The notes beneath the pieces are model-generated. The model searched no databases, had not been told where the DNA came from, and saw nothing but the letters and a program-made list of their open reading frames with translations. Made by a program: the position numbers and the translations under genes. A stretch of DNA of 64,000 nucleotides from a bacterium (GTDB taxonomy: Bacteria; Electryoneota; RPQS01): positions 13,174-77,173 of the forward strand of contig JAHJDG010000101.1 in NCBI GenBank assembly GCA_018812265.1. The letters run 5' to 3'. This document shows positions 1-64,000 of the stretch, one piece after another. How positions within the stretch are numbered: the first letter of the stretch is position 1; the number at the start of each line of letters is the position of its first letter.

Positions 1-275
1 TCGGGTGGCGCAGCTTGTGATCGCTCCGGTCTGCCGTTGTGTGTGGAGCGAAGTGGAGTACTTGCCGCCCAGCGCTCGCGGGTCCGGAGGGTTCGGCAGC
101 ACGGGCTATCTATAGCCTCGCCGAGTCGGGTTAAGCGCTCAACCTTTTCCCGGTGGTAACTCTCCAGAGTCACCCCTTTTCACCGCGCGCAACCCGGCCG
201 GAACTAAGCGTCGCCGCACTTGCGGTAAGAGTGAATTCTCAGTATATTCTCGCAGACGAACGAGTGTCACGGTTC

Positions 276-620
276 ATGGAGGCTGACGGCAAACGCGGCG
301 GACCCGCAATCCGAAAACTCTACTATTCCATCGGCGAAGTCTCTCAGATCACCGAGCTTCCGGCGCATGTGCTTCGCTACTGGGAGACCGAGTTCCCGCA
401 GCTAAGTCCCAAGAAGGGTCGCTCCGGCAACCGTATGTACCAGCCTCGGGATCTGGAGCTGGTCGAACAGATCAAGTCTCTCCTCTACGAGCGGAAGTTC
501 ACCATTGCCGGAGCCAGAGCGGAGCTAAGGAAGAGGAATCCCGATGAGGGGGAGCAGAAGGGAGTCGTTGAGGACATCCGGCGAGGCCTGAAAGAGATAC
601 TCGACATATTGGACGATAAA

Positions 621-644
<24 letters not shown>
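276..644 (+). CDS. MerR-family HTH transcriptional regulator (start uncertain; ORF track 153..644)
   Basis: Motif YSIGEVSQITELPAHVLRYWETEF is typical of a MerR-type HTH. An internal ATG at 276 gives ~122 aa. The 3' end overlaps tRNA-Pro by 24 nt. Confidence 0.6.
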
Positions 645-696
<52 letters not shown>

Positions 697-778
697 TATG
701 TAGGAACAGCGGTTTAGGCCGGGATTCCTACTGCGATTGAAGAGTGGGGAACGTATCTTGCAGAAATGAATAAGTTCC

Positions 779-807
779 TTGACTTTTTATGGCCTTCGTT
801 CTATATT
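779..807 (+). promoter_or_regulatory. sigma70-like promoter upstream of pcm (TTGACT, 17 nt spacer, TATATT)
   Basis: Near-consensus -35 and -10 hexamers with 17-nt spacing, about 95 nt upstream of the likely pcm start. Confidence 0.4.
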
Positions 808-901
808 GTGAGTCGGCCAGAAGATGGATGCTCGCGGCGACGACCGGTCGCTCTGCGGCGGGAGACTTTCCGTGTTGAATTACAGACTGTCGCGCGAGGA
901 A

Positions 902-1528
902 ATGGTGCTCACCCAGCTCGAGCGGCGGGGGATCCGCGATCCGCGAGTCCTTGAGGCCATGCGGAAGGTCAAGCGGCATCACTTCGTCGAACCGGCCTTT
1001 CGCGATCGTTCCTACGACGATACGCCGCTTCCCATCGAAGAAGGGCAGACCATCAGTCAGCCCTATGTGGTGGCGCGGATGACCAGTCTCTTGCGCATTC
1101 AGCCGACCGAGAAAGTGTTGGAAGTGGGGACGGGTTCCGGTTATCAGGCGGCCGTGCTGGCCGAGCTTGCGCACAAAGTCTATTCCATCGAGCGCCATAT
1201 GGTGCTCATGCAGAAGGCCCGCAAGAATCTCGAAGAGCAAGGCTATCGCAACGTCGTTCTCAAGCACGGCGACGGCACCATCGGCTGGGCCGAATTCGCA
1301 CCTTTCGACAAGATCATCATTACGGCGGCCAGTCCGGGATTCCCGAAAACGTTGTTCGGCCAGATCAAAGACGGCGGCCTGATGGTGTTTCCGATGGGGG
1401 AGAAGCGGACTCAGAATTTGATTTTGGTGGAGCGAAAAGGAGACGAAGCGGAAACCACCGATGCCGGAGCGGTATCTTTCGTACCGCTGATCGGAAGGGA
1501 AGGGTGGTCGGGAAGTTCCTACGATTGA
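902..1528 (+). CDS. pcm: protein-L-isoaspartate O-methyltransferase
   Basis: Translation carries the SAM-binding block [16 protein letters not shown] and the typical ~209 aa Pcm length from internal Met 902 (ORF track start 824). Confidence 0.85.
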
Positions 1529-1537
1529 CACTCGATT

Positions 1538-1614
<77 letters not shown>

Positions 1615-1678
1615 CAATGCTCAGCCGCCCTCCGGGGCGGCTGTTTCTCTCGAATAACTCAGACAAGGCAGTCCCTCT

Positions 1679-2341
1679 GTGCCAAGCATCTCCACGGTGA
1701 AGGATACGGCTGCGGCCGGGAAACGCAATCCCCTGCGCCGGCTCTATGATTGGGTGATCCGCTGGGCGGGACATCCCCACGCCATCACGGCGCTTTTTCT
1801 TCTGGCGCTGGCTGAGGCGTCTTTCTTTCCCGTCCCGCCGGACGTATTGCTCATTACCATGTGTATCGCCGCCTGCCGGCGATGGATTTGGTTCGCTACC
1901 GTGTGCACGATTGGATCCACCGTCGGCGGAATTTTAGGCTACGGAATCGGATATGCTTTCCGTGATTCGTTGGGCTGGTGGCTGCTGATATGGATCGCTC
2001 AACTGACGGGCGGGAATGCGGCCGAAATTCAGGCACTGGCTCACGGCTACTATCAGCAATATGGTGCCTGGGCGGTGGGAATCGCCGGTTTCACACCGAT
2101 ACCGTATAAGGTGTTTACGATCACGGCGGGGTGGTTCGAGATGAATTTTCCGACGTTCGCGATTGTGTCGTGTCTCAGCCGGGGAATGCGTTTCTTTCTC
2201 GTGGCCGGATTGATCGGGATCACCTACGAGAAATATGGCGACCGCATCACGAAGTTCATTGACAAGCAATTCAACTGGCTTACCATTCTCTTCGTGATCC
2301 TACTGGTGGGCGGATTTCTGGTCTTGAAAGTGTTGCGATAA
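1679..2341 (+). CDS. DedA/YqaA-family membrane protein
   Basis: Polytopic membrane protein with the [11 protein letters not shown] motif characteristic of the YqaA/DedA (SNARE-associated) family. Confidence 0.7.
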
Positions 2342-2356
2342 TCAAAAGGAACACTC

Positions 2357-3148
2357 ATGTCTCTCACACTGCATACCGTTGACGCGTTTACAAGCGAGCC
2401 GTTTTCCGGGAATCCGGCGGGGGTGTGTATTGTCGAGAAGCCATTGCCCGACGATCTCATGCAGAAAATCGCGGCGGAGATGAATCTTTCCGAGACCGCG
2501 TTTCTCGCTTGCGAAAAGGACGGATACCATCTGCGCTGGTTCACGCCGACTGTGGAAGTTAAGCTCTGCGGACACGCGACGCTGGCTTCGGCGCACATAC
2601 TCTTCGAATCGAAACGACTCAAACCGGATGAGACCGCGCGGTTTCACACTCTCTCGGGGATACTCACGGCTCGTAGTGTCGGGGGCAAGATCGAACTGGA
2701 CTTTCCCGCCTCGGCAGTTCGACCCGCTACTTGTCCGCCCGAAGCGATTCCTTTGATGGGAGCAACGCCGTTGTCCTATCATACCAACGAGTACTGGCAG
2801 CTGGCCGAGCTGGATTCGGAAGCGACGGTGAGGAACCTGAAGCCTAATATTCGATCGTTGTATGCGTTCGGACTCGGTCACTTGATTGTCACGGCGAAGG
2901 CGACAACGCCCGGGCTGGACATTGTCTCGCGGGTCTTTGTTCCGGAGGTGGGGATTGACGAGGATCCGGTGACGGGTTCGGCGCACTGCGTGTTAGCTCC
3001 GTACTGGTCGGGCAAGTTGGGGAAGACGGTGTTGGCGGCCTATCAGGCCTCGCGGCGGGGTGGCAGGCTGGAGATCGAACATCGGGGGGAACGGGTACTG
3101 CTGAGGGGACAGGCGGTGACGGTGATGCGGGCGGAACTCAGGATTTGA
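2357..3148 (+). CDS. PhzF-family phenazine biosynthesis-like isomerase
   Basis: 263 aa, N-terminal VDAFTSEPFSGNPAGV and ETAF motifs of the PhzF/DAP-epimerase-like fold. Confidence 0.8.
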   Translation: MSLTLHTVDAFTSEPFSGNPAGVCIVEKPLPDDLMQKIAAEMNLSETAFLACEKDGYHLRWFTPTVEVKLCGHATLASAHILFESKRLKPDETARFHTLSGILTARSVGGKIELDFPASAVRPATCPPEAIPLMGATPLSYHTNEYWQLAELDSEATVRNLKPNIRSLYAFGLGHLIVTAKATTPGLDIVSRVFVPEVGIDEDPVTGSAHCVLAPYWSGKLGKTVLAAYQASRRGGRLEIEHRGERVLLRGQAVTVMRAELRI

Positions 3149-3512
3149 TTGGGATGGATTTTCAAGAACTTAGCGGGAAGGGGTGCCGAAATTCGGGGGG
3201 ATAGAATATTTTTTTACCAAACGAACTGCGTTACTCCGTGTTTTTTATTGCAGATACGGAGGAAGCGGATCCGAAAAAGTGGTAAACACTGGTAGATCAT
3301 TGTGTTGTGTAATGGGAACCGATTGGCACTTCATGGGTGCAATATACAACATTATTGGGTGAAAGTCAAGTGGTTTGTTGGGTATGTGGCATTGAGAATT
3401 AGGGAGATGAGTTTGGCGGGAGAGGACAGTGGAGGGGAGTTCTCCGATTGGGTGCATGCGGGACGCAGGAGCATCCCGCCTAGTGAATCTAATATTTTTC
3501 TGATCCAGGAGG

Positions 3513-3532
3513 GGCGAATCTGGAGATTCGCC
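3513..3532. repeat. perfect 8-bp stem hairpin GGCGAATC-tgga-GATTCGCC in the island leader
   Basis: Seen directly in the sequence. No flanking T-run, so it is not a clear terminator. Confidence 0.4.
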
Positions 3533-3565
3533 GCCGCGGGTAGTCTGGTTGAAGTGACTGAATCT

Positions 3566-3584
3566 TGATATTGACACAATATCA
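3566..3584 (+). promoter_or_regulatory. palindromic operator-like site TGATATTGacaCAATATCA containing a TTGACA -35 hexamer, upstream of the GmrSD-like gene
   Basis: Perfect 8-bp inverted repeat 37 nt upstream of the ATG. A GAGGAG Shine-Dalgarno lies at 3608-3613. Confidence 0.35.
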
Positions 3585-3620
3585 GGAATCGCCGGAGTTA
3601 AACCTTCGAGGAGTATCAAA

Positions 3621-5207
3621 ATGCCCACTTCTGAAACTCAAGTAGCCTCGGTTAAGATCGATAGGCTTGTTGGCAGAATCAAAGATGGAGACATAAAGAT
3701 TCCGGCCTTTCAGAGAGGCTTTGTTTGGGATCAGGAACAGATTATCGCGCTTCTCGATAGCATCTATAACAACTATCCAGTCGGTTCATTGCTATTGTGG
3801 AGATCAAGTGAGCGTCTGAAGTCAACCAGAAATGTAGCTGGACTCAAGCTGCCTGATCGCGAACCAGAGTATCCAGTGAACTATGTATTAGACGGACAAC
3901 AGCGTCTTTCCTCCATCTATGGTGTATTTAGTACGGACCGCGAGTTTGCCGAATATCTTGGCGCGTACGCTGTAGATGCAAGGGTATTTGACATCGGCTT
4001 TGATCTTGTCAATCTTGAGTTTCTACCACTGTCCAATGCTGCCGATCCACAAAGAATGATTCCACTGAAGAGTCTTTTCAATCCGTCCGAGTTTCTGGTC
4101 ATTCTCGGCAGGCTAAGTCTAGAAGAACAGAAGCTTGCAACTGAACTACACACACATTTCAACAACTACGAGTTTCCAACAGTTACGGTAACGCATCGCG
4201 ATAAACGAGAGGTTGGCACTATCTTCGAGAGAATAAATTCAACCGGTACGAAACTAACCACCCTCGATCTCATGGTGGCGTGGACATGGAGCGAGGATTT
4301 TCATCTACAGGAACAGATAAATCAGCTTCTAGATACTCTGGATGAAAAACGATTTGGAGACTTGCCCGAAAAGACGCTGCTTCAGTCACTGAGTGGAATG
4401 ATTGTCAAATCCACTAAGACGAGATCAATCCTCGGATTGTCGCCAGATGATGTGAGGGGGACTTTTGAATCGATGACGGATGCAATGGAGCGGACAATTG
4501 ATTTCTTGGGGACGGAGTTTTCCGTCGCGTCTAGAGAACTACTGCCGTTTCCACAGCAGATTGTCGGACTAACATATTTCTTCAGCAAAGTAACAAATCC
4601 TACGGCTTCTCAATTGAAGCTCGTTCGCCAGTGGTTCTGGAAAACGACGTTTTCTTATCGTTACTCCGCTCAAACAGATGAGAAAATGGATGCCGACATA
4701 GAATTCTTTGATGGCATGATTGATGGATCGATTGACATTTCCAGTGACTATAAGTATGATATCGCTTTTTCTGATATCATTTTCACTGGTCTGAGCAAAT
4801 CGAATCCGATAGCCCGGGCATGTCTTCTGCTTATGGCACAAAGACAACCTCGTGATCTAACCAACGGTGCCGCAATAGATGTCGGGCAAGCACTCTCTAG
4901 CTACAATCGCAAGGAGTACCATCATATTTTTCCTAAAGCCTTTCTAAGGAAAAGGGGGATTGCAGCCAGCCGTATTAATTCAATGGCCAATATATGTTTC
5001 TTAGCTTCTTCTTCGAATAAGAAGATATCCAGTAAGCCACCGTCCGATTATATCTCCTCGGTTGTTCCGCAGGATGAAAAGAAGGAGATACTCGAATCCA
5101 ATCTGATGCCACTAAAGAACGAAGTCTATTCCAAGGATGACTATGACCAATTCCTCGAAGAGCGAGCACGAATCATGATCGCATATTTGGACAGTCTTCT
5201 ACTTTAG
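3621..5207 (+). CDS. GmrSD-family type IV (modification-dependent) restriction endonuclease, DUF262 + DUF1524
   Basis: N-terminal DUF262/ParB-like block (FQRGFVWDQEQI...YPVGSLLLW, DGQQR motif). C-terminal DUF1524 His-Me finger motif (EYHHIFPK). Gene and leader are markedly lower in GC than the flanks. Confidence 0.75.
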   Translation: MPTSETQVASVKIDRLVGRIKDGDIKIPAFQRGFVWDQEQIIALLDSIYNNYPVGSLLLWRSSERLKSTRNVAGLKLPDREPEYPVNYVLDGQQRLSSIYGVFSTDREFAEYLGAYAVDARVFDIGFDLVNLEFLPLSNAADPQRMIPLKSLFNPSEFLVILGRLSLEEQKLATELHTHFNNYEFPTVTVTHRDKREVGTIFERINSTGTKLTTLDLMVAWTWSEDFHLQEQINQLLDTLDEKRFGDLPEKTLLQSLSGMIVKSTKTRSILGLSPDDVRGTFESMTDAMERTIDFLGTEFSVASRELLPFPQQIVGLTYFFSKVTNPTASQLKLVRQWFWKTTFSYRYSAQTDEKMDADIEFFDGMIDGSIDISSDYKYDIAFSDIIFTGLSKSNPIARACLLLMAQRQPRDLTNGAAIDVGQALSSYNRKEYHHIFPKAFLRKRGIAASRINSMANICFLASSSNKKISSKPPSDYISSVVPQDEKKEILESNLMPLKNEVYSKDDYDQFLEERARIMIAYLDSLLL

Positions 5208-5307
5208 ACTGAATCACCACAGCCGTAAGGTCGATGGCGCAAGTTCTCCTCGATAAAGTCTGAAAATAGATAGACAACCACGTAGGGTTGTCCCTACAGA
5301 AACTCTG

Positions 5308-8082
5308 ATGAACGAGACGAAACACATTTCCGAAAGAGCGTATCCTCACGCCGAGATCGAGGTCAAGTGGCAGAGGATCTGGGAAGAGCGGGGGACGTAC
5401 AAGTTCCATTGGACACCCCCCCTGACCCACCCGCAAGCGGAGGGGAAGAATAGGCCGAAGTTCTACGTGCTGACCATGTTCAGCTATCCGTCGGGAGACA
5501 AGCTGCACATGGGACACTGGTACTGCTACGCTCCGGCCGACACGTTCGCGCGGTTCAAGCGGATGCAGGGTCACGAGGTGTTCGAGCCGATGGGCTTCGA
5601 CGCGTTCGGTCTGCCCGCCGAAAACTACGCGATCAAGACGGGAATCCACCCGCGCATCTCGACCGAGAAAAACGTCGCATTCATGCGCGAACAACTGAAA
5701 CGCATCGGAGCGATGTACGACTGGGACTACGAAGTTAATACGTCCTCGCCCGAATACTACAAGTGGACGCAGTGGTGGTTCCTGCTGATGTATAAGCGCG
5801 GCCTGGCCTACCGCAAGGAAGCGCTGGTCAACTGGTGCCCGGACTGCCAGACCGTGCTGGCCAACGAGCAGGTCAAGGCCGACAACACCTGCGAACGCTG
5901 CGGAAACGAAGTCGCGCGCAAGTCGCTCCGGCAATGGTTCTTCCGCATCACCGAGTACAGCCAGCGGCTTCTGGACGGCCTCGAGACGATCAACTGGCCG
6001 GAAAAAACCAAGGCCATGCAGCGGTATTGGATCGGGAAGTCGGAGGGGACGGAGATTGAGTTCAAAATCCGAAAATCCGAAAATCCGAAAATCGAAAATG
6101 AAGGAAGACCTAATGATGGGGAGGGGATCAGGGTCTTTACGACGCGGGCGGATACGCTGTTCGGGGTGACGTATGTGGTACTCGCGCCTGAGCATTCGCT
6201 GGTACATGAGGTGACGACGGAGGATCGGAAGGCGGAAGTCGAGGGCTATGTGGCGCGGGCTTTGGCGGTCTCGGACGTCGAGCGGGCGGCGGCGGACCGG
6301 CCTAAGACGGGAGTGTTCACGGGCGGTTATTGTGAGCATCCGCTGACACACGAAAAACTTCCGATTTGGGTGGCCGACTATGTGATCGGAACCTACGGAA
6401 CGGGAGCGGTGATGGCCGTGCCTGCCCACGACGAAAGAGATTTCGATTTTGCGAAGAAGTACGGGCTGGAGATACGGGAAGTGATTCGACCGACCCCCCC
6501 CAGCCCCCCCGCAAGCGGAGGGGGATCGGAAAGGCATACCCCCCCCTATGATGGAAGCGCACTGCCGTGCGGCACTACCCCCGTAAACGGAGGGGAATCG
6601 GAAAGGCATACCACCCCCTATGATGGAAGCGCACTGCCGTGCGGCACTACCCCCGTAAACGGAGGGGAATCGGAAAGACATACCCCCCCCTATGATGGAA
6701 GCGCACTGCCGTGCGGCACTACCCCCGCAAGCGGAGGGGAACTCGAAGAAGCATTTACGGATTATGGGGTGATGGTCGGATCAGAGGAATTCGATGGGCT
6801 GGAGTCAGAGGAAGGGATTCGAAGAGTGGGGGAGAGGCTCGAGCAGCTCGGGCTTGGGAAGCCGACGGTGCAATGGCACCTGCGAGATTGGACGGTATCG
6901 CGGCAGAGATACTGGGGTGCACCGATTCCGGTGATCCACTGCCCGAAGTGCGGGATCGTGCCGGTTCGCAAGGAAGAGCTGCCGGTGCTGCTGCCGGATG
7001 ACATTGAAGAGTTCAGGCCCAAGGGGAAAGCTCCCCTCGAAGCGGCCGAATCGTTCGTGAACGCGAAGTGTCCGAAGTGCGGCGGGGCCGGCAAGCGGGA
7101 TACGGATACGCTGGACACATTTGTTTGTTCCTCATGGTATTTCATGCGATATCCCGACGCACGGCTGGATAGCGCACCGTTCGACACCCAACACTTGAAC
7201 TTCATGTTGCCGATTGAGCAGTACGTCGGCGGCAGCGAACACGCGATGGGACACTTGCTGTACGCGAGGTTCTTTGCCAAAGTCGCCCACGATGCGGGAT
7301 ACCTCAAGTGCGAAGAGCCATTCACGAGGCTGGTTCATCAGGGGATGATCCTCAACCACGGCGAACGCATGTCCAAGTCCAAGGGCAACGTCGTCGCGCC
7401 CGAGCCGATCATCGAGGAATACGGCAGCGACGTGCTGCGCTGCTTCCTGATGTTCATGGGGGATTATCAGCAAGGCGGCGAATGGAGCGACAAGGGGATT
7501 GCCGGTGTGGAACGCTTTGTGGCGCGGGTTTGGAGACTCGTGTCGGCCATTGGTAATGGACATCCCGCGAGTGTGACCGAGCTTCCGATTGAACTCGACC
7601 GGAAGCTGCATCAGACCATTCTTGCGGTCGGCAACAGCTTGGAGAATTTCGATTTCCACGGCGGGTTGGCGCGGCTGATGGAGCTCACGAATCAGATATA
7701 TGCGTGGGTTGGCTCAGAACTTAAAGATGTCAAGAGAAGCCCGGCCGCAATCTTGGTGGCAGAGACGCTTCTTCGGCTGTTAGCACCGTTTGCACCGCAT
7801 ATTTCAGAAGAGTTGTGGCAATCTCTGGGGCATACGACAACAATCTTCGACGCTCCGTGGCCGGTTCATGATGAGGAGAAGGCACGTGAAGATCGAGTGA
7901 CGATTGCCGTTCAGATCAACGGGAAGCTGCGGGGGACGGTGGAGGTGGATATGGACGCGGAGGAGTCGGCCGTTCTCGAGGTTGTGTTTGGGCTTGATCG
8001 CTTGAAGCCTTACCTTGATGGCAAGATGGTGGTCAAGCGGATCGTGGTGCCGAACAAGATCGTGAATCTGGTGGTGAAGTAG
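5308..8082 (+). CDS. leuS: leucyl-tRNA synthetase (924 aa, with in-frame low-complexity insertions)
   Basis: HMGH and KMSKS motifs (HMGHWYCY, KMSKSKGN) and class I LeuS architecture. About 80 aa longer than typical because of repeats. Confidence 0.95.
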   Translation: MNETKHISERAYPHAEIEVKWQRIWEERGTYKFHWTPPLTHPQAEGKNRPKFYVLTMFSYPSGDKLHMGHWYCYAPADTFARFKRMQGHEVFEPMGFDAFGLPAENYAIKTGIHPRISTEKNVAFMREQLKRIGAMYDWDYEVNTSSPEYYKWTQWWFLLMYKRGLAYRKEALVNWCPDCQTVLANEQVKADNTCERCGNEVARKSLRQWFFRITEYSQRLLDGLETINWPEKTKAMQRYWIGKSEGTEIEFKIRKSENPKIENEGRPNDGEGIRVFTTRADTLFGVTYVVLAPEHSLVHEVTTEDRKAEVEGYVARALAVSDVERAAADRPKTGVFTGGYCEHPLTHEKLPIWVADYVIGTYGTGAVMAVPAHDERDFDFAKKYGLEIREVIRPTPPSPPASGGGSERHTPPYDGSALPCGTTPVNGGESERHTTPYDGSALPCGTTPVNGGESERHTPPYDGSALPCGTTPASGGELEEAFTDYGVMVGSEEFDGLESEEGIRRVGERLEQLGLGKPTVQWHLRDWTVSRQRYWGAPIPVIHCPKCGIVPVRKEELPVLLPDDIEEFRPKGKAPLEAAESFVNAKCPKCGGAGKRDTDTLDTFVCSSWYFMRYPDARLDSAPFDTQHLNFMLPIEQYVGGSEHAMGHLLYARFFAKVAHDAGYLKCEEPFTRLVHQGMILNHGERMSKSKGNVVAPEPIIEEYGSDVLRCFLMFMGDYQQGGEWSDKGIAGVERFVARVWRLVSAIGNGHPASVTELPIELDRKLHQTILAVGNSLENFDFHGGLARLMELTNQIYAWVGSELKDVKRSPAAILVAETLLRLLAPFAPHISEELWQSLGHTTTIFDAPWPVHDEEKAREDRVTIAVQINGKLRGTVEVDMDAEESAVLEVVFGLDRLKPYLDGKMVVKRIVVPNKIVNLVVK
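6064..6100 (+). repeat. octanucleotide microsatellite (AAAATCCG)x3 plus degenerate copies inside leuS
   Basis: Direct reading. Translated in-frame as KIRKSENPKIENE. Confidence 0.8.
6505..6741 (+). repeat. 72-bp tandem repeat, ~3.3 copies, in-frame inside leuS (24-aa unit GGESERHTPPYDGSALPCGTTPVN)
   Basis: Units at 6517-6588, 6589-6660 and 6661-6732, nearly identical, each flanked by CCCCGCAAGCGGAGGGGA. The same 17-nt motif also occurs at 5428-5446 within leuS. Confidence 0.85.
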
Positions 8083-8085
8083 AGG

Positions 8086-8113
8086 ACCCTGCGAGTAGAA
8101 TCGCAGGGTTTTC
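8086..8113 (+). terminator. rho-independent terminator after leuS
   Basis: Stem ACCCTGCGA / TCGCAGGGT with 6-nt loop, followed by TTTT. Confidence 0.6.
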
Positions 8114-8223
8114 ACCCTTCACGCAAAGTCACATAAGGGATATTATGTTGAGTAGTTGCATGGCCATTCCTTTGTTTTTATTCAATCCCCCATTCCCCCA
8201 TTAGCCTCGAGCCCTTTCGAGGC

Positions 8224-9090
8224 CTATCGGGGCATTTGCTCAACGGGGATCATGTGGACCTGCAGGCGATAGGCTTTTCCGGGGACCAGGCTGACCACGT
8301 CTGTATATGGTAGATAGCCGCGCTGGCTGATGCGAAGATTCACTCCCCCGCCGGGTAGGAGCGCATATTGGCAGGATTGGGACTTTTGTTGTTCGGCGGG
8401 GATGTCCATACGATCTATCCGTTCGCAGCGGAGGAATTCGACCGGCGGATCGGCGGTGATTTCGGGCGCGGGCGTGTCCACCCAGACTACCAGACGGGCT
8501 ACATTGGGCGGCGTGTCCCCGGCCGGATCGTAGGCCGCGACATCGCCCTCCGGGAACAGCACGCCTTTCGAGGTGGGCCGAAGCTTTCCGGCGGCCGTGA
8601 GGATGGCAACAAGCTGATCGGAAATCTGCATGGCGGCTGAGGGAAGGTCGTTCCAGAGACTGACGGTTGCGGTGGCTGTGTAGCCGGGCGGGACCTCGGC
8701 GGAAGCGGCCACGACGACCCGGGCATCCACCCGGATTTCCCGGGTGAATTCTCCGTAAGTACCTATTACGGCATAATCTGCGTTGAGTTTGGTGGCGATT
8801 TCGGCGGCCAGTTTGAGATCATTCCAGCGGGCGGGCGGAACCTCTCGCAATTTCATGTATTGATCGAGGTCGGACAGTTCAACCACCCGCAATTCGGGCC
8901 TTTTCCCAAGCTCAGATAACAGAATCTGTTGCAGAGCCGGTTGATAGTCGAGGACCGATTCCTTGCCGTAGTAGGCATACAAGGAGTCCACGATAGGATC
9001 GAAGGGCAAGACGACTACAGTCGGCTCGCAGACGGCGGTCGTGGCCGCAGCCAAAAGCCATATCAGGGCAGTGACAAGACGGCGTTTCAT
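8224..9090 (-). CDS. secreted hypothetical protein with C-terminal PEGA-like domain
   Basis: N-terminal signal peptide (LIWLLAAATTAVC). C-terminal segment resembles the PEGA fold. No catalytic motif recognised. Confidence 0.5.
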   Translation of the reverse strand: MKRRLVTALIWLLAAATTAVCEPTVVVLPFDPIVDSLYAYYGKESVLDYQPALQQILLSELGKRPELRVVELSDLDQYMKLREVPPARWNDLKLAAEIATKLNADYAVIGTYGEFTREIRVDARVVVAASAEVPPGYTATATVSLWNDLPSAAMQISDQLVAILTAAGKLRPTSKGVLFPEGDVAAYDPAGDTPPNVARLVVWVDTPAPEITADPPVEFLRCERIDRMDIPAEQQKSQSCQYALLPGGGVNLRISQRGYLPYTDVVSLVPGKAYRLQVHMIPVEQMPR

Positions 9091-9442
9091 ATCCCCTCTC
9101 CTTTGGATAGGATTTCGAGTCTTTGTTCATAAAGCTACCAAGAGACATGTTGAGAGTCAACTGCCTTGGCCGACCGGAAAATACAGACCAACACGCGGGA
9201 GCGTGTTGGCTAGGATGTATTTAGGTACTCCGGCCCCGATTTCGGCAGGGACACAGTCCCTGCTCGGCGGCTATGAAGAGTTTGAGCTGATGAGTATTGC
9301 ATCGTTTTATCAAAAACCATATATTGCGTTCTGTCCGGACAAACATATCCTGTCAGACGTATCCGTCCCAATGCCCGTTGGGATTTCGTTCTGATCTCGC
9401 CAGTTGCTGCAACGCTTGGTTTATCCCACTTTTCCTACCCAC

Positions 9443-9835
9443 ATGAACTTCGGACCTATCCTGATTTTCTTCATCGCCGGCGCGGCAGTAGTGGTTGCGG
9501 CGTTGTTTTTCAGCCATTTGCTGGCTCCCTATCGTCCCAACCAGGTCAAGCTCTCGACCTATGAATGCGGCGAGGAACCGGTAGGCTCGCCGTGGATTCG
9601 ATTCAATACGAGATTCTATGTTATCGCACTGATATTTTTGGTGTTCGACGTCGAAGTGCTGTTTCTGTTTCCGTGGGCGGTGAACCTTCGGCAGATGGGT
9701 CTGTTTGCCTGGATTGATATGGCGATCTTTATCGCAATATTGGCCGTCGGATTGGCCTACGTGTGGGGCCGAGGCGATCTGGATTGGGTACGCCCGAAAG
9801 ACTCATCCTTGGGTCCAGAGGCAACGAGGAGGTAG
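9443..9835 (+). CDS. nuoA: NADH-quinone oxidoreductase subunit A
   Basis: Three TM helices with the conserved ECGEEP motif. Start taken as [10 protein letters not shown]. Confidence 0.85.
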
Positions 9836-9836
9836 C

Positions 9837-10325
9837 GTGGGGATCATCGAAGGACAATACGGGCCCAACGTTATTATCACCTCGCTGGACAAGGTGTTCA
9901 ACTGGTCGCGCTCGCGCTCGATGTGGCCACTCACCTTCGGGATCGCTTGCTGTGCGATTGAGATGATGGCGGCGGCGGCGGCGCGGTTCGATCTGGACCG
10001 GTTTGGAGTGTTCATGCGTCCCACGCCGCGGCAATCGGACTGCATGATCATCGCCGGCACAGTAACCGTGAAGATGGCCGAGCGGATCAGACGACTCTAT
10101 GAGCAGATGCCCGAGCCGCGCTACGTGATTTCAATGGGATCGTGCGCGAACTCGGGCGGTCCGTATTGGGAACACGGTTATCACGTGGTGAAAGGCGTGG
10201 ATCTGGTGATTCCGGTGGACGTTTACGTTCCGGGGTGTCCTCCCCGCCCCGAAGCCTTGATAGACGGATTTTTGCTGCTTCGCGAGAAAATCGAGAAGGA
10301 AACGCTGGCCCGCAAACCGGCTTGA
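9837..10325 (+). CDS. nuoB: NADH-quinone oxidoreductase subunit B
   Basis: GTG start after GAGGAGG RBS. N2-cluster ligands CCAIEMM...[10 protein letters not shown]...GCPPRPE. Confidence 0.9.
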
Positions 10326-10329
10326 GAAG

Positions 10330-10827
10330 ATGACTCCCGCCGAAATCCAGCAGCGACTGAAAGAAATTGCCCCGTACTCGGAGTTGGAATTAGAAGATAT
10401 CCGGCCGGAAGCGGTGCTTCGCGTTCCGGCGGTGTCGCTGCCGACGGTCGCTGAGCATCTGAGGCGGGATCCGTCGCTGTATTTCGAATGTTTGAAATGC
10501 CTGTCGGGAGTGGACCGGGGTAGCGAGCTGCAGGTTGTCTATCATTTGTACTCGATGCGCAATCAGCATCACTTGACGTTGCGCTGCAGCGTGCTCAAGG
10601 AGAATCCGACGGTTCCCTCGCTGTCTCGAGTCTGGCCGACGGCGGAGTGGCACGAGCGTGAGGTCTACGACATGCTGGGCGTTCGCTTCGACGGTCATCC
10701 CGATCCCCGCCGGATTCTATGTCCCGACGACTGGGAGGGACATCCGCTTCGCAAAGACTATAAGCCGCCTGAAGAATATCACGGCATACCCCTGACTTCG
10801 CAATTTCCCCCCGAATCTCCCGCGTGA
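10330..10827 (+). CDS. nuoC: NADH-quinone oxidoreductase subunit C (30 kDa)
   Basis: EREVYDMLGVRFDGHPDPRRIL motif. Separate from nuoD, not fused. Confidence 0.85.
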   Translation: MTPAEIQQRLKEIAPYSELELEDIRPEAVLRVPAVSLPTVAEHLRRDPSLYFECLKCLSGVDRGSELQVVYHLYSMRNQHHLTLRCSVLKENPTVPSLSRVWPTAEWHEREVYDMLGVRFDGHPDPRRILCPDDWEGHPLRKDYKPPEEYHGIPLTSQFPPESPA

Positions 10828-12026
10828 GCGATCCCCGAGACCTACATATTCCCTTAGGCCCCAACGCGGGCCGGATCGAAGAGGCGCTGGCCGACGTGGA
10901 AGACATCCACGGCGAGCGCATGACGCTGCAGATGGGCCCGCAGCATCCGGCCACGCACGGCGTGCTCCGTCTGGAACTTCAGACGGACGGCGAACTGGTG
11001 GTGAGCGCCGTGCCGCACATCGGCTATCTTCATCGTTGTTTCGAGAAGATGTGCGAGAACATCACCTGGCCGCAGACGATTCTCTATGCCGACCGCCTCG
11101 ATTATTGCGCGAGCATGAACAACGCACTCGGTATGGCGCTGGCCTGCGAGAAGCTGTTCGAGATCGAGGTTTCCGAGCGGGTGCAAGCCATTCGCGTGCT
11201 GGTCGCCGAACTCAACCGGATCGCGAGCCACATGGTTGCGTTAGGCACCTACGGATTGGACATCGGCGCGTGGACCCCCTTCCTGCTCTTGTTCCAACAG
11301 CGAGAGCATATTCTCGATCTGTTCGACGAGCTTTCGGGAAGCCGGCTCTTGTACAATTATATATGGATCGGCGGACTTGCGCATGATTTGCCCGAGGGGT
11401 GGCTGGGTAAGGTACGCGCTTTTCTTTCCTATATGCAGCCGAAGATTCCGGAGCTGAACACGCTTCTTTCGTACAACAAGATTTTTCTGGAGCGCACAGG
11501 GAAAGTGGCGGTTCTCCCGGCGGATCTGGCAATCGAGTATGGCGTGACGGGGCCGAATCTGCGCGGATCGGGCATGAAATGGGATTTGCGCAGGAACGAT
11601 CCCTACAGCGGATACGAAACGTACGACTTCGAGATTCCGGTCGGGAGGGGCGAAGCAGGCGCGGTGGGCGATTGTTTCGATCGGTACATCGTTCGCATCA
11701 TCGAAATGGAACAGTCGCTGCGGATCATCACGCAAGCCATCGAGCGGCTGGAGCGAATGCCGGGAGAGGACGTGCGGGCGGCGGTGCCGAAGAGTTTCGC
11801 GAAGGTGCCGGCGGGAGAAGTTTATTTCCGTACCGAAACTCCGAAGGGCGAACTTGGATTCTACGTTGTTTCAGACGGCAAGGCCAAGCCTTATCGTCTG
11901 AAGTGTCGAGCGCCTTCGTTCTGCACGCTCTCGGTCGTTCCCCGTCTGGCCCCGGGTCTTCTGATTGCGGACTTGGTGGCGCTGATCGGCTCCTTAGATG
12001 TTGTGCTGGGAGAGGTGGACCGATGA
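10824..12026 (+). CDS. nuoD: NADH-quinone oxidoreductase subunit D (49 kDa)
   Basis: GTG start overlapping the nuoC stop. MGPQHPATHGVLRL signature. Confidence 0.9.
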   Translation: MSDPRDLHIPLGPNAGRIEEALADVEDIHGERMTLQMGPQHPATHGVLRLELQTDGELVVSAVPHIGYLHRCFEKMCENITWPQTILYADRLDYCASMNNALGMALACEKLFEIEVSERVQAIRVLVAELNRIASHMVALGTYGLDIGAWTPFLLLFQQREHILDLFDELSGSRLLYNYIWIGGLAHDLPEGWLGKVRAFLSYMQPKIPELNTLLSYNKIFLERTGKVAVLPADLAIEYGVTGPNLRGSGMKWDLRRNDPYSGYETYDFEIPVGRGEAGAVGDCFDRYIVRIIEMEQSLRIITQAIERLERMPGEDVRAAVPKSFAKVPAGEVYFRTETPKGELGFYVVSDGKAKPYRLKCRAPSFCTLSVVPRLAPGLLIADLVALIGSLDVVLGEVDR

Positions 12027-13051
12027 TCGAATCCAATCTCCTGTGGTCGGCGGTCTTTGCGGTCGGAATTATCGGGTTTGTCTCGGTTTTCGCTCTGATT
12101 GCAATTTGGCTGGAACGGAAGGTCTCGGCGCACATGCAGGATCGTCTCGGGCCGATGGAAACCGGGGGCTGGCACGGCTGGGCTCAGACGATCGCGGACA
12201 CGGTCAAATTGCTCCTGAAAGAGGACATCATTCCCACGGCAGCCGACAAGTTTTTGTTCAAGCTGGCTCCGTACGTGGTGTTCACGGGTTCGTTCGCGAC
12301 GCTGGCGGTAATTCCGTTTGCCCATAATCTGATCGGCACGGACATTAACATCGGCGTGTTTTATCTGGTGGCGGTGTCGTCGCTGGTGGTGATCGGAATT
12401 CTGATGGCCGGGTGGGCATCCAACAACAAGTGGGCGCTCTATGGAGCGCTACGTTCGGCGGCGCAGATGGTGAGCTACGAGGTTCCGATTGCGCTTTCGC
12501 TGTTGGTGCCGATCATGCTGGTGGGGAGCCTTTCGATGGGCGAGCTGGTGCGAGCGCAGGAGGGCGGGCTTTTCCATTGGACGGTGTTCAGCCATTTGCC
12601 GTTTGCCCTGATAGCTTTCGTCATTTATTTCTGGGCGAGCCTGGCCGAGGTCAACCGGACTCCGTTCGATATTCCCGAAGCCGAGTCGGAACTGGTTTCG
12701 GGATACCACGTCGAGTACTCGGGGATGCGGTTTGCGATGTTTTTCCTCGCCGAATACGCCAACATGTTCATCGTGTCGGCGGTGGTGGCGGCGGTGTTTT
12801 TGGGAGGATGGTACGCGCCGATTCCGGCTCTGGACGTGCCGGTCGAGGTCAGTCCGCTGTGGCACGCGGCGATCGGCGCCTTCTGGTTCGTGGCGAAGGC
12901 AATGGCGCTGGTGCTGGTTCAGATGTGGATGCGCTGGACGCTGCCGCGGCTGCGCGTGGATCAGCTGATGCATATTTGTTGGAAGGTTTTTCTTCCGTTC
13001 TCGTTTGCGAACGTACTGGCGGTGTCGCTGTGGGTCGCGATCGGCAAGTGA
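12023..13051 (+). CDS. nuoH: NADH-quinone oxidoreductase subunit H
   Basis: ATG overlaps the nuoD stop (ATGA). Polytopic. Follows nuoD directly, with no nuoEFG between. Confidence 0.9.
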   Translation: MIESNLLWSAVFAVGIIGFVSVFALIAIWLERKVSAHMQDRLGPMETGGWHGWAQTIADTVKLLLKEDIIPTAADKFLFKLAPYVVFTGSFATLAVIPFAHNLIGTDINIGVFYLVAVSSLVVIGILMAGWASNNKWALYGALRSAAQMVSYEVPIALSLLVPIMLVGSLSMGELVRAQEGGLFHWTVFSHLPFALIAFVIYFWASLAEVNRTPFDIPEAESELVSGYHVEYSGMRFAMFFLAEYANMFIVSAVVAAVFLGGWYAPIPALDVPVEVSPLWHAAIGAFWFVAKAMALVLVQMWMRWTLPRLRVDQLMHICWKVFLPFSFANVLAVSLWVAIGK

Positions 13052-13070
13052 GCGGATATTGAGTTAAGGT

Positions 13071-13625
13071 ATGGCAGGATATTTTCGCGATCTCTGGATA
13101 GGCGTTGTCACGGTACTCAAGGGACTGTGGGTCACGTTCGCGCACCTTTTTCAGCGGCGGGTGACGGTGCAGTATCCTCGCGAGACCGTGCCGATGTTTC
13201 CGCGCACACGCGTCACGCTGGTGAACCACGCGGAGGAGTGCGGATTCTGCCTTTCCTGCAAGCGCGTTTGTCCGGTCAATATCTTCACGATTGTGGGAGC
13301 CCGGGCGGACAAGGACGAGGATTTGGGCATTCTTCCGGACGGGAAACCGAAGAAGATGCATATCCTCGAATTCAAGATTGACCTGTCCAAGTGCGTATAC
13401 TGCGGGCTGTGCGTGGACGCCTGTGATACGAAGTCGCTACGCTGGGAACTTCCGCAGGAGCCGTCGGTGTTCCGTCGGCAGGAACTGCACAAGGATTTTT
13501 CCGACATGACGGAAGAGGAAAAGGCGCGCGTTCGGACGCGCGAAGAGCAGCGCAAGAAGGAGAAGGCGGCCCAAGCCGCCGCGGCGAAGACGAAAAGTAC
13601 ACCGGACGAGCCGCAAAGCGACTAA
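13071..13625 (+). CDS. nuoI: NADH-quinone oxidoreductase subunit I (2x[4Fe-4S]) with inserted loop and Lys/Ala-rich C-terminal tail
   Basis: Two CxxCxxCxxxC(P) motifs (CGFCLSCKRVCP and CVYCGLCVDAC) separated by an unusually long ~45 aa spacer. Charged ~50 aa C-terminal tail. Confidence 0.85.
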   Translation: MAGYFRDLWIGVVTVLKGLWVTFAHLFQRRVTVQYPRETVPMFPRTRVTLVNHAEECGFCLSCKRVCPVNIFTIVGARADKDEDLGILPDGKPKKMHILEFKIDLSKCVYCGLCVDACDTKSLRWELPQEPSVFRRQELHKDFSDMTEEEKARVRTREEQRKKEKAAQAAAAKTKSTPDEPQSD

Positions 13626-13641
13626 CGCGCAACAAGTATTC

Positions 13642-14148
13642 ATGGAAATCGTTTCGCAAATCATCTTCTGGATATTCGTGGCCATCACGGTCGGTTCGGC
13701 CGCGGTGGTGGTGTTCCATCCGCGGATCATCTATAGCGCGTTCGCCCTGCTGTTCACGTTCTTCGGCGTGGCGGCACTCTACGTTTTTCTGTCGGCGGAT
13801 TTTCTGGCGGCTTCGCAAGTCCTCATTTACGTGGGGGGGATTCTAACGCTGATCATCTTCGGCGTGTTTTTGACGGCGAAGATTACGACGCTGGACATTC
13901 CGCACCACACTCATCAGAGGTACATTGCGCTCATACCGCTGGTTCTGCTGGGAGTCGGTTTGTGGCTGGTGGTGCTGACCACTCCGTGGCCATCCCATAC
14001 CCTGAGCACGGCTCCCACCACGCAGCGAATCGGTGAGCTCTTGCTCACGAAGTATCTCGTGCCGTTCGAGCTGGCGAGCATTCTTCTCTTAGCGGCGCTG
14101 ATAGGAGCGATGCGGCTGGCGCGGTACTATCGGAAGCGGGAGGATTAG
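13642..14148 (+). CDS. nuoJ: NADH-quinone oxidoreductase subunit J
   Basis: Hydrophobic 168 aa, correct position and length in the operon. Confidence 0.8.
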   Translation: MEIVSQIIFWIFVAITVGSAAVVVFHPRIIYSAFALLFTFFGVAALYVFLSADFLAASQVLIYVGGILTLIIFGVFLTAKITTLDIPHHTHQRYIALIPLVLLGVGLWLVVLTTPWPSHTLSTAPTTQRIGELLLTKYLVPFELASILLLAALIGAMRLARYYRKRED

Positions 14149-14454
14149 GTGAACTCGCTGACAACCTATCTGACCGTCTCGCTTATCCTGTTCCTTCTGG
14201 GATTGCTCGCCATTCTGACGAGGAAGAACGCGATTTCGGTGCTGATGGGAATCGAGTTGATTCTCAATTCGGCGGGATTGAATTTCGTGGCGTTCAGCCG
14301 TTTCACGGCGGGCAATCTTAACGGACAAACGGCGGCGGTGTTCGTGATTATCGTGGCGGCGGCGGAGGCGGCGGTGGCACTGGCGATCTTCCTGAACCTG
14401 TATCGCCTGAAGGCCACGGCAGAGGTGGACAAGGCGGATGAACTTCGTGGGTAG
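14149..14454 (+). CDS. nuoK: NADH-quinone oxidoreductase subunit K
   Basis: GTG start adjacent to the nuoJ stop. 101 aa, three TM helices, conserved MGIELILNSA block. Confidence 0.85.
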   Translation: MNSLTTYLTVSLILFLLGLLAILTRKNAISVLMGIELILNSAGLNFVAFSRFTAGNLNGQTAAVFVIIVAAAEAAVALAIFLNLYRLKATAEVDKADELRG

Positions 14455-14463
14455 TAATCGGTA

Positions 14464-16578
14464 ATGATCGGATCGGCACTCTATATATTGCTTGCTCCGC
14501 TGGCCGCTTTTCTGGTGGTGATTTTCTTCGGGAAGCGATTGCCGCGCGGCGGCGATTGGGTGAGTCTGTTCGCCATTTGGAGCGGAGTCGCCGTTTCGCT
14601 GTATCTGCTCGCGACTCGCGTCCTGGTTGCTTACGATCCGCACTTCTCGGAGACTTTCCAGTTCGACTGGATCGTTTGGGGGGATTTTCATCTTTCGGCG
14701 GGCATTCTCCTCGACAATATGTCGGTGGTGATGCTGGTGGTGGTGACGCTGGTGTCGGCGGTCGTGCATTTGTTCAGCGTCGGCTACATGCACGGCGATC
14801 CACGCTATGGCCTGTTTTTCGCGTATCTCTCGTTCTTCTCGTTCAGTATGCTCGGACTGGTGCTGGCCGACAATCTGATCGTGATTTATGCGTTCTGGGA
14901 GCTGGTGGGACTTTCGAGCTATCTGCTGATCGGGTTTTGGTACGAAAAAGATTCGGCCTCGAATGCCGCCAAGAAAGCGTTCATCACCAATCGCGTGGGC
15001 GACGCGGGGATGCTGATCGGGATTTTGCTGGTGCTGAGCACGCTGGGAACGGTGAGCCTGCATGGCTTGGCTGAGGGTGTGGCGGCGGGGACGCTGAGCG
15101 GAGGACTGCTGACGGCTACCGGGATTTGCCTGTTCATGGGAGCGGTGGGCAAATCGGCGCAGTTCCCGCTGCACGTCTGGCTTCCCGACGCGATGGAAGG
15201 CCCGACGCCGGTTTCGGCGTTGATTCACGCCGCCACGATGGTTGCCGCCGGTGTATATCTTGTTGCGCGTTTATTTGTCGTACTGAGCTTCGACGCTTCG
15301 CTGGTGATCGCGTATGTGGGGGGATTCACCGCCCTGTTCGCGGCGACGATTGCGGTGGCACAGAACGACATCAAGCGGGTTCTGGCCTACTCCACGCTCT
15401 CGCAGCTCGGATACATGATCATGGCGCTGGGCGCAGGCGCGTACACGGCCGGATTTTTCCATTTGGTCACACACGCGATGTTCAAGGCGTGTTTGTTCCT
15501 CGGATCGGGTTCGGTGATTCACGCCATGCACACGGCGCTGCACGGAATCGGCAGTCATGCGGATGCGCAAGACCTTCGCAATATGGGCGGGCTGCGCCGC
15601 AAGATGCCACTGACATTCTGGACGTTTCTGATTTCGACGGTGGCGCTATCGGGCGTGCCGCTGACGTCGGGATTTCTCTCGAAGGACGCGATTCTGGCCG
15701 GAACTCTGGCCTTCGCTTCGGAGCATCCAGCTCACTGGCTGCTGCCGGTGTTCGGATTTTCGGCAGCGGCGCTGACCGCGTTTTACATGTTCCGGCTGGT
15801 CTATCTCGCGTTCAGCGGGACCTTCCGCATGGGTCCGCAGGCCGAGCATCATCTGCACGAGTCACCGCGGGTGATGACCGTTCCGTTGATGATTCTGGCG
15901 GTCTTGTGTTTCTTCGGATTCTATTCGCTACCGGCCTTCAATCCCACGACGCCGGAGGGAGGCTGGTTCGCGCACCTCTTCCCCACTCCACCACGCGCCT
16001 ACGAAGTCGTTCACAGCACGGCGGCTGCGTTACATGGTCATGAGATGACAAGCGCAACGATGCACGCCGCCGCAGGTGCACAGGGAGCACACACCGCTGG
16101 CAATCATCACGCGGCTCACAACACGGCAATGTTGATTTCTATCATCGTTGCGGGGTTGGGAATCCTGATCGCGACGATGGGCTATTACTGGAAGAGAATC
16201 TCGCCCGCGCTCTGGCAACGGCGACTCGGCTTCGTGTATCGCGGCATGTTCCGCAAATGGTGGGTGGATGAAATCTACGACGTGACCGTTGTTTGGGGAA
16301 CGCTGGGTCTGACTCGTCTCCTCGCGTGGTTCGACCTGAAAGTCATTGACGGCTTGGTAGACGGATCGGCGTGGCTGACGCGGGGCTGGTCGCAAATCAG
16401 CGGCTGGTTCGATCTGTACGTGGTTGACGGTCTGGTGAATTTTACGGCCTGGTTCGTAGGAATCTGGGGGAAGTTCGCGAGGTTGTTCCAGGGGGGCCAA
16501 CTTCAGAGGTACTTCCTCTATACTCTGGTCGCGCTGAGTCTGCTCATCTTTCTCAGCGTGTTTCGGTCGCTGTCGTGA
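14464..16578 (+). CDS. nuoL: NADH-quinone oxidoreductase subunit L (704 aa, with a His/Ala-rich insertion)
   Basis: Antiporter-like core (WLPDAMEGPTPVSALIHAATMV). Extra ~50 aa segment rich in His/Ala/Gly near residues 500-560. Confidence 0.9.
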   Translation: MIGSALYILLAPLAAFLVVIFFGKRLPRGGDWVSLFAIWSGVAVSLYLLATRVLVAYDPHFSETFQFDWIVWGDFHLSAGILLDNMSVVMLVVVTLVSAVVHLFSVGYMHGDPRYGLFFAYLSFFSFSMLGLVLADNLIVIYAFWELVGLSSYLLIGFWYEKDSASNAAKKAFITNRVGDAGMLIGILLVLSTLGTVSLHGLAEGVAAGTLSGGLLTATGICLFMGAVGKSAQFPLHVWLPDAMEGPTPVSALIHAATMVAAGVYLVARLFVVLSFDASLVIAYVGGFTALFAATIAVAQNDIKRVLAYSTLSQLGYMIMALGAGAYTAGFFHLVTHAMFKACLFLGSGSVIHAMHTALHGIGSHADAQDLRNMGGLRRKMPLTFWTFLISTVALSGVPLTSGFLSKDAILAGTLAFASEHPAHWLLPVFGFSAAALTAFYMFRLVYLAFSGTFRMGPQAEHHLHESPRVMTVPLMILAVLCFFGFYSLPAFNPTTPEGGWFAHLFPTPPRAYEVVHSTAAALHGHEMTSATMHAAAGAQGAHTAGNHHAAHNTAMLISIIVAGLGILIATMGYYWKRISPALWQRRLGFVYRGMFRKWWVDEIYDVTVVWGTLGLTRLLAWFDLKVIDGLVDGSAWLTRGWSQISGWFDLYVVDGLVNFTAWFVGIWGKFARLFQGGQLQRYFLYTLVALSLLIFLSVFRSLS

Positions 16579-16638
16579 CGGGAGTCGGATGGTGACTTTG
16601 CCGATGAAAACGAAATACACTGAAATACCCTGAGTACC

Positions 16639-18162
16639 ATGGGTCCACTGACGCTGATAACATTCTTGCCGGCGGCGGGAGCCGTGCTGATTGCACTGCT
16701 TCCGAGCGACAAACATCGTCTGATTCGCTGGACGACGCTGGTGTTTACGGCGGCGGTGCTGGTAATTGCCGCATCGCTCTACCCGCAGTTTGATCGCGGC
16801 ATGGCCGGAATCAACGATCCGAAGTCGTTCCAGTTCACCGAGGTTGCCCAGTGGATTCCCGCCTACGGCATCCACTACTATGTGGGCATTGACGGCCTTT
16901 CGTTTCCGATGGTGCTGCTCACGGCGCTACTCTGCTTTTTGTGTATTCCGGCATCGTGGGGCATCAACAAACACGTGAAGGGTTATCACGCGCTGTTTCT
17001 GCTTCTGGAAACGGGCATGATGGGAACGTTCGTCGCTTTGGATTTCTTCCTGTTTTACGTATTTTGGGAGATCATGCTGCTGCCGATGTATTTCCTCATC
17101 GGCATTTGGGGAGGGCCGCGGCGAATCTACGCAGCGATCAAGTTCTTCCTGTATACGCTGCTGGGTTCCGTGCTCATGCTGGTCGTGATCCTGGTTCTCT
17201 ATTTCAACGTGCGCGATCCGGTCACGGGCGGGCACACGTTCAACATGCTGATGATGATGGATCAGGGGAACCAGTCGGGGATTCTGGCGCTGCAATCGGT
17301 TCGGGTGCTGCTGTTCTTCGGGCTGTATATCGGATTCGCGATCAAGGTACCCGTATTCCCGTTCCACACGTGGCTTCCCGACGCGCACGTGGAAGCGCCG
17401 ACGGCGATCTCGGTTATTCTGGCAGGTGTGCTCTTGAAAATGGGAGCCTACGGTCTATTGCGGATCAGCTATCCGATTCTGCCGGACGCAACGAGGAGTC
17501 TGGCTTGGTTCCTGGCGCTGATGGGGACGATCAACATCATCTATGGCGCGCTCTGTGCGATGGCACAGACGGATCTAAAGAAGCTCGTGGCGTACAGCTC
17601 GATCTCGCACATGGGCTACGTGATGCTGGCGATGAGCTCACTCACACCGGCGGGAATGAACGGCGCCGTATTCCAAATGTTCAATCACGGCACGATTACG
17701 GCCATGTTGTTCCTCTTGGTGGGCGTAATCTACGATCGCGCTCATCATCGGGATATTGCCGGCTTCGGCGGTCTGGCGAACGTGATGCCCAAATACCTGG
17801 GCGTGACGGCGGTTGCGTTTTTCGCGTCCATGGGACTGCCCGGTCTTTCGGGATTCATTTCCGAGGTAATGTGTTTCATCGGTGCGTTTCCGGTGTGGCA
17901 AACGTTCACGATCATTTCGATCGGCGGGATCATCATCACGGCAGGCTACCTGCTGTGGACGATTCAACGGATGTTTTTCGGAGCGGTCAATCCGAAGTAT
18001 ACGGGATTGCCCGACATTAACGCTCGCGAGCTGTTCACGCTCATTCCGTTGGTGCTGGTCATCATTTTCCTCGGAATCTGGCCGCATCCGGTTCTGAATC
18101 TCATGAATACATCCATGACCTATCTCGGGCAACTCGTCCAACACGCCGGAGGTCTCCTGTGA
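16639..18162 (+). CDS. nuoM: NADH-quinone oxidoreductase subunit M
   Basis: Antiporter-like subunit with HTWLPDAHVEAPTAISVILAGVLLK block. Confidence 0.9.
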   Translation: MGPLTLITFLPAAGAVLIALLPSDKHRLIRWTTLVFTAAVLVIAASLYPQFDRGMAGINDPKSFQFTEVAQWIPAYGIHYYVGIDGLSFPMVLLTALLCFLCIPASWGINKHVKGYHALFLLLETGMMGTFVALDFFLFYVFWEIMLLPMYFLIGIWGGPRRIYAAIKFFLYTLLGSVLMLVVILVLYFNVRDPVTGGHTFNMLMMMDQGNQSGILALQSVRVLLFFGLYIGFAIKVPVFPFHTWLPDAHVEAPTAISVILAGVLLKMGAYGLLRISYPILPDATRSLAWFLALMGTINIIYGALCAMAQTDLKKLVAYSSISHMGYVMLAMSSLTPAGMNGAVFQMFNHGTITAMLFLLVGVIYDRAHHRDIAGFGGLANVMPKYLGVTAVAFFASMGLPGLSGFISEVMCFIGAFPVWQTFTIISIGGIIITAGYLLWTIQRMFFGAVNPKYTGLPDINARELFTLIPLVLVIIFLGIWPHPVLNLMNTSMTYLGQLVQHAGGLL

Positions 18163-19634
18163 GTTCCGGAGGATGGAACGTTGATCTAAGCCCGTTCCTG
18201 CCCGAGCTCTTGTTCGTGGGCGGCTTTCTGGTTTTGGTCGTGCTCAACCTCATCTTCCGTCGGCGGCGGGGAACGGCATCGGCCATTGCAGGCGTGATTA
18301 TTTTGGCGGCGGTGGCTGTCTCGGCGGCATTGGGCGATGAGAAGATCGGTTTATATTTGTTCGGCTCCGTTGTTCAGGATGGAGTCACGGTATTTTTCCG
18401 GCTGTTTTTCTGCGGAGCGGCGGCGATATCGCTGGGGCTTCTCTTGTTCAGTTTCCCGGAGGACGGGGAACCGTTTCTGCTCGTGTTGGCGGGCGTTCTG
18501 GGAATGTTTCTCCTGGCCGGTGCGGGCGACCTGGTGACGCTGTTCGTGGCGCTCGAAGTCGTTTCCATTCCCTCCTATGTTTTGGCGGGCTACCGGCGAC
18601 GCGACGTCCGTTCGGCCGAGGCGGCTCTCAAATATGTACTCTATGGCGCGTTTTCCTCGGGGATCATGCTATTCGGTTTATCCATTTTTTATGGAGTAAC
18701 CGGAGAGACTTCTTTGCAGGGAATCGCCATTGCACTCAGCGGGGGCACAGGTCAGGAGGCGGCTCTGCTGGTGGCCACGATTCTTGTTCTGGCAGGGATC
18801 GGATACAAGATCGCAATGGTTCCGATGCATTTCTGGTGTCCGGACGTGTATGAAGGGTCCCCGACGGCCGTGACGGCGTTTCTCTCGGTTCTTCCGAAAG
18901 CGGCGGGATTTGCGGCCTTGTTTCGACTGATGAGCATCTTCGTGCCGGTACGGACATGGTTCGGTGTAGACGCAGTTCTGCTGTTCACTCTGGCGTCGGC
19001 GCTGACGATGACGTTCGGGAATTTGGGCGCGATTTGGCAAAACAGTCTGAAAAGACTGCTCGCATACTCATCCATCGCTCACGCGGGATACATACTCATG
19101 GCATTTGCCGTGCTGGCTTCCGATCCCTCGCGGGAGCTCTATCGCGATGCAACGACGGCGATCCTCTTTTACCTGGTCGTGTATCTATTCATGAATCTGG
19201 GCGCGTTCTTCATCGTGGATTTCGTGGAGCGACGCAAGGGGGGTGAGACCATCGAGCATTTCCGTGGTCTGGGACGAACGGACGTAATTCCGGCTCTGCT
19301 GCTGGCGGTTTTTCTGTTCAGCCTGACCGGTCTACCTCCGCTGGCCGGATTCGTCGGGAAGTTCCTTTTGTTCGCGGCACTGGTCGAGGCGAAGATGTTT
19401 GCGCTGGTCATCATCGGTATCGCCAACACGGTAGTATCGCTTTATTACTATGTACGCGTAATTCGCGAAATGTATTTGCAGGATCCCGTGCCGGAGCTCG
19501 AGACCGACAGCGTTTCACACGTCAAGATGAAGGGACTGGCGGTAGTACTCGCGCTTGCAACCGTTGTTCCGACTCTGGTTCTCGGCATTTGGTGGGGTCC
19601 GCTGGCCGTGTGGATCGGCGCTCGCATCTGGTAG
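18159..19634 (+). CDS. nuoN: NADH-quinone oxidoreductase subunit N
   Basis: GTG overlapping the nuoM stop. Antiporter-like. Last gene of the operon. Confidence 0.85.
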   Translation: MSSGGWNVDLSPFLPELLFVGGFLVLVVLNLIFRRRRGTASAIAGVIILAAVAVSAALGDEKIGLYLFGSVVQDGVTVFFRLFFCGAAAISLGLLLFSFPEDGEPFLLVLAGVLGMFLLAGAGDLVTLFVALEVVSIPSYVLAGYRRRDVRSAEAALKYVLYGAFSSGIMLFGLSIFYGVTGETSLQGIAIALSGGTGQEAALLVATILVLAGIGYKIAMVPMHFWCPDVYEGSPTAVTAFLSVLPKAAGFAALFRLMSIFVPVRTWFGVDAVLLFTLASALTMTFGNLGAIWQNSLKRLLAYSSIAHAGYILMAFAVLASDPSRELYRDATTAILFYLVVYLFMNLGAFFIVDFVERRKGGETIEHFRGLGRTDVIPALLLAVFLFSLTGLPPLAGFVGKFLLFAALVEAKMFALVIIGIANTVVSLYYYVRVIREMYLQDPVPELETDSVSHVKMKGLAVVLALATVVPTLVLGIWWGPLAVWIGARIW

Positions 19635-19659
19635 ATCGGACAAGCGCGAATATTTCAGT

Positions 19660-19694
19660 GCCGGCGCGAGACAATCTCGCGCCGGCATTTCTTT
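19660..19694 (+). terminator. rho-independent terminator after nuoN
   Basis: 12-bp GC-rich stem GCCGGCGCGAGA / TCTCGCGCCGGC with 3-nt loop, followed by ATTTCTTT. A second hairpin at 19700-19733 lies between it and the tRNA. Confidence 0.65.
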
Positions 19695-19738
19695 AGAGGA
19701 AACCACGCCGCTATCGGGAATCGGCGTGGTTTCTCAGT

Positions 19739-19836
19739 TGGCGGGAACGTCTGGGAATCGAACCCAGCCATCCGCCGTGAGGCGGACGCAAACGGTTTTG
19801 AAGACCGCGGGGGCCACCAGTGCCCCATCCGTCCCC
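19739..19836 (-). tRNA. selC: probable tRNA-Sec (selC), anticodon UCA, long variable arm, CCA encoded
   Basis: Minus-strand fold: T-arm CTGGG-TTCGATT-CCCAG, anticodon loop CTTCAAA (UCA), 6-bp variable stem TCCGCC/GGCGGA, ~98 nt. Only 7 bp of acceptor pairing found by eye (one G-U), so the model is imperfect. selA and selB are in the same window. Confidence 0.55.
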
Positions 19837-19872
19837 ATCGCACAAGTCACGGGCTGTGACTTGATGCGGATG

Positions 19873-21273
19873 CTACCCTGATGAAGTCATTAGACGAACA
19901 AACTCGCTTGGCGCACCGTCGAAATCACCGTTGCTCATGAAGACGACAACCGAGGGGCGATGATCCATAAGATTTCGAAGGCCGGCCGGTACATCGCTAT
20001 TTTCGGCCACCATCGCCGAAACACCGCGGGTGTTTAGATCGTTGACCAATTTGTCAACATCCAGTCGTTGCTCAATGGGTATACGCTCGCGGCGGTGAAC
20101 GGTTCCCACAATCACGCTGTCGGCTACTGAAAGAGCGTCAGCAAGGGTATCCTGAAAGACATTACGGACCATTGTGTTGGAGCGAGGTTCGAGAACTGCG
20201 ATGAGCCGATGTTGTGGATACGCCTCGCGCACGGCTTGCAACGTGGCCCAGATCGCCGTGGGGTGATGTGCGAAATCGTCAATGACCACCAAGCGTTCCG
20301 TTTCGAGCAGCTTCTCCATACGTCGCCGGAGACCATGAAACGATTCGATAGCCGAACACAGATCTGAAACACTCACGCCAAGAGAGTGCGCACAGGCAAT
20401 AGACATCAAGGCGTTTTGACGATTGTGAATTCCCGGCAGCCGAAATCGGCACCGATGAAGCTCTCCCTCCGGCGTGCGAAATGCAAGCAAGTTTGAGTCG
20501 GGAAGCAGTTTCCACTCTGCGTTTTCGCTCGTCCCAACTCCGATCTTTCGACAAGGCGCATTGTCCGTCAGCCTCACCGTTGCAGGACAATCTGCCGCGT
20601 AGATGAGCTGTCCCGAGCGCGGCAGCAGACGGATCAGCCGTTGAAACGACACAAGCATCTCTGATTCGGTGGCGAAAATATCGGCATGGTCAAATTCGAC
20701 GCTTCCCAATACAAGCGTTCTTGGGAAGTAATGAAGAAATTTGGATCGCTTGTCGAAGAAGGCCGTATCGTATTCGTCGCCCTCGAGAATGAAAGGCGCA
20801 TCGCCATTTCCAATTTGGGCACCGGCCGGGAAATCCAGCGGAAGGGCGCCCACCAGAAAGCCCGGATCTTCGCCCACCGCAGTTAGCAGATGAGCCAGAC
20901 AGGTCGTGGTCGTACTCTTGCCGTGGGTTCCCGCAACGACGATCGTGTGTCGGCCATTCAACACGACGCGATGCAAAAACTCGGGGAACGAATACAGAGG
21001 AACTCCTGAATCCAACGCCGCCTCGACTTCCACGTGGCCGCGCGAAAGAGCGTTGCCGACAATAACCGTCGTTCCGTCCAGAGGAAGATTCGCCGCTGCA
21101 TAGGGAGTCAATACAGGGATGGCATTCGAGCGAAGAATGGTGGCGGCAGGCTCATAGACTTTTCCATCGGAACCACTCACCGCAAATCCAGCCTGTTTGA
21201 GTAGGACGGCAAGATTGGCCATGCCGATGCCCCCGATTCCGCTCAGAAAGACCTTGCGCTGAAGCCCGATCAC
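19873..21273 (-). CDS. mpl: UDP-N-acetylmuramate:L-alanyl-gamma-D-glutamyl-meso-DAP ligase (Mpl-like Mur ligase)
   Basis: N-terminal GIGGIGMANLA Rossmann, GTHGKSTTT P-loop, EGDEYDTAFFDKRSKF block typical of Mpl rather than MurC. Confidence 0.7.
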   Translation of the reverse strand: MIGLQRKVFLSGIGGIGMANLAVLLKQAGFAVSGSDGKVYEPAATILRSNAIPVLTPYAAANLPLDGTTVIVGNALSRGHVEVEAALDSGVPLYSFPEFLHRVVLNGRHTIVVAGTHGKSTTTTCLAHLLTAVGEDPGFLVGALPLDFPAGAQIGNGDAPFILEGDEYDTAFFDKRSKFLHYFPRTLVLGSVEFDHADIFATESEMLVSFQRLIRLLPRSGQLIYAADCPATVRLTDNAPCRKIGVGTSENAEWKLLPDSNLLAFRTPEGELHRCRFRLPGIHNRQNALMSIACAHSLGVSVSDLCSAIESFHGLRRRMEKLLETERLVVIDDFAHHPTAIWATLQAVREAYPQHRLIAVLEPRSNTMVRNVFQDTLADALSVADSVIVGTVHRRERIPIEQRLDVDKLVNDLNTRGVSAMVAENSDVPAGLRNLMDHRPSVVVFMSNGDFDGAPSEFVRLMTSSG

Positions 21274-23135
21274 TCGGAATTACCTTCCCAATTCTGTTCG
21301 ATTTGGCGCATGAATTTCGTGAGACGGGGATTGCCCTCACTTAAGGTTCTTGCACTCGCAAGGGCGGCGAAATAGTGGATCGTGTCCCGCCGCGAGTACG
21401 CATCTTGCATCTGCAAGAGTGACGACACCGCGGCTTCATTCAACAGATATCTTTGGCGCTCGCTGATTTTACCTGAAGGCGGGATGAAATTGTCGGCACA
21501 GAGTACCGGTTCCGACTTATTTGGGTCATCGGTGATACGCCAGAAGTAGGCTCCCGGTGTTTTCGGAAATGAGGCGGCGATTCCGGAATGACCCGCAGCC
21601 TCCACATCCCGCACATAGACCGGCCGATGAGTTCGTTGCAGGCGAATCATCGAGTTGTGCATTTCCACGAACGCGCTTTCGATTCGCTGGGCATCATAGC
21701 GTTGCCTGGATTCGAAGGGAGCCACCGCATCCATGAACAATTCCACTTGACGATTGATCCCCTGAAACACGTCCGGGTGATTGCGACGTTGCTCCTTAAT
21801 ATACCAGGACCTCTGCATGAGATTGATATCAAGCATCACAATATCCGGACGAACGTTCTCGATTCGCTGATAATATATGAACGGGCTTTGAATGTCCCAA
21901 TTGCCCTGAAGGACCAGCGAGCTGTCGGGAATCGTGCGCAGAATTTCCATCAAGAATCGTTTGGCGAAATCGTCCTCGCTGGCGACGGCGGATTTAGCCG
22001 TTGCGGCAAGCGAAGCGATGGGAACCGAAGCGGCGAGGAGAAGCGAAACAATTTTATGCGACACCCGACCTTTTCCCCACCTATCGAGACCTTCGATCAG
22101 GTGTATTATGCCAAGGACAGCCAACAAAAATATGGCGCAGAAGAATACGAGGAAGTAGGTTGAGATATCAGGGATGTCATAATTCAGATTATACGCCGTC
22201 CCAACGGCCCAAATGCCGAATAGCGTAAAACCCAGCAGCAGCTTTCGCGAGACGCTCCGCCACAGACCGACCGAAGCCAGAATCACAGTTGCCCAACCGA
22301 TCTCACGGGGCATCTGAGACAAATGGTTCACGAGTTTGCCAAGCAGCGCCGTTAATCCTCCGGTGAACATCCATACCTGATATTGCCATGCCGATAGATG
22401 TCGAAAGAGTTTCTCGAGCGATTGCGGATCGCCCCAATCCAATACCGGATCGAGCGTGCTACGGATGGGAAGAAAAAGAATCGTGGTCGCGCCGAGCAGT
22501 ATCGCAGCGGCAGCCATGCCTACCAACCGGACCGGATGCAGGGCACGGGACGCACACCGCCAAATCACAACGATGAGCAACGGGATAAACCATACAATCG
22601 TGAGATGATTGCCGAGTCCAAGTCCCCACAAGTAGCACACCAGAAGAGATGACCGTAGAGAAGCGGCGGAAATCTCGCGCATCGTCAGTATCGAAACGGA
22701 TAGCCACAAAATCGCAGCGACTATAAGCCATGATAGCGGATACACTTCGGCGAAGTCCACCGAACTCCAGGCCGTATACGAGAGGGCAAAGCCTATCGAA
22801 AGGATGATTGCCATTGCCGTGCTGAGGCGAAGCGAGACTCCGTTAGTGGAAAACAGACGCAACACCGCCAGCGAAAGGAATCCGCAAGCCGCTGCACCCG
22901 CCATGGCGGAATAAACGACCATCGCACGGTCCGGAGACATAGGAATGAGAAAGAGCCAAACGCGGCCAAGAATCGTGTACAACGGATAGCCGGTTGGATG
23001 AGCAATCCCCAGCGTATATGCCACCGTCGTCAGTTCGCCGCTGTCTACCAAACCGATTCCCGGTCCGGACGTGATCCAATAGATGAATCCTACGATTGCG
23101 GCAACGACCGGGAAAGCAAGGCGATCAACTCGCAT
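21270..23135 (-). CDS. DUF2723 (TMEM260-like, GT-C fold) membrane protein, putative glycosyltransferase
   Basis: N-terminal motif LVDSGELTTVAYTLGIAHPTGYPLY characteristic of DUF2723. Many TM helices plus a large C-terminal soluble domain. Confidence 0.65.
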   Translation of the reverse strand: MRVDRLAFPVVAAIVGFIYWITSGPGIGLVDSGELTTVAYTLGIAHPTGYPLYTILGRVWLFLIPMSPDRAMVVYSAMAGAAACGFLSLAVLRLFSTNGVSLRLSTAMAIILSIGFALSYTAWSSVDFAEVYPLSWLIVAAILWLSVSILTMREISAASLRSSLLVCYLWGLGLGNHLTIVWFIPLLIVVIWRCASRALHPVRLVGMAAAAILLGATTILFLPIRSTLDPVLDWGDPQSLEKLFRHLSAWQYQVWMFTGGLTALLGKLVNHLSQMPREIGWATVILASVGLWRSVSRKLLLGFTLFGIWAVGTAYNLNYDIPDISTYFLVFFCAIFLLAVLGIIHLIEGLDRWGKGRVSHKIVSLLLAASVPIASLAATAKSAVASEDDFAKRFLMEILRTIPDSSLVLQGNWDIQSPFIYYQRIENVRPDIVMLDINLMQRSWYIKEQRRNHPDVFQGINRQVELFMDAVAPFESRQRYDAQRIESAFVEMHNSMIRLQRTHRPVYVRDVEAAGHSGIAASFPKTPGAYFWRITDDPNKSEPVLCADNFIPPSGKISERQRYLLNEAAVSSLLQMQDAYSRRDTIHYFAALASARTLSEGNPRLTKFMRQIEQNWEGNSE

Positions 23136-24015
23136 GACTCAAATCGAGTCCGCATTGTCGCGCCGCGGCATCGGTGGCATTGCGCATGAGCATGGCAATC
23201 GTCATCGGACCGACGCCGCCCGGCACGGGTGTAATCTTCGATGCGACGGGACTCGCGGATTCGAAGTCCACATCGCCGCAGGTTTTTTCTAAAGCATTTG
23301 ACGGAGGATGACTTCCCACATCAATCACAACCGCACCCGGCTTAACCATGTCGCCGGTGACAAACTTTCGCCGACCAATGGCTACGACAAGCGTATCCGC
23401 TCTTCTGCAAATCTCGGGCAAGTTTGCACTTCGCGAATGACATACCGTAACGGTCGCATTTCCATACCGCCCTTTTGAAGACAAGAGGATAGAAAGCGGT
23501 CTTCCCACAAGATTCGAACGTCCGAGTACCACGACTTCCCTACCCGTAATCGCCACACCCGATCGAATCAGAAGCTCACATATCCCATAGGGTGTGCAGG
23601 GAATGAAGTGCGGTTGTCCGGTGCAGAGAAGACCTACGTTGTGGGGATGCAGACCATCCACGTCCTTTTGCGGATCAATTCGACGGATCACTTCTTGGCT
23701 ATTTATCTGAGGCGGGAGCGGGAGTTGCACGAGAATACCATGGATACTCGGATCCTGATTCAAGCGATCAATAAACCTTAGCAGGTCTTGCTCATTGGAT
23801 TCGGCCCGCATCGTCTCGACAGTTGATCGAATGCCAAGCTTCTCACACATCTTGGCTTTGGCGGATACGTACATCTTAGAAGCCGGATTATCGCCGACAA
23901 GCACCACCGCCAAACCGGGAAACGCACCTCGCTGTTCATGGAGCAGGCGAATATCGTTTTCGATTTCTCCGCGAATGATTCCGGCGATCGCACGACCGTC
24001 AATGAGTTCCGCCAC
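23125..24015 (-). CDS. folD: bifunctional methylenetetrahydrofolate dehydrogenase/cyclohydrolase
   Basis: PGLAVVLVGDNPASKMYV and VVLGRSNLVGRPLSILL motifs, 296 aa. Confidence 0.9.
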   Translation of the reverse strand: MAELIDGRAIAGIIRGEIENDIRLLHEQRGAFPGLAVVLVGDNPASKMYVSAKAKMCEKLGIRSTVETMRAESNEQDLLRFIDRLNQDPSIHGILVQLPLPPQINSQEVIRRIDPQKDVDGLHPHNVGLLCTGQPHFIPCTPYGICELLIRSGVAITGREVVVLGRSNLVGRPLSILLSSKGRYGNATVTVCHSRSANLPEICRRADTLVVAIGRRKFVTGDMVKPGAVVIDVGSHPPSNALEKTCGDVDFESASPVASKITPVPGGVGPMTIAMLMRNATDAAARQCGLDLSHAS

Positions 24016-24976
24016 TGCGCTTCTTCTCCTTCGCTGTTGCCAAATAGCTCATATAGCCACGCGTGTATTGTCGCAGATGAAGATAGTCGAAGACGATGCG
24101 CGGCAAATGGTGACGTCGCAACGCAACGACCAAGAAACGGAATACAAAGCAAACCGGCGAATACATGAGGAGTCGAAATGCACCTCGATAGAAAACAGAA
24201 TATCTTGATCGCATGTTCAGAAGTGAAAACGTGCGGTCCAGATTCAGTTCGTAGAAAAGGCGCGGATGCCGTGCAAGCAGGAGCGGCAGGCATTCTTTAC
24301 CATACGTAAGAAGATTACGCAGCAGCTCATGCAACGGACGCAGGTGATGATGAACGGCGAGACATCGCGTCTCTCCGTAGATTGGCGTAGCGGTCTCCTC
24401 CAATCGCATCCCCAGATCGAGATCCTCCCCACCCCATACATTAAACCGTTCGTCGAAAAGACCAATCTCAAGAAGGAGATCCGTCGGCACGGAACAATTT
24501 CGCGTCAAGAAGTAGCGTCCCGGCAGCCGAGATCCGAGCGATAATTTCGCAGCACCACCGTTGTTCAAATAGTGGTTCAGCGCGCGGGAATCGGGATGAT
24601 CTTCAAACTCCGATTTCCCGACGATGACACAGCGCTCGCTCGCGTGTCGGGAAGCGTGGATCGCCAGAAAGTCCCGCTCTACGCTGTGATCGCCGTCAAT
24701 CATGACAACAATGTTTCCGCTGGCGACCTTAATTCCTCTATTCCGTGAGGCCGCCCTCCCTCCGTGACGGTCACCGAAGATAGGACGAATCCGCTCATTA
24801 GAAACGGATCTAAGCCATTCACGCGTTCCATCCGTCGAGCCGTCATCAACAACGATGATCTCGTAGCGATCCGTTTCGTAGTCTTGATCCAGCAGCTCCG
24901 TCACGAGTCGGCGAATATGAGCAAACTGGTTCCAGGAGATAACGACAACACTCAGGGTCGGTTTGGTGCGATCCAT
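23999..24976 (-). CDS. family 2 glycosyltransferase
   Basis: LSVVVISWN...YEIIVVDDGSTDGT...DGDH motifs of GT-A/GT2. Confidence 0.8.
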   Translation of the reverse strand: MDRTKPTLSVVVISWNQFAHIRRLVTELLDQDYETDRYEIIVVDDGSTDGTREWLRSVSNERIRPIFGDRHGGRAASRNRGIKVASGNIVVMIDGDHSVERDFLAIHASRHASERCVIVGKSEFEDHPDSRALNHYLNNGGAAKLSLGSRLPGRYFLTRNCSVPTDLLLEIGLFDERFNVWGGEDLDLGMRLEETATPIYGETRCLAVHHHLRPLHELLRNLLTYGKECLPLLLARHPRLFYELNLDRTFSLLNMRSRYSVFYRGAFRLLMYSPVCFVFRFLVVALRRHHLPRIVFDYLHLRQYTRGYMSYLATAKEKKRSGGTH

Positions 24977-26037
24977 CCCAATTCCTGATAGAAGCTGTAG
25001 AGTTGATCTCCCACGGCGCGGACGTCATGGCGCTCGCACACCCACTGCCGGCCGACTTTAGCCAAGTTTCCGCACATTGTCTCGCTGTTCAGGAGTTCCT
25101 CGAGAACTTCGGAAAGATCATCGGTCGCGGCGTGAACGAACGGATTCTCGCCCAAACGCTTCATCATGTTCTCGGGGATGTTCGTCACTACCGGCATTCC
25201 CATCGCCAGCGCTTCAACGGAACTCATTCCATAACCCCAGCCGCCCGCGTTCGTCAATTGGTCAACGAAAATATCGCACTCATATTTGTGACGAAGCGCT
25301 TCATCATGCGACAGATCACGAAGCATAATCAGTTCCACTTCATAGCGTTTTTTCAACTCCGCTACGGCCGCTTCCACGAAAGAAGTGCCCTTATGGGGAT
25401 TACGCGACGCATGGCAGATCCGCACCGGATGATGAAACCGATACTCTCGCTCCGGATACGCCGACGTATCAAACGGCAGATAGAGATAACGGAGACGCGA
25501 ATCGAAATCCAAAAGATCCCATTCGCTCGTCAGGCGCAATTCAGCGATCTCATCCACCGCCGGAATAATGCCACGAGTACGCAAGTCGGATCCGTGGTAG
25601 AAGCAGGCAACGTGTTTGCCGCGTCGGATGGCTTGCCTCGCAAATCGCGCATCCCTCGTAAAATCGAGCCCGCCATCGAGTTGGATCACGTCGAATGAGT
25701 TGAGATCGAACTTGTGAATGGCGCGTTCGATCCGCGGCCATATGAACGAATCGCGCAATGCAAAAAGGCTACGTTCCACATTGCCCGGCCGCCAATAGGG
25801 CATTTCATGGCTTGGTTGCAGCTCGCTTGGTCGCAACGCCCGCAGTGAATCGCGCAGGCCACGCACCCATGACCGATCCGGCATGAAGGGCAGGTTCAAG
25901 CAGATGTCATCGGGAAAATCCCAACGACTGTGCCAGAACGTTACGAAACGGCACTCGTCGCCGCGTCGCCGGTGCTCTTCGCGAAACAGGGCAAGCGTAC
26001 CGGAAACATGTTCCGCGGCAATGTAGAGAAACTTCAT
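24952..26037 (-). CDS. family 1/4-like glycosyltransferase (GT-B)
   Basis: C-terminal nucleotide-sugar binding half resembling GT4 (EALAMGMPVV). N-terminal half divergent. Confidence 0.55.
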   Translation of the reverse strand: MKFLYIAAEHVSGTLALFREEHRRRGDECRFVTFWHSRWDFPDDICLNLPFMPDRSWVRGLRDSLRALRPSELQPSHEMPYWRPGNVERSLFALRDSFIWPRIERAIHKFDLNSFDVIQLDGGLDFTRDARFARQAIRRGKHVACFYHGSDLRTRGIIPAVDEIAELRLTSEWDLLDFDSRLRYLYLPFDTSAYPEREYRFHHPVRICHASRNPHKGTSFVEAAVAELKKRYEVELIMLRDLSHDEALRHKYECDIFVDQLTNAGGWGYGMSSVEALAMGMPVVTNIPENMMKRLGENPFVHAATDDLSEVLEELLNSETMCGNLAKVGRQWVCERHDVRAVGDQLYSFYQELGWIAPNRP

Positions 26038-27500
26038 CCGCGAGCAAACATCTTTCGCAAGTGATGCTTCTCCCGCTCATCGAAAAATGCGACAGCATAA
26101 AGCGCAATCGGCAACGATATCACGAGCAACAGTCGCATAAGCGGCGTTTCAAACGGCGGCAACTGGGAAAGTGCATATAGTACCGCGAAAACAAGAACCA
26201 TCTTTGCGATTCGCGTCCATTCATAGGGAACAACGTAAGCCCGGCGAACGACCAGCCAAAGACCGAAAGCCTCCAGAATAAACGCCAGAAGCGTGACCCA
26301 GGCGGCCGCCATCATTCCATAACGCGGGATGAGAAGCAGATTCAGGCCAATGGTTACGGCCGCCGCGATTCCGGTAACCAGCGGCAGTCTTGCCGTCAGC
26401 TTTTTCAGATACACGCCGACCATGAGATTTGCATATATGCCGTCAAAAATATGCGCCAGTAAGATGATCGGAAATACGGCAAGTCCGGGCCAATAGGAGG
26501 GCGCGAGAATACAACCGATTCCGGGCCAGGGTGTTTTCACGATCAGATCAACGAAGAACGCCAAGACAAGGAGCAAGACACCGGTTACGAGAAGGTAGTA
26601 CGTGAGAACTCGGGCAAAGAGTCGTGGGGCATCCTCACGGTCGGCGTTTGAAAGAAAAAAGGGTTGCCAGGCAAATCGAAATGCGCCCGTCACGACGGCC
26701 ATGAACATTCCCAGTTTATATCCCGCGCTGTAAAGGCCCGCCTCTTCCAAACCACGATACAATTCAAGAATCTTTCGATCGGCAAGTTCTATGACCATAA
26801 CGAAAAGGTAGGTCGGGACGTTGGGAAGACCGAATTTCACCATTTCACCGAGAATACGACGATCAATTTTCCAGGTCACGCGGCCCCGAAAGAAAGGCAG
26901 CAATACCCCCAGCGTCATTGCGCTCGCGATGACATTCGCGTACAGAACGCCCAAGATCGAGAGGTGCAGGTATCCAACAAACCAAATGTTCAGTCCGATA
27001 TTCACACATACGTTCAGCAGCTTGACGCCCGCGAAGTGATAGGGGCGGAGCGTTCCGCGCAGCAGAAGAAAAGGAAACGTGGCCAGCGTGTCAAAGAGCA
27101 GAATACCTGCGCACAGTCGAATCAGAAACGAGACGTTCTCCGGTTGAGTCGGCACCTGCACGACGAGACGACCGATGGTCTCCGCGAAACCGAGAACCAT
27201 ACCCGTCAGAAGCACGCTCGTCAGAAGCGAAACACAGAGCGCCGTTCCCGTGATCCTCCGGCGCTGTTCAGACTCTTTTGAGAGTGTGAAATAGCGAAGA
27301 TATGCGATGTCCAGACCATAGATGAAGAAGGTCTGGGCGACCGCCATGAACATGAAATAAAGCGTGAGCTCCCCGTACTCGGCAGGCGTCAGCCGGAAGC
27401 TGTAGTACGGCAAGAGGAGGAACGTGAGCAGACGAGTGGCGATGTGTCCCACGCCATAGACGACTGAGTCGCGCGTTAGTCGCTTCAGTTGTTCGAGCAA
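26034..27500 (-). CDS. MOP-superfamily oligosaccharide flippase (Wzx-like)
   Basis: 488 aa, ~12-14 TM helices. Polysaccharide-biosynthesis-protein-like N-terminus. Confidence 0.7.
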   Translation of the reverse strand: MLEQLKRLTRDSVVYGVGHIATRLLTFLLLPYYSFRLTPAEYGELTLYFMFMAVAQTFFIYGLDIAYLRYFTLSKESEQRRRITGTALCVSLLTSVLLTGMVLGFAETIGRLVVQVPTQPENVSFLIRLCAGILLFDTLATFPFLLLRGTLRPYHFAGVKLLNVCVNIGLNIWFVGYLHLSILGVLYANVIASAMTLGVLLPFFRGRVTWKIDRRILGEMVKFGLPNVPTYLFVMVIELADRKILELYRGLEEAGLYSAGYKLGMFMAVVTGAFRFAWQPFFLSNADREDAPRLFARVLTYYLLVTGVLLLVLAFFVDLIVKTPWPGIGCILAPSYWPGLAVFPIILLAHIFDGIYANLMVGVYLKKLTARLPLVTGIAAAVTIGLNLLLIPRYGMMAAAWVTLLAFILEAFGLWLVVRRAYVVPYEWTRIAKMVLVFAVLYALSQLPPFETPLMRLLLVISLPIALYAVAFFDEREKHHLRKMFARG

Positions 27501-28730
27501 TCAAACACCTATCGCCGGGAGTAAAAAGAGAACGTATGGAAAGACGAGCACTGCCACCAACAGCCATTGGCGCCGGACGGCGTTGATGGCGGCGGTCAGC
27601 GCCAAGCAGACCACGGGCCATACCACAAACACGTAGCGGGCTTCGGCTTGATCATAGCGCAGGTTCAGCCAGATGAATCCGCCCAAAGCCAAGAGCGTTG
27701 CGCCGATGAGCAAAGGCCGTGAAATAATGATTTTTGCCGCTCCACGATAAAAGAATTCGAAAGCGAAAAAGAGTCCGGGAACGGCGAGCACCGTGAGACC
27801 GATTGCGCCCTGCCAGAATTCAGTCCAAGGAAACAAGAAGGACCTCACCGCGAACGAGAATGCCATGAAATCGGGAATTCTCCAGTGGGGCGTACCGAAA
27901 CCGGCGGAAAGCGGGAGCAGTGAGCCGAACTCACTCAGGTTGCGTTGCCAGACCGGCCAAGTAAGCAGAATAATCGCAGCAAAGGCCGCAGCGGACAGAA
28001 TCGCAACACGCTTGCGCGATTCCGATTTCAATGCGATGGGCAGCAACGGAACCAGAAGGAGCGCCGACAATTTCGTGAACAACGCGAGAACAGACCAAAG
28101 AACAAACGCCGCAAGCCAACGGAAGCCGAAAGGACTCGACCGCAAGCGAACGAGTGCAATCAGCATGAGTCCAGCAAGAATCCAGAACAGCGGATCATTA
28201 CCAGCCGTTGCCGTGAATCGCACAAAGACCGCGCCAAGCGAGAGGAAGATCACGCCAGCGGCGGCCGTCACATGTTCGACGGCGAGGGCCCGGCAGAAGA
28301 AGAGATATACCAGCAACAAGAGAGCGAAAGCACCCAAGCCGAAAACACGTCCCAGATAGACGATATCTTCGCGGCTTTCCAGCGACATTGCCCGCGCCAG
28401 AAGAGCGATGCTCACATAGTAGAGCGGCGGTTGATAGTTCTCGTATTGGGCACTCTGCAAAGCGCCAGGCGTTTCAATGGACTCGACGTTGAGGGGAAGC
28501 GTTCCAGAATGCACCAGATGCAACGCGTAGTTGGCATGTGCAAGCTCGTCATTATAGGAAGAGAGCTTGCCGGGAACGCTCTCGCCGCCGATTGGAGTCA
28601 GAACAATGAAGAGTATCCGCAGGACGATTCCAACGATAAGTGCAAAAAGAGCCGGAGGTGAACCCATGACGCGACGGACGTATGACGTTACGATTTTCCG
28701 ATCTCCTCCGTTCATACTGTCACGCCCCAA
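27501..28730 (-). CDS. GT-C membrane glycosyltransferase (GT39/GT83, PMT/ArnT-like)
   Basis: Polytopic. YENYQPPLYY motif in the first periplasmic loop resembles the ArnT/PMT_2 family. Confidence 0.6.
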   Translation of the reverse strand: MGRDSMNGGDRKIVTSYVRRVMGSPPALFALIVGIVLRILFIVLTPIGGESVPGKLSSYNDELAHANYALHLVHSGTLPLNVESIETPGALQSAQYENYQPPLYYVSIALLARAMSLESREDIVYLGRVFGLGAFALLLLVYLFFCRALAVEHVTAAAGVIFLSLGAVFVRFTATAGNDPLFWILAGLMLIALVRLRSSPFGFRWLAAFVLWSVLALFTKLSALLLVPLLPIALKSESRKRVAILSAAAFAAIILLTWPVWQRNLSEFGSLLPLSAGFGTPHWRIPDFMAFSFAVRSFLFPWTEFWQGAIGLTVLAVPGLFFAFEFFYRGAAKIIISRPLLIGATLLALGGFIWLNLRYDQAEARYVFVVWPVVCLALTAAINAVRRQWLLVAVLVFPYVLFLLPAIGV

Positions 28731-28745
28731 GCGGAGTCGCCGGAG

Positions 28746-30635
28746 TCAGACATCTCGCGCCGTACGGCCCGCCACGCGAACGTTGCCAACCCGCTGGGTA
28801 ATACCTATACCATCCAAGTGCTCGAGAAACGGAACGACAAACTTGCGTGATGATCCAAGCAGTCGGGCCGCCTCCGAAACCGTGAGGTGAACTCCCTGCA
28901 GAATCGTTTTACGAATCTGCGCAATGGCGTCGTCGAATTGTTCCGTCGTAAAGAAGAGATCGTTACCGAGTCGCCGACATTTTCCCATTCGGTCGAGCAG
29001 CACGAGCGCTTTCTCAATCTGCTCGCGCGGTTTTTTCAGCGTCTCGGCGATGGCCAGCGCCGAAGGCGGCGCGAAGGCTCCTTGCCGGAGCAAATCCAGA
29101 ACATCTTCGCTCAACTCTTGCTGGTCGGGACGCAACGTCATACCGCGGTCGGTCGCTCGGTAGAGGGCCGACTCCTGTACCAATTTGCCATCCCTGACAA
29201 GTTCCGTCAAGAGGAAATCACGTATTGTGTCGGGAAGGCGTGCGAGTTCCATCTGAAAGAGATCACTTCGCGAGAAGCCGGGACTGTCGGGCCGATGGTC
29301 ATGGAGCGTGTTCACTCGGTTCACGACATTCAAGCGCAATTCGGCCACACGGGATCGGAGCAGCAGGTACTCGCCGACCTCAACCGGCCGATCGGGTTGG
29401 GGAAGCTCGGTAAGTATCTCATTCAGCTCGGATCGGGATATCGCGAAAATCTTTGTTGCAACACGGTGTTCCAGACCGTACAGTCCGCGTCCTTTTAGCA
29501 GCGAACCGATGGCATCGGCGAGGGATTCCGTGTGCAAACTCCGGGCGAGGGCCGCCTCGCTCTCGCGAGTGCGTGCTCGAAACGGCGGCGGCGTCGGTTC
29601 CAGAACCGTGCCACCTCCCAACGTCTCAAGGGGCGAGTATCTCCTTAAAACAAAACGATCTCCCCAAGCGGTCACGATTTCCGATTCGAGGAGCACATTG
29701 GCATAATAACGTCGTTTGTCCATTCGCTCGATGAGCTGAAGACGACCAATCGCTTCGTGCGTACCGATCAGGAAACGGATGCGCTGACGATCTTTCAGAG
29801 TATCCGCTTTGGGCAGCAAGTCAATAGCCACTCTCACACAACTCGTCTCGAGCAGGGCATCCGGGATCGTCAGCATCCCGCCCCGCGCAAGGTGCTCGGT
29901 CTGACCGATCAGATTGAGGGCGGCACGTTGTCCGGCCCGCAGAAGGTCGGCTTCTCCGCCCTGCGTTTCGAGACGCTTGACACGAATATCAAACCCGCCG
30001 GGCATCACCGCGAGGCGGGCATCTTTGTGGACTTCACCGGAAATGATTGTGCCGGTCACGACAGTTCCGCGTCCCCGGATGGTGAAAACCCGATCCATCG
30101 GGAGACGAAAAACGCCACGCTCGGGCCGCGCCGGCAACGAGCGGAGCGTGGTCATCAAGCGCTCGCGAAATTCGGGCACACCACGGCCCGACAAGGAATC
30201 TACTCGATAGAGCGGCGCCGACTCCAGAAACGTTCCGCGGACCGTGTCATAAATCTGCTCTTCCACAAGCTCAATCCAGTCGTCAGCGACACCATCCACC
30301 TTCGTGACCGTAATCGCACCGTAACGCACACCGAGCAAAGCGAGAATCGAGAGGTGTTCACGGGTTTGCGGCATGACCCCGTCATCGGCCGCCACCACGA
30401 GCAGAGCAAAATCCACCGTAGCCGCGCCCGCCACCATATTGCGGATGAGTCGCTCGTGCCCAGGCACATCAATGATGGCCGCCACATCGTCGAGGAAGGC
30501 ATAGCCCAGATCCAAGGTGATTCCACGACGCTTCTCTTCCGGCAGCCGGTCAGGATCGGTTCCGGTGAGGGCCCGAACGAGCGCGGATTTGCCATGGTCA
30601 ATGTGACCGGCCGTACCGACAATCACTCGAGCCAT
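28746..30635 (-). CDS. selB: selenocysteine-specific elongation factor
   Basis: N-terminus [21 protein letters not shown]...[18 protein letters not shown]...DVPGHERL matches SelB block by block. 629 aa with C-terminal winged-helix region. Confidence 0.9.
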
Positions 30636-30645
30636 GATTCCCGTC

Positions 30646-30864
30646 TCAGCCGAAAATCCTGTTCATATCAAAGAGGTGGTACTCGGACATGCACCATCGG
30701 CATCCGTTGTACTGCGGACGATGATTGGTGTCAATCATCCGTTTCACCTGATCGAGAGTGTGGATCTTTCGTTTCTTGTCTTCCGGGATCTTCTTGACCT
30801 GACACTCGTACTTGACAAAAGACATGTCGTGGATGATGTGATTCTCATCGTCAATAAGGTACAT
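30646..30864 (-). CDS. small Cys/His-containing hypothetical protein (72 aa) immediately upstream of selB
   Basis: ORF only. Contains C-x32-CxxC plus several His. Not recognised as a known family. Confidence 0.35.
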   Translation of the reverse strand: MYLIDDENHIIHDMSFVKYECQVKKIPEDKKRKIHTLDQVKRMIDTNHRPQYNGCRWCMSEYHLFDMNRIFG

Positions 30865-30889
30865 GAGGCACCTCCATCGGAAAATCCGC

Positions 30890-31612
30890 TCATTTGGCGG
30901 GCACGCGACTCGGAGACATCGTCAGCCGCTCAATCTCCTGCGGGGAGAGCTCTCTCCATTCTCCCGGGATGAGTTCCCCCAGTTCGAGATTTCCCACTTG
31001 AATACGGTGCAGACGAGTCACGCGCGCGCCCAGCGCCGCAGTCATTCGTCGGATCTGTCTCTTTCTTCCTTCGGCAAGAACGATGCAGAGCCGATGCTGA
31101 GAAACAGCCCGCGCCTCCAGCGCACGCGCGATACCATCTTCGAGCTCGATTCCCTTCGTCAAGCGGCGCACTCGCGACGCGGACAATGAAACATCCGTAT
31201 CCACCAGATAGGTTTTTCGCGTGCCGTGACGGGGGTGGGTGAGACGAAAGGCGAGTTCACCGTCATCCGTAACCAGAAGTAAACCGGAACTGTCTTTATC
31301 CAGGCGACCGATGGAGAAATAGCGACGGTCGGACGGAAGAATATCAAAGATGGTGTGGCCCTTTTCGCGACTCTTGCGGCGAGTGCAGAGGAATCCCGGC
31401 GGTTTGTGCAACATGAGAACGCGCGAAGATTGCAGAGGAGGAAGAAGAACGCCGTCGAGAGTGATTTTATCCCGCGCAGGCTCCGCGTGCGAGCCGGGCA
31501 CGGTTACGGTCACTCCATTGACAGCGACGCGGCCCGCGGCCATGAGCCGCTCGGCTTCGCGCCGCGAGGCAACGCCATGCCGGGCGAGGATTTTATGAAG
31601 TCGCTCCTTCAC
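30890..31612 (-). CDS. pseudouridine synthase, RsuA/RluB family
   Basis: N-terminal S4 domain (RLHKILARHGVASRREAERLMAAGRVAVNG) and catalytic GRLDKDSSGLLL motif. Confidence 0.85.
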   Translation of the reverse strand: MKERLHKILARHGVASRREAERLMAAGRVAVNGVTVTVPGSHAEPARDKITLDGVLLPPLQSSRVLMLHKPPGFLCTRRKSREKGHTIFDILPSDRRYFSIGRLDKDSSGLLLVTDDGELAFRLTHPRHGTRKTYLVDTDVSLSASRVRRLTKGIELEDGIARALEARAVSQHRLCIVLAEGRKRQIRRMTAALGARVTRLHRIQVGNLELGELIPGEWRELSPQEIERLTMSPSRVPAK

Positions 31613-31663
31613 CGTCGGTTTGAGCGATAGGTTCAGCCGGATTGCAGAACGATGGGCGGCGCG

Positions 31664-33058
31664 TCAGGAGACGGTGAGAACGTCCAACTTTTTCGATTTC
31701 TGCTGCCACTCCTCGATGGGAACGACGGGTTTTTCGCGGAGTCGCAGTTTACGTTTGCTGAAGAACGATTCCACCCGGAAGGTGATTTCCGCCACCTGAC
31801 CGTCTAAGGTGTTGACGTGGATGTCTTCCGACAAGTCTCCATAGAGGATACGCAGCAGTCGTTTGCCGGAGAGCAGGTGTCCGAGCAACGCCGCGTCGAA
31901 CGGGCGATCGGCGCCGTCGAGAATCAGTTCATTGTCCACATAAATGCGCAACAGACTGGCATCGAATTTCCGCAGATCGTCACTGGGCCGCACCGCGATA
32001 AATCCGTCTCCGGACAGTCTGACGTATTCGCCGACGACGGTGGCCGCAGGTTGGTCTTCGGTCAGGATGGTCGTAACCGATGCGGGAGTGCGGAAGCCCG
32101 CCACTTCGGCGAAGTCAATCCGGTGCTGCCCATAGGGGACGTCCATCGTCACTTGTCCGACACCAGCCGGTTTCGAGTCTACGCGAATTCCCGCCGCGAG
32201 GGGGGAAGTGGTTACAACCAGTTTCGGTTTCGGAAGCGTGAGATCGGGAAGCAGTTCGAAAGCGACGAGCTCATGTTGAGCATCGCGGGCGAGGGCGACG
32301 ACGATGCTGTCGGGTTTGGCGGTGAATCCGTCCCGTCGTGCACGGAATGAATAGATTCCCCGATCCAGTCCGCGGAACGTGTAAGGAGTGGCGCGGGTGG
32401 TCAATGCTCCGTTGACCCAGATTTCGGCATTCGGCGGCGTGGACGTAACCGTAATTTGTGTACCTTGCAGGGAACCGATATCTTCCTGATTCACCGGTTT
32501 GACGCCCGACGGTTTCCATTCGGCGTCGGCGCGCGTGATCCGTTCGCGAGATATTCCGGACGTAGAGAAATCCACCAAACGGCGAGTCGGCCTCAGAATG
32601 GCGGGCGGAATGGCATGGACCGGTTCGCCGGTGCTGAAGACCTCCTGCCGAACCGCCCGGAGGGGCGGGATGGTGTCCTGCGGAACAACCGGCTCGGGTT
32701 CGTGCAGATTGAATCGAACAAGTTTCGCGCCACCGGACAGGACTTCAATCACGGCAAACTCGGGATCCGAGACCAGTCCCATTTTTCGAACGGTAATGAT
32801 TTTTCTACCGGCCTTCACCTGAATGGTAGTGTCGGTGGTGAAGCCGGTTTGCATTCCGCCGACGAGGATATCCGCACCGGGAACGGAGGTCGTCACACGC
32901 ACTGATCCGGTTCCCCTGGCACTGTAATTCAGAACCACATAGGCTGCGATGGCGATGACCAGCAGCGGGAGAAATATCTTGAGGAGCGCGCCGAGAATCG
33001 CGACCGCCGAGGCCGATCCGCGATGAGTCGTTCGGGTGGTTCGCCTGCTACGTCTCAC
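31664..33058 (-). CDS. membrane-anchored PEGA-domain protein
   Basis: Single N-terminal TM helix followed by repeated PEGA-like beta modules. No enzymatic motif. Confidence 0.5.
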
Positions 33059-33837
33059 ACTAAATTCGTCCCTGTTGGTTGGCGCGGCTCTTCGGTGCCG
33101 CGCTTCAGAATAGGAGCCAGAAGATCTATCGGTACCGGGAATATTGTTGTCGTGTTATTTTCGGACGCCACCTCAACCAGCGTCTGGAGAAAGCGAAGCT
33201 GGATCGCCACCGGGTGGCGCTCGATGATGGCGGCGGCGGCGGTGAGTTGATCGGCGGCCTGACGTTCACCTTCAGCGGCGATAATCTTGGCTCGCCGCTC
33301 ACGTTCGGCTTCGGCCTGACGAGCCATCGCCCGCTTCATCTCCTGAGGCAAATCCACGTGTTTAACTTCGACCAGCGCGACCTTGATGCCCCACGGCTCG
33401 GTTGACTGATCAATGATCGTTTGGAGTTGATCGTTGATTTTATCGCGTTTGGCCAACAGCTCGTCCAATTCCACCTGACCGAGAACACTCCGCAACGTCG
33501 TTTGCGAGAGCTGACTGGTGGCAAACAGGTAGTTTTCCACCTCGATGATCGCCTTCTCCGGATCCAAGACGCGGAAGTACACGACCGCGTTGACCTGCAG
33601 CGAGACGTTGTCGCGGGTGATTACATCCTGCGTAGGGACATCGAAAACGACGGTACGCAGACTGACTTTGACCATGCGATCGGCGATGGGAATCAACAGG
33701 ATCAGCCCGGGTCCCTTGACGCCGATACAGCGTCCCAAACGGAAGATCACGCCACGTTCGTACTCATTCAGGATGCGAACTGCGGAGATCAGGATGAACA
33801 GAAGGAAGACGACAACAAATATGTACAGCGGAAGCAT
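33055..33837 (-). CDS. SPFH/band-7 (stomatin-like) protein
   Basis: Conserved SPFH core ([12 protein letters not shown]...[17 protein letters not shown]) with Ala/Glu-rich coiled coil. Confidence 0.85.
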
Positions 33838-33854
33838 CGTTCTCTCTCCTTTGG

Positions 33855-35159
33855 TTACGACGCCGGGTTTTCTGGCCGATCCACCGGTTCGACTTTCAGA
33901 ATCATGCCTTCGATTCCCACAACGCGAACTTGCGTACCGGGTGCAAGCTCACGCGCGGACATGGCGTCCCACCATTCGCCGTGAATCTGAATCTTGCCTT
34001 TGGGAGCCAGAGCTGTGGCGACCGTCCCGATCTCGCCCACCAATCCCTCTTTGCCGGTAGTCACCTTGCGGCTTTGAGCTCTGAGACCCATTCCCACCAC
34101 AAACACGAAAAACAGCGCGGTAATGATGGACGCCGGAATAATAAGTTCGAGACCCACGTGCACTCCCGTTTTCACAGGTTCAAAGAGCATAAGTGATCCG
34201 AGGATCATCGCGACTATGCCACCCACGCTAAGCAGGCCGTAGCTGGTGACCTTGATTTCGAGGATGAACAAGATGATGCTCAGGAAGATGAGCAACAATC
34301 CGGCCCAATTCAACGGCAACAAATGAAGACTGTAAAACGCCAGAATCAGCGACAAGCTCCCGACAACTCCGGGGAGGATCGCACCCGGATTGTAGAGCTC
34401 GAAGAACAGGCCGTAAATCCCCAATAACAAGAAGATGTATGCAATATTAGGATCGGCAATTACGCTGAGAATCTTGAGCCGGAGGCCCATTGACGTGCGG
34501 CGGATTTCCGCTCCCGCCGTATGCAATGTGTCAGAGATACCATCAATTGATATGACACGGCCGTCCAGAAAGAGGAGCAGACTGTCCGGAGAACTCGAGA
34601 TCGTGTCGATAACTCCCAACGCGAGAGCTTCCGATTCGGTGGCCGAAATGCTCTCGCGAACGGCTCGTTCGGCCCATTCGACGTTACGCCCGTTGTGTTC
34701 CGCCAACGTCCTGGCAAAGGCGGCGGCGTCATTGGTGGCTTTGTCGGACATGACTTTCGAGGTATCGCCGCCGCCAATCCCGCCGATTCCGACGGGATGC
34801 GCAGCGCCGATATTGGTTCCATGCGCCATCACGGCAAAGTGGGCGGCGAGAGTGATAAAGACCCCTGCCGAACCCGCTCGCGCCCCAGAGGGAGCTACGT
34901 ACACCACGACTGGCACCTTAGCAGCCAAGATGTCTTTGCAGATCAGGCGAGTCGAGGACAGCAGACCTCCCGGCGTATCGAGTTCGATCACGAGGGCTTC
35001 GGCGTGTTGTTCCTCCGCCTTCTTCAGGGCTTCGCCGATCATTTCGTAGGCCACCGGTCCGATGGCGCCATCCAGAGTCAGCCACTCCACGTGAGATGCC
35101 GTCGCGATTCTCGCGACCGCGGTCAGGCAGAATAGGGAGACGATCAGAGTAGTGCGCAT
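33855..35159 (-). CDS. NfeD-family membrane-bound ClpP-class serine protease
   Basis: ClpP-like N-domain, central TM bundle and C-terminal OB domain. Classic pairing with the adjacent stomatin gene. Confidence 0.8.
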
Positions 35160-36589
35160 TATTCTTTCGCGCTCCTAAGAGACTCCGTCACGGTTCGGAG
35201 AAAGTCCTTCTCATCGGGGTCCACCATTGTCCGCACATCAAACCAGACAACATCCTGGCGGACGGTTCCGATCACGGGTATTTCTGCGAGACGCAGCTTG
35301 GCCACCCAAGCGCCGGCGGTGATTCCGGCCGGCAGTGCGCAGATGGCTCGACTGGGAAGGCTCACGGCGGGAAGAGTTCCCGAACCGGCTTCGGATTCAC
35401 AGGGACGGATTTCGAGAATCTGCCACTCACCCAGTTCTTTCAGGCGCTGCAGAAGTCGCCCTGCGCGAGTTTCAAGAACTTCAATGGGCGTCGTGAGCAT
35501 GTTCCAGACGGGAACGGTTTCCGCGACCCGACGACGGTCGAGAAAGGCGCGCAACGTGGCGGCCATCGCGGCCAGACACAATTTGTCCACTCGCAGAACG
35601 CGCGCCAGCGGACTCCGCCGCAGCTGCTTCACAAGATCTTTCCGGCCCACTATAATGCCTGCCTGCGGACCGCCCAGAACCTTGTCACCGGAAACAAGGA
35701 CCAGATCAACTCCCGCGTCCAAGCTGGCACGCACGTTCTCTTCGGCAGGCAAGCCCCACTCCGTCCAATCGAAGAGTAATCCGTTGCCGAGATCCTCGAC
35801 GACCGTCAGATTACGCTCCCGTCCCAATGCGACCAAGTCCGCCACCGAGACCGACTCCGTAAAGCCGACAATGCGGTAGTTGGACGGGTGTGCGCGCAGG
35901 AGCAGCGCGGTTTTCGTGGTGATCGCTTCGCGGTAATCCGAGATTCGCGTCCGATTGGTGGTTCCCACCTCGACCAGGCGAACGCCGGATCGCTGCATGA
36001 TGTCGGGCAGCCGAAAACTTCCGCCGATCTCGATCAGTTGCCCGCGGGACGCAATGACTTCGCGGCGATGAGCGAGTGCGTTGAGTGTGAGGTAGAGCGC
36101 AGCGGCGTTGTTGTTCACCACCAAGGCCGCTTCCGCTCCCGTCAGCAGACGGAGGAGATCCTCGACGTGTTCCTGTCGCTCGCCGCGTTCGCCGCTTCGC
36201 AGATTGATTTCGAGATCGCAGTAGCCAATGGCCTCACGCAGCGCATTCGCTGCATCGGCGGAGAGCGGCGCGCGGCCTAAGCCGGTGTGAAGAATCACGC
36301 CGGTGGCGTTGATGCATCGTCGCGGGCCGGTATGGCGGATTTGTTCCAGCCGTTCGATGACCGATCGCGCCAGCCGATCCGCAGAGGGAGCGCTCTTCGC
36401 GGATGAGACTTTGGTGCGCGCTGCCGCGATAGCTTCCCGAATGAGAACCGTCAGAATGGCGGGCGAGACGTTCGCCGCAGCGTCGCGCAGCAAGGGATGT
36501 GCGAGCAGCGTATCCACGGCCGGCAAAGTCCGGCGAGGGTCGTCGTTTGCTCCCACCGCTACAGCGTCGTCTCCAAGCTGAGCCGCCAT
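35159..36589 (-). CDS. selA: L-seryl-tRNA(Sec) selenium transferase (selenocysteine synthase)
   Basis: CINATGVILHTGLGRAPL, VVNNNAAALYL, EIGGSFRLPDIMQRSG, SGDKVLGGPQAGIIVG blocks align with SelA. ORF track start is 36631; internal Met 36589 avoids overlapping the upstream gene. Confidence 0.9.
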   Translation of the reverse strand: MAAQLGDDAVAVGANDDPRRTLPAVDTLLAHPLLRDAAANVSPAILTVLIREAIAAARTKVSSAKSAPSADRLARSVIERLEQIRHTGPRRCINATGVILHTGLGRAPLSADAANALREAIGYCDLEINLRSGERGERQEHVEDLLRLLTGAEAALVVNNNAAALYLTLNALAHRREVIASRGQLIEIGGSFRLPDIMQRSGVRLVEVGTTNRTRISDYREAITTKTALLLRAHPSNYRIVGFTESVSVADLVALGRERNLTVVEDLGNGLLFDWTEWGLPAEENVRASLDAGVDLVLVSGDKVLGGPQAGIIVGRKDLVKQLRRSPLARVLRVDKLCLAAMAATLRAFLDRRRVAETVPVWNMLTTPIEVLETRAGRLLQRLKELGEWQILEIRPCESEAGSGTLPAVSLPSRAICALPAGITAGAWVAKLRLAEIPVIGTVRQDVVWFDVRTMVDPDEKDFLRTVTESLRSAKE

Positions 36590-38097
36590 CCGGTGAACGG
36601 TTGTACCTGACGGCAGACACCATTCGAGCATTTGAGTCCTCCCCGCTCGCGGCCATAGAAAAGACCAATGCGATGTTTGCCACGCCCCAGAGTGGTGGCG
36701 ATCTCCGCGGACGGCCAGCCATCCCCTTCGCGCTCTTTCAATTCCTTGTCGTTCGACATCTCATATTGGAGCGACACCGACAAGGAGCGTCCGTCGAACC
36801 AACCGAGGCCGATCAGTTGATCCGTGAATTCTTCGTCGGCGCGTCTGGGATGCGTGATAAGGAGTGTTTCGCTATGAATCTCCAACTCCTGTGATCCTCT
36901 CAGTGGAGTCGTGAATTTCAGCCAGCCCCACTTCCGCTTCCGCCAGACTCCAAACGCGTCTTCGTTGGCTCCCAGTTCGACAAAGAGACTCCTTGCGCCC
37001 GGTAGAGATTGCTCTGCATTCACGAAGAACTCCCAGAACGGATCATCCGCTTCCTGCAACGTCGGACGGGGAATCCCGCCTTGATGCTTGGCATGGCTGC
37101 TGGAAAGGTTGTAGTGCAGAGTCGTGAAGGTCGTGGACGTTGCTTGTCCGGAAAGTTCGACTTGATATCCAACTTCATCGGCCGGTCGCAGAACGTGCGG
37201 TTCACGGGTTTGAAGAAGCCGCGGCCCAAGTTCCCGATAGACCGTAGGCGGACTTTGAAAGGGAGTCAGGATCACATAGTGATAGTCTTTGTACTCGGCG
37301 AGCAGCGACCAACCGCATTTGCTGACCACGCCCCCGAGGTAGGTTGCATGTCCTTCAGATGATTTCGGTGACAGCACACTCTCACTCCAAGCGCGTTCCC
37401 CATAGAACGTGAAGGCCCCCCGTGACAGTCGCCAGTCGAAACCTGAGATATGGGTCTCCCGGTAGGCTCCGCTGTCCACGAAAAGATAGTTGAAACCCAG
37501 CGCCTGCCCTCCAAAGCGGAGATTCACGCGGCTTCCCGAAACGTCCGCTTCCTCGACGTAGATGCCTTTTTGCGACGATCCGTGCAGCAGGGTTATGAAC
37601 AGCGGTTCGCTCTTCAGTGCGACATGCACTCCATCCAACTCGGTATCGAAATACAGGTCGCGATTTTCATAGGAACTGAAAGCGAGGCCGTGTGCCCAGA
37701 TATCGCTGAAATCACCCCCCCGGATCGTGAAGGGCCAGAGAGTGGCCTCGATGTATCGTTTATCAATTGTGCTCACGTCTGCGAGGCCGTCACGATAAAT
37801 ATCTTCGTCGGAGGGACGGAAATGCAGGAAACGGCCGCCGACCCGCAGGTTGCCATAATATACATCGAGTCGAAGGCGGTTTTCCACAAAACGACGCGCG
37901 ATGGTGTTATCGGGATATTCACTTTCCGGGAGACGCGAGTCCACCTCATCTCCTTCATCCCATCGCAGATAATTGGAGCCCTCCACCGTCGCTTCGGTTT
38001 CGGAATCTTGTGCACCGGATGGGACTGCCCAGACCAGCAGCAGAACCAGCAGAAGCGTGAGCCGTTTATTCACCGTCCGCTCCCAGGAGTATGTCAA
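36559..38097 (-). CDS. predicted outer-membrane beta-barrel protein (hypothetical)
   Basis: Signal peptide, alternating amphipathic beta strands, C-terminal aromatic residue pattern. No named family recognised. Confidence 0.45.
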   Translation of the reverse strand: MTYSWERTVNKRLTLLLVLLLVWAVPSGAQDSETEATVEGSNYLRWDEGDEVDSRLPESEYPDNTIARRFVENRLRLDVYYGNLRVGGRFLHFRPSDEDIYRDGLADVSTIDKRYIEATLWPFTIRGGDFSDIWAHGLAFSSYENRDLYFDTELDGVHVALKSEPLFITLLHGSSQKGIYVEEADVSGSRVNLRFGGQALGFNYLFVDSGAYRETHISGFDWRLSRGAFTFYGERAWSESVLSPKSSEGHATYLGGVVSKCGWSLLAEYKDYHYVILTPFQSPPTVYRELGPRLLQTREPHVLRPADEVGYQVELSGQATSTTFTTLHYNLSSSHAKHQGGIPRPTLQEADDPFWEFFVNAEQSLPGARSLFVELGANEDAFGVWRKRKWGWLKFTTPLRGSQELEIHSETLLITHPRRADEEFTDQLIGLGWFDGRSLSVSLQYEMSNDKELKEREGDGWPSAEIATTLGRGKHRIGLFYGRERGGLKCSNGVCRQVQPFTGWRLSLETTL

Positions 38098-38563
38098 TTC
38101 GCGCGGTCAAGGTTTCCGTTCTTTTCAGTATTCCCCGGATCTTCTCCACCGGCATACCGTCCCGATCCAGCAGCACCATATAGGGCAGATTCGTCCCCCC
38201 GTATCGCTTCAACACGGATCCGGTCGGATCCAGCAGCACACGCCATCCATAGCGCTTTGCATCCATGTAGGGTTTGACGCGAGACTGAGTGCGGGGCGTG
38301 TCTTCCGACACGAGCAGGACCTGAACGCCCTTGTCTTGGTACGAGTCAAACAGATCCCGATGCTGGTCCATCTCCTTCTTACAGGGGACACACCAAGTCG
38401 CCCAGAAAACGAGCAGGACCGGAGCGCTGCCGCGAACCGAAGCCAGTCGGAATGTCTCGCCCTGTGTATCAACGAGAGACCAATCGCGGCTGTCGGAAGT
38501 TGCCAGAGTGGCGGTTCCAAGTGCAAAGAGGAGGACGGCTGCCGTTCGAAGCGAGAGTTTCAT
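38066..38563 (-). CDS. TlpA/ResA-like thiol-disulfide oxidoreductase (thioredoxin fold)
   Basis: Signal peptide. WATWCVPCKKE CxxC active site. Confidence 0.8.
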   Translation of the reverse strand: MKLSLRTAAVLLFALGTATLATSDSRDWSLVDTQGETFRLASVRGSAPVLLVFWATWCVPCKKEMDQHRDLFDSYQDKGVQVLLVSEDTPRTQSRVKPYMDAKRYGWRVLLDPTGSVLKRYGGTNLPYMVLLDRDGMPVEKIRGILKRTETLTARIDILLGADGE

Positions 38564-38579
38564 GGAGCTCCTCAGAGGT

Positions 38580-40055
38580 TCAACGTGCGCGCATCGGACC
38601 GGCACTACCGGCAACACTCCCGTTCCAGGGCCTTAGGAAACGCGAGGCAGATCCGGCGGACAAGTCGTCGAGCAAAAGGCGGTGAGTGATGATCTCGCTG
38701 GGATTATCGGCCGGAAAAACGGACACATCGAGCGTGTAGTCGCCGACAATTGGCGAAGAAACCGTTTGTCCCGTCTGCCTGTCTTTCACGATATTATAGA
38801 TACTGAATTTGACTCCCGAGTCCACCTGCATGGCGTAGAATTGCGCCGTGTATGCAACGCGGCCGGTATCCGGCTGGGTACAGGTGGGACCGACGCAGAG
38901 ACTCAACAGTCGGTTTGTCTCGGGGAATTCCACAGGAACAAGATTGAATACAAAGGAACGGGGCACGGCAAGACGGTTAATAAGAGTGGCGTGGAAATCA
39001 TAGTTTGAGTCGCCGTTGGTGTACCCGATTACCGTCTCGCGCATATCAAGCGAGAACGTCTCGGTCTGCCCTTCACCGATCAGCGCGGCAATTTGCTGAC
39101 GCAGTTCGGGTTCGGTTACTCCTCCACGCGCCATCCGGACCCGGCCCTTTTGGTCAATCAGGAAATTGGCGGGCATGGTGGTGACTCCATACGCCGTCTT
39201 GACAGACTGGGCCGCATCATGGAGCAGCGGGAACGTAAGTCCGAGCGACGGATGTTCATCGCGGAAGCGGGCGAAGGTGCGGAAGATATCAACGAAGTCC
39301 ACACCGAGAACCAGTACTTTCCCTTCATAGGCGGGATCGTCATAGACGGATTGAATATGCGGAAATTCCTCGATACAGCCGGTGCAGTTGGAGAAAAAGA
39401 ACGTGACGAGTACCACTTGACCGCGATAATCCTGCAGGCGGTATCGGGTACTATCCCAATCCGAGGCGAGATCAAATACGGGCGCGAGATCGCCGGGTTC
39501 GTGACCTTCGGAAACCGAAACGAAGACGGGAGAAAGAGCGGTCGGCTCACCGGCCGATACCGTGATCGTCCACGGCGCCGGAAACTCGGTGGTATGTCCG
39601 GGCAGATAGGCCGACACACGAAACGTGCCCAATCCCAATCCCCAGAAAAGGGTGGGCGGATCCATCGCCGTCGGAACCGTGCCTACGGGAATATTGTTGA
39701 TGAGGAGAAGCGTGCCATCCGGCGCACCGGCAAAATCAATGGACCCGGAATTTGCAATCGTGGTGATGAGTGCCACCGTATCCGTTCGGTTAGCCACCAC
39801 GTCTATCGTCACAGCGGTGTCCACGAAACCGGGTTTGAACGCGGAAATTCGATGAAGACCGACGGACAATCCGGTCAACGTTGCGGGAGTTTTTCGCGAA
39901 GTTTCTCTCCCGTCAACCCGGATCGCAGCGCCCCTGACGGTGTCCGAGCTGTCGGGATTGTCGGAGAGAGTGACGCGCACGGATCCGGTTTGCGGCGGAA
40001 GAGTCTCTTCGATTTCGCAACCGCTTAGAAGTATGGCCCATCCGGCAAGCAGCAT
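38580..40055 (-). CDS. lipoprotein with N-terminal PEGA domain fused to a redoxin/TlpA-like thioredoxin-fold domain
   Basis: Lipobox LLSGC (start taken at MLLAGWAILLSGC). PEGA-like module. Central VVLVTFFFSNCTGCIEEFP CxxC redoxin motif. Confidence 0.6.
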   Translation of the reverse strand: MLLAGWAILLSGCEIEETLPPQTGSVRVTLSDNPDSSDTVRGAAIRVDGRETSRKTPATLTGLSVGLHRISAFKPGFVDTAVTIDVVANRTDTVALITTIANSGSIDFAGAPDGTLLLINNIPVGTVPTAMDPPTLFWGLGLGTFRVSAYLPGHTTEFPAPWTITVSAGEPTALSPVFVSVSEGHEPGDLAPVFDLASDWDSTRYRLQDYRGQVVLVTFFFSNCTGCIEEFPHIQSVYDDPAYEGKVLVLGVDFVDIFRTFARFRDEHPSLGLTFPLLHDAAQSVKTAYGVTTMPANFLIDQKGRVRMARGGVTEPELRQQIAALIGEGQTETFSLDMRETVIGYTNGDSNYDFHATLINRLAVPRSFVFNLVPVEFPETNRLLSLCVGPTCTQPDTGRVAYTAQFYAMQVDSGVKFSIYNIVKDRQTGQTVSSPIVGDYTLDVSVFPADNPSEIITHRLLLDDLSAGSASRFLRPWNGSVAGSAGPMRAR

Positions 40056-40095
40056 CAGCGCCACTTGGGACAGCAGCACAGGAACAATGACGCTT

Positions 40096-40611
40096 CTATG
40101 AATGGAGAGTCTCAACGGTTCGGCCTGCATGTCTGATGATGAATTGACGGTGTATGTCAAAGGCGATCGGCGGCAATCGCAGCGGATCGAAGAAGTCAAC
40201 TTCGTCGGCATCTCCGCCGGGAATCAAGTCTCCCGAGACGGATTGAACCTGATAGCATACCACCAGCACGTCACCATAGTACCCCCCCAGATAGGTGGCA
40301 ACGTCAACGACTCGTTCCGGACGGCAGTTCAAGCCGGTTTCCTCGTGAATCTCGCGGACAACCGCCTCCACGGCGGTTTCACCGGCTTCGATGAAACCTC
40401 CGGGAAGACTCCACTGACCGATTCCGGGTTCAATGTTGCGTTTCACGAGCAGCAGGCGGCCCTCCCGCTCGAGGATGACCGCGACGGAAGGAATCGGATT
40501 TAAATAAACGACGTGCCCACACTGAGTACAGACGGGCCGCGGACGACCATCGCACTCCGACATGCCGAGAGATCCACCGCACTGGGAGCAATACTTCGGG
40601 TGTGGCGTCAT
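40096..40611 (-). CDS. NUDIX hydrolase with N-terminal zinc ribbon
   Basis: CSQCGG...CTQCGH zinc ribbon. Nudix box GGFIEAGETAVEAVVREIHEETGL. Confidence 0.85.
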   Translation of the reverse strand: MTPHPKYCSQCGGSLGMSECDGRPRPVCTQCGHVVYLNPIPSVAVILEREGRLLLVKRNIEPGIGQWSLPGGFIEAGETAVEAVVREIHEETGLNCRPERVVDVATYLGGYYGDVLVVCYQVQSVSGDLIPGGDADEVDFFDPLRLPPIAFDIHRQFIIRHAGRTVETLHS

Positions 40612-40641
40612 ATCAATTGTCCGTCGCCTCGCGGAACTTCA

Positions 40642-41433
40642 TCAGACTTCCAACGCAGAATCGGAATCGGTACCGATCGCCGGCAACAATCCCAGCTTCA
40701 TGGCGGTTCTGGCCGCGGCTCGCTGTTCGGCGGAGCGTTTCGTCTTACCTTCGCCGCGTCCGTGAACCACTCCATTGATGAGGACTTCGACCACGAACAT
40801 CTTCTCATGATCCGGGCCGGATTCCTCACGCAGTGCATACACGGGTGCAGACCACTGTTGGGCTTGAACATGCTCGAGAATCAGGCTCTTGTAGTTGACG
40901 TACTCCTTTTGCCTTACGATCTCCCGCCAACCGCCCAAGAGATGATCCTCCACGAACTCACGGGCGGCATCCCGCCCACCGTCAAGATAGATGGCTCCCA
41001 CCAGCGCTTCAAAGGCATCTTCCAGAATGGAGGGACGATCCCGACCACCGGTTCGCTCTTCGTTCGGACTCAAGAGGATGTAGTTGCCCAATTCGATTTT
41101 GCGAGCGGTGCGAACGAGAACCGAGCCGCTGGCGATGATCGAGCGCAGCTTGGTCAGTTCCCCCTCGGCCATGTCGGGAAAGAGCCGGTAGAAATACTCG
41201 GCGATGATGAAGTCCAAGACGGCGTCGCCGAGAAACTCGAGTCGTTCGTTAGACTCGGACCGATCCTCGTTCAGAATCGGCAACATGGACCGGTGTTTGA
41301 GTGCGGCCACCAGCAAGGATTTGTCACGAAACCGATATCCGATGGAGGATTGCAGCATTCGCACGCGTTGGAGGATTTCACGCGGGATTCGGCGATGCTT
41401 GCGTCCGAGGATAGCGGCGACCCAGGAAATCAT
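40642..41433 (-). CDS. rnc: ribonuclease III
   Basis: ERLEFLGDAVLD catalytic signature and C-terminal dsRBD. Confidence 0.9.
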   Translation of the reverse strand: MISWVAAILGRKHRRIPREILQRVRMLQSSIGYRFRDKSLLVAALKHRSMLPILNEDRSESNERLEFLGDAVLDFIIAEYFYRLFPDMAEGELTKLRSIIASGSVLVRTARKIELGNYILLSPNEERTGGRDRPSILEDAFEALVGAIYLDGGRDAAREFVEDHLLGGWREIVRQKEYVNYKSLILEHVQAQQWSAPVYALREESGPDHEKMFVVEVLINGVVHGRGEGKTKRSAEQRAAARTAMKLGLLPAIGTDSDSALEV

Positions 41434-41445
41434 CGAATCCTTGAC

Positions 41446-42723
41446 CTACATAGCTCGGTAACCCGGTTTCGCAACGACGAGCGACGAATTATGGCCGCCG
41501 AAGCCAAACGAGTTGGACATTGCCACGTTGACGGTTCGTTGTTCAGCCTTATTCGGCACACAATACAGGTCACAGGCGGGGTCCTGATTCTCGAGGTTGA
41601 TCGTCGGCGGAATTACGTCGCGTTTCGTCGCAAGAATCGCGGCGATAGCCTCCACCGCCCCGGCAGCGCCCAGGCAGTGCGCAGTCATGGACTTGGTGGA
41701 AGACACGCACAGCTTGTCGGCATAATCGCCGAACAGGCGACGGATCGCCTTGCATTCGGCCGGATCGCCGACATCCGTCGAGGTTCCATGCATGTTGATG
41801 TAGTCCACCTGCTCCACTCCCAAGCCCGCGTCCTTCAGGGCCGCCGTCATGGCGCGCTTCGCACCCTCGCCGTCCACGTGGGGAGCCGTGATGTGGTAGG
41901 CGTCGCCGCTGGCACCCATGCCCAATAGCTCGGCGTGGATCGTTGCACCCCGTTTGCGGGCGTGTTCGAGTTCCTCCAACACGACAATGCCGGCGCCCTC
42001 GCCCAGCACGAAGCCGTCGCGGTCCCGGTCGAAGGGGCGGCTGGCTCGATGCGGTTCATCGTTCCGCGTGGAGATCGCCTTTAAGGCATTGAAGCCGCCC
42101 ACTCCCATGTGGTTGATAGGCGCTTCTGAGCCGCCGGTGACCATGATGTCCGTTTCCCCGGCTTGAATAAGCCGGCCCGCCACATGAATGGCATGGGCGG
42201 CCGTTGCACAGGCGGATACCACCGCGAAGTTCGGTCCTTTCAACCCAAAGAGGATCGAAATGTGACCGGCGACGATATCCGGGATCATCATCGGTACAAA
42301 GAACGGCGACATTCGGCGAGGGCCCTTTTCGAAGAAGACCTTGCACTGTTCTTCGAAGACCTGCATTCCACCGATGCCGCTGCCGACGATAACTCCCACC
42401 GATTCGGCCGGGGAATTCCTGTTTTCGTCCAGCAGACCTGCATCCTTCAATGCTTCATGCGCCGCGATGATTCCGAATTGCGTGAAGCGTTCCATTCGAC
42501 GAGCTTCCTTGGGTTCAATGGCGATGCTCGGGTCGAAGTTCTTCACTTCATGGGCAAACGTCGTGGCGAATCCGGCGGGATCGAACAGAGTAATCGGACC
42601 CGCGCCGCTGGTTCCGCTGCACAATGACTGCCAGAACGTCGGAACGTCATTCCCCACGGGTGAAACGACGCCCATGCCGGTGATGACTATCCGTCGTTTC
42701 ATATCGGATTCCTTGTGAATCAC
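41446..42723 (-). CDS. fabF: 3-oxoacyl-ACP synthase II
   Basis: [14 protein letters not shown]-terminus and active-site Cys/His/His context. Start may be the internal Met at 42702. Confidence 0.9.
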
Positions 42724-42971
42724 GCGTTCTCGGCGAGTTTTTTATTGAGGTACTCGTAGGCCGTCCCGACGGTTTTCATCGTCTCGGCATCCTGGTCAGG
42801 GATCTCCAGTTTGAACTCTTCCTCAAAGGCCATAACCAGTTCCACCAGGTCCAGCGAGTCGGCACCGAGATCCTCAACGAAACTGGCGTTGGGAGTGACA
42901 CTTGCCTCGTCCACTTGAAGGCGATCCGCGATAATTTTGCGGACTTTGCTTTCGAGTTCGTTGTCTGCCAT
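42720..42971 (-). CDS. acpP: acyl carrier protein
   Basis: LGADSLD phosphopantetheine attachment motif, 83 aa. Confidence 0.9.
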
Positions 42972-43022
42972 GAAAGTAGTCTCCGGGTTTAATTGGCGAA
43001 AGGAGTTGGGTGGAGGAACGGA

Positions 43023-43772
43023 TTAGGTATGCAAACCCCCGTCCACCACGATCACTTGGCCCGTAATATAGTCCGACTCGGGCGAAACCAAGAAGGCACA
43101 CGCACGGGCGACATCCAGCGGCGTGCCCAGGCAATTCAGGGGAATGGATTTCAGATAGGCTTCCCGCACTTCCGGCGAGAGCCCCTGCGTCATTTCGGTT
43201 TCGATGAATCCCGGCGCAACGGCGTTGACGCGGACTCCTCGCCCGCCGAGTTCTTTCGCAATACTCTTGGTGAAGCCGATGATCCCGGCTTTGGACGCCG
43301 AGTAGTTGCTCTGACCGGCATTGCCCATGATACCGACCACGGAAGCGATGTTGACGATTTTACCGTAGCGCGCGCGCATCATGGGTTTGATGGCCGCTTT
43401 GGTGCAGACGAACGCGCCCTTGAGATTCACGGCAAGAACACGATCCCAGTCCGCTTCGGACATTCGCATCAGCAGTCCGTCGCGAGTGATTCCGGCGTTG
43501 TTCACAACGGCGGTAAGCCCGCCAAGATCGTCCACGCAACGTTGTACGATCCGTTCGGCGCCAATGCCATCGGTTACATCGAGAACCTCCGCCAGCACGC
43601 GGACGGCATATTTCGCCGCGAGTTCGTCGGCAGTGGCCTTGATTTCCTTTTCGAGAACGTCCGTCAGCGCGAGCTTCGCTCCCTGCGAAGCGAACTCGTC
43701 GGCAATGGCCTTGCCGATCCCGCGAGCGGCTCCCGTTACCCACACCGTCTTTCCGTCAAGAGTACCGGCCAT
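43023..43772 (-). CDS. fabG: 3-oxoacyl-ACP reductase
   Basis: TGAARGIG Rossmann. SDR catalytic YxxxK (NYSASKAG). Confidence 0.9.
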   Translation of the reverse strand: MAGTLDGKTVWVTGAARGIGKAIADEFASQGAKLALTDVLEKEIKATADELAAKYAVRVLAEVLDVTDGIGAERIVQRCVDDLGGLTAVVNNAGITRDGLLMRMSEADWDRVLAVNLKGAFVCTKAAIKPMMRARYGKIVNIASVVGIMGNAGQSNYSASKAGIIGFTKSIAKELGGRGVRVNAVAPGFIETEMTQGLSPEVREAYLKSIPLNCLGTPLDVARACAFLVSPESDYITGQVIVVDGGLHT

Positions 43773-43780
43773 GATACCTA

Positions 43781-44767
43781 CTACGTTGTAGCCGTGGTTT
43801 TTTGGATCTCTTCAACGTTTCCGACCGTGATAGCGGTTGTGCCTTCGACGGTTCTCTTCAGGAGACCGGAGAGAACGTTCCCGCTCCCGATTTCGTACCA
43901 TTCGTCCATTTCCATCGAGGCTAGTTCGCGAAGGCTTTCGGCCCAGCGAACGGGCGACAACAACTGATCGGCCAACCGACGCCGTAACGATTCGACGTCC
44001 GCGTGAGGTTTCGCAGTCACATTAGAAACCACCGGAATCTTGGGCGCGGACAGTGCGGCCTTCGACAACGCCTCGCCAAGCGAGGTTGCGGCCGGCTGCA
44101 TCAGCGGCGAGTGAAAAGCACCGGAGACCGGGAGTTCTTTGGCCAACCGGGCGCCATGCTTGCGGGCCGATTCCACGGCGCGTTTAATCCCCTCCACGCT
44201 GCCGGATATCACGAGCTGACCCGGTGAATTATAGTTGGCAGGAACGACCACGTCTCCAGCATCCGAAATCTCTCGGCAGACATCTTCCACTGCGCGTTCG
44301 TCCAAGCCAACCACGGCGGCCATGGTTCCGGGTTGCACTTGTCCGGCATGTTGCATGGCTTCCGCGCGGGCTTTCACGAGACGTAAGCCATCCGCGAAAG
44401 TGAAGACACCGGCTACATACAGCGCGGAATACTCTCCCAAGCTATGCCCGGCCGCTGCCGACGGTCGCATGGCGCGCTCGGCCAGCAGATCGGCCACGAT
44501 ACACGAATGCACGTACAGCGCCGGCTGCGTTACTTTGGTTTGCCGAAGTTCGTCGGGCGGTCCATCGAAGCAGATCCGCGCGAGATCAAAGCCGAGAATC
44601 GCTTCCGCTTCGTCGAAACGGCTGCGGGCAAGCGGAAAGACCTGAGCGAGATCCTTGCCCATTCCCACCGCCTGCGAACCTTGTCCGGGAAAGAGAAATG
44701 CTCGTTTCACGAGAATGTCAAAATGTGAAGGAATAGTGATCAGAGGCGGATCGTTGCGCCGCCCCAC
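43781..44767 (-). CDS. fabD: malonyl-CoA:ACP transacylase (start uncertain; a GTG at 44710 gives the canonical KRAFLFPGQGSQ N-terminus)
   Basis: FLFPGQGSQ and GHSLGEYSAL motifs. Confidence 0.85.
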   Translation of the reverse strand: MGRRNDPPLITIPSHFDILVKRAFLFPGQGSQAVGMGKDLAQVFPLARSRFDEAEAILGFDLARICFDGPPDELRQTKVTQPALYVHSCIVADLLAERAMRPSAAAGHSLGEYSALYVAGVFTFADGLRLVKARAEAMQHAGQVQPGTMAAVVGLDERAVEDVCREISDAGDVVVPANYNSPGQLVISGSVEGIKRAVESARKHGARLAKELPVSGAFHSPLMQPAATSLGEALSKAALSAPKIPVVSNVTAKPHADVESLRRRLADQLLSPVRWAESLRELASMEMDEWYEIGSGNVLSGLLKRTVEGTTAITVGNVEEIQKTTATT

Positions 44768-45759
44768 GTGAACCCGCCGCCGAAGGCGATGCAGCAGAGA
44801 ACCTGACCGTCCTTGAACGATCCGTCTTGCCGGCCTTCTTCGAGGGCGATCGGTACGGATGCTGAGGAAGTGTTACCGTACTTGTGAATGTTGACGTAGA
44901 CTTTTTCACGGGGAATTCCGAGGCGCTCAGCGGTTGCTTCCATAATGCGCAGATTGGCCTGATGGGGAACCAGCCAGTCTACGTCGGCGGTCGTAAGGCC
45001 GGCGATCCGAAGGGATTCATTCGCCGATTTAACCAACGTACGAACGGCATATTTGAAAACTTCATTGCCGTTCATCCGACAGAATCGTTCCCCGTCCACC
45101 GCGTTTCCCGTGCCGACGGAACCGACCGTGCCCTGACCGATACAGTAAAGGAACTGCGATGCATTGCCGCCGGATCCAAGGTAGGTAGACAGGATTCCGC
45201 GCTCATCTTGCTCGGCTTCGGTCAGGACCACCGCGCCCGCTCCGTCACCGAAGAGAACGCAGGTTCCGCGATCCGTATAGTCGGTGACCGAGGTGAGCAT
45301 TTCCGCGCCGATGACCAGCCCCTTCCTGGCGCGGCCCAAGGCGATGATCGCCTCCCCCTGATACAGCGAGTAGAGGAATCCGGAACAAGTGGCGCTGATA
45401 TCCCAGGCGGCGGCATTGACCGCATTCAGCGCTTCCTGCACGAAGATCGCGGTGGCCGGAAAGCGCATATCGGGCGAGATGGTTCCGAGGATAATGAATT
45501 CGAGTTCTTCGGGAGACACCCCCGCACGCTCGAGAGCCTGGCGTGCAGCAGCGATGCAATAGTCAGAGGTCTTGTCGCCGCGCCGCATGATGCGACGTTC
45601 CTTGATGCCGCTTCGGGCGGTGATCCACTCGTCACTCGTATCAACAATTTTCTCGAGGTCGGCGTTCGTCAGTATTGTTTCAGGCACAGACTTGCCGATT
45701 CCGGCAATGCGCGCCAAGGGTTTTCGCTCCTGCCTATGAGAGCTCACTATCTTCCTCAC
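44740..45759 (-). CDS. fabH: 3-oxoacyl-ACP synthase III
   Basis: KASIII layout with CSGFLY active-site Cys block and HQAN motif. Confidence 0.9.
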   Translation of the reverse strand: MRKIVSSHRQERKPLARIAGIGKSVPETILTNADLEKIVDTSDEWITARSGIKERRIMRRGDKTSDYCIAAARQALERAGVSPEELEFIILGTISPDMRFPATAIFVQEALNAVNAAAWDISATCSGFLYSLYQGEAIIALGRARKGLVIGAEMLTSVTDYTDRGTCVLFGDGAGAVVLTEAEQDERGILSTYLGSGGNASQFLYCIGQGTVGSVGTGNAVDGERFCRMNGNEVFKYAVRTLVKSANESLRIAGLTTADVDWLVPHQANLRIMEATAERLGIPREKVYVNIHKYGNTSSASVPIALEEGRQDGSFKDGQVLCCIAFGGGFTWGGATIRL

Positions 45760-46810
45760 CTACTTCATGTTGTTCACGCTTTTCTTGAAAGCGTTTCAGT
45801 CGAGCGCGGCCACGGGCGAGCATTCCCACGCTGTAGCGTTCCATGCCCGCGGCCAGCGCCGCGGGGAGATTGGCTTTGCTCAGCGTTAAGGCTTCCCGGA
45901 TCGCGTTCTTGATGGCTTTGGCAGTCGAACGGCCGTGGCAGATAATCGAAATGCCGTTAATGCCCAGCAGGGGAACGCCACCGATTTCCGAGTAGTCGAA
46001 CTCCTTTTGCAGTTGTCGTGCCGCCTCCGGATTGGCGTTGATGCCGGCACAGAGATCCTTGACGCGATCCAAGACCATTGATCCGACGGATTCGGCGAAT
46101 TTCAGGAGGATATTGCCGACGAATCCATCGCAGACGACGACATCCACTCGACCGCTGAAAATATCACTGCCCTCGACATTGCAGATGAAGTTCAGTCCAC
46201 TCTCTTCGAGCAAGTAGGACGCCTTCGTGACCAGCTCGTTGCCCTTGGTTTTTTCTTCGCCGATGGAAAGCAGGGCTACGCGGGGATCGGTCTGTTTGGT
46301 AAGAACCTCCATGAAGACCGATCCCAGAATGGCGAATTGATGGAGATTGACGGGCTTGCAGTCGGTATTGGCTCCGACGTCAAGCACGAAGCAAAAGCGT
46401 CCCCCGGAAAGGGGAAACAACGTTCCGATGGTGGGTCGCCGGACTCCTTCGATGAGGCCCAGCATCATGTAGCTGGCGGCCATCTGAGCGCCGGTGTGTC
46501 CGGCGGAGACAATTGCGCCCGCTTGCCCCGAACTGTGCAATTGGATGGCTTGAAGAAGTGAACTGCCACGTTTCAGGCGAACGGCCTGACCGGCTTTCTC
46601 CGACATGGAGATCACTTCTTCGGCATCGGCGATTTCAAGCCGGGCATCGGTCTGTCTCCCGCGTTTCGCTAATTCCTGCTGCAAGAGGTTGCGGGGACCG
46701 ACGAGGGTGATTTCGAGTCCGTCAGGAACCTCTTCCAGAGCGGCGAGGGCTCCTTCGATCGGACTCGCGGGCGCGAAGTCTCCACCCATGGAATCGAGGG
46801 CAATTCTCAT
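45734..46810 (-). CDS. plsX: phosphate acyltransferase
   Basis: MRIALDSMGGDFAP N-terminus. Conserved position between rpmF and fabH. Confidence 0.9.
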   Translation of the reverse strand: MRIALDSMGGDFAPASPIEGALAALEEVPDGLEITLVGPRNLLQQELAKRGRQTDARLEIADAEEVISMSEKAGQAVRLKRGSSLLQAIQLHSSGQAGAIVSAGHTGAQMAASYMMLGLIEGVRRPTIGTLFPLSGGRFCFVLDVGANTDCKPVNLHQFAILGSVFMEVLTKQTDPRVALLSIGEEKTKGNELVTKASYLLEESGLNFICNVEGSDIFSGRVDVVVCDGFVGNILLKFAESVGSMVLDRVKDLCAGINANPEAARQLQKEFDYSEIGGVPLLGINGISIICHGRSTAKAIKNAIREALTLSKANLPAALAAGMERYSVGMLARGRARLKRFQEKREQHEVGEEDSELS

Positions 46811-46843
46811 TCGCGTACCGAGTCCGCTGATTTCGGCGCCGTA

Positions 46844-47026
46844 CTACGAGCTCTTGACTTGAACAATGAAGCGTCCGTTGTAGTACCCGCAGCTTGGGCA
46901 GACTCGATGGGGTTCCATGACCGCACCGCAGTTCGAGCAGGTTGTCGTGGTCGGCTTGGCAAGTTTGTAGTTGGCGCGCCGACGGTCTCGGCGGGATTTT
47001 CCGGTTCGTCTTTTTGGTACTGGCAT
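46844..47026 (-). CDS. rpmF: 50S ribosomal protein L32
   Basis: MPVPKRRTGKSRRDRRR and CSNCG...CPSCG zinc ribbon, 60 aa. Confidence 0.9.
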   Translation of the reverse strand: MPVPKRRTGKSRRDRRRANYKLAKPTTTTCSNCGAVMEPHRVCPSCGYYNGRFIVQVKSS

Positions 47027-47071
47027 TTGCGTTGAGTGTATGTGGAATGAATCTTGTCGGTTTTGGCCGGA

Positions 47072-47530
47072 TTAGGAAGCGCCGCACGTGCACAATTGCA
47101 TATTCAGGTCGGTTCCGCAGTGTGGACAGAGACCCCGGCAGTCTTCACGGCATAGGTTCCTGCGGGGAAGCGCGAGAATCAGGAAATCGCGCAGATCCGT
47201 CGAAATATCCAGATCGGTCGTCCCCGCCGGTACGTAGACGATCTCCGGATCATCCACGTCGGGGACGGTCGTTCGGTTCCCCAGAACATACAGCATCGGC
47301 GAGCATACATTCACCTCCGCATCGTAAGCAGTGAGGCAGAGATCGCACTCCAGCCGGACACAGGCACGGAGGTCGAAATCAAACTCGAGATAGGGATCAT
47401 GACGATCCAGAACGAGTTTGGCTTGAATGTTCTCCCCGAAGAGCTGCTCATCGAGCCCCAAGTCACTCGGATCGAGGGACTCCGAAATCGTGTGGACCCC
47501 CGGAGGGTATGACGGTAGATGAACTTTCAC
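47072..47530 (-). CDS. yceD: YceD/DUF177 family protein
   Basis: C-terminal CxxC...CxxC (CREDCRGLCPHCG) and conserved position upstream of rpmF. Confidence 0.75.
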   Translation of the reverse strand: MKVHLPSYPPGVHTISESLDPSDLGLDEQLFGENIQAKLVLDRHDPYLEFDFDLRACVRLECDLCLTAYDAEVNVCSPMLYVLGNRTTVPDVDDPEIVYVPAGTTDLDISTDLRDFLILALPRRNLCREDCRGLCPHCGTDLNMQLCTCGAS

Positions 47531-47753
47531 GGGAGGGAGTCAAACAATAAATTTAACAATAGCCTGCGAAAATATCAAGTCTTTTCTTGGTCCGGCTTGT
47601 GACAACGGCTCCGTCAATGTCCACATATGTTCCATAATATCAGTATATTACAATGTAGTATTCGAGAACCGTGAAAGGTCGGCGTGTTAGCCACATGCAC
47701 AACGGGCTCCCATGAAGGGGGCCCGTACTGAGATACCACGGACTACCGCCCCA

Positions 47754-48365
47754 CTATTCTCGGTCTTCCCCGGAAGGTTCCTCCCCTTTCAGGGGAGCTC
47801 CAAGTTTGGCTTCCAGCGACCGGATCGAGTCACGGATCTTGGCCGCTTCCTCGTAGGCTTCGCACTCGACGCACTCTTTCAGTTTTTGGTGAAGGAGAGC
47901 GATTTCCTCGACGGTGGAACGGTTCACCGGTTCGTTGGAGACAGCCGCTCCTTCCATGACCTTGTCCACCACGCGGATGGGCGCTTTACATTTCAGCGCC
48001 AAGGCGATGGCATCGGACGGCCGTGCGTCAATGGTTTTGATTTCTCCCTTCAGCGTGCGCAATTCGACCAAGGCGAAGAACGTATTGTCTTTCAGGTCAC
48101 AGACGGTGGCGGATAGCACCTGGACTTCGCCTTCGGCAAGAATACGCGAGAACAGATCGTAGGTCATGGGCCGGGCGTATTCCAGTCCCTGGAGCAGGAA
48201 CGAAATGCTCTGGGCTTCGGCCGCTCCGATGAAGATGGGAAGCCAACGCTCGCCGTCCTTCTCTTTGAGAATGACGACATATCCTTGGTAAGGGGGACAG
48301 ACGGATATGCCAATGACTTCAACCGGGATCACTTCACACCTCCATGCTCTGGCAGCGCGAACCAC
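47754..48365 (-). CDS. bifunctional nuclease (BFN/DUF151) with C-terminal UVR motif
   Basis: PVVILKE...RWLPIFIG core. C-terminal EECVECEAYEEAAKIRDSIRSLE UvrB/C-like helix. Confidence 0.7.
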   Translation of the reverse strand: MVRAARAWRCEVIPVEVIGISVCPPYQGYVVILKEKDGERWLPIFIGAAEAQSISFLLQGLEYARPMTYDLFSRILAEGEVQVLSATVCDLKDNTFFALVELRTLKGEIKTIDARPSDAIALALKCKAPIRVVDKVMEGAAVSNEPVNRSTVEEIALLHQKLKECVECEAYEEAAKIRDSIRSLEAKLGAPLKGEEPSGEDRE

Positions 48366-48468
48366 CGTGGATGGCCAAACAGCGGGCGAGAATACGATAG
48401 AAGAAGTGCAATATTCGAGCCACCGCAGAAGAGACGCCCATACCGGGACTTCACAGCAGGCCGCGAAC

Positions 48469-49983
48469 TCAAGCGGTATCTTGCCTGAGCTGGCTTCTTA
48501 TGATCTTACCCGATGGCGCTTTAGGAAGTTCCTTTACGAGCCTGACGATCTTCGGACATTTATAGACAGCGACTCGTTCTTTCACATATTCAATGATCTC
48601 GCTCGGACCGATACTGGCGCCTTCCTTCAGCACCACACAGGCTTTGATTTCCTCGCCGTATACGGGGTCGGACATCCCCACGACGGCCGCTTCTTGGATG
48701 TGGGGAAGTCCTTCCACCACTTCCTCGATTTCCCGGCAATAGACGGGAAATCCGCCCTTCACGATTACCTCATCGTCGTGCGCGACAAGAAACAGGTTCG
48801 ACTGTTCGTCGAGGTAGCCGCGATCCGAAGTCAAGAACCAATCGTCAATGAAAGATTGCCTGGTCTTGTCGGGCCGTTTGTAATAGCCACGCGACACCGC
48901 CGGACCGCGCAGGGCGATCCGGCCGGGTACTTTAGGAGAGACGAGTCCCCCCTCTTCGTCAAAGATATTTATCTCATGTTGTCCGATCGGCTGGCCAATC
49001 GAGCCGCGGGGCGCCAGCAGCGGAAAGAGATTGACGGTAATCATTCCACAGGTTTCCGTGCTCGAGTAGCCCTCGAAGACACGGATTCGCAAATGCTCTT
49101 CAATGGCCCGGGCCGTCTCCTCACTGAGGGGCGCTTCACAGGACAGAGCATAGCGAAGACCGCTCAAGTCGTACTTCGACGCCGACGGAAAGCCGGACAT
49201 CAGCGCGAACGCGGAAGGATTGCCCATGAACAATGTTGTTCGCTGTTCGTGAAGGCAGTCGAGGGCGTCACCGGGATGAAATCTCGAGTGAATCTGGATT
49301 TCAGCCCCGTGGGCGAGCGCCAAATGAACGACGCCCGTCAGGGCGGAGATGCTGGAGAAGGGCATCGCCGAAAGAAGACGATCGGACTCGCGAATACGGA
49401 GAAGTTGTCCGGTTTCCGCTGCATGACAGCGGAAATTACCCTGCGTGAGTTGCACGCCTCGCGGATGCCCGCTGACTCCCGACGTATAGACAATAGCCGA
49501 GAGGGTGTCTTCGGAGACGGATTCATGGTCCGGTATCGGCTCGCCATTGGCCACCATGTCAAGCAGGCTTTCGGCGCCTTGCGGAATGGAATCACCGAGG
49601 TAGGCGCGGAGGCGCAGCGACTCGGAGTGTTCGGCGGCTTTCTCGGTCTCGGTTGCCAGATTCGCCCACCCGACGAATGCACAGGCTTCGGCGTCTTCCA
49701 TCTGGCGGCCGATCTCGCGCGATTTCAGGAGAACGTTCATCGGTACCGAGACCGCACCCAGACCCATCACCGCGAGATGGGTGATGATAAAATGCGGGCA
49801 GCTGGGTAGGATAATCGCCACAACGTCTCCGAGCCCGATTCCACGAGCCGCGAGTGATCCCCGCAAGCGGTCAGCCGCCTCCAACATGGCAGAGTAGGTG
49901 TACCTCTGTCCATTGAACGTCAGCGCTACGGCTTCCGGGTGTCGCTCGGCAAAGAGCCGAATCTGCCTCAGTAACGTCGGCAC
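48469..49983 (-). CDS. AMP-dependent acyl-CoA synthetase/ligase
   Basis: YTSGVSGHPRG AMP-binding box, EGYSSTETCG motif, C-terminal PSGKIIR. Confidence 0.85.
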   Translation of the reverse strand: MPTLLRQIRLFAERHPEAVALTFNGQRYTYSAMLEAADRLRGSLAARGIGLGDVVAIILPSCPHFIITHLAVMGLGAVSVPMNVLLKSREIGRQMEDAEACAFVGWANLATETEKAAEHSESLRLRAYLGDSIPQGAESLLDMVANGEPIPDHESVSEDTLSAIVYTSGVSGHPRGVQLTQGNFRCHAAETGQLLRIRESDRLLSAMPFSSISALTGVVHLALAHGAEIQIHSRFHPGDALDCLHEQRTTLFMGNPSAFALMSGFPSASKYDLSGLRYALSCEAPLSEETARAIEEHLRIRVFEGYSSTETCGMITVNLFPLLAPRGSIGQPIGQHEINIFDEEGGLVSPKVPGRIALRGPAVSRGYYKRPDKTRQSFIDDWFLTSDRGYLDEQSNLFLVAHDDEVIVKGGFPVYCREIEEVVEGLPHIQEAAVVGMSDPVYGEEIKACVVLKEGASIGPSEIIEYVKERVAVYKCPKIVRLVKELPKAPSGKIIRSQLRQDTA

Positions 49984-50019
49984 GATTTCTCTATGCTTCC
50001 TTCCTCAGAGAATATTCGA

Positions 50020-51564
50020 CTATATGGCCACTTCCTTGATCCGGTCAAGGGAGCGATACTGAACGGCTTCCACCACATACGGCAGGGTGATTTCTTCTGA
50101 TCCCTCGAGGTCAGCGATAGTCAGAGCGATCTTACGGATCCGGTGGTAGGCGCGCGCCGACAGTCCCATTCGTTCGATCGCTTGATGCAGTACATTCATG
50201 GAAGGGCCGTCGAGCGGGGCGAAGCGCTCGATCTCGCGACCGGACATGAGCGCGTTGCAGTAGAGGTCGGAACGCGCGTCCTGGAATCGTTCGCGCTGCC
50301 GCTTGCGGGCGAGGCTCACCCGAGTGCGGATCGAAGCCGAGTCCTCGCTGCTTTCTTTGGAAGCAAGGTCCTTCCAGGGGACCCGGGGGACTTCGACGTG
50401 GATGTCAATCCGATCCAAGAGCGGTCCCGAAACTCGGGTAAGATAGCGACGGACCTGCTCGGGGGTGCAACGGCATTCCCGTTCCGAGTCGGTGAGATAC
50501 CCGCACGGACAGGGATTCATGGCCGCCACGAGCATGAATGAGGCGGGGTATGACAGACTGATCGCCGCACGAGAGAGCGTTACCACGCCGTCTTCGAGGG
50601 GCTGCCGCAACACTTCGAGGACGTTGCGGTGGAACTCGGGCAACTCATCCAGGAACAGAACTCCGTGGTGCGCGAGCGATACCTCTCCCGGACGAGGAAT
50701 GATGCCTCCTCCAATAAGCCCGGCATCCGAGACGGTGTGATGAGGCGCGCGAAACGGCCGGCTTGCCACGATTGCCTGCCCCGGTTTCATCATTCCCGCC
50801 ACCGAATGCACGCGAGTCGTTTCGAGCGCTTCTTCGAGTGAGAATTCGGGGAGGATGGACGGCAATCGGCGGGCGAGCATGGTCTTTCCGGAACCGGGCG
50901 GGCCGATCATCAGCACGTTGTGGCCACCGGCGGCGGCGATTTCCAGAGCACGCTTCACAGAGCTCTGGCCACGGACTTCCGAGAAATCGCCTACACTTAC
51001 ACGAGCCTCGAGAAACAGAGCCTCACGATTCACCGTAAACGGGCTGACGCGGTCGTCGCCATTCAGAAAGTCCACCGCATCGCGCAGACTCTCCATGGGA
51101 TAGACGGCCACGTCGGGAACGAGGGCCGCTTCGCGGGCGTTCTCCACCGGTACGATCAGATTGCGGATGCCTTCATGTCGCAGGGAACTGGCAATCGGCA
51201 AGGCTCCCCGGATGGGGCGGACCTTTCCGTCCAGCGCCAGTTCTCCCAGTATGGCGATTACCCCCACTCCATTGGGCGTGACCTGACCCGAAGCCGCCAG
51301 AATGCCGATGGCCATGGGAAGATCGAAACCGCTTCCCTCCTTCCGAATGTCGGCGGGAGCGAGATTGACGGTAATCCGGCGCTGCGGGAAAACGAATCCC
51401 GAGTTCTTGATGGCGGCCGTCACGCGCTCGCGTGATTCCTTGACGGCACTGTCGGGCAAGCCCACCACCGCGAAAGCCGGCAGACCGTTTTCGAGATGGC
51501 TCTCGACCTTCACCTGATAGGCATCAATGCCCAAGAGCGCCGCGGAAAGGACTTCAGCAAACAT
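50020..51564 (-). CDS. YifB/ComM-family Mg-chelatase-like AAA+ ATPase
   Basis: Lon-like N-domain, Walker A GPPGSGKTM, MCM-like C-terminal CPCG zinc motif. Confidence 0.85.
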   Translation of the reverse strand: MFAEVLSAALLGIDAYQVKVESHLENGLPAFAVVGLPDSAVKESRERVTAAIKNSGFVFPQRRITVNLAPADIRKEGSGFDLPMAIGILAASGQVTPNGVGVIAILGELALDGKVRPIRGALPIASSLRHEGIRNLIVPVENAREAALVPDVAVYPMESLRDAVDFLNGDDRVSPFTVNREALFLEARVSVGDFSEVRGQSSVKRALEIAAAGGHNVLMIGPPGSGKTMLARRLPSILPEFSLEEALETTRVHSVAGMMKPGQAIVASRPFRAPHHTVSDAGLIGGGIIPRPGEVSLAHHGVLFLDELPEFHRNVLEVLRQPLEDGVVTLSRAAISLSYPASFMLVAAMNPCPCGYLTDSERECRCTPEQVRRYLTRVSGPLLDRIDIHVEVPRVPWKDLASKESSEDSASIRTRVSLARKRQRERFQDARSDLYCNALMSGREIERFAPLDGPSMNVLHQAIERMGLSARAYHRIRKIALTIADLEGSEEITLPYVVEAVQYRSLDRIKEVAI

Positions 51565-52618
51565 GAGAATCGAGAGGTTTTTCCCACATCCGCCACTTTT
51601 TATAGGGAATCGCGCCCATCGCGATCAGTGCGTCATTCATGGGCTTGTTGTCCTCGAGAATCCATGAGAACTCGCCCCAATGATATCCGGCTTGATTGCC
51701 GACTTTGTAGGTTCGGCAATAGAAGACGGCATCCACTCCCCGCCCGCGATAGGCGGGATCAATGCCCATCAGGGGAATGCGGATCCGATTGAGCTTTCTG
51801 CGGCCGGTCAGCAGAGTGAAGATTCCGGTCGGAAAAAGACGGCCGTTGATTTTCTTCAGCAGGGGATGAACGTCCGGCAGAGCCAGACTGAATCCGACGG
51901 GCTGACCGCTTTCGTCCTCGGCGAAGAAGACCAATCGCGGATCGAAGATGAGCTTGAGCGAGTTCGCCATCTCGACGATTTCGCGGTCGCTCATCGGAAC
52001 GAATCCCCAGTTGCCGGCCCAAGCGCGACGATAGAGATCCTGAATGCGCCGCACTTCCTCCCAGAACTCCTTTTTGCGGAAGGATCGCACGCGCAGTTTC
52101 AGGCGGGATTCGAGTTTTTCTCCGAGACGCATAATCCGTTCGCTGAACTGCCCTTCGCGCATTTCGTAGGCCAACAGGTCTTTGGCTTTGACGAATCCGC
52201 ATTGTTCCGCGAGACGATTGTAGTAGGGCGGATTGTGCGTCGTCATGATGGCCGGCGGCGTATTGAATCCCTCGATCAACATACCGATCTCGTCGTTGAC
52301 CGAGAAGTTCGCCGGACCGCGCATGACGTCCAGCCCGCGTTCCATAAGAAAGCGACCCGCGTGATCGAAGAGCGCGCGGGCAACATCCTCCGAGTCCACA
52401 GACTCGAAGAATCCGAAGAAACCCACACGATCCTTGTGGAAGCGGTTGTGGGCGTGATTAACAACGGCACAGATCCGGCCCACTACCTCCCCGCTCCGGG
52501 TGTCCCGGGCTACGATCGGTTCGACTTCCCCGTGTTCGTAGAAGGGGTGCTTAGGATCGAATCGAGACTTTTGATCAATCAGGAGCGGCGGGATCCAGGC
52601 CGGGTCCTGTCCCTGCAC
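51554..52618 (-). CDS. GNAT-fold N-acyltransferase (putative N-acyl amino acid synthase; family assignment tentative)
   Basis: 354 aa with acyl-CoA N-acyltransferase-like C-terminal half. Overlaps the upstream alpha-oxoamine synthase gene by 44 nt. Confidence 0.4.
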   Translation of the reverse strand: MQGQDPAWIPPLLIDQKSRFDPKHPFYEHGEVEPIVARDTRSGEVVGRICAVVNHAHNRFHKDRVGFFGFFESVDSEDVARALFDHAGRFLMERGLDVMRGPANFSVNDEIGMLIEGFNTPPAIMTTHNPPYYNRLAEQCGFVKAKDLLAYEMREGQFSERIMRLGEKLESRLKLRVRSFRKKEFWEEVRRIQDLYRRAWAGNWGFVPMSDREIVEMANSLKLIFDPRLVFFAEDESGQPVGFSLALPDVHPLLKKINGRLFPTGIFTLLTGRRKLNRIRIPLMGIDPAYRGRGVDAVFYCRTYKVGNQAGYHWGEFSWILEDNKPMNDALIAMGAIPYKKWRMWEKPLDSHVC

Positions 52619-53876
52619 TTGCCACGGGAAGAGAAGGAAGGCCTTCCGATCCCGGGGTGTGCGAACGGGCTGAGTTTGAATCTCGATGAGCCGCTCCTCC
52701 GTGAAGGTGGAAGCGTCGGACGATCTTGGCCATCTTGTCCAACGCGAAATCGAGCTGTTCCAGTGTATGCGTGGACATAACCGAGAATCGGATCAAGCTC
52801 TGACCGGGCTGTACGGCGGGGGGGACAACCGGATTGATGAACACCCCTTCCTGCTGCATGGTCGTTGTAACCTGAAAGGCCAGCATTTCATCGCCGATTA
52901 CCACGGGGATGATTGGAGTTTCGCTGACTCCGGTATCCAGTCCCAAAGTATTCAAACCTTCCCGCAGATAGCGGGTGTTGCGCCACAGCAGATCACGCCG
53001 CTCCGGTTCCGCGGTGATGATTTCGAGGGCCGCGATCACCGCCGCCACCGAAGCGGGCGGCGGGCTGGCCGAGAAGATCAGCGCCCGGCTGTGATGCTTG
53101 AGATATTCGATAACATCCTCGGAAGCCGCCACAAATCCGCCGATTGAGGCCAGAGACTTCGAGAAGGTTCCGACAATCAATTCGACCTGATCGTTGAGTC
53201 CGTAATGCGGGGCGGTGCCGCGTCCCTGGGGTCCCAGAACGCCAATGCCGTGTGCATCGTCAAGCAACAGGTCGGCACCATGTCGCTCGCAAACCTCAAG
53301 AATCTGGGGCAGCCTGACGATATCCCCCTCCATCGAGAACACACCCTCGGTAACCACCAGTTTCGGCTTGTCGCCGAGTCCGGTCAGGACGCGGTCGAGA
53401 TCGCGTTCATCATTGTGACGAAACTTGACCATCTTGCCGAAAGACAGGCGCGCACCATCAATAATCGAGGCATGATCGAGCGAATCCGTGACGACAAATC
53501 CGTTGCGCTGGACCAGAGTCGCGATGGCTCCGAGGTTGGCCTGAAAGCCGGTGGAAAAGAGCAGCACGGCTTCCTTCTGAATGTACTCGGCCAGCCGCTC
53601 CTCACATTCCACATGGATCGCGAGGGTTCCATTCAGAAATCGGGAACCGGCACAACCGGAACCGAACAAACGGACCGCGGCAATGGCCGCTTCCTTTACC
53701 TTGGGATGGTTGGTCAGCCCCAGGTAATTATTCGATCCGAGCATCAATACGTCTTGGCCGTGCATTTTGACCATCGTGTCCTGATCGGACTCGATGGCGC
53801 GGAAATACGGATAGACACCCGCTGCTCGCACCTGGCGGGCCGTTTGGAACCGAGCTACCTTTTCCGCAATTCGCAC
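52575..53876 (-). CDS. alpha-oxoamine synthase (PLP-dependent; KBL / serine palmitoyltransferase / BioF-like)
   Basis: LGSNNYLGL, DDAHGIGVLG and GTFSKSLASIGGF (PLP lysine) motifs. Unusual ~45 aa low-complexity C-terminal tail. Confidence 0.8.
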   Translation of the reverse strand: MRIAEKVARFQTARQVRAAGVYPYFRAIESDQDTMVKMHGQDVLMLGSNNYLGLTNHPKVKEAAIAAVRLFGSGCAGSRFLNGTLAIHVECEERLAEYIQKEAVLLFSTGFQANLGAIATLVQRNGFVVTDSLDHASIIDGARLSFGKMVKFRHNDERDLDRVLTGLGDKPKLVVTEGVFSMEGDIVRLPQILEVCERHGADLLLDDAHGIGVLGPQGRGTAPHYGLNDQVELIVGTFSKSLASIGGFVAASEDVIEYLKHHSRALIFSASPPPASVAAVIAALEIITAEPERRDLLWRNTRYLREGLNTLGLDTGVSETPIIPVVIGDEMLAFQVTTTMQQEGVFINPVVPPAVQPGQSLIRFSVMSTHTLEQLDFALDKMAKIVRRFHLHGGAAHRDSNSARSHTPGSEGLPSLPVASAGTGPGLDPAAPD

Positions 53877-53886
53877 GTAATAATCC

Positions 53887-54234
53887 TCATTTCAGCGGTT
53901 CGCGCTCACGACCGAACCATTCCGATACGAAGGGCAGCGAAAACGTCTGACCGCGAACGACGTGGACAATACCCACTAAGGCAATGATGACACATATAAA
54001 AATCACTACGTCCCATACCGCCGGCAAATAGCGAAGTATGAGCGCGAAAACCTCGGCTACGAAGAGCAGAATGCCGAGTCGAATATGTCCGGTCACAAAC
54101 GGACTGCGGTCGGTTCGGACAAAGGGAATGAGACAGAGAACCGGAACGTAGGCAAGCACGGCGAGAAGCTTGTCCTCTTCGGGGATCTCGGTCTGCGGTT
54201 GTGGCGATGGCTCGCTATGATTCGGCATGGTCAT
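53887..54234 (-). CDS. DUF4870-like small membrane protein
   Basis: Pro-rich N-terminus followed by two or three TM helices with LAVLAYVPVL pattern. Confidence 0.45.
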   Translation of the reverse strand: MTMPNHSEPSPQPQTEIPEEDKLLAVLAYVPVLCLIPFVRTDRSPFVTGHIRLGILLFVAEVFALILRYLPAVWDVVIFICVIIALVGIVHVVRGQTFSLPFVSEWFGREREPLK

Positions 54235-54244
54235 CTCAAGAACT

Positions 54245-54320
54245 TGGTACCCCCGACGGGACTCGAACCCATGCTCCCGGCTCCGGAGGCCGGTGCTCTA
54301 TCCAACTGAGCTACGGGGGC
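54245..54320 (-). tRNA. tRNA-Arg (anticodon CCG), CCA encoded
   Basis: Minus-strand sequence GCCCCCGTAGCTCAGTTGGATAGAGC...anticodon loop CTCCGGA...GGTTCGAGTCCC...CGGGGGTACCA. Confidence 0.8.
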
Positions 54321-54488
54321 AAGCAGAAAGGACTTCTTTATTCATTAAATATACTTTAGATACATGGAAAACGCAACTCTTAAGTTATTCTAACACTGTT
54401 CACCGATAACCGGTTTCTATAAAGATAACAATAGCATAGGGTCAGCATCGTGGGACTTTGAGGAAATCCATAGCGAACAGACAGGCTG

Positions 54489-56732
54489 TTAGGAGGAGTA
54501 CTCAGCCGTACCCTCACCAAGAAGAAATGGAATGGCTCCCTCATAGATTTCCTCCATCTGCTCGACCGGCATGGCGATCCAGTCATTGATGACCAAGAGA
54601 TCACCCCCCACCCGACCAAGTATCTGAACGGGCACACTGTGCCGTTCGGCCGCATGACGAAAACCCGACCACTGGCCATGCTCAACCGAAACCACCACAC
54701 AACCCGCGCTCTCGGCAAATAGGGACTCAACGGCTCTGCCTTTCCAGGGAAACGTCAACACACAACCCAATTTCCCGGCAATGCACATCTCGGCCACCGT
54801 GACGGCGAGACCTCCTTCCGACAGATCATGAGCCGATTTCACAAGGCCGAGATCGGCAAGCTCGGCGAGCAGCTCGATCAATTGGAGATTCGACTCCATG
54901 TCCAGGCGAGGCGGTGCACCGGCAACCGTTCCGTGGATTACGCTCAGAAACTCGCTGGCTCCGATATCCGGTCCCGGAGTGCCCAGTAGCGCCACAAAGT
55001 CTCCCTCGTCCTTGAAGCCCATCGCAACCGTCCGATCCACGTCTTCAATGAGACCGACCATTCCGATGACGGGAGTCGGCAGCACGGATTTGTCGCGCGT
55101 TTCATTGTAGAAGGAAACGTTTCCGCCGGTAACGGGGATGTCCAGGCTGCGGCAAGCTTCCGCAATTCCGGTGACCGCTTCGTGGAAGAAGTAATAGGTT
55201 TCCGGATTCATCGGACTGCCGAAGTTCAGGCAGTTGGTGATCCCAATGGGGCGCGCACCGGCACAGGCCACGTTGCGCGCTCCTTCGAAAACAGCCAGTG
55301 CCGCTCCCCGCTGGGGATCCACGGCAACGTATCGGGAGTTGCAGTCCACCGTGAGCGCAAGACCTTTGCGGGTTCCCGGAACTCTCAGGATGGCCGCATC
55401 ACATCGTCCGCCACCGATGCGGGTGTTGGCTCCGATGGTGTGATCGTATTGTTCATAGATCCAACGCTTGCTGGCGATGTTCGGCGAAGCGAGAAGTTTC
55501 TCCAGAACCTCGTTGAAGTTGTCGGGCTCGGGAAGATGCGTAGGATCGAAGGCAAGGAGCGCATCCAAGTGTCGCGGGCGGGTGAATGGACGACGATACT
55601 CGGGAGCCCCTCCGCCGAGCACCAGATGAGCGGCGGGGACATCGGCAACTTGCTGACCGTTTTCGTGGACCACAAACCGATCATCCTCCGACACCGTACC
55701 GACTTCATCGGCGTGAATATCCCACTTGGCGAAGATCCGTTTGGCCGTTCCCTCCCCGCCCCGACGAATGATCGCCAGCATCCGCTCCTGTGATTCGGAG
55801 AGACACACCTCATAGGCGGTCATGCTTTCTTCGCGGCGGGTCACCCGATCAACGTCGAGGCGGATTCCCGATTTGCCGCGCGCCGCCGTCTCGGTGCAGG
55901 AGCAGGTGATTCCGGCGGCGCCCATGTCCTGGATACCGACCAGCACTCCCGACTCGATGAGTTCCAGAGTTGCCTCAAGCAGAAGTTTCTCCTTGAAGGG
56001 ATCGCCGATCTGCACGGACGGCCGTCGCTGTTCTGATTTTTCCGAGAGTTCTTCCGAGGCGAAGGTTGCCCCGTGAATGCCGTCGCGTCCGGTCGCCGCG
56101 CCGACTACGAACACCGGATTTCCCGGGCCTTCCGCGGCAGCGCGCGCCATCTTGCCATGCTCGACGATTCCCACCGCCATAGCATTCACGAGCGGATTTT
56201 CATCATAGGAGGAATCGAAGTAGACCTCGCCGCCGACCGTCGGCACGCCGAAGCAATTGCCGTAATCGGCGATGCCGCGAACGACTCCCCGCAGGAGTTC
56301 CCGATTGCGAGGCACCGTGAGTGCTCCGAATCGCAACGAGTTCAACGCTGCGATCGGTCGTGCGCCCATCGTGAAAATATCCCGCAGGATCCCCCCCACT
56401 CCGGTGGCCGCGCCCTGATAGGGTTCGACGGCGGACGGGTGATTGTGGCTCTCGATCTTGAAACACACGCCCAGACCGTCACCGATATCGAGCACTCCCG
56501 CGTTCTCTTCTCCGGCGCTGACCAAGACACGCCGGCCCTTTCGCGGCAACCGTTTCAGTTCCAGAATCGAGTTCTTATAGGAGCAGTGCTCGGACCACAT
56601 TACGGAATAGAGACCGAGTTCGACATAGGTCGGTACGCGTCCGAGTATCTCACGGATCCATCCGTATTCTTGCTCGGAGAGTCCGTGCTCCAATGCGGTT
56701 TGCAGGGTGACGATAGGGTAGGCGTGATCCAT
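54489..56732 (-). CDS. purL: phosphoribosylformylglycinamidine synthase subunit PurL
   Basis: 747 aa with duplicated PurM-like domains. N-terminus [20 protein letters not shown]. Confidence 0.9.
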
Positions 56733-56734
56733 GT

Positions 56735-58690
56735 TTATAACGACGTTTCGGAATTGCGGGACTGGAAAAACGAGTAGACGCTCTCGGCCACGGAACGTGG
56801 GACACCGGGAACAGCGGCGATTTCCTCAAGCGACGCCTCGCACAGAGCTTTCACGGTGCCAAAGCGCGAAAGCAGAGCTTTGCGGCGGGCGGGGCCGACT
56901 CCCTCGACTTCATCGAGAAGAGATTTCAGCGAGCGTTTGTTTCGCAGTTGCCGGTGATAGGTAATGGCGAAGCGATGGGCTTCGTCGCGCACCTGTTGCA
57001 GCAGACGCAGTGCGGATGAGGTGCGGGGAATGAACAGCGGCTCCGAATCACCGGGCTTATAGACCTCCTCGAGTCGCTTCGCCAAACCGATGATCGGACA
57101 ATCCGTGATTCCCAACTCACTAAGCGCAGCCATGGCGGCGGCAAGCTGACCCTTTCCACCGTCAATGAGGATCAGATCGGGAAGCGGTTGTCCTTCCTTC
57201 TGGACGCGCAGAAATCGTCGGGAAACAGCTTCGCGCATGCAGGCATAGTCGTCCATGCCCTCGACAGTTTTGATACGAAAACGACGGTAGAATGATTTCG
57301 CGGGCCGGGCATCACGAAACACGATCATCGAAGCGACTTTATCGGTACCCTGCAAAGTCGAAATATCGAAGGCAACGATCTCGCGGGGGAGTTGCGGCAA
57401 ACCGAGCTGCAATTTCAGCTCCGACAGGGATGCCGGAACACGCGATCGTGCTTGCTGAGAGATCTTATACTCGCCGAGCAGCAGTTCCGCGTTGCGGGAC
57501 GCCAGTTCCACAAGGTGAGCCTTTTCGCCGCGAGCCGGCACACGAATCTCGATTCTCTGTCCCTGCCTCTTCTGCAGCAGCCACTCTTGCAGCACTTCAA
57601 TCGAGGGCGGTTGCAGCGGCAGATAGAGTTCATCCGGAATCGAGACAGGCTCTCCGTAGAATCGCTCGACGGCTTCGCCGAGGATTTCGGCAAGCTCGCG
57701 ATCTCGACATTGTTTCACGCGATAGTGAAGTCGCCCGACCATCCGTCCACCGCGAACCTGCAGGATTACCGCACAACCGAGATCGTCTTCCACCGCGATA
57801 CCGAACACGTCGCGATTGAACGGCTCGGCGGAAATCACTTTCTGACGCTGGGTGAGATTGTCCAGAGCGGAGAGCCAATCGCGCAGTTGCGACGCCTGCT
57901 CGAACTTGAGATCATCAGCAAGCCGTTCCATTTCTTCTTGCAATCGCACAATGACGCTGTTTCCGCGACCGCAAACGACTTCAACGAAATCACGAACGCG
58001 AGCGGCGTATTCTTCGCGCGATTCATTGGCGACACACGGAGCATTGCAGCGGCCGATATGGAACTCAAGACAGACCTTGAATCGGCCTTTGGCGATAGCT
58101 TCTTCGTTCAGCGGTAGGTTGCAGGTACGGACTTTCAACATGCCGCGCAAGACATGCAACAAACCCCTCAGATGGAAAAGATCGCTGTAGGGTCCGAAAT
58201 ATCGGGAGCCGTCGGAGACGGGATGACGAGTCAGAAACGCACGGGGGTAGGATTCAGCCGTAATCCGAAGAAACGGAAACGATTTGTCGTCTCGGAGATC
58301 AATATTGTAGCGCGGCTTCCGTTCGCGAATCAAATTGCTCTCAAGAATCAGCGCTTCGAGCTCCGTGTCGGTCGTGATGACTTCCACGTCGGCGATTCGA
58401 CGAACAAGCGGCTCGAACTGATATCGTCCGTCATGACCGCTTTGGAAGTATTGCCGAACGCGCTGACGGAGTGCCCGCGCCTTACCGATGTAAATAACTT
58501 CACCGCGCTCGTCTTTGAACAAGTATACACCGGGGCGCATGGGCAGCGCACTCAGCTTCGCCTCGATATCGGATGCGCGCTTTCTATTTCTTGGCTGACT
58601 CGACAATTTCGAGCAGCACTCCTCCCACGGCTTTCGGATAAATGAATCCCACTCGCGTATCCTCCGCGCCGATTCGGGCAACCTCATCAA
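56735..58690 (-). CDS. uvrC: excinuclease ABC subunit C (start uncertain; ORF start overlaps the upstream gene by 107 nt)
   Basis: GIY-YIG N-terminus [29 protein letters not shown] motif, RNaseH-like and (HhH)2 C-terminus. Confidence 0.85.
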
Positions 58691-58991
58691 TGAGGCGTAC
58701 TCCGTCCGATTTCAATCGCTCCAACTCGATCTGCGCAACGTCCGCCTGGAGCGCAAGGTGGTGAATCCCGGCTCCGCGCGCCGCAATGAACTTGGCGATG
58801 GGCGAATCGCCCGAGGTGGGTCGCAGAAGTTCCACGTGAAGCAATCCAATCTCGATCACGGCAACTTCTACGCGCTGCTCCGCGACCGTTTCGCGATGAA
58901 TGAGGCGACCCTCGGTCACTTTCTGCCATTGGGCAATAGCAGAATCGAGATCTTCTACGGCGATTCCGATATGATGAAGACCGGTAATCAT
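58584..58991 (-). CDS. methylmalonyl-CoA epimerase (VOC/glyoxalase fold)
   Basis: LHHIGIAVEDLD and GIHHLAL metal-binding blocks, 135 aa. Confidence 0.75.
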   Translation of the reverse strand: MITGLHHIGIAVEDLDSAIAQWQKVTEGRLIHRETVAEQRVEVAVIEIGLLHVELLRPTSGDSPIAKFIAARGAGIHHLALQADVAQIELERLKSDGVRLIDEVARIGAEDTRVGFIYPKAVGGVLLEIVESAKK

Positions 58992-61873
58992 GCGGTAGTT
59001 CCCGAGAAAAATTCTTCCATCTGCTGCATCAGATCTTCCTCCGTACGCGTCGGCGACGGTTGCACGGGTAGACTCTCACGAATCATCTGACCATAGCGGG
59101 CCGTGAAGAGCCGCGGATCCATGACAATCGCAATACCTCGATCTTCCGGGTGACGAATCAAACGCCCGAGTCCTTGCTTCAAGCGAAGCGTGGCCACGGG
59201 GACGCTGTATTGACCGAAAGAATCCAAACCGGTTTCTTGCATGGCATCACACCGCGCCGCCACCCACGGTTCGGTCGGCACATCGAACGGGAGCCGCGTC
59301 ACGATCAGAATCTGCAGGGCCTCGCCCACAACGTCAATTCCTTCCCAAAGGCTCATCGCGCCGATGAGCACACCGTCACGGCTCTTTCGAAAGCTGTCCA
59401 GAAGATCGGGAAGAGAACCGCCACTACTCTGACTGAGAAGCGCTCTTCCTTTGCGCAGTACGACGGGCGCAAGTGCGGAAGTGAGCTTCGAAGCCAGATC
59501 GTTGGATGTACTCAAGATCAAAGTACCACGCGGAAAACGTTCGACGATGTTGGCTGCGATACGGCAGATGGCTTCACCATAGCCAACACCCCCCCGGCGC
59601 GGATCAGGAATAAACAGCGGTACAAGCACTCGCATTTGATCGGCGAGCGCAAACGGGCTTCCGACGATTGTCTCGCGCAGACGATCCGCCTCGGCAATTG
59701 CGCAAAGACCCAGCGATTCCCTGATCATGTCGAACGTTCCGCCGGCTGAAAGAGTCGCCGAAGTCAATACTGCGCTGTCAACGGCTGGCCAGAAGGATTT
59801 TTCCATGATGTCGGCAACGCCGACGGGTGCGGCATACAGCGAACACCACGACAATTGAGCGCCCCGCCCGAACTCAATCCACGTCACGAGGTTGGAATCA
59901 CTCTCTCCGAGCAGTCGCGTGATTCGGATCGCCAGTGTCTCTACCGATTCCGTCGCGCTCTTGAGCTCAACAAGCGTCTCGGCCGAAGGACGGTCATCTC
60001 CACGAAGCTCCGCCAAGTCCTCCACCAGCCGCCGCAGCGAAACGGAATGGCTCTGCAAGGCATCGGCGAATGAACTCAGCGAACGGGTTATTGACTCGTG
60101 GATCGCATCACCGAAGCCATAGCGCAATTTGCCGGTTCGGTCTCCTGGTTCGAGCCGCTGAACAAGATGCTCTCCAAGCTCGCCGAGGGCATGCCGAGCG
60201 GAAAGAAAAAGGGAACGGGTATCCGTGACGATCCGCTCGGCACGCGCCGAAATATCGGTAGAAACGTCCAACAGGTGCACGTAGATCGAGTGCAGCAATC
60301 CCCGGTCCGTGCGCTCATCCGTCAAGCGGGAAAGCACGCTGCGGATGGCAAGAAACGAAATCTCAATCGTCGCGGCACCCACCAGGGCGCGCTCCAATTG
60401 GTGGGCTTCATCCAAAACGAGTCGCTTTCCACCCCCTGCCGATAGCCGAGCCCAATCTGAGGCGAGGAGCGCATGATTTACGAACACGACATGCGCCTTC
60501 GCCGCACGCTCTTGGGCCGCACGGTAGAAATCGCCTTTCGCAACACTGCAGGCCGAGCCGGCACAAGCCATCGAATCGGAAGAAACCTGCGCCCACAGAT
60601 GGGGATGTAGGCGCGGGCTGAATCCACTGATTTCCGAAATATCTCCGACGCTCGTCAGCTCCGACCAACGCAGAAGTGGCATCAGATGAATGCGGTCGAG
60701 TTCGGTCAGTCTCGCGTCTGCTTCGGTGAGCAATCTTCGCAGCCGTCTCCTGCACAGATAGTTGTGACGTCCTTTCAGAACCGCCGAGAAAAAGACGTTC
60801 CCCACCGCTTTTCTCAAATCCGCAATATCCTTCCGATGAAGTTGCTCTTGAAGGATCTTGGTGTAGGACGAGACAAGGACCTGACGTTTCTCCTCCGGAT
60901 CTTCCAACGCCCAGCGAAGGGCCGGCACCAGATAGGCAAGCGACTTTCCAACACCGGTTGGTGCCTCAGCCAGCAACAGGTGATTCTCGGCGAACGCCGT
61001 CTCGATAGCCTCGGCAAGCTCCACCTGTTGCGGGCGCAACCTGAAAAACGGGAGTGTACGTTCGAGGAGACCGCCCCTTCCGAAGAGTTCCGCGAGATCG
61101 TGACGGAACTCAACCGTGTCTTCCCCGGCAGTCTCACTCTTCTGCACAGGGGGAGGTTTCTCGGACCCCACCGTCAGTCGCAAGAGCGCGGAAAAAAGAA
61201 ATCGGCTCCGATGAGTGGTCGAGGAAACGAGTCCATTGAGATCGGCGGCCAGTGAATGCCAGACGCGGGTTGGAAGACGTTCGACCATGGCTGCCAATAG
61301 CGAGCCCGTCGCGACGGCGTCTTCCTGTGCACGGTGAGTCGCTTGCCGCTGCACATCGAAAGTACGGGTCAAAGAGCCGAGCGAGAAGGAAGGCAATTCC
61401 GGCCAGAAGGTGCGGGCCAACAACACTGTGTCCACGGCGTTCGCATTCACGAAGGCAAACGGATTCGTGGACTTCGTTCGTCCAAATGCCGTTCCTGCGG
61501 TTCGCAGAAAACTCAGATCGAACTCGATATTGTGACCGACCAGCGGATCATCAGCCAAAAATTCGAGAAATTCACCCGCTACCTCGGGGAAATGAGGCGC
61601 AAGACGCAAATCCTCGTCCGTGATGCCCGTGAGCTGCGTGATGAAGGGATCAAGCTGCCGTTTGGGACGGATGAAGGTTCGATAGGTCTCGGCAATCTTG
61701 CCATTGTGAAACCGAGCCGCGCCGATCTCGATCAGCTCATCGGACTCCGAATCAAGACCCGTAGTCTCCACGTCCACCGCCACAAATTTCGACAATCCCA
61801 GATCATCCCACCATGGCGGCTCTCGATTCTCGATCGAGACATTCACAGTGCCGTTTCGCACCGTTTCCATCAA
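58988..61873 (-). CDS. dinG: DnaQ-like 3'-5' exonuclease fused to a DinG-family ATP-dependent helicase
   Basis: N-terminal exo motif [11 protein letters not shown]. Central DEAH-type helicase with Fe-S/Rad3-like spacing. 961 aa. Confidence 0.75.
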
Positions 61874-63345
61874 TCTTTGTAGTAGCGAATATCCAACATT
61901 CTCGCCGCAGCCGCCTCATCGAGACGTCGAACCGGAGTCGTGTGGGGAGCGGTCTTGAGCAGGTCGGGATTCTCCAGCGAGTCCTTATTAATCTGTCGCA
62001 TGACCTCGATGAATTCATCGAGAGTCTCTTTGCTCTCCGATTCCGTGGGTTCGATCATGAGGGCTTCGTGGACGATGAGCGGGAAGTAGACCGTCGGTGG
62101 GTGCATTCCATAATCAAGCAAACGCTTGGCCATGTCGGCGGTGCGGACGCCTCGCGCTTTCTGCCGGTCACCCGAGAGCACCACTTCGTGCATGCATGGA
62201 CTGCCGAAGGGAAGTTCGAATTCCGTAGACAGCTTGGCTCGAAGATAGTTCGCATTGACGATCGCCGTTTCACTGATCTCGCGCATGCCTTCTTGTCCCA
62301 TGGACAGAATATAGGCGAGCGCTCGGACGTGAACGCCGAAGTTCCCGAAGAAAGTATGAACATGGCCGATAGAATCGGGACGATCCCAATCAAGTTCAAA
62401 CCGCTCGCCATGACGACAAACTACCGGTGACGGCAGGAAGGGTTCGAGATGTTTCTTCACAAGCACCGGCCCGCTTCCCGGTCCACCACCTCCGTGAGGC
62501 GTCGAGAAGGTTTTGTGCAGGTTGATGTGGCACGCGTCGAATCCCATTTCACCGGGACGACAAATGCCAAGCATGGCGTTCAAATTCGCACCATCCATGT
62601 ACACCAATCCGCCAATGCCGTGAACGAGAGAGATGATTTCCTCGATGCGGGTTTCGAACAGTCCCAGTGTATTCGGATTGGTCAGCATGAGGGCCGCAAC
62701 TTCTTCGTCGAGGATTCGCTTCAGCGCTTCCACATCGAGGAGACCGTCACCGCCGCTGGGAAGCTCCACAACTTCGTAGCCAGCCACCCTAATACTGGCG
62801 GGATTGGTGCCGTGAGCACTGTCGGGGATGATGATTTTACGACGTGGACCTCCCTGCCCGGTAAGATAGGCACGGAACATGAGTAGAGCGGTGAGCTCGC
62901 CTTGGGCACCGGCGGCCGGCTGCAACGTGACGGCATCCAAGCCCGTGACTTCTTTGAGCGCTTCCCCCAGGCGGAACATCACTTCCAACGCGCCCTGTGC
63001 GGTAATCGCAGGTTGCAGCGGATGCAACGACGCAAATCCGGGAAGCGAGGCAATCTGCTCATTGACCCGCGGATTGTACTTCATCGTGCACGAGCCGAGC
63101 GGATAGAAATCACGGTCAATGTGATGATTGCGAACCGACAGATTGGTATAGTGGCGCACCACCGTATTCTCGCTCACTTCCGGCAGGCGCGGGGGAGATT
63201 TGCGGCGGAGTTCCGGCGAAAGTCCGGGCCCGACCGCCTGAACGGACGAATCGGGCGCATCGTATCCCCTCCGCCCTTCACGGCTGAGCTCGAAAATGAG
63301 CGGTGTCTCGTTTTGCAGCGAACGAACCTGTCTGTGTTTGGTCAT
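61870..63345 (-). CDS. gcvPB: glycine dehydrogenase (decarboxylating) subunit 2
   Basis: PLP lysine context [19 protein letters not shown]. Confidence 0.9.
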
Positions 63346-64000
63346 GATGGGGAACCTTTCAGAAACGCGCGCACTGCATCGGCATAGCGATCCATCTCGT
63401 CGGCGGTGCGGCGCTCGGTAAGGGCGACAAGCAGTGCATCATCTAGTCCCATGTTGAATCGCTTCAGGGGAATGCCGGGGAGAATATCACGCTTGGCCAT
63501 GAACTCGAGGAACGCCGGTACGTCACCCTTCAGACGAAACACGAATTCCTTGAAATGAAGCCCATCGAACAGGAGTTGAACTCCGGGAATTTCGCTCAGT
63601 TTGTTGCGCAGGTAGTTGCAGTTCTTCATGCAGGTCTCGCCGATCTCGCGCAAACCTTGAGGACCGACCAGCGACAGGAAGATCGTGGCTCGCGTCGCGC
63701 AGAGTCCCTCATTGGTGCAGATATTGGAGGTGGCCTTGTCACGGCGGATGTGTTGCTCGCGAGTTTGCAACGTTAAGACGTAGCCCCGACGGCCGTCCAC
63801 GTCACGGGTTATTCCGGCGATTCGTCCGGGAGCACGACGCACAAGCTTTTCACTGACGGCGAACAATCCAAGATACGGGCCTCCGTAGGATTGGGGATTG
63901 CCAAGCGCCTGTCCTTCACCGACGACAATATCCGCATCCCAATTGCCGGGCGGTTCAAGCACGCCCATCGCCAGCGGATCCGCAACGACAATCGCCAGTG
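63342..64000 (-). CDS. gcvPA: glycine dehydrogenase (decarboxylating) subunit 1, C-terminal part (gene continues beyond window end)
   Basis: Reading frame open to the window edge. GcvPA C-terminal domain. Stop overlaps the gcvPB start (ATGA). Confidence 0.8.

Follow-up and report, generated by a model that had tools for sequence, protein, structure and literature searches.

A probable solitary GmrSD-family defence nuclease acquired as a single-gene cassette at a leuS-upstream hotspot in Calditrichota/KSB1-like genomes

Our analysis of a 64,000-nucleotide stretch of bacterial DNA (the window) identifies a horizontally acquired, compositionally foreign single-gene insert directly upstream of leuS, at a site that constitutes a hotspot for defence and mobile cargo in related Calditrichota/KSB1-like genomes. 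We consider it likely that the insert, which spans about 1.7 kb (about 3548-5307), is an acquired GmrSD-family cassette encoding a solitary, type IV-like defence nuclease. The gene itself is a fairly ordinary defence gene, and it is its location that is informative. The region is organised as follows (positions are those of the window):

2357-3148, + strand: phzF-like gene, left neighbour (Pfam PhzC-PhzF, 215 bits; GC 0.59, GC3 0.69)
3170-3547, + strand: native intergenic DNA older than the insert, non-coding, 55-88% identical to positions 5355-5750 upstream of leuS in the relative L030
3420-3537, + strand: hairpin-rich conserved motif within the native DNA (four-copy alignment and RNAalifold consensus)
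3548-3620, + strand: insert-specific leader, 73 nt, GC 0.40, no counterpart in L030
3566-3584, no strand: interrupted palindrome TGATATTG-ACA-CAATATCA with 8-bp arms and a 3-nt spacer
3621-5207, + strand: GmrSD-family (BrxU-like) gene, ATG start, 528 aa
5208-5307, + strand: leuS-side spacer, 100 nt from stop codon to leuS start, holding the right edge of the insert somewhere within it
5308-8082, + strand: leuS (Pfam), right neighbour, the conserved gene that anchors the hotspot

The insert and the leuS-upstream site

The presence of a low-GC gene between phzF and leuS, as put forward in the original prediction, is borne out by its composition. With a GC of 0.446 and a GC3 of 0.456, compared with means of 0.571 (sd 0.028) and 0.640 (sd 0.051), the GmrSD-like ORF is the strongest outlier in both measures among the 42 ORFs of 200 aa or more in the window that served as the baseline. 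Along 3150-5300, the GC content ranges from 0.42 to 0.49, as against 0.55-0.62 in the flanks, and the phzF-like neighbour is native in composition.

The left edge of the insert had to be redrawn. The leader of about 470 bp had been thought to have been acquired together with the gene, but about 80% of it (3170-3547) is native DNA conserved in L030, which lacks the gene, so that the islet begins near 3548 rather than at 3150. The homology to L030 comprises blastn blocks at 3186-3373 (71%) and 3458-3541 (84.5%) and stops near 3547, beyond which the leader aligns no better than shuffled sequences. The first part of the native DNA is also kept in L102 (2554-2688, 74%), and the intergenic DNA of L067 gave no alignment with the window leader. 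A tblastx comparison of 3170-3547 with L030 revealed no reading-frame signal, and two short ORFs of the leader (3302-3568 on the + strand and 3245-3628 on the - strand) were rejected as small-protein genes, with no PADLOC match and no preferred frame in the same type of comparison. Within the insert-specific leader, a Shine-Dalgarno sequence (GGAG, 3610-3613) lies 7 nt ahead of the ATG. On the right, only 13 nt of the spacer (AATAGATAGACAA, about 5265-5277) could be matched, marginally, to the DNA immediately preceding leuS in L030. The spacer also contains a hairpin (GACAACC-ACGTAG-GGTTGTC, within 5272-5293) with no T-run behind it on the + strand. Since no terminator-like site was found on the + strand of 5208-5307, and the gene and leuS share the same strand, leuS may be read through from the cassette. 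Counting against our preferred reading, the insert is flanked by neither a convincing target-site duplication nor convincing terminal inverted repeats, and we found no integrase associated with it and no recognisable promoter.

The leuS-upstream site was compared across eight genomes, comprising the window and seven relatives (L030, L067, L102-L105 and a P0128 contig); the LeuS orthologues of L030, L067 and L102-L105 are 62-86% identical. The phzF-leuS junction of related genomes had been named beforehand as the place to look for absence of the insert, and the GmrSD-like gene is indeed missing there in all seven. In L030, the nearest relative, the site lacks the gene and the intergenic DNA is otherwise homologous. 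Directly upstream of leuS, the relatives carry the following:

L102: Y1 (IS200-type) transposase
L103: SIR2-STAND protein
L104: type II restriction-modification pair, MTase_II and DUF262-HNH REase_II
P0128 contig: DUF7380/EMARD_N protein
L030, L105 and L067: empty site

Other cargo is thus present in four of the seven relatives and none in the remaining three, adding up to five different cargos over the eight genomes, which makes this junction minable for further defence genes in the lineage. With few relatives at 62-86% LeuS identity, a loss in L030 rather than a gain in the window may conceivably have occurred. The gene lies among core genes, co-oriented with leuS and with no adjoining mobility genes, as would suit a native, vertically inherited housekeeping gene of DNA metabolism whose low GC is incidental. 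However, this proposal is hardly credible for the top GC and GC3 outlier of 42 ORFs, whose site is free of it in every related genome examined and whose closest homologues, the nearest of them 58% identical, come from other phyla. Members of its clade are spread patchily over several phyla, and the family is mobile, with relatives of the gene on plasmids as well as in phages and viral contigs.

Repeats and hairpins upstream of the gene

Two inverted repeats within the leader exceed chance expectation. Perfect arms reaching 8 bp or more arise in 2.6% of shuffles of 3149-3620, and those reaching 9 bp or more in 0.2%; when 3548-3620 alone is shuffled, arms of 8 bp or more are obtained in 0.4% of cases. 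The first repeat (3566-3584), described in the original prediction as a perfect palindrome, overlaps a TTGACA hexamer (3571-3576) as stated; the 3-nt spacer between its arms, however, makes it an interrupted palindrome and not a strictly perfect one. The repeat extends to 14-nt arms (86%; 3560-3573 and 3577-3590) and may serve as an operator or promoter element restricted to this copy, with no comparable repeat or operator detected upstream of six homologues. A sigma-70 promoter scan identified no -10 partner for the hexamer, but promoters of other types may operate in the lineage, and TTGACA may still belong to one.

The second repeat, a separate perfect hairpin at 3513-3532, was found as described (GGCGAATCT-GG-AGATTCGCC). 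Its identical occurrence in L030, as part of the native element, contradicts the ideas that it is the remnant of an insertion site or that it arrived with the gene as a regulator. In an alignment of the copies from the window, L030 and the non-syntenic L092 and L093, the motif at 3420-3537 combines this hairpin with an invariant stem-loop, GCGGGA-CGCAGGAGCA-TCCCGC (3458-3479); compared with L030, about 27 nt are missing from the window copy, and with them the 5' halves of two helices. A covariance model (R1) of this conserved GCGGGACGCAGGAGCATCCCGC element scores 102-122 bits on the four copies, as expected for its training sequences, and found none beyond these in 29 sources. When metagenomes were scanned with an exact 21-mer, only two contigs with the hairpin motif emerged, both non-syntenic; in viral contigs, an 18-mer led to a single match, limited to the central stem-loop. 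Rfam searches at E <= 1 of window positions 2900-5600 and of L030, L092 and L093 returned tRNAs only, indicating that the leader is not a known riboswitch, T-box or sRNA.

Domain architecture, clade and proposed function

The protein is composed of the following parts:

Residues about 15-221: N-terminal DUF262/ParB-like NTPase domain (Q31-R32, D91-G-Q-Q-R95, F202..N206)
Between the two domains: helical linker
C-terminal part: DUF1524-like His-Me finger (E432, H434, H435, N457, N466)

The assignment of a DUF262 N-terminal domain with a DGQQR motif (residues 91-95) was confirmed: Pfam GmrSD_N (PF03235) matches residues 15-221 with 111.1 bits (cutoff 33.2) and is detected in 40 of 40 clade members. 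The family-defining GmrS motifs QR, (I/V)DGQQR and FxxxN (Machnicka 2015, PMC4619093) are represented by Q31-R32, L90-D91-G-Q-Q-R95 and F202-E-R-I-N206, and QR, DGQQR and FxxxN are invariant or at least 90% conserved among the 40 homologues. The segment aligned to RLFDS, the nucleotide-binding motif of BrxU with its dimerisation serine S42, reads A-L-L-D-S47, with S47 opposite S42; of these residues, L44 and S47 do not vary and D46 is kept in at least 90% of the homologues, whereas the Arg and Phe of RLFDS are not conserved.

The proposed DUF1524 domain with an HHIFPK motif stood in part. The motif is present (residues 434-439) and the C-terminal region is predicted to adopt a DUF1524/HNH-like fold of the His-Me finger (beta-beta-alpha-metal) type, so that the DUF1524-like assignment is based on predicted fold and motifs. 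By contrast, the Pfam DUF1524 model (PF07510) scores 17.4 bits (E 0.004), or 18.8 bits on the C-terminal half alone, under its cutoff of 23 bits, and the dyad is H-H instead of (D/E)-H; both the score and the His in place of the Asp/Glu of the family count against our preferred reading. Among the 40 clade members, PF07510 reaches E <= 0.01 in three, GmrSD_C remaining undetected in the other 37, and the C-terminal fragment, searched on its own against PDB sequences, gave no relevant match. The nuclease motif of the protein reads E432-Y-H434-H435-I-F-P-K ... M-A-N457-I-C-F-L-A-S-S-S-N466, and its N-to-N spacing is one residue longer than that of the GmrD catalytic motif (E/D)-H-N-N, given as (I/L/V)(E/D)H(I/L/V)xPQ ... 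L(G/A)NLxLLxxxN (PMC4619093). In all 40 members, His replaces the acidic position, and the second His and the two Asn residues do not vary, yielding an invariant clade signature E-x-H-H...N...N in place of (D/E)-H-N-N. H-H dyads are known in other HNH nucleases, such as the colicin DNases. In GmrSD, BrxU and HEC-06, mutation of the Asp/Glu of the dyad inactivates the enzyme (PMC4619093; bioRxiv 10.1101/2024.01.29.577857). The clade comprises thousands of members across phyla that are annotated as DUF262 only, and its divergent nuclease domain means that automatic annotation under-calls it.

The best-matching model in the defence databases is PADLOC PDC-M55C (216 bits; residues 12-519 on model positions 16-526), as compared with 118 bits for HEC-05/BrxU and weak, N-terminal matches to the HEC-06 models (E 1e-7 to 5e-5). 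Across the 64-kb window, none of the 42 ORFs matched models for Brx, Hma, R-M, Ssp, Dnd, MTase or PDC-M55A/B, and seven homologue contexts revealed no common partner gene, the neighbours being free of any PADLOC match. These results bear out the claim that the gene stands alone, without methyltransferase, Brx, Ssp or Dnd partners, and are the reason why we call it solitary; the lack of shared partners in the homologue contexts suggests that this state is the norm for the clade. What counts against our reading is that PDC-M55C is a component of a candidate multi-gene system; the PDC-M systems, including PDC-M55, are multi-gene candidates and are not known to have been put to an experimental test. 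Our literature search found no mention of PDC-M55 and no experimentally tested member of the 528-aa clade. The full-length match to PDC-M55C would fit an orphan, possibly non-functional part of such a system that has been separated from its A and B partners. We give this scenario very little credence, because the ORF is intact at the 528 aa that are standard in the clade, all invariant residues are retained, and none of the seven homologue contexts contains a shared partner.

In the reading we favour, the cassette would have been gained horizontally and placed in front of the essential leuS gene, with native intergenic DNA on its other side. Its full-length GmrSD-family product would work alone, probably as a dimer, with the ParB/Srx-like DUF262 domain binding and hydrolysing NTP through its QR/DGQQR pocket. 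The NTP step may then control the C-terminal His-Me finger nuclease, which would cut invading DNA, with H435 as the putative general base and H434, N457 and N466 in predicted metal-binding and structural roles. By analogy to GmrSD and BrxU, the likeliest target would be phage DNA with modified cytosines, which would make the protein a methyltransferase-independent type IV restriction enzyme. The modification-dependent, type IV activity put forward in the original prediction and a role in phage defence are inferred here from homology to BrxU/GmrSD.

It is unlikely, though worth considering, that the protein is a GmrSD-like defence nuclease other than a classical modified-cytosine type IV enzyme, with another trigger or substrate, such as the unmodified phage DNA suggested for HEC-06. 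Its clade is distinct, as seen in the gap between the PDC-M55C and HEC-05/BrxU scores, the near-absence of GmrSD_C matches, an identity to BrxU of only 14-18% and the uniform His for Asp/Glu exchange, and the phage range of HEC-06 differs from that of BrxU. On the other hand, its architecture, NTP-pocket motifs and best fold match are all BrxU-like, and nothing points to any specific alternative substrate. It is a tempting, if rather unlikely, idea that the 528-aa clade forms a functionally separate GmrSD-like branch, whose members would act alone and with a substrate or trigger other than modified cytosine. Independently of this, and with no greater likelihood, the leuS site would be a lineage-wide hotspot tied to the adjoining hairpin element, for instance through a Y1-transposase/REP-like single-strand DNA mechanism.

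Our favoured reading adds a well-delimited solitary GmrSD-like gene from an uncultured Calditrichota/KSB1-like lineage, complete with an empty-site comparison, and attributes a complete but divergent predicted His-Me nuclease domain to a large clade of "DUF262 domain-containing proteins". The hotspot provides a practical lead, and the current understanding of type IV restriction is unchanged.

Comparison with known systems

The closest match in both sequence and fold is BrxU (Escherichia fergusonii pEFER; PDB 7p9k/7p9m; HEC-05 in PADLOC), which heads the Foldseek list, followed by ParB/Noc structures. The two proteins share a single-chain DUF262 - helical linker - DUF1524 architecture, and QRxFVW, DGQQR, the serine at BrxU S42 and the C-terminal NxxxL...N..K.P..Y are aligned. 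However, they differ in length (528 aa here, 587 aa in BrxU) and in the nuclease motif (YHHIFP here, DHIYP in BrxU), and the present gene lies alone beside leuS, outside any BREX, Hma or type I R-M locus. With GmrSD/Eco94GmrSD, a type IV enzyme of E. coli acting on glucosyl-hmC DNA, the protein has in common the QR, DGQQR and FxxxN motifs, a GmrD-type H...N...N arrangement and a one-gene, methyltransferase-independent organisation, whereas the (E/D)H dyad is HH here and the Pfam GmrSD_C score is under the cutoff.

HEC-06, found within Hma systems and with a phage range unlike that of BrxU, loses defence activity when its DGQQR or EH nuclease motif is mutated (Payne et al., bioRxiv 10.1101/2024.01.29.577857). 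It is likewise a divergent GmrSD-like single protein and demonstrates that defence is not confined to the BrxU and GmrSD branches, although its PADLOC models cover only the N-terminus of the present protein, and weakly. PDC-M55 is matched through its component C, its A and B partners being absent here and near the homologues. SspE and DndI, phosphorothioate-sensing effectors, share the DUF262-DUF1524 combination, and a related effector could sense a host modification such as phosphorothioate, specified by genes elsewhere in the genome, and nick unmodified invader DNA. Such a role is most improbable here: the match to SspE/DndI is far weaker than that to BrxU, and ssp/dnd modification genes are absent from the window and from the homologue contexts examined.

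Core-genome defence hotspots have been described for the pan-genomes of E. coli and Pseudomonas. The leuS-upstream site differs from them in that its cargo consists of single genes or pairs of 0.5-2.4 kb without an integrase, and in that it was recognised from eight genomes of an uncultured lineage. It resembles them in its conserved flanking core genes, PCMT/tRNA-Pro/VTT to one side and leuS to the other, which enclose varied defence or mobile cargo, or none, in the related genomes.

A low-GC insert between phzF and leuS

The gene under study, which encodes a 528-aa GmrSD-family protein and starts with an ATG codon located 7 nt downstream of a GGAG sequence, lies in the following setting:

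2357-3148, PhzF-family gene (215 bits), left neighbour
3513-3532, hairpin with 9-bp arms
3566-3584, interrupted palindrome with 8-bp arms and a 3-nt spacer, widening to 14-nt arms at 86%
3621-5207 (+), GmrSD-like gene, its translation containing DGQQR and HHIFPK
5308-8082, leuS, right neighbour

The original prediction of a low-GC gene between phzF and leuS agrees with both measures of composition. In a 300-nt sliding profile, GC falls from 0.55-0.62 to 0.42-0.49 across ~3150-5300 and then recovers. Moreover, the gene is the strongest outlier among 42 non-overlapping window ORFs of at least 200 aa, with a GC of 0.446 and a GC3 of 0.456, compared to means of 0.571 (sd 0.028) and 0.640 (sd 0.051), respectively.

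The acquired DNA is shorter than the islet initially proposed (3150-5307), which had included an entire 470-bp AT-rich leader. In the nearest genome, L030 (LeuS 82-86% identical), the gene order is tRNA-Pro(ggg), PCMT, tRNA-Pro(cgg), VTT/DedA, 616 nt and leuS, with neither phzF nor a GmrSD-like gene at the junction. Most of the leader, including the hairpin previously counted as part of the islet, is native, because the intergenic DNA of L030 aligns with window ~3170-3547 at 55-88% identity (best blocks 3186-3373 and 3458-3541); this alignment contains indels and carries no coding signal. Homology ends near 3547 and restarts at the leuS start codon, with window 3548-5307 (1.76 kb, GC 0.445) replacing 216 unrelated bases of L030. 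The edges of this insert show neither duplication nor terminal repeats. Both inverted repeats are present at the positions reported and each is rarer than expected by chance within the leader, although the one at 3566-3584 is not the perfect palindrome described, given its spacer. It falls inside the 73-nt leader belonging to the GmrSD-like gene, lacks a counterpart among homologues, and no -10 partner was found for it.

A variable locus upstream of leuS

The LeuS homologues identified carry the names Calditrichota or KSB1. In further relatives, cargo is found directly upstream of leuS and in the same orientation.

Cargo upstream of leuS, with LeuS identity to that of the window
L102, 74%: IS200-type Y1 transposase, 2933-3421
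L103, 74%: 801-aa SIR2 + STAND NTPase protein, 3386-5791
L104, 71%: EcoRI-like methyltransferase and DUF262-HNH restriction enzyme, 3544-5999
P0128 contig, 68%: 592-aa DUF7380/EMARD_N protein
L030, L105 and L067, 62-86%: empty
Window: GmrSD-like gene, ~3548-5307

The SIR2-STAND cargo has a GC of 0.385 versus 0.515 in leuS, and the L104 pair scores 330 bits (MTase_II) and 271 bits (REase_II) with PADLOC models. As anticipated for an acquired gene, a homologue of the window protein is absent from the DNA of all six relatives searched (L030, L067, L102-L105) and from the genes listed for the P0128 contig. The presence of five different cargos in eight genomes, window included, supports a gain in the window's lineage. 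The leuS-upstream site is thus a variable defence and mobile-element locus, a hotspot in this Calditrichota/KSB1-like lineage that represents a useful lead.

Further upstream, tRNA-Pro genes at 622-696 (+) (GGG) and 1538-1614 (+) (CGG) flank a PCMT-like methyltransferase gene (824-1528), an arrangement kept in L030 and L067. Relatives differ in what lies between tRNA-Pro(CGG) and leuS (one or two VTT/DedA genes, an alpha/beta hydrolase, phzF), and the variability therefore extends beyond the defence slot. A tRNA-SeC gene at 19739-19836 (-) also occurs in L067, and the lineage therefore uses selenocysteine.

Within leuS, an in-frame tandem repeat at 6506-6741 (+) (72 nt x 3.3 copies, 95% matches) encodes units of about PVNGGESERHTPPYDGSALPCGTT, right after the LeuS HDERDFDFAKKYGL segment. 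L030 leuS lacks this repeat, with window 6461-6729 missing there; the window LeuS has 924 aa, nearly all relatives listed 804-882 aa and one 939 aa. A 25-mer of the repeat recurs in the metagenome contig L092 (4797-4821). A shorter coding repeat (AAAATCCG x 4.6, 8-nt period) lies at 6064-6099 (+).

A hairpin-rich motif in the native DNA

The native intergenic DNA contains a conserved hairpin-rich motif of ~120-150 nt, with copies at the following positions:

Window 3420-3537 (+)
L030 5626-5744
L092 1724-1851 (-), metagenome contig
L093 6582-6735 (+), metagenome contig

A closing helix (CACUAG/CUAGUG) surrounds two hairpins with complementary loops (CUCCU/AGGAG); the one with the CUCCU loop is variable, and the other, GCGGGA-CGCAGGAGCA-UCCCGC, is invariant. 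An extra hairpin, GGCGAAUCU-GG-AGAUUCGCC, follows. In a comparison of only four sequences, 8 of 31 predicted pairs stay paired via two-sided changes, and some compensatory changes occur in two helices, but the RNAalifold covariation term is about zero. In the window copy, ~27 nt that supply the 5' sides of two helices are missing. Neither metagenome copy is syntenic with the window, one (L092) lying downstream of atpA and the other (L093) being flanked by a HAD hydrolase gene and a convergent nuoN-like gene. Candidate identities for the motif, which has no match in Rfam, are a new small RNA and a REP/MITE-like single-strand DNA element. The Y1 transposase of L102 occupies the same site as the motif-bearing junction. 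The same native DNA carries a sigma-70-like promoter (TTGACT-17 nt-TATATT, 3369-3341, - strand), with both hexamers kept in L030, which would transcribe away from leuS, toward the phzF 3' end.

A solitary, BrxU-like GmrSD family member

The window gene is solitary, as originally proposed: among the 42 window ORFs, there was no match to Brx, Ssp, Dnd, methyltransferase or PDC-M55A/B models. The same scan matched DinG-type helicase models (1e-102) and a DEDDh exonuclease model (4e-37), most likely reflecting a housekeeping DinG, as well as candidate PDC-S48 (2e-35) and mad2 (8e-24). A solitary state is normal for the clade. Seven homologue contexts share no common partner gene: two are surrounded by housekeeping genes, one adjoins an IS110 transposase, another belongs to a defence island with a type ISP R-M enzyme and ApeA adjacent, one adjoins prophage head genes (the protein being placed twice, in L088 and L089) and one is within a Mu-like element. 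Proteins neighbouring the homologues gave no match to PADLOC models, and homologue GC was below flank GC in every host examined. The window protein has more than 3,000 database matches. The best 120 (51-58% identity, nearly all 524-537 aa) have named sources in Verrucomicrobiae, Dehalococcoidia, Acidobacteria and Desulfococcaceae, and their sole label is "DUF262 domain-containing protein"; this under-annotated clade is another useful lead. Plasmids, a few phage records and viral contigs carry remoter relatives (24-45% identity).

The predicted pairing of DUF262 with DUF1524 holds for the first domain (GmrSD_N, 111 bits), whereas GmrSD_C scores 17.4 bits against a Pfam cutoff of 23 and reaches E <= 0.01 in just 3 of 40 clade members. 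Among PADLOC models, the candidate PDC-M55C scores highest (216 bits over the full length), ahead of HEC-05/BrxU (118 bits). BrxU is the sole PDB relative by sequence (E 1e-8 with the single sequence, 4e-16 with the family profile), its alignment is colinear across all three regions, and an AlphaFold2 model from 40 homologues (pLDDT 85.8) predicts a BrxU-like fold. Together, sequence matches and structure evidence identify the C-terminal domain as a DUF1524-like His-Me finger missed by the Pfam model. Measured against the family motif definitions of Machnicka et al. (PMC4619093), the protein carries QR, DGQQR and FxxxN in conserved form and a nuclease motif reading E432-Y-H434-H435-I-F-P ... 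N457 ... N466; these residues are invariant across the 40 homologues.

Collectively, the analysis establishes the domain architecture, conserved pocket and nuclease residues, a foreign origin and a solitary context, and the gene represents a horizontally acquired, solitary GmrSD family member of a divergent clade with predicted activity. The core of the original prediction stands, with its islet extent, hairpin status and DUF1524 evidence revised. Transcription may plausibly read through into leuS, because no + strand terminator-like site was found in between. By analogy with BrxU, GmrSD and HEC-06, a GmrSD-like defence protein, the DUF262 domain would bind and hydrolyse NTP, thereby controlling a dimeric His-Me nuclease that would cleave incoming DNA, most likely with modified cytosines, and would not require a cognate methyltransferase. 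BrxU, HEC-06 and Eco94GmrSD were each inactivated by mutating the Asp/Glu of the nuclease motif (for Eco94GmrSD, see PMC4619093), a position at which the window protein, unlike these three, has His.

Follow-up and report, generated by a model that had tools for sequence, protein, structure and literature searches.

Rickettsia palindromic elements (RPEs) are palindromic repeats that lie in frame in functional protein genes, including housekeeping genes (Ogata et al. 2000, as cited in PMC3184786 and PMC3733652). They are translated into additional surface segments and regarded as selfish DNA (PMC3184786, PMC3733652); they are confined to Rickettsia, and one of their ends bears a CGTC tag (PMC3733652). 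The element described here, which resides in the leucyl-tRNA synthetase (LeuRS) gene, leuS, of a Calditrichota-like bacterium within a 64-kb stretch of its DNA (the window), is likewise found in frame in a functional gene at tolerated positions. However, whereas RPEs are roughly 100 to 150 bp long, the leuS element has 33 nt (72 nt in its composite unit), contains C7 and G7 runs, and lacks a terminal CGTC, and its hosts are cyanobacteria, Planctomycetota, Chloroflexales, Calditrichota-like metagenome-assembled genomes (MAGs), and viral contigs. The original prediction, which saw in the leuS repeats either an RPE-like family or slippage-driven expansion, thus holds for the in-frame repeat family and its tandem growth, but length, tag, and hosts speak against RPEs.

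REPs are imperfect palindromes of 20 to 40 bp, some of which are intragenic (PMC3733652, PMC3116915), and intragenic REP clusters encoding 43 to 82 aa have been reported (PMC3733652). Two features of the locus are reminiscent of REPs and REPINs: the nested core of the 72-bp unit consists of a GTAG tag and a hairpin, and RAYT-like Y1_Tnp genes lie beside leuS in two relatives. In contrast, the C-run element itself has no tag of the GTAG or CGTC kind and its family is mainly intragenic, whereas REPs are mainly extragenic; moreover, the window has no RAYT gene, and the repeats around the RAYT-like genes of the relatives are different sequences.

The small dispersed repeats (SDRs) of Nostoc and its relatives, which Elhai and coworkers reportedly described in 2008, are said to be dispersed repeats of 21 to 27 nt with a conserved hairpin, to lie often within tandem heptamer repeats, to form nested insertions, to have been proposed as the smallest mobile elements, and to comprise eight families confined to a cyanobacterial subgroup. 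The leuS locus shares with them the 7- to 8-nt tandem repeats beside element copies and a hairpin nested in a hairpin, but SDRs are not known for in-frame residence in coding sequences or for the C7-YAR-C7-G7 design. Mobile GC clusters and double-hairpin elements of fungal mitochondria are GC-rich hairpins that insert in coding sequences, and Borg elements have in-frame perfect tandem repeats that give rise to disordered Pro/Ser/Thr/Gly-rich segments but are not known to have a dispersed hairpin element; both differ from the leuS element in host and sequence. A reading as a MITE was rejected, since MITEs are far longer and the sites show no consistent target duplication. The leuS element works like RPEs or intragenic REPs but belongs to neither, and its motif family is not described in the full-text literature searched.

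Repeats and inserts in leuS

The leuS product is an intact LeuRS with the Pfam domains tRNA-synt_1, editing, and anticodon-binding, and its best solved relative is the LeuRS of T. thermophilus (1h3n; E = 1.6e-242). Compared with orthologs and solved LeuRS, it is longer by 9 aa at site 1, 13 aa at site 2, and 76 aa at site 3. The features of the locus are as follows (evidence in parentheses).

5308 to 8082, plus strand: leuS coding sequence, 924 aa, host of all repeats (open reading frame, Pfam, and solved-structure match)
5173 to 6681, minus strand: antisense open reading frame, 502 aa, overlapping the well-supported LeuRS frame and not taken as a gene
5415 to 5446, plus strand: site 1, slightly degenerate element copy, ACCCCCCCTGACCCACCCGCAAGCGGAGGGGA, read as PPLTHPQAEG (similarity and anchor match)
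6064 to 6099, plus strand: site 2, tandem repeat (AAAATCCG)x4.6, encoding KIRKSENPKIE (Tandem Repeats Finder, score 65)
6100 to 6132, plus strand: site 2, decayed 3' ends of the element, GGAAGACCT and then GGGGAGGGGATCAGG (likeness to the elements of relatives)
6493 to 6525, plus strand: canonical 33-nt element at the left edge of the array (exact anchor match, stem, and shared architecture)
6506 to 6741, plus strand: site 3, 72-bp tandem array, 3.3 copies as assembled, 24-aa repeat (Tandem Repeats Finder, repeat search, and ortholog alignment)
6557 to 6578, minus strand: REP-like hairpin in unit 1 (only stem retained in the centroid fold of the unit)
6580 to 6596, plus strand: hairpin at the first inner junction, CCCGTAAACGGAGGGGA (two mismatches to the 17-mer)
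6629 to 6650, minus strand: REP-like hairpin in unit 2 (same sequence as in unit 1)
6652 to 6668, plus strand: hairpin at the second inner junction, CCCGTAAACGGAGGGGA (17-nt motif search)
6701 to 6722, minus strand: REP-like hairpin in unit 3 (same sequence as in unit 1)
6724 to 6740, plus strand: hairpin at the right edge, CCCGCAAGCGGAGGGGA (exact match to the 17-mer)

The antisense frame, which the original prediction took to be just the mirror image of the repeats, has no support as a gene; the plus frame encodes the intact LeuRS, in which both HMGH and RMSKS are present.

Three near-identical in-frame units of 72 bp plus a partial fourth, encoding a 24-aa repeat, had been predicted and were indeed found: Tandem Repeats Finder gave a period of 72 with 3.3 copies, 95% matches, no indels, and a score of 423, and the repeat search returned three copies of 92 nt, spaced by 72 and 72 nt and 93 to 100% identical. 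The in-frame peptide is GG(G/E)SERHT(P/T)PYDGSALPCGTTP(VN/AS), and the units vary at five positions in a consistent pattern. The array is of the minisatellite type, with head-to-tail units of 95% identity that are bounded by hairpins and a period divisible by three. A 17-nt motif, CCCGCAAGCGGAGGGGA, had been expected at every unit boundary. All junctions are palindromic, but GCAAGC is present only at the two outer ones and GTAAAC at the two inner ones; the changes from GCAAGC to GTAAAC keep the palindrome, and the GTAAAC variant is also seen in loci L175, L192, and L196. Nested in each unit is the REP-like hairpin, which reads GTAG-TGC-CGCAC-GGCA-GTGCG-C on the minus strand; its core, GTAGTGCCGCACGGCAGTGCGC, has the GTAG tag that the C-run element lacks. 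Within the 64 kb, this core lies only inside leuS. Nearly the same 22-mer (GCGCACNGCYGTGCGGCRCTAC) was found in L175, L185, L197, and L127, in the last of which it lies 62 nt upstream of leuS; all four keep GTAG and the CGCAC/GTGCG stem.

The array is missing from all 23 aligned orthologs. A search with the 87-aa insert against 1.84 billion representative proteins gave nine matches, and the six inspected were unrelated low-complexity repeat proteins. A chimeric element-peptide query against a set of 5.8 billion proteins returned nothing at E ≤ 10, for which composition filtering is the probable cause. Judged from these searches and from the scan of metagenome contigs described below, the 72-bp unit is unique, the 24-aa unit apparently being without a true relative among the 1.84 billion representative proteins.

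The array insert lies between the residues corresponding to 370 and 373 of T. thermophilus LeuRS and breaks Pfam profile PF13603 at position 144 of 185. It is located within the C-terminal portion of CP1, the editing domain, and not, as had been assumed, in the linker after the editing domain. The AlphaFold2 model has pLDDT values below 50 at residues 39 to 44, 259 to 270, and 400 to 476 (throughout the array) as well as in the KMSKS loop, while the remainder is well folded. The model thus predicts that the three insert patches are disordered loops on an otherwise well-folded LeuRS.

The copy at 6493 to 6525 has the structure A-C8-AG-C7-GCAAGC-GGAGGGGG-A and is translated as TPPSPPASGGG. The second C run and the G run form a stem (-15.2 kcal/mol as RNA) of 8 bp with a single bulged A, which results from the interruption of the G run, GGAGGGGG, that the copies of relatives share. 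The same architecture is present in 135 of the copies listed elsewhere. Site 1 is 87% identical to this copy over 31 nt (5415 to 5445 versus 6493 to 6523), and its residues are extra compared with both 1h3n and ortholog P0022. An extra copy of the motif adding residues near the N terminus had been predicted and is present, but the similarity extends over 31 rather than 17 nt and the codon phase differs between the two copies. Since the two copies are read in different frames, the added peptides differ (TPPSPPASGGG versus PPLTHPQAEG). In the whole window, the 17-nt motif has five matches with at most two mismatches (starting at 5430, 6508, 6580, 6652, and 6724), all inside leuS, where shuffles lead one to expect 0.03. 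The 18-nt anchor ACCCCCCCYARCCCCCCC is found exactly at 6493 to 6510 and with two mismatches at 5415 to 5432 (0.05 expected from shuffles). Both window copies have the inner GCAAGCGGA, and the sister lineages L003 and L002 have ACTGAAG(C/G)A.

Site 2 is a third patch that was absent from the original prediction and adds 13 residues compared with 1h3n. The tandem repeat totals 36 nt and therefore stays in frame. The remnants behind it are similar to the 3' ends found in elements of type B (...GGGAGACCTGA) and type A (...CGGAGGGGGATCAGA), and elements of these two types occupy the site-2 loop in L001, L125, L126, and L127.

The 33-nt repeat family in other genomes

The modal unit of the family has 33 nt and consists of A, a run of C7-8, YAR, a run of C7, a palindrome of 6 to 9 nt, a G run, and A; the 17-nt motif noted originally is its 3' half. 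A genome-wide search for motif and unit had been suggested. The exact 18-nt anchor was present in at least 120 loci in contigs representing one genome per species and in 61 viral contigs; a 26-nt core of the 72-bp unit had no match in metagenome contigs. The anchor matches listed are mostly from cyanobacteria and also from Planctomycetota and Chloroflexales, and the Chloroflexales copies have even the inner GCAAGC. In L192 and L196, non-leuS genes contain near-identical copies that end in the clade-specific 3' sequence GGAGGGGGATCAGAATCGG. Matches in Streptomyces, an actinomycete MAG, and a Streptococcus contig were rejected as poly-C runs.

Although the hairpin is not part of the anchor search pattern, a G run of at least 5 within 3 to 16 nt followed the anchor in 135 of 200 copies among the matches listed. 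The two positions flanking the loop were complementary in 103 of 135 and 96 of 121 of the listed copies (shuffle means, 72 and 60), and the base after the G run was A in 114 of 133. The hairpin is supported by complementarity that holds among subfamilies differing in inner sequence. In the most frequent length class, pairing reaches 95.7% but the pairs hardly vary, and a formal covariation count is therefore uninformative. The fold energies of the unit and the elements were not better than those of dinucleotide shuffles, and folding energy was therefore not used as evidence. No Rfam family matched positions 5200 to 8300 of the window.

More than half of the listed copies (77 of 137) lie in open reading frames that encode 300 aa or more, and each of the six combinations of orientation and phase occurs. 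The length of exactly 33 nt was found in 45 of 68 coding versus 3 of 18 noncoding copies among the matches listed. Their upstream flanks were uninformative as to a target-site motif (no position exceeding 0.11 bit). Of 181 loci examined, 21 have a tandem array overlapping the anchor, a few of these being poly-C junk; the array periods are usually about 33 nt and mostly between 30 and 60 nt, and the number of units varies among orthologous Microcoleus genes. The window copies have the anchor, the 33-nt hairpin architecture at 6493 to 6525, and residence in an open reading frame without a frame break, which places the window repeats, by their sequence, in this family.

Should the spread of the family be as wide as the scans suggest, it would be a common, overlooked source of in-frame insertions and disordered Pro/Gly loops, also in essential enzymes, and would repeatedly give rise to odd indels in alignments and phylogenies. 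It would put homopolymer runs (C7-8, G5-8), which are expected to be mutation prone, into core genes, and variable arrays could serve as strain markers. A 33-bp unit across phyla and phages also raises a mechanistic question, that of the lower size limit of mobile DNA.

leuS in related lineages

The closest orthologs are 74 to 84% identical and have about 840 aa compared with 924 aa; they lack the array and have short or different segments where the window leuS has inserts, as expected for the in-frame insertion that had been postulated. Variants of the element, intact or decayed, are present at the same four loops of leuS in relatives, with almost none in the flanks: eight related genomes have about 25 copies in leuS versus 1 or 2 in about 173 kb of flanking DNA. 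In the window as well, the element was found in leuS only. This local confinement to leuS is not an obvious prediction of random selfish insertion.

Tandem repeats of 7 to 8 nt (AAGTCAG, AAATTCC, AAATCCG) adjoin the element copies at the same loops of relatives. In L001, two copies of 51 nt, separated by 1.2 kb, are 100% identical. At site 3 of L003 and L126, the copies are decayed, with C runs interrupted through synonymous changes. Copies have decayed in relatives, and copy numbers differ in other lineages. Filled and empty sites come from lineages too diverged to fix the exact ends of the insertions or target duplications.

The Y1_Tnp genes mentioned above adjoin leuS in L002 and L127. A RAYT as the mobilizer was rejected on present evidence, since these genes are flanked by other repeats and no Y1_Tnp homolog is present in the 64-kb window.

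Origin of the inserts

The data are best explained, and we consider it likely, by colonization of leuS at three surface loops by tiny GC-rich hairpin repeats that behave as nonautonomous selfish DNA. A copy arriving in a permissive loop would be translated as a Pro/Gly-rich disordered linker with the enzyme still working; it would simply be translated because the length of the unit is divisible by three and stop codons are lacking in most phases. At site 3, two neighboring copies may have enclosed a spacer with the nested GTAG-tagged REP-like hairpin and served as direct repeats, and slippage or unequal recombination would then have amplified spacer and hairpin to 3.3 units of 72 bp. Of these two processes, slippage between the flanking element copies is probably the one by which the array grew. 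Since the gene is essential, in-frame outcomes alone would survive. Site 1 is the same element in a different codon phase, and site 2 comprises decayed remnants and an 8-nt microsatellite that would derive from the flank of the element. The elements are presumably mobile, and the inserts would be nearly neutral for LeuRS.

Could the hairpins be cis-acting features of DNA or mRNA that are selected in leuS for pausing, stability, or autoregulation? The concentration of copies in leuS rather than in its flanks would fit, and so would the filling of the same four loops across a clade whose LeuRS are 60 to 85% identical, the many intact C7 runs, the palindrome kept through the variants GCAAGC, GTAAAC, and GCGCAGCGC, and the stable stems (-15 to -20 kcal/mol as RNA). 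However, a large number of unrelated genes, from other phyla and viral contigs, contain the element in either orientation and in every phase, and even the assembly that contains L124 has a copy outside leuS (L118). Moreover, some relatives have lost their copies or let them decay with no replacement, L003 being without an intact copy, Rfam gave no match, and the fold z-scores are unremarkable. A cis-acting role is thus unlikely.

The probability that the array, or its copy number, is an artefact of short-read metagenome assembly is lower still. With its 236 bp of near-identical units, the array could have been collapsed or expanded by a short-read assembler, and a second assembly of the species was not found in the ortholog and metagenome-contig searches, but an artefact would hardly produce the five unit differences in their consistent pattern or an array in frame within an otherwise intact essential gene, and equivalent arrays exist in independent assemblies, for example, the complete Microcoleus chromosome (L096, CP181291.1).

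Aminoacyl-tRNA synthetases are known to gain appended domains, and the inserts are in frame, kept in an essential gene, and situated in surface loops. That they are functional Pro/Gly-rich protein modules for a new interaction or localization is nevertheless very improbable: the same DNA, read in different frames, yields the unrelated peptides of sites 1 and 3, the DNA motif but not the peptide sequence is conserved across orthologs, the inserts are predicted to be fully disordered, the 24-aa unit found no relative in the protein searches, and copies decay freely in relatives. Equally hard to uphold is a motif local to leuS and spread by slippage or gene conversion without any mobile element, with the likeness elsewhere due to convergence of C and G runs, for although copies are nearly confined to leuS in the window and related loci and such runs are low-complexity, the anchor is joined by the unsearched hairpin, the G run, and the A, with a mode of exactly 33 nt in at least 180 loci of several phyla, the same inner GCAAGC recurs in Chloroflexales, and near-identical GGAGGGGGATCAGAATCGG-ended copies reside in non-leuS genes of L192 and L196.

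Beyond the colonization of leuS by selfish hairpin repeats, a bolder claim is put forward only tentatively: the C7-YAR-C7-palindrome-G7 unit might be an undescribed pan-bacterial, phage-borne class of 33-bp mobile DNA, frame neutral and mainly intragenic, that has repeatedly colonized the same four leuS loops in a Calditrichota-related clade. If so, the repeated colonization of four loops would point to local or targeted copying and not to random insertion plus selection, and the concentration of copies makes leuS a defined locus for studying how the element spreads. An origin of the inserts at the DNA level is indicated by the different reading frames of the two window copies and by codon usage: CCC accounts for 12 of 18 proline codons within the leuS inserts versus 9 of 43 elsewhere in leuS.

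Insertions in leuS and the encoded enzyme

The window encodes a leucyl-tRNA synthetase (LeuRS) with class I catalytic, editing and anticodon-binding domains, whose top solved relative is the Thermus thermophilus enzyme 1h3n (E = 1.6e-242). The gene and its repeats are as follows.

5308-8082, + strand: leuS, ORF for full-length leucyl-tRNA synthetase (924 aa)
6064-6099: third repeat patch, (AAAATCCG)x4.6 (Tandem Repeats Finder), missing from the original prediction
6506-6741: tandem array, period 72 bp, 3.3 copies, 95% matches, 0 indels (Tandem Repeats Finder)

The in-frame 72-bp tandem repeat that the original prediction described in leuS was borne out by Tandem Repeats Finder and by a repeat search, in which the three array copies were mutually 93 to 100% identical. 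A 17-nt motif was thought to bound each unit; the 17-mer CCCGCAAGCGGAGGGGA indeed had five matches with up to 2 mismatches in the window (0.03 expected), all in leuS, but the junctions read GCAAGC at both outer and GTAAAC at both inner positions. The further copy near the N-terminus was also found, but the stretch that it shares with the left edge of the array is 31 nt long (5415-5445 versus 6493-6523, 87%) rather than 17.

Orthologs were sought in a collection of 5.8 billion proteins; the nearest relatives belong to Calditrichota/KSB1-type MAGs (74 to 84% identity, about 840 aa), and the 24-aa repeat was absent from all 23 orthologs in an alignment of 24 sequences. Compared with T. thermophilus LeuRS, the protein has 9 extra residues following the first helix (site 1, 5415-5446), 13 where the editing domain begins (site 2, 6064-6132) and 76 between residues 370 and 373 (site 3, 6493-6741). 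By these alignments the three segments are insertions, as had been proposed for those at sites 1 and 3. The array, originally placed in the linker past the editing domain, lies within the C-terminal part of that domain, where site 3 breaks Pfam PF13603 at profile position 144 of 185. In an AlphaFold2 model of the window LeuRS (mean pLDDT, 77.7; pTM, 0.73), pLDDT fell below 50 precisely at residues 39-44, 259-270 and 400-476 and in the KMSKS loop. The structure prediction that had been suggested as a check thus gave three insert segments devoid of secondary structure in an otherwise well-folded enzyme.

The copy at 6493-6525 is a 33-nt element composed of A, C8, AG, C7, GCAAGC, GGAGGGGG and A, in which the G run forms a stem with the second C run. 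It is translated as TPPSPPASGGG, whereas the copy at 5415 starts at another codon position and yields PPLTHPQAEG. Moreover, CCC accounts for 12 of 18 proline codons within the inserts versus 9 of 43 elsewhere in leuS. Since the two copies differ in codon phase and the inserts are biased toward CCC, the motif is, as judged from the sequence, part of a DNA element and not a peptide module.

The element family in other bacteria and viruses

The original prediction had proposed searching for the motif in other genomes. An exact scan of one-genome-per-species contigs for the 18-nt anchor ACCCCCCCYARCCCCCCC, taken from the 6493 copy, found at least 120 loci, and viral contigs held 61; a few matches were poly-C junk. 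Filamentous cyanobacteria (Microcoleus, Tychonema, Planktothrix, Nostoc and Scytonema) form the majority among the matches listed, which also include Planctomycetota, Chloroflexales, Thiotrichaceae, Poribacteria and Patescibacteria. Among the same matches, a G run, which was outside the search pattern, follows 3 to 16 nt past the anchor in 135 of 200 copies and is itself followed by A in 114 of 133. The inner segment between anchor and G run is mainly TTNNNAA or GCNNGC in the matches listed, with its outer two positions complementary in 103 of 135 and 96 of 121 copies (shuffle means, 72 and 60); the upstream flanks of these copies carried no information. The GCAAGC of the window recurs in Chloroflexales copies, and GTAAAC in viral contig L175 and metagenome contigs L192 and L196, the latter two also having the clade-specific 3' end GGAGGGGGATCAGAATCGG. 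Linked differences set apart two subfamilies in alignment A2 (copies from L004-L188): C7-TAR, mostly with a G8 end, and C8-AR with G7 followed by A or C.

Among the matches listed, copies as a rule reside in coding sequence: 77 of 137 lie within ORFs of 300 aa or more, and both orientations and all phases are represented. By tblastn, one host gene encodes a LeuRS (matched at the same anticodon-domain loop) and another a related class I synthetase; characteristic flanking-peptide motifs were read as CysRS and DNA ligase. The 33-nt length is kept in 45 of 68 coding versus 3 of 18 non-coding copies among the matches listed. Tandem arrays overlap the anchor at 21 of these 181 listed loci (a few being poly-C junk), with periods mostly of 30 to 60 nt, 33 being common, and unit number varies between orthologous Microcoleus genes. 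Periods of coding arrays were 33, 36, 39, 48, 60, 69 or 72 nt. A non-coding array on the Microcoleus chromosome CP181291.1 (L096, minus strand, about 5781-5993), set within AAGAAGC heptamer repeats, repeats every 53 nt, a period indivisible by three.

Rickettsia palindromic elements and intragenic REPs are in-frame palindromic selfish DNA in functional genes (PMC3184786, PMC3733652). The leuS element appears to behave in the same way, and to that extent the suggested likeness to the Rickettsia elements holds, but the C-run element itself lacks the defining features of these classes, differing in size, terminal tag and host range. The small dispersed repeats (SDRs) of Nostoc are reported (Elhai 2008) to be tiny, embedded in heptamer repeats and nested one in another, and would share these three features with the leuS element. 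The C7-YAR-C7-G7 motif was not encountered in full-text literature searches, and it is a real possibility that the whole family is undescribed.

Probable turnover of copies in leuS and probable growth of the array

Within the 64-kb window, no copy of the element was found outside leuS. Eight related genomes hold about 25 copies in about 21 kb of leuS versus 1 or 2 in about 173 kb of flanks, a preference whose degree is provisional because the flanks cover just 70 or so gene families and copies in orthologs are not independent events. Another ORF, in L118 (same assembly as the leuS locus L124), carries a copy, as do genes other than leuS in L192 and L196 (near-identical copies); on the evidence of these loci, leuS is not the sole host of the element in the related group. 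The preference may stem from local copying after a founding insertion, from unusually permissive LeuRS loops or from a cis role of the hairpins.

In the leuS loci of seven relatives (L001-L003 and L124-L127), two related element types occupy the same four loops: type A, (GAAAAG)ACCCCCCCTARCCCCCCC, palindrome, GGAGGGGGATCAGA; and type B, TCAGAAGCCCCCCTTAATCCCCCCATTTCCGCAGACGNAAATGGGGGGAGACCTGAA. Both are often preceded by 7- to 8-nt tandem repeats (AAGTCAG, AAATTCC, AAATCCG). Site 2 of the window fits this pattern, since an 8-nt repeat is followed there by what look like the decayed 3' ends of one type B and one type A element. Decayed copies, with C runs broken by synonymous changes, occur at site 3 of L003 and L126, and L001 has two fresh copies of 51 nt, 1.2 kb apart and 100% identical to each other. 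The inner sequence tracks lineage, not site: GCAAGCGGA is found in both window copies and ACTGAAG(C/G)A in L002 site 1 and L003 site 3. Presence of the element is patchy across a neighbor-joining tree; at site 1, ortholog P0022 of the window's sister lineage retains the ancestral HWDSKRQK, and P0001 of the next lineage out has a 33-nt insert in a different phase. Decayed and fresh copies, lineage-bound inner sequences and patchy presence indicate, we infer, DNA-level turnover of the leuS copies via re-insertion or gene conversion.

The 72-bp unit consists of ATCGGAAAGGCAT, A-C8, TATGATGGAAGCGCACTGCCGTGCGGCACTA and C5-GYAARC-GGAGGGGAA and looks like a single C-run element with about 28 extra nt in the spacer between the C runs. 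Read on the minus strand, this segment is GTAG-TGC-CGCAC-GGCA-GTGCG-C, a GTAG-tagged hairpin of the REP type as described in PMC3733652. Near-identical 22-mers, far above chance in the 1.6 Mb searched, are present 62 nt before the leuS of L127 and also in three viral contigs (L175, L185 and L197). The window has no copy of the hairpin besides those of the array units, metagenome contigs gave 0 matches to the unit core, and a search of 1.84 billion representative proteins turned up no genuine relative of the 24-aa peptide. Slippage or unequal recombination between the element copies bounding each unit is the most likely source of the array, and selection in an essential gene would maintain a period divisible by three. 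GTAAAC differs from GCAAGC by two changes that preserve the palindrome; at the inner junctions it could have arisen by hairpin-templated correction or by conversion from another element copy, which is possible because this form is common in the family. The elements act as non-autonomous selfish DNA, and copies would persist where translation gives harmless disordered Pro/Gly loops.

Neighbors of leuS

RAYT-like Y1 transposase genes adjoin leuS in two relatives and were considered as a link to the element, but their own flanking repeats differ and the 64-kb window contains no such gene. The gene in L002 (2900-3520) lies between repeated hairpins of the GGAACCGCAACCCGGCCGGAA type and that in L127 (6780-7800) between hairpins of the CCCGAGCGGGGCATGTC...GACATGCCGCCGC type; both look like REPtron-like units. 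Immediately upstream of leuS lies a slot whose defense-type or mobile genes vary between relatives, and it looks like a variable island beside a conserved essential gene.

Window 3621-5207; L001 8298-9989: GmrSD
L124 8266-9990: AbiJ/Abi_C
L126 7544-9999: EcoRI methylase and GmrSD_N/HNH
L127 5520-9791: HEPN/NTase, Y1_Tnp-like gene and SLFN-AlbA_2
L002 2933-3421: Y1_Tnp

Just 3' of leuS, L001 has a 16-nt unit (TTGCGGTGCATTCGCC / TTGCCGTGTATTCACC; 12959-13185) repeated in tandem about 14 times. In the window, two copies of TCCCCCAT (8186-8202), about 100 nt past the leuS stop, precede a GCCTCGA...TCGAGGC hairpin, and this is probably a terminator region, not an element copy. Two tRNA-Pro genes (622-696 and 1538-1614; anticodons GGG and CGG; 88% identical over 76 nt) lie on either side of a PCMT gene about 4 to 5 kb upstream of leuS. 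The CCC codons that fill the inserts are read by tRNA-Pro(GGG), which is probably a coincidence. Since selB (28749-30635, minus strand) and selA (35162-36631, minus strand) are present, the organism probably uses selenocysteine.

Follow-up and report, generated by a model that had tools for sequence, protein, structure and literature searches.

Selenocysteine-insertion genes in conserved, scattered positions of a housekeeping gene string in an uncultured bacterial lineage

Here we report that selC, selB and selA, the genes for the tRNA, the elongation factor and the selenium transferase of selenocysteine (Sec) insertion, lie apart from one another in one minus-strand gene string of a 64-kb window (the whole stretch of 64,000 nucleotides that was analysed), in a layout shared with relatives. 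Very probably the window holds the standard bacterial Sec-insertion machinery, its genes forming no separate operon but occupying fixed slots among the unrelated housekeeping and envelope genes of a string of about 21 kb. On this interpretation the scatter is inherited and no new module is involved, selD and the targets lie elsewhere, and a 72-aa protein encoded beside selB is unrelated to the pathway.

In the bacterial pathway, SerRS charges tRNA-Sec with serine. The PLP enzyme SelA then turns the resulting Ser-tRNA-Sec into Sec-tRNA-Sec, with SelD supplying the selenophosphate. Sec-tRNA-Sec is brought to the ribosome by SelB-GTP, which binds it together with a SECIS hairpin lying immediately 3' of an in-frame UGA. 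For the uncultured FCB-group lineage studied here, selA, selB and selC would each keep a slot in the string, with selC closing it after mpl, and selD and the selenoprotein genes would be placed outside the window.

The gene string and its sel proteins

The features on which the argument draws are given here by their positions in the window.

19659..19733, no strand assigned: two perfect hairpins with 13-bp and 12-bp arms (repeat search and sequence reading)
19739..19836, minus strand: selC, tRNA-Sec with anticodon UCA (ARAGORN and Rfam RF01852)
19739..40611, minus strand: co-directional string of 19 protein genes plus tRNA-Sec (ORF coordinates, Pfam)
19873..21273, minus strand: mpl-like Mur ligase (Pfam Mur_ligase, Mur_ligase_M, Mur_ligase_C)
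28746..30635, minus strand: selB, Sec-specific elongation factor (Pfam and NCBIfam TIGR00475)
30646..30864, minus strand: 72-aa conserved orphan protein (conserved ORF)
30890..31612, minus strand: RluB/RsuA-type pseudouridine synthase (Pfam S4 domain and PseudoU_synth_2)
35159..36589, minus strand: selA, L-seryl-tRNA(Sec) selenium transferase (Pfam and NCBIfam TIGR00474)

An earlier note on this DNA had called SelB and SelA unambiguous, and both assignments are borne out by equivalog cut-offs and by full-length alignment to solved structures. SelB scores 333 bits against TIGR00475 (cut-off 242), and its residues 5-620 align with residues 2-603 of E. coli SelB (5LZB; E 6.5e-73). Its Pfam domains (GTP_EFTU, GTP_EFTU_D2, Beta-barrel_SelB and SelB-wing_2/3) predict EF-Tu-like domains I-III followed by a C-terminal winged-helix SECIS-binding domain, and a 100% identical protein at NCBI is already called "selenocysteine-specific translation elongation factor". 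SelA, with domains Se-cys_synth_N and SelA (the latter at 453.6 bits), scores 540 bits against TIGR00474 (cut-off 268) and aligns with Aquifex aeolicus SelA (3W1H; E 9e-105). The motif SGDK(L/V)LGGPQAG is conserved, and the Lys of its SGDK we take to be the catalytic PLP lysine. The selA reading frame has an alternative start at 36631; we took 36589 because overlap with the upstream gene is thereby avoided.

No intergenic gap in the string exceeds 51 nt. Its upstream half runs NUDIX, PEGA/ResA-like, ResA-like, DUF6029, SelA, NfeD, Band7, PEGA, RluB and the 72-aa ORF, and its downstream half SelB, DUF2142, flippase, GT1-like, GT2, FolD, TMEM260-like, Mpl and tRNA-Sec. These assignments by Pfam and NCBIfam confirm and refine the intervening genes named before (glycosyltransferases, a stomatin/NfeD pair, a PEGA protein and a pseudouridine synthase); the last of these passes the NCBIfam subfamily model TIGR00093 (145 bits, cut-off 109) and falls below the cut-off of the RluB equivalog model. 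Consensus scans for promoters and terminators within the string gave results no better than shuffled sequence.

All three sel genes fall inside one 17-kb span of the string, and a compact selAB(C) operon is absent: selA adjoins neither selB nor selC, the end of selA (35159) and the start of selB (30635) being separated by five genes and 4.5 kb, and selC, on the same strand, closes the string 8.9 kb downstream of selB. The layout had been described as unusual, which holds for the separation of selA from selB, as against the common selAB operon, and fails for the missing neighbouring selD, which is the norm, selD being seldom contiguous with selAB (Romero 2005, PMC1273633).

The order of protein genes from NUDIX to Mpl recurs in about 15 species-level MAGs (tblastn and called genes; synteny relatives by tblastn L001-L006, L010-L020, L022-L025 and L028). 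They are labelled Calditrichota, KSB1 or "bacterium", labels that were given by the submitters and are mutually inconsistent. SelA and SelB each have a single full-length tblastn match in about 15 relatives, at 44-62% identity, and their conservation by tblastn is roughly that of their neighbours; in L014, SelA is 62% and SelB 58% identical, and neighbouring genes 53-87%. Because the relatives keep the layout, we read the scattered arrangement as inherited gene order and not as decay.

The 72-residue protein beside selB

The genes rluB, 72-aa ORF and selB keep their order in about 15 genomes, in most of which a mere 2-12 nt separate the ORF from selB. This arrangement would suit a functional super-operon in which neighbours assist the Sec machinery, one of them serving, for example, as an accessory or regulatory factor of SelB. 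Candidates would be the 72-aa zinc protein, whose translation would be coupled to that of selB, RluB, or the ResA-like oxidoreductases beside selA. A further point in its favour is a weak resemblance (NCBIfam) of the ResA-like protein to Sec-containing WAxxUGC and SelL-related families. We nevertheless consider such a super-operon very improbable, as several observations speak against it. In at least 12 other genomes the 72-aa gene sits between an M23 peptidase gene and a run of IF-2B-family/GT1/GT2/FolD genes, and none of selB, selA and rluB lies within 10 kb of it; since selB is missing from its surroundings there, the protein does not appear to be a Sec factor. A TPR gene separates the ORF from selB in L004, L005 and L028, and in more distant relatives the domain is attached to membrane anchors or to a nucleotidyltransferase. 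The CxxC of the ResA-like homologues has Cys, not Sec, in every relative. Finally, the string as a whole, mostly of unrelated functions, is equally conserved, as expected from shared ancestry.

The protein itself has four invariant residues, His12, Cys21, Cys55 and Cys58, in the pattern H-x8-C ... C-x2-C, which probably form a zinc site, judging from the sequence pattern. It is a small alpha/beta domain whose best structural match is N-Ada (1u8b). It resembles N-Ada-like zinc domains in this respect and in its four invariant metal-type ligands, and neither in sequence nor in fold does its likeness to the N-Ada Cys4 zinc domain (Ada_Zn_binding) reach significance. A more specific proposal would make it an undescribed family of small zinc domains, with no Pfam or NCBIfam model, that came to work with SelB or RluB in the Sec-using clade; its translation would be coupled to that of selB, and it might, for instance, tune how UGA is decoded as Sec or how the ribosome is modified. 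In a related version the 21-kb string would be a true super-operon, tying envelope and thiol-redox functions to the supply of Sec. We judge this very improbable, and keep to the reading in which the 72-aa protein is unrelated to Sec insertion.

selD, selenoprotein genes and the state of the pathway

Neither a selD nor a selenoprotein gene with an in-frame TGA had been noticed in the window at first reading, and a Pfam map, tblastn and a codon-usage scan likewise return none. The only AIRS protein on the Pfam map of the 64-kb window is PurL, and a tblastn search with an E. coli SelD sequence found no match in the window or in 1.6 Mb of retrieved DNA that included the relatives' loci. In the window, the codon-usage scan found in-frame TGA codons with coding signal on both sides only at junctions of adjacent genes. 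The one strong candidate among these, TGA 27503, was rejected as a Sec codon: DUF2142 and the flippase have different reading frames in L014 and so are two genes, with the TGA at their junction. A TGA-split ORF at 718-1560 on the plus strand, between two tRNA-Pro genes, proved to be off-frame noise, the real gene being a PCMT-like methyltransferase at 824-1528, and simply listing pairs of ORFs joined by a TGA gave too much noise for selenoprotein detection. The two thioredoxin-fold genes at 38066-40055 both carry Cys-x-x-Cys (WCVPC and NCTGC), so that they use Cys, as the earlier note had stated.

That selD and Sec-coding genes were found neither in the window nor in the relatives' retrieved neighbourhoods is what would be seen if the pathway were a relic, with selC, selB and selA persisting after the loss of selD and of all selenoprotein genes. 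Such a loss strikes us as highly improbable. SelA and SelB are full-length with family-typical motifs, and the relatives' single full-length matches show identities like those of neighbouring genes. The tRNA is more conserved still: its mean column identity among the window and three further relatives (L123, L124 and L125) is 95%, where the Mpl proteins of the same genomes have diverged to 63, 59 and 48% identity. The three sel genes are thus intact across the whole clade, which argues for selection. In addition, selA, selB and selD are predicted in most clades of KSB1 MAGs (PMC9012183).

We therefore return to the standard machinery with its remaining parts outside the window. An organism that uses Sec, with targets elsewhere, would fit the evidence of three intact genes whose positions are conserved in relatives. 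The pathway is inferred to be active, the basis for activity being conservation, and selD and its targets would be found elsewhere in the genome.

tRNA-Sec and comparison with known systems

The gene closing the string had been put forward as a selC candidate on its UCA anticodon and long variable arm, with the caution that its acceptor stem was imperfect and that tRNA predictors might reject it. Both predictors accept it. ARAGORN types 19739-19836 on the minus strand as tRNA-SeC, with anticodon tca at position 36, and Rfam RF01852 scores it at 58.5 bits (E 2.8e-09), above the gathering score of 47. In the Rfam alignment CUUCAAA is the anticodon loop, whose UCA reads UGA. Folded to minimum free energy (-49.8 kcal/mol, z -2.7), the RNA forms a cloverleaf whose variable arm is long, and the CCA end is encoded. 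The variable arm, of 8 bp, shows paired changes among the window, L123, L124 and L125. The acceptor stem is indeed imperfect, with seven standard pairs and then a G8.A87 juxtaposition at the eighth position that is invariant in the four genomes; the 8/5 acceptor/T geometry (13 bp) is compatible with this tRNA only if G.A stacks non-canonically.

Another long-arm, UGA-reading tRNA (an allo-tRNA or suppressor) has next to no probability: the G.A at the end of the acceptor stem, one bulged A in the 6-bp D stem and one anticodon-stem pair flagged as non-standard in the Rfam alignment would suit it, but the RF01852 threshold is exceeded, ARAGORN gives the type SeC, the 5-bp T stem, 4-nt D loop (UGGU), G73 discriminator and long variable arm are all present, and selA and selB co-occur with this tRNA in every relative examined.

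The protein genes of the string end with mpl, which lies 36 nt upstream of tRNA-Sec. The gene product is named Mpl in the source records, and its best NCBIfam match is TIGR01081 mpl, at 338 bits, below the cut-off of 388. In each of the three additional relatives inspected (L123, L124 and L125) the tRNA again comes directly after mpl; a metagenome scan with Mpl yielded only matches in other phyla, at about 40% identity, and was uninformative on selC placement. Between the convergent tRNA-Sec and nuoN sit the two hairpins, which from their position are probably terminators closing both transcription units. Lacking a T-run after them on the minus strand, they were passed over by the consensus terminator scan. 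Elsewhere in the window, nuoD is intact at 10824-12026.

The Sec system described here is an already known, ordinary one and not a new system. It has the same three components and domain make-up as the E. coli-type system (selC, selA, selB, selD; Böck and colleagues). The likeness includes an end-to-end alignment of SelB with its C-terminal winged-helix SECIS-binding module, and a tRNA with UCA, G73, a long variable arm and a 5-bp T stem. Unlike that system, the window has selA and selB apart by five genes, selC at the end of the string, and a G.A in place of a Watson-Crick eighth acceptor pair. In E. coli, selD and selC likewise do not lie beside selAB.

Among other MAGs labelled KSB1 or Calditrichota, selB also lies amid unrelated genes: in the KSB1-labelled L126 no selA, selC or selD occurs within 10 kb of it, whereas the clade of the window keeps selA, selB and selC within its 17-kb span. 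Our literature search found no publication on selenocysteine in Calditrich*, and Caldithrix with selenoprotein returned one irrelevant paper. The KSB1 survey reported selC to be absent from its MAGs (PMC9012183). Contrary to this, tRNA-Sec is found in the KSB1-labelled L124, and the reported absence is probably an artefact of protein-only annotation.

Taken as it stands, the window shows a Calditrichota/KSB1-like lineage carrying, at conserved positions, what looks like the complete decoding half of the Sec pathway, with selC present in a lineage from which that survey had reported it absent, and it flags a conserved orphan family of zinc-type mini-proteins. Our understanding of Sec insertion is unchanged by these observations, and their value lies mainly in annotation.

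Selenocysteine genes in one minus-strand string

We show that selA, selB and a tRNA-Sec gene are intact in this genome, each at a fixed place in a gene string inherited across the clade. In selenocysteine (Sec) incorporation tRNA-Sec is charged by SerRS, SelA converts the charged tRNA with selenophosphate, and SelB, together with a SECIS element, delivers it at UGA. The features concerned are as follows.

19739-19836, minus: tRNA-SeC, anticodon tca (ARAGORN)
28746-30635, minus: SelB (Pfam GTP_EFTU, GTP_EFTU_D2, Beta-barrel_SelB, SelB-wing_2/3)
35159-36589 (36631 with an earlier ORF start), minus: SelA (Pfam SelA, 453.6 bits)
19659-19687 and 19699-19733: two GC-rich hairpins with perfect arms (13 bp and 12 bp), lying between tRNA-Sec and nuoN, which converge

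As the earlier note had described, the sel genes are spread along a single minus-strand string. Pfam and NCBIfam scans trace this string from 40611 to 19739; its genes are co-directional, and the gaps between them are at most 51 nt. The order is NUDIX, PEGA + ResA-like, ResA-like, DUF6029, SelA, NfeD, Band7/stomatin, PEGA, RluB-type pseudouridine synthase, a 72-aa ORF, SelB, DUF2142, polysaccharide flippase, GT1-like, GT2, FolD, TMEM260-like, Mpl-type Mur ligase and tRNA-Sec, all on the minus strand. Promoter and terminator consensus scans of the string were uninformative. The hairpins beyond its end are probably bidirectional terminators; read on the plus strand, they match the Bacillus sRNA ncr1175 in Rfam below threshold (41 bits, gathering score 60). 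The facing complex I operon (9404-19634, plus) has 11 genes, nuoA-B-C-D-H-I-J-K-L-M-N, without nuoE, nuoF and nuoG, the NADH-oxidising module.

The UCA-anticodon tRNA proposed from sequence reading as selC is accepted both by ARAGORN, which finds four tRNAs in the window, and by the Rfam tRNA-Sec model RF01852 (19743-19836, minus; 58.5 bits, gathering score 47). Folded alone, it forms a cloverleaf with a long variable arm (-49.8 kcal/mol, z -2.7). The Rfam alignment and fold combined give an 8-bp variable arm, a 5-bp T stem, a 6-bp D stem that has a single bulged A and is capped by a UGGU loop, the anticodon loop CUUCAAA, G73 and a genomically encoded CCA. The acceptor stem was rightly called imperfect, with seven standard pairs followed by a G8.A87 juxtaposition; both predictors accept the tRNA despite it.

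Two tRNA-Pro genes (GGG, 622-696; CGG, 1538-1614) flank a 234-aa ORF (824-1528) that may be read, from a SAM-binding motif alone, as a protein-L-isoaspartate methyltransferase; long antisense and off-frame ORFs in 622-1614 are spurious. Further along, a GmrSD_N-type restriction endonuclease gene (3621-5207) within a low-GC patch (3150-5207; GC 0.45-0.49, window mean 0.57) suggests horizontally acquired defence DNA.

The identities of SelB and SelA were likewise confirmed. SelB scores 333 bits against the NCBIfam equivalog TIGR00475 (cut-off 242), its residues 5-620 align with E. coli SelB (5LZB), C-terminal SECIS-binding winged helix included, and a 100% identical protein at NCBI already carries the selenocysteine elongation-factor annotation. 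SelA scores 540 bits against TIGR00474 (cut-off 268) and aligns with Aquifex aeolicus SelA, keeping the SGDK motif, whose lysine we take to be the PLP lysine.

Gene order among relatives

Homologues of the 72-aa protein (n = 41, 59-85% identity) come, where the source is named, from Calditrichota, Calditrichaeota or Electryoneaceae. In species-representative genomes a scan yielded 32 loci, and tblastn of the window proteins separated these into two sets. About 15 genomes form Group A (loci L010-L020, L022-L025 and L028, with L001-L006 from look-ups). This group keeps the NUDIX-to-Mpl order in full, and tblastn finds SelA and SelB as single full-length matches at 44-62% identity, a conservation similar to that of their neighbours. 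The string varies locally: many genomes have an iPGM gene following selB, three loci have a TPR gene separating the 72-aa ORF from selB, and TMEM260 is optional. One sub-lineage (L004/L005:10232-14090) has such a TPR insertion, and there a radical-SAM gene overlaps the selB 3' end by 35 nt. At L015 (CAVTJX010000018.1), most genes (SelB, SelA, DUF6029, DUF2142, FolD) appear in several in-line tblastn fragments, which points to assembly frameshift errors, not pseudogenes.

Group B comprises at least 12 genomes (L021, L026, L027, L029-L032, L035, L036, L038-L040). Here the 72-aa gene is preceded by PBP2, RodA, a TPR protein and an M23 peptidase and followed by an IF-2B-family gene, GT1, GT2 and FolD; selB, selA and rluB are all absent within 10 kb of it, so the 72-aa gene is not tied to selB. 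Searched with a profile, a set of 1.84 billion representative proteins gave 21 members. In distant relatives (P0284, P0286, P0289, P0291, P0293, P0297, P0298) its H...C...CxxC module, for which Pfam has no model, also lies C-terminally on membrane-anchored proteins, and the same ligands occur on a Pol-beta-type nucleotidyltransferase, on a 413-aa protein or in tandem. The ORF is best seen as a module of uncharacterised function, probably zinc-binding, and nothing ties it to Sec.

The flanks of the first loci ended at mpl, so Mpl homologues were retrieved with their contigs. In three of three independent genomes (L123, L124, L125; Mpl 63, 59 and 48% identical) tRNA-Sec directly follows mpl. The four tRNA-Sec sequences share 95% mean column identity, with G8.A87 unchanged in all four and paired changes in the variable arm. 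The DNA directly 3' of the tRNA is different in each genome:

window 9404-19634: nuo operon
L123:11965-15613: CTD7/MC3/LmuB_C conflict-system genes
L124:11842-13587: PEPCK
L125:11563-12276: Rce1-like gene

Synteny breaks at selC, which may be a site where islands insert, a role that it serves in enterobacteria.

selD and selenoprotein candidates

The earlier note had reported neither selD nor an in-frame TGA selenoprotein gene in this window, and both statements hold. The whole-window Pfam map contains no SelD, its sole AIR-synthase-fold protein being PurL (54489-56732), and tblastn with an E. coli SelD query matched nothing in the window, nor in 1.6 Mb of related loci. A missing nearby selD is the usual state: selD is seldom contiguous with selAB (Romero 2005, PMC1273633). 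A six-frame codon-usage scan for TGA codons flanked on either side by coding signal returned only gene junctions in the window. The only clear case, TGA 27503, marks where the stop codon of DUF2142 meets the start of the flippase gene; in the relative L014 these genes lie in different frames, which excludes read-through. The two thioredoxin-fold genes do use Cys as claimed (motifs WCVPC and NCTGC), with Cys at both positions in every relative. The ResA-like WCVPC protein (38066-38617) adjoins selA, and its orthologues are all Cys; it has weak NCBIfam matches, far under cut-off, to two Sec-containing relatives, the 'WAxxUGC' motif family NF041054 and the SelL-related redox family.

A conserved, dispersed Sec system

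For most clades of KSB1 MAGs, a survey predicted selA, selB and selD, and it stated that selC is absent (PMC9012183). This absence is probably an annotation artefact, since one KSB1-labelled MAG has a bona fide tRNA-Sec (GCA_016214895.1, L124:11651-11746; Rfam, 56.4 bits). Another KSB1-labelled MAG (L126) carries selB alone amid unrelated genes, so that dispersal of sel genes is nothing unusual among these lineages. The layout had been described as unusual and non-compact; this stands for the separation of selA from selB, the sole departure in the window from the common sel layout, but not for dispersal itself.

The interpretation first offered is supported overall: this is the Sec machinery already known from bacteria, and its scattered layout is a lineage-conserved gene order. 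All three sel genes are retained, and the tRNA is near-invariant while flanking proteins have drifted to about 50% identity. This speaks for a working pathway and against decay, and from this conservation we infer an active Sec trait in this genome.

Follow-up and report, generated by a model that had tools for sequence, protein, structure and literature searches.

The gene order in the 64-kb window (the whole stretch of DNA that we analyzed) and in its relatives is best explained by a conserved unit of four glycosylation genes, encoding a GT-C-type glycosyltransferase of 404 residues, a Wzx-type flippase, a GT4 enzyme and a GT2 enzyme. We tentatively propose that these four proteins make one short lipid-linked glycan, which could be flipped by Wzx and passed on by the GT-C enzyme. 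The neighboring folD, mpl and selA/B/C genes are bystanders of a wider conserved gene order, and a second GT-C gene, of the DUF2723/TMEM260 family, is best regarded as a separable neighbor outside the module.

Layout and conservation of the gene string

All seven ORFs called between positions 19873 and 28730 of the window lie on the minus strand, and Table 1 lists them in minus-strand order together with the selB and tRNA-Sec genes on either side. The tight, operon-like packing described in the initial annotation was borne out: from selB to tRNA-Sec, the successive junctions measure 30, 0, −4, −25, −17, −11, −4 and 36 nt, the largest overlap being 25 nt and the widest gap 36 nt. The same genes with the same overlaps were obtained when genes were called independently on a nearly identical public contig, JAHJEJ010000397.1. 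As the frames are long and conserved, with homologues in many genomes, chance is no concern for these ORFs. The GT-C frame extends to a TTG at position 28730, and the ATG at 28715 is the likely start. Scanning positions 19400 to 33200 for promoter and terminator consensus sequences gave counts no higher than the shuffled expectation and was uninformative as to the limits of the operon. GC3 values are 0.53 to 0.63 for the genes from mpl to the GT-C gene versus 0.62 to 0.74 in most flanking genes. We rejected this dip as evidence for an imported cassette because it also spans folD and mpl.

Table 1. Minus-strand genes of the locus, in order of transcription (positions in the window)
Gene product	Position	Strand	Features
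selB	28746..30635	−	TIGR00475 selB 333 bits, above cut-off; upstream neighbor, 30 nt from GT-C start
GT-C_A glycosyltransferase, 404 aa, polytopic	27501..28715	−	PMT_2/PMT/DUF2142 border; "GT39/ArnT-like" in the initial annotation
Wzx-type MOP flippase, 488 aa	26034..27500	−	Polysacc_synt, Polysacc_synt_3 (Pfam); abuts GT-C stop codon
Divergent GT4-type glycosyltransferase, 361 aa, no TM segment	24952..26037	−	GT-B, retaining-type predicted fold
GT2 (GT-A) glycosyltransferase, 325 aa	23999..24976	−	Pfam Glycos_transf_2; D94-x-D96; WGGEDLDL motif
folD, methylene-THF dehydrogenase/cyclohydrolase	23125..24015	−	Pfam THF_DHG_CYH 214 + 137 bits
DUF2723/TMEM260-family GT-C, 621 aa, TM core + periplasmic domain	21270..23135	−	Pfam TMEM260-like (PF11028) 96.3 bits, cut-off 24.2
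Mpl-like Mur ligase, 466 aa	19873..21273	−	Three Mur ligase Pfam domains
tRNA-Sec (selC), last gene of the string	19739..19836	−	ARAGORN

We compared the locus with about 20 related loci from uncultured, metagenome-assembled genomes of the KSB1/Calditrichota type. The same gene block is tagged KSB1/Calditrichaeota elsewhere, and the "uncultured Alphaproteobacteria" titles carried by several contigs were set aside. The GT-C, Wzx, GT4, GT2 and folD genes are contiguous in every complete locus of this set. Identity to the window proteins is 51 to 76% for Wzx, 52 to 68% for GT4, 44 to 65% for GT2, 53 to 70% for FolD and 48 to 63% for the Mpl-like ligase, and the glycosylation genes diverge at the rate of the surrounding housekeeping genes.

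Since the entire block of ~20 kb from DUF6029/selA to mpl is syntenic, the fact that the genes adjoin each other in the KSB1 lineage is on its own weak evidence. This block mixes genes for selenocysteine, folate, RNA modification and membrane proteases, with selA, NfeD, Band7 and rluB among its members, and it also includes a conserved gene for a membrane-anchored PEGA protein. In all complete related loci, the more distant L031 among them, folD is the next gene after GT2. The Mpl-like ligase reaches 338 bits with the mpl model TIGR01081 (cut-off, 389) and 261 bits with murC (cut-off, 335). The proposal that folD and mpl are functionally embedded among the glycosylation genes did not hold, since the whole string keeps its order across the lineage.

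Farther away, L031 has a PMT_2-type GT-C gene followed by genes for Wzx, two GT4s, GT2 and FolD. The GT-C-Wzx pair recurs in L032, L046, L048, L051, L082 ("Candidatus Electryonea clarkiae"), L094 and L096. In the recurring pairs outside the lineage, the Wzx gene again directly follows the GT-C gene, and the identities are 41 to 47% for Wzx and just 25 to 30% for GT-C. In other FCB candidate phyla the pair has different partners. Two observations argue against a four-gene unit: an LCP-89 genome has the GT-C gene (L113) without an adjacent wzx and a GT4-GT2 pair on a separate contig, and many more distant GT-C homologues have no neighboring Wzx.

Properties of the GT-C, Wzx, GT4 and GT2 proteins

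Pfam, predicted folds and PDB matches upheld the earlier assignments of the GT-C, Wzx, GT4, GT2, FolD and Mur ligase proteins, and of the DUF2723 protein as a GT-C. No NCBIfam model reached its cut-off for GT-C, DUF2723, Wzx, GT4 or GT2. The only Pfam family matched by the 404-residue GT-C is DUF2142 (35.2 bits; cut-off, 30.1). Its predicted fold is a polytopic membrane core of the GT-C_A type, whose best matches in the PDB are AglB, ALG12, Pmt4 and ArnT, with ALG3, GPI-MT1 and PimE also found; identity to any solved structure is 10 to 15%. In the predicted model, almost the entire protein consists of helical transmembrane segments with no additional domain, and a search for a soluble periplasmic or luminal domain, such as the MIR domain of PMT or the C-terminal domain of ArnT, found none. 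The description "GT39/ArnT-like" is thus right as to the GT-C_A family, to which ArnT (GT83), PMT (GT39) and the ALG and PIG mannosyltransferases belong, but the window protein has only 404 residues, lacks the soluble domain of the GT39/GT83 type and matches DUF2142 alone. Its resemblance to the en-bloc oligosaccharyltransferases PglB, AglB and STT3 is limited to the transmembrane core, and the soluble C-terminal domain with a WWDYG-type motif is absent. It matches neither the Wzy_C nor the O-antigen ligase HMM and does not have a WaaL/SEDS-like (GT-C_B) fold. Neither Asp56 nor Glu57 varies in any of 24 close or 61 distant sequences. The N terminus is basic (R6, K7, R14, R15) and the loop after the first transmembrane segment, which holds these two residues, is net acidic; we predict that this loop faces the periplasm.

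The Wzx protein matches Polysacc_synt (64.9 bits; cut-off, 28.2) and Polysacc_synt_3 (49.1 bits), is hydrophobic throughout and belongs to the ~480-residue class. It has the features of Wzx proteins of the MOP superfamily and is a predicted flippase. A PDB sequence search with this protein found nothing. We considered whether it might be the lipid II flippase of the lineage, with FemAB-like and Mpl neighbors as the link to peptidoglycan, but this idea was unsupported, as the Pfam MurJ model does not match the window protein and gives only a weak match in L031.

The GT4 protein scores 20.2 bits with Glycos_transf_1, below the cut-off of 26.4, and its NCBIfam matches are weak. Its AF2 model (pLDDT 92) has a two-Rossmann GT-B fold nearest to GT4 enzymes, and the best Foldseek matches are the methylmannose polysaccharide mannosyltransferase 7qsg, HepE, MshA, BshA and PimA (E values of 1e-12 to 1e-14). 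The family comprises 512 clusters. The Se-glycosyltransferase SenB, a conceivable link to the flanking selA/B/C genes, ranks 37th among the fold matches and was rejected as generic GT-B similarity.

The GT2 protein scores 88.4 bits with Glycos_transf_2, and Asp94 and Asp96 are invariant. Its best NCBIfam model is EpsD-like (136 bits, below cut-off). With a profile of the family, the top match is chondroitin synthase (128 bits), and ppGalNAc-T1 is matched across both halves of the protein. DPMS, GtrB and ArnC rank below chondroitin synthase and ppGalNAc-T and align with the N-terminal ~100 residues only. These comparisons lean toward a protein closer to glycan-extending GT-A enzymes than to polyprenyl-phosphate sugar synthases (DPMS/GtrB/ArnC/WpsA).

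Possible routes of glycan assembly

Our observations cover the order of the genes, their families and folds, the conserved residues and the synteny; the lipid carrier, donor, acceptor and number of sugars in the following scheme are inferred. An enzyme whose gene lies elsewhere would load a primer sugar onto undecaprenyl phosphate. On the cytoplasmic side of the membrane, GT4 and GT2, both soluble, would each extend it by one sugar taken from a nucleotide sugar, giving a short, invariant lipid-linked glycan that Wzx would carry over to the periplasmic face. There the GT-C enzyme, with its D56/E57 loop in the periplasm, may use the flipped glycan as a donor and transfer it to a membrane-proximal acceptor. 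Because the GT-C has no soluble domain, a folded soluble protein would be a less likely acceptor than a lipid-anchored glycoconjugate, for instance the core of LPS or some other glycolipid. Given its vertical inheritance and housekeeping-like conservation, the product looks like a "common" glycan of the lineage and not like a variable O-antigen or capsule. Several points count against such a pathway. The scan of the window yielded no enzyme for the priming step. The solved GT-C_A enzymes without a soluble domain (ALG3/9/12, GPI-MT1 and PimE) use monosaccharide-phosphate-lipid donors and lipid-linked acceptors. To our knowledge, en-bloc transfer occurs only with STT3, PglB and AglB, all of which have a large soluble domain.

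We consider it unlikely that the locus instead adds a single sugar by means of three components, as the ArnC/ArnEF/ArnT, GtrA/B/S and AglD/AglR/AglS systems do. The GT2 enzyme would then make an undecaprenyl-phosphate monosaccharide, the Wzx-like protein would flip it in the way proposed for AglR, and the GT-C would add the sugar to an external glycan or lipid, or else to a flipped lipid-linked oligosaccharide in the manner of ALG3/9/12, with the GT4 enzyme building the acceptor. The nearest Pfam families of the GT-C relatives are PMT_2 (22 of 61), DUF2142 (7 of 61) and PMT (5 of 61), and among the fold matches ArnT, Pmt4, ALG12, ALG3, GPI-MT1 and PimE are all monosaccharide transferases. A Wzx-like flippase acting with a GT-C is documented for AglR and AglS (PMC3871713), and no GT4 or GT2 gene lies beside the GT-C-Wzx pair in L051, L082 and L094. 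However, the part of the GT2 protein that DPMS, GtrB and ArnC match is generic, the WGGEDLDL motif is of the Gal/GalNAc-T type, and there is a single hydrophobic segment (residues 268 to 286) instead of the two C-terminal transmembrane helices of GtrB-type enzymes. The lineage-constant GT4 gene would also be left unexplained.

It is distinctly improbable that the locus makes a polymer, with the DUF2142-type GT-C replacing Wzy as the polymerase of Wzx-flipped repeats and with chain-length and export factors encoded elsewhere. A polytopic protein of ~400 residues adjoining Wzx and two glycosyltransferases occupies the usual position of a polymerase, and FemAB/Acetyltransf_6 genes, which are frequent in exopolysaccharide loci, accompany the GT-C gene in other lineages. 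DUF2142 proteins have been proposed as polymerases in Lactococcus and Pseudolactococcus cwps loci; as WpsI, a proposed polymerase, and WpsJ, a proposed transferase, are both GT-C proteins of this type (PMC12599335), the lack of a Wzy does not exclude polymerization. That lack itself was confirmed: Wzy_C, Wzz and a priming phosphoglycosyltransferase were not found among about 50 large ORFs scanned in the 64-kb window, no recognizable Wzy or Wzz occurs within 10 kb in the relatives, and PCP/OPX, ABC exporter and capsule export genes are missing from the window and from 10 kb of the relatives' flanks. The flanks of the relatives likewise have no priming phosphoglycosyltransferase. No locus has a co-polymerase, Wzz, PCP or OPX gene within 10 kb. 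The components of a Wzx/Wzy-dependent O-antigen or capsule locus are thus absent from the window and these flanks, the GT-C_A fold is not of the Wzy/WaaL/SEDS type, conservation at the housekeeping rate is unlike that of typical polysaccharide loci, and the polymerase function of WpsI is itself a prediction. Of the earlier description of a short, unpolymerized lipid-linked glycan, the first part stands, in that the components suit a short flipped glycan handled by a GT-C, whereas the absence of Wzy leaves room for polymerization.

A unified model drawn from the initial annotation would place both GT-C enzymes, Wzx, GT4 and GT2 in one protein O-glycosylation pathway with the local PEGA proteins as substrates, which we find more doubtful still. 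All of the genes are co-oriented and overlapping in the window, the membrane-anchored PEGA protein is kept in the same block, and Bacteroidota, a related phylum, have a general system of O-glycosylation that still lacks a known core-glycan flippase and oligosaccharyltransferase (PMC12871550). The DUF2723 protein is moreover a true relative of TMEM260, which O-mannosylates Ig-like IPT domains (PMC10214176). It matches the human TMEM260 structure 9rql over residues 11 to 457 (phmmer E value, 3e-21), both proteins have a transmembrane GT-C core followed by an extracytoplasmic domain, and Asp31, His46 and Tyr252 are invariant and align with Asp52, His67 and Tyr267 of TMEM260. Other features differ: TMEM260 Arg264 aligns with Ala249 and is not conserved, and the catalytic base Asp441 aligns with Asn412, with an invariant Asp414 two residues on, so that its equivalence is uncertain (residue roles from bioRxiv 10.64898/2026.03.17.711096). 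The C-terminal, substrate-binding TPR domain of TMEM260 has no Pfam match in the window protein, and TPR matches are present in DUF2723 homologues of other phyla. In the relatives, the DUF2723 gene is adjacent in 5 genomes, unrelated genes push it 2 to 5 kb away in 5 others, and 7 lack it at the folD-mpl junction; it is solitary in Zixibacteria and Edwardsbacteria. This distribution argues against two GT-C enzymes in one pathway. Enzymes of the TMEM260 type also work with monosaccharide donors and do not depend on an oligosaccharide flipped by Wzx (bioRxiv 10.64898/2026.03.17.711096). The PEGA proteins are tied to the module solely by a gene order shared with selA, NfeD, Band7 and rluB, and their role as substrates is pure speculation. 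The DUF2723 protein is best explained as a second, independent TMEM260-type enzyme, which by analogy may transfer a single sugar from a polyprenyl-phosphate-sugar to Ser/Thr residues of secreted proteins.

Finally, that the four genes merely share a neighborhood and serve different pathways is highly unlikely: the DUF6029-mpl block of mixed functions does keep its order, and the GT-C gene and the GT4-GT2 pair are unlinked in LCP-89, but the GT-C-Wzx and GT4-GT2 pairs each persist outside the block in other surroundings, all four genes are of one functional class, and their coding regions abut or overlap.

Related systems and implications

The proposed pathway for a short lipid-linked glycan resembles the cell wall polysaccharide side-chain pathway of Lactococcus and Streptococcus thermophilus (WpsA/B primer, Wps glycosyltransferases, WpsG Wzx-type flippase and WpsJ/WpsI DUF2142 GT-C proteins), in which cytoplasmic GT2 and other glycosyltransferases likewise work with a Wzx-type flippase and a polytopic DUF2142-type GT-C takes the place of WaaL outside the membrane (PMC12599335, PMC9746298). 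The Lactococcus system differs in being Gram positive and in having rhamnan as the acceptor, and its locus includes rml/rgp genes, a kind of gene that does not occur here. Its loci are highly variable whereas the present one is conserved, there is no evident WpsA/WpsB-type primer here, and the functions of both WpsJ and WpsI are predictions. The AglD/AglR/AglS step of N-glycosylation in Haloferax volcanii also combines a GT2 and a Wzx/RfbX-like flippase with a membrane-embedded transferase that depends on a lipid-phosphate sugar, and the sugar added at the outer face comes from a lipid-phosphate carrier (PMC3871713). However, it is archaeal and dolichol based and extends a protein-bound glycan by one mannose, whereas here the GT2 looks unlike a polyprenyl-phosphate sugar synthase and the lineage always has a GT4 as well. 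In the FCB group, the LFG O-glycosylation locus of Bacteroidota (metG, wzx and glycosyltransferases) has conserved wzx and glycosyltransferase genes beside a housekeeping gene, for a glycan that is lineage-wide and not strain specific (PMC12871550). LFG has no reported GT-C, and the protein acceptor is a feature of LFG.

A bolder version, which we regard as a long shot, is that the domain-less GT-C of ~400 residues and its closely coupled, unusually conserved Wzx form an unrecognized minimal "flip-and-ligate" pair, which would be ancestral to several FCB candidate phyla, among them KSB1, Calditrichota-like bacteria and Electryoneota. The GT-C would then represent a novel type of oligosaccharyltransferase or ligase, acting on a core glycan that is common to the phylum and assembled by only two glycosyltransferases. 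The small GT-C and its Wzx offer a compact test of whether GT-C_A enzymes beyond STT3, PglB and AglB can accept flippase-delivered oligosaccharides, and their families are candidates for the missing flippase, oligosaccharyltransferase and ligase of Bacteroidota O-glycosylation. The finding would be an ordinary one if LPS or some other glycolipid simply receives a short decoration. The module shows housekeeping-like conservation, so it probably produces a structural, "common" lineage glycan, which would serve as a lineage marker and as a possible phage or lectin target. If correct, the proposed pathway would give the first functional clue to how bacteria of the KSB1/Calditrichota type, known here from metagenome-assembled genomes alone, assemble their envelope glycans.

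Organization of the gene string and its surroundings

ORF calling on the window identified seven long ORFs at 19873-28730, all on the minus strand and in the order read by the initial annotation (see table). Gene calling done independently on a public contig of near-identical sequence, JAHJEJ010000397.1 (GCA_018825465.1), gave the same genes with the same overlaps. From selB to tRNA-Sec the successive junctions measure 30, 0, -4, -25, -17, -11, -4 and 36 nt, and the gene string is therefore compact enough for co-transcription; a consensus scan of the string for promoters and terminators was uninformative. The tRNA-Sec gene (selC) lies 36 nt downstream of mpl. It shares its strand with selA and selB. 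Between selB and selC lie the glycosylation genes together with folD and mpl. In relatives the block is likewise flanked by selA and selB.

Features of the gene string and of the rest of the window
Feature	Coordinates	Strand	Assignment
tRNA-Pro	622-696
ORF	728-1780	-	no Pfam match
tRNA-Pro	1538-1614
GmrSD_N gene	3621-5207	+	GmrSD_N (DUF262)
ORF	8224-9090	-	no Pfam match
tRNA-Sec (selC)	19739-19836	-
mpl	19873-21273	-	three Mur ligase domains (Pfam)
DUF2723	21270-23135	-	TMEM260-like/DUF2723, 96 bits (Pfam)
folD	23125-24015	-	Pfam match
GT2	23999-24976	-	Glycos_transf_2, 88 bits (Pfam)
GT4	24952-26037	-
Wzx	26034-27500	-	Polysacc_synt/Wzx, 65 bits (Pfam)
GT-C, 404 aa	27501-28715	-	DUF2142, 35 bits (Pfam)
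selB	28746-30635	-
72-aa ORF	30646-30864	-	no family assignment
PEGA-domain protein	31664-33058	-	N-terminal membrane anchor
selA	35159-36631	-
PEGA-domain protein	38580-40211	-	fused to AhpC/TSA-redoxin domain
ORF	51554-52618	-	no Pfam match
tRNA-Arg	54245-54320

The remainder of the window is housekeeping (nuoL/M/N, selA, selB, fab genes, purL, uvrC, leuS and gcvP). A domain scan of the window found no Wzy_C, Wzz or phosphoglycosyltransferase, in agreement, within these limits, with the earlier view that the locus has no Wzy/Wzz. The stretch of lowest GC content, 4001-6000 (0.495 versus 0.57 overall), holds the GmrSD_N gene, which is located between a PhzF-like gene and leuS and was probably acquired as a gene for restriction or defence. 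No Pfam match at E <= 0.001 was obtained for three ORFs (288-354 aa).

Families and conserved residues of the encoded enzymes

The Mur ligase gene (19873-21273) is nearest to Mpl in NCBIfam, with 338 bits, under the 389-bit cut-off. For the putative GT4, sequence-family matches all fell under threshold; its AlphaFold model (pLDDT 92) predicts a GT-B fold, and the solved structures nearest to that model are GT4 enzymes (7qsg, HepE, MshA, BshA and PimA). GT2 carries the motifs D94-x-D96 and WGGEDLDL. Its family profile scores highest with chondroitin synthase and ppGalNAc-transferases, and DPMS, GtrB and ArnC align to it over the generic N-terminal part only.

In the 404-residue GT-C, an SSYNDE.AH motif immediately after TM1 (D56, E57), YENYQPPLYY, R123, N173, K215 and R360 are invariant among close relatives, and the same residues stay invariant across 61 relatives at just 18-28% identity. 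Of these 61, 22 match PMT_2, 7 DUF2142 and 5 PMT, and the initial label "GT39/ArnT-like" is therefore fair for fold and clan, not for family. Close relatives are scarce: a word-indexed search returned 38 clusters, and 19 loci were found among 185,579 species genomes, all of them metagenome-assembled, with Calditrichaeota or candidate division KSB1 as the informative labels. When 1.84 billion representatives were searched with a profile, 104 relatives had E <= 1e-30 and 964 had E <= 1e-10.

The second GT-C, DUF2723, aligns directly to solved human TMEM260 (9rql; E 3e-21). Of the TMEM260 residues compared, D52, H67, Y267, R264 and the catalytic base D441 (bioRxiv 10.64898/2026.03.17.711096), the first three have counterparts, R264 has none, and the counterpart of D441 is uncertain in the alignment.

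Conservation within and beyond the lineage

Gene contexts and a tblastn map across related loci revealed one block throughout the KSB1/Calditrichota-type relatives: DUF6029, selA, NfeD, Band7, PEGA, rluB, a 72-aa ORF, selB, (iPGM), GT-C, Wzx, GT4, GT2, folD, (DUF2723) and mpl. Within this gene order, conserved throughout the lineage, folD, mpl and the sel genes are bystanders. GT-C–Wzx–GT4–GT2–folD is unbroken in each complete locus. Identities of Wzx (51-76%), GT4 (52-68%) and GT2 (44-65%) compare with those of housekeeping folD (53-70%) and mpl (48-63%); only GT-C (32-49%) and DUF2723 (40-48%) are looser. Thus, Wzx, GT4 and GT2 diverge no more quickly than their housekeeping neighbours, unlike strain-variable O-antigen or capsule loci.

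The 72-aa ORF between rluB and selB (MYLIDDENHIIHDMSFVKYECQ...NGCRWCMSEYHLF...) has a counterpart of 72-74 aa at the same position in all loci examined (L001-L006), and both PEGA-domain proteins are kept in the relatives' syntenic block. Seven loci with this block (L008, L009, L012, L013, L015, L017 and L022) come from TPA MAGs titled 'uncultured Alphaproteobacteria bacterium', which looks like a placeholder or mislabel.

DUF2723 follows folD immediately in five genomes. In five others, 2-5 kb of unrelated genes (malic enzyme, helicase/nuclease) intervene, and in seven related genomes DUF2723 is absent between folD and mpl. In Zixibacteria and Edwardsbacteria its homologues are solitary among unrelated genes. 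The two GT-C genes are thus neighbours in the window, not a conserved pair.

Outside the lineage, one locus, L031, has the order Zn-ADH, PMT_2-type GT-C, Wzx, GT4, second GT4, GT2 and folD; its GT4 is 47% identical, and its GT-C is clearly homologous (hhalign 99.9%, E 2e-36). A metagenome scan with custom HMMs found a Wzx orthologue immediately after GT-C in seven further loci (L032, L046, L048, L051, L082, L094 and L096). One of them, L082, belongs to Candidatus Electryonea clarkiae (FCB group). Compared with the window, Wzx shows 41-47% identity in these loci, but GT-C just 25-30%. Instead of GT4 and GT2, the partners there are a FemAB/Acetyltransf_6 protein, a Zn-dependent dehydrogenase and a methyltransferase of the SAM type. 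Many other distant homologues of GT-C lack a neighbouring Wzx. In candidate division LCP-89, GT-C follows FemAB-like and B12-radical-SAM genes without Wzx, and a GT4-GT2 pair lies on a separate contig. In evolutionary terms the core thus consists of two pairs, GT-C with Wzx and GT4 with GT2, which are united in KSB1-type genomes.

In other FCB candidate phyla a FemAB/Acetyltransf_6 protein recurs ahead of the GT-C homologue (L039, L048, L050, L051, L094 and L113). Frequent companions are Zn-dependent alcohol dehydrogenases or B12-binding radical SAM enzymes, and in L051 and L082 the gene after Wzx encodes a SAM methyltransferase. Such neighbours suggest that the substrate in those lineages carries a modification (acyl, aminoacyl or methyl).

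Proposed pathway and its alternatives

Families, folds, topology, conserved residues and linkage are direct results; beyond these, we infer the mechanism. Given a Wzx-type flippase, the glycan would be built on polyprenyl (pyro)phosphate on the cytoplasmic side of the membrane. GT4 and GT2 would be soluble or peripheral enzymes using nucleotide sugars, and GT-C the sole enzyme with an outward-facing active site, its fold pointing to lipid-phosphate-linked sugars as substrate. We tentatively prefer a reading in which a primer enzyme encoded elsewhere would initiate the glycan, GT4 and GT2 would lengthen it to a short fixed oligosaccharide, Wzx would flip it, and GT-C would pass it to a membrane-proximal acceptor. 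GT-C has no soluble domain at all, and this favours an acceptor anchored by lipid over a folded soluble protein.

The main alternative, though an unlikely one, is a scheme in which three components add one sugar, as with ArnT, Gtr or AglD/R/S (PMC3871713). Precedent among small GT-C_A enzymes speaks for it; the character of GT2 and the unexplained GT4 speak against it. Less likely still is that GT-C acts as a polymerase, like the role proposed for WpsI (PMC12599335). A similarly low probability applies to the single protein-glycosylation pathway with both GT-C enzymes first proposed for the locus: DUF2723 can be separated from the module, which weakens this reading.

All parts of the module (GT-C, Wzx, GT4 and GT2) belong to known families, and their arrangement has precedents. 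The closest described systems are the lactococcal Wps side-chain pathway, with glycosyltransferases, a Wzx-type flippase and DUF2142 GT-C proteins (PMC12599335, PMC9746298), and the haloarchaeal AglD/AglR/AglS step. Distinctive of the module are its lineage-wide conservation, a GT-C without soluble domain, and no recognisable polymerase or ligase. The Bacteroidota LFG locus, with conserved wzx and glycosyltransferase genes after housekeeping metG, is alike in genomic style; the core-glycan flippase, OTase and ligase of that system are still to be found (PMC12871550, PMC8729774). In FCB candidate phyla the GT-C/Wzx pair might, as a long shot, serve a phylum-wide core glycan as a minimal flip-and-ligate pair.
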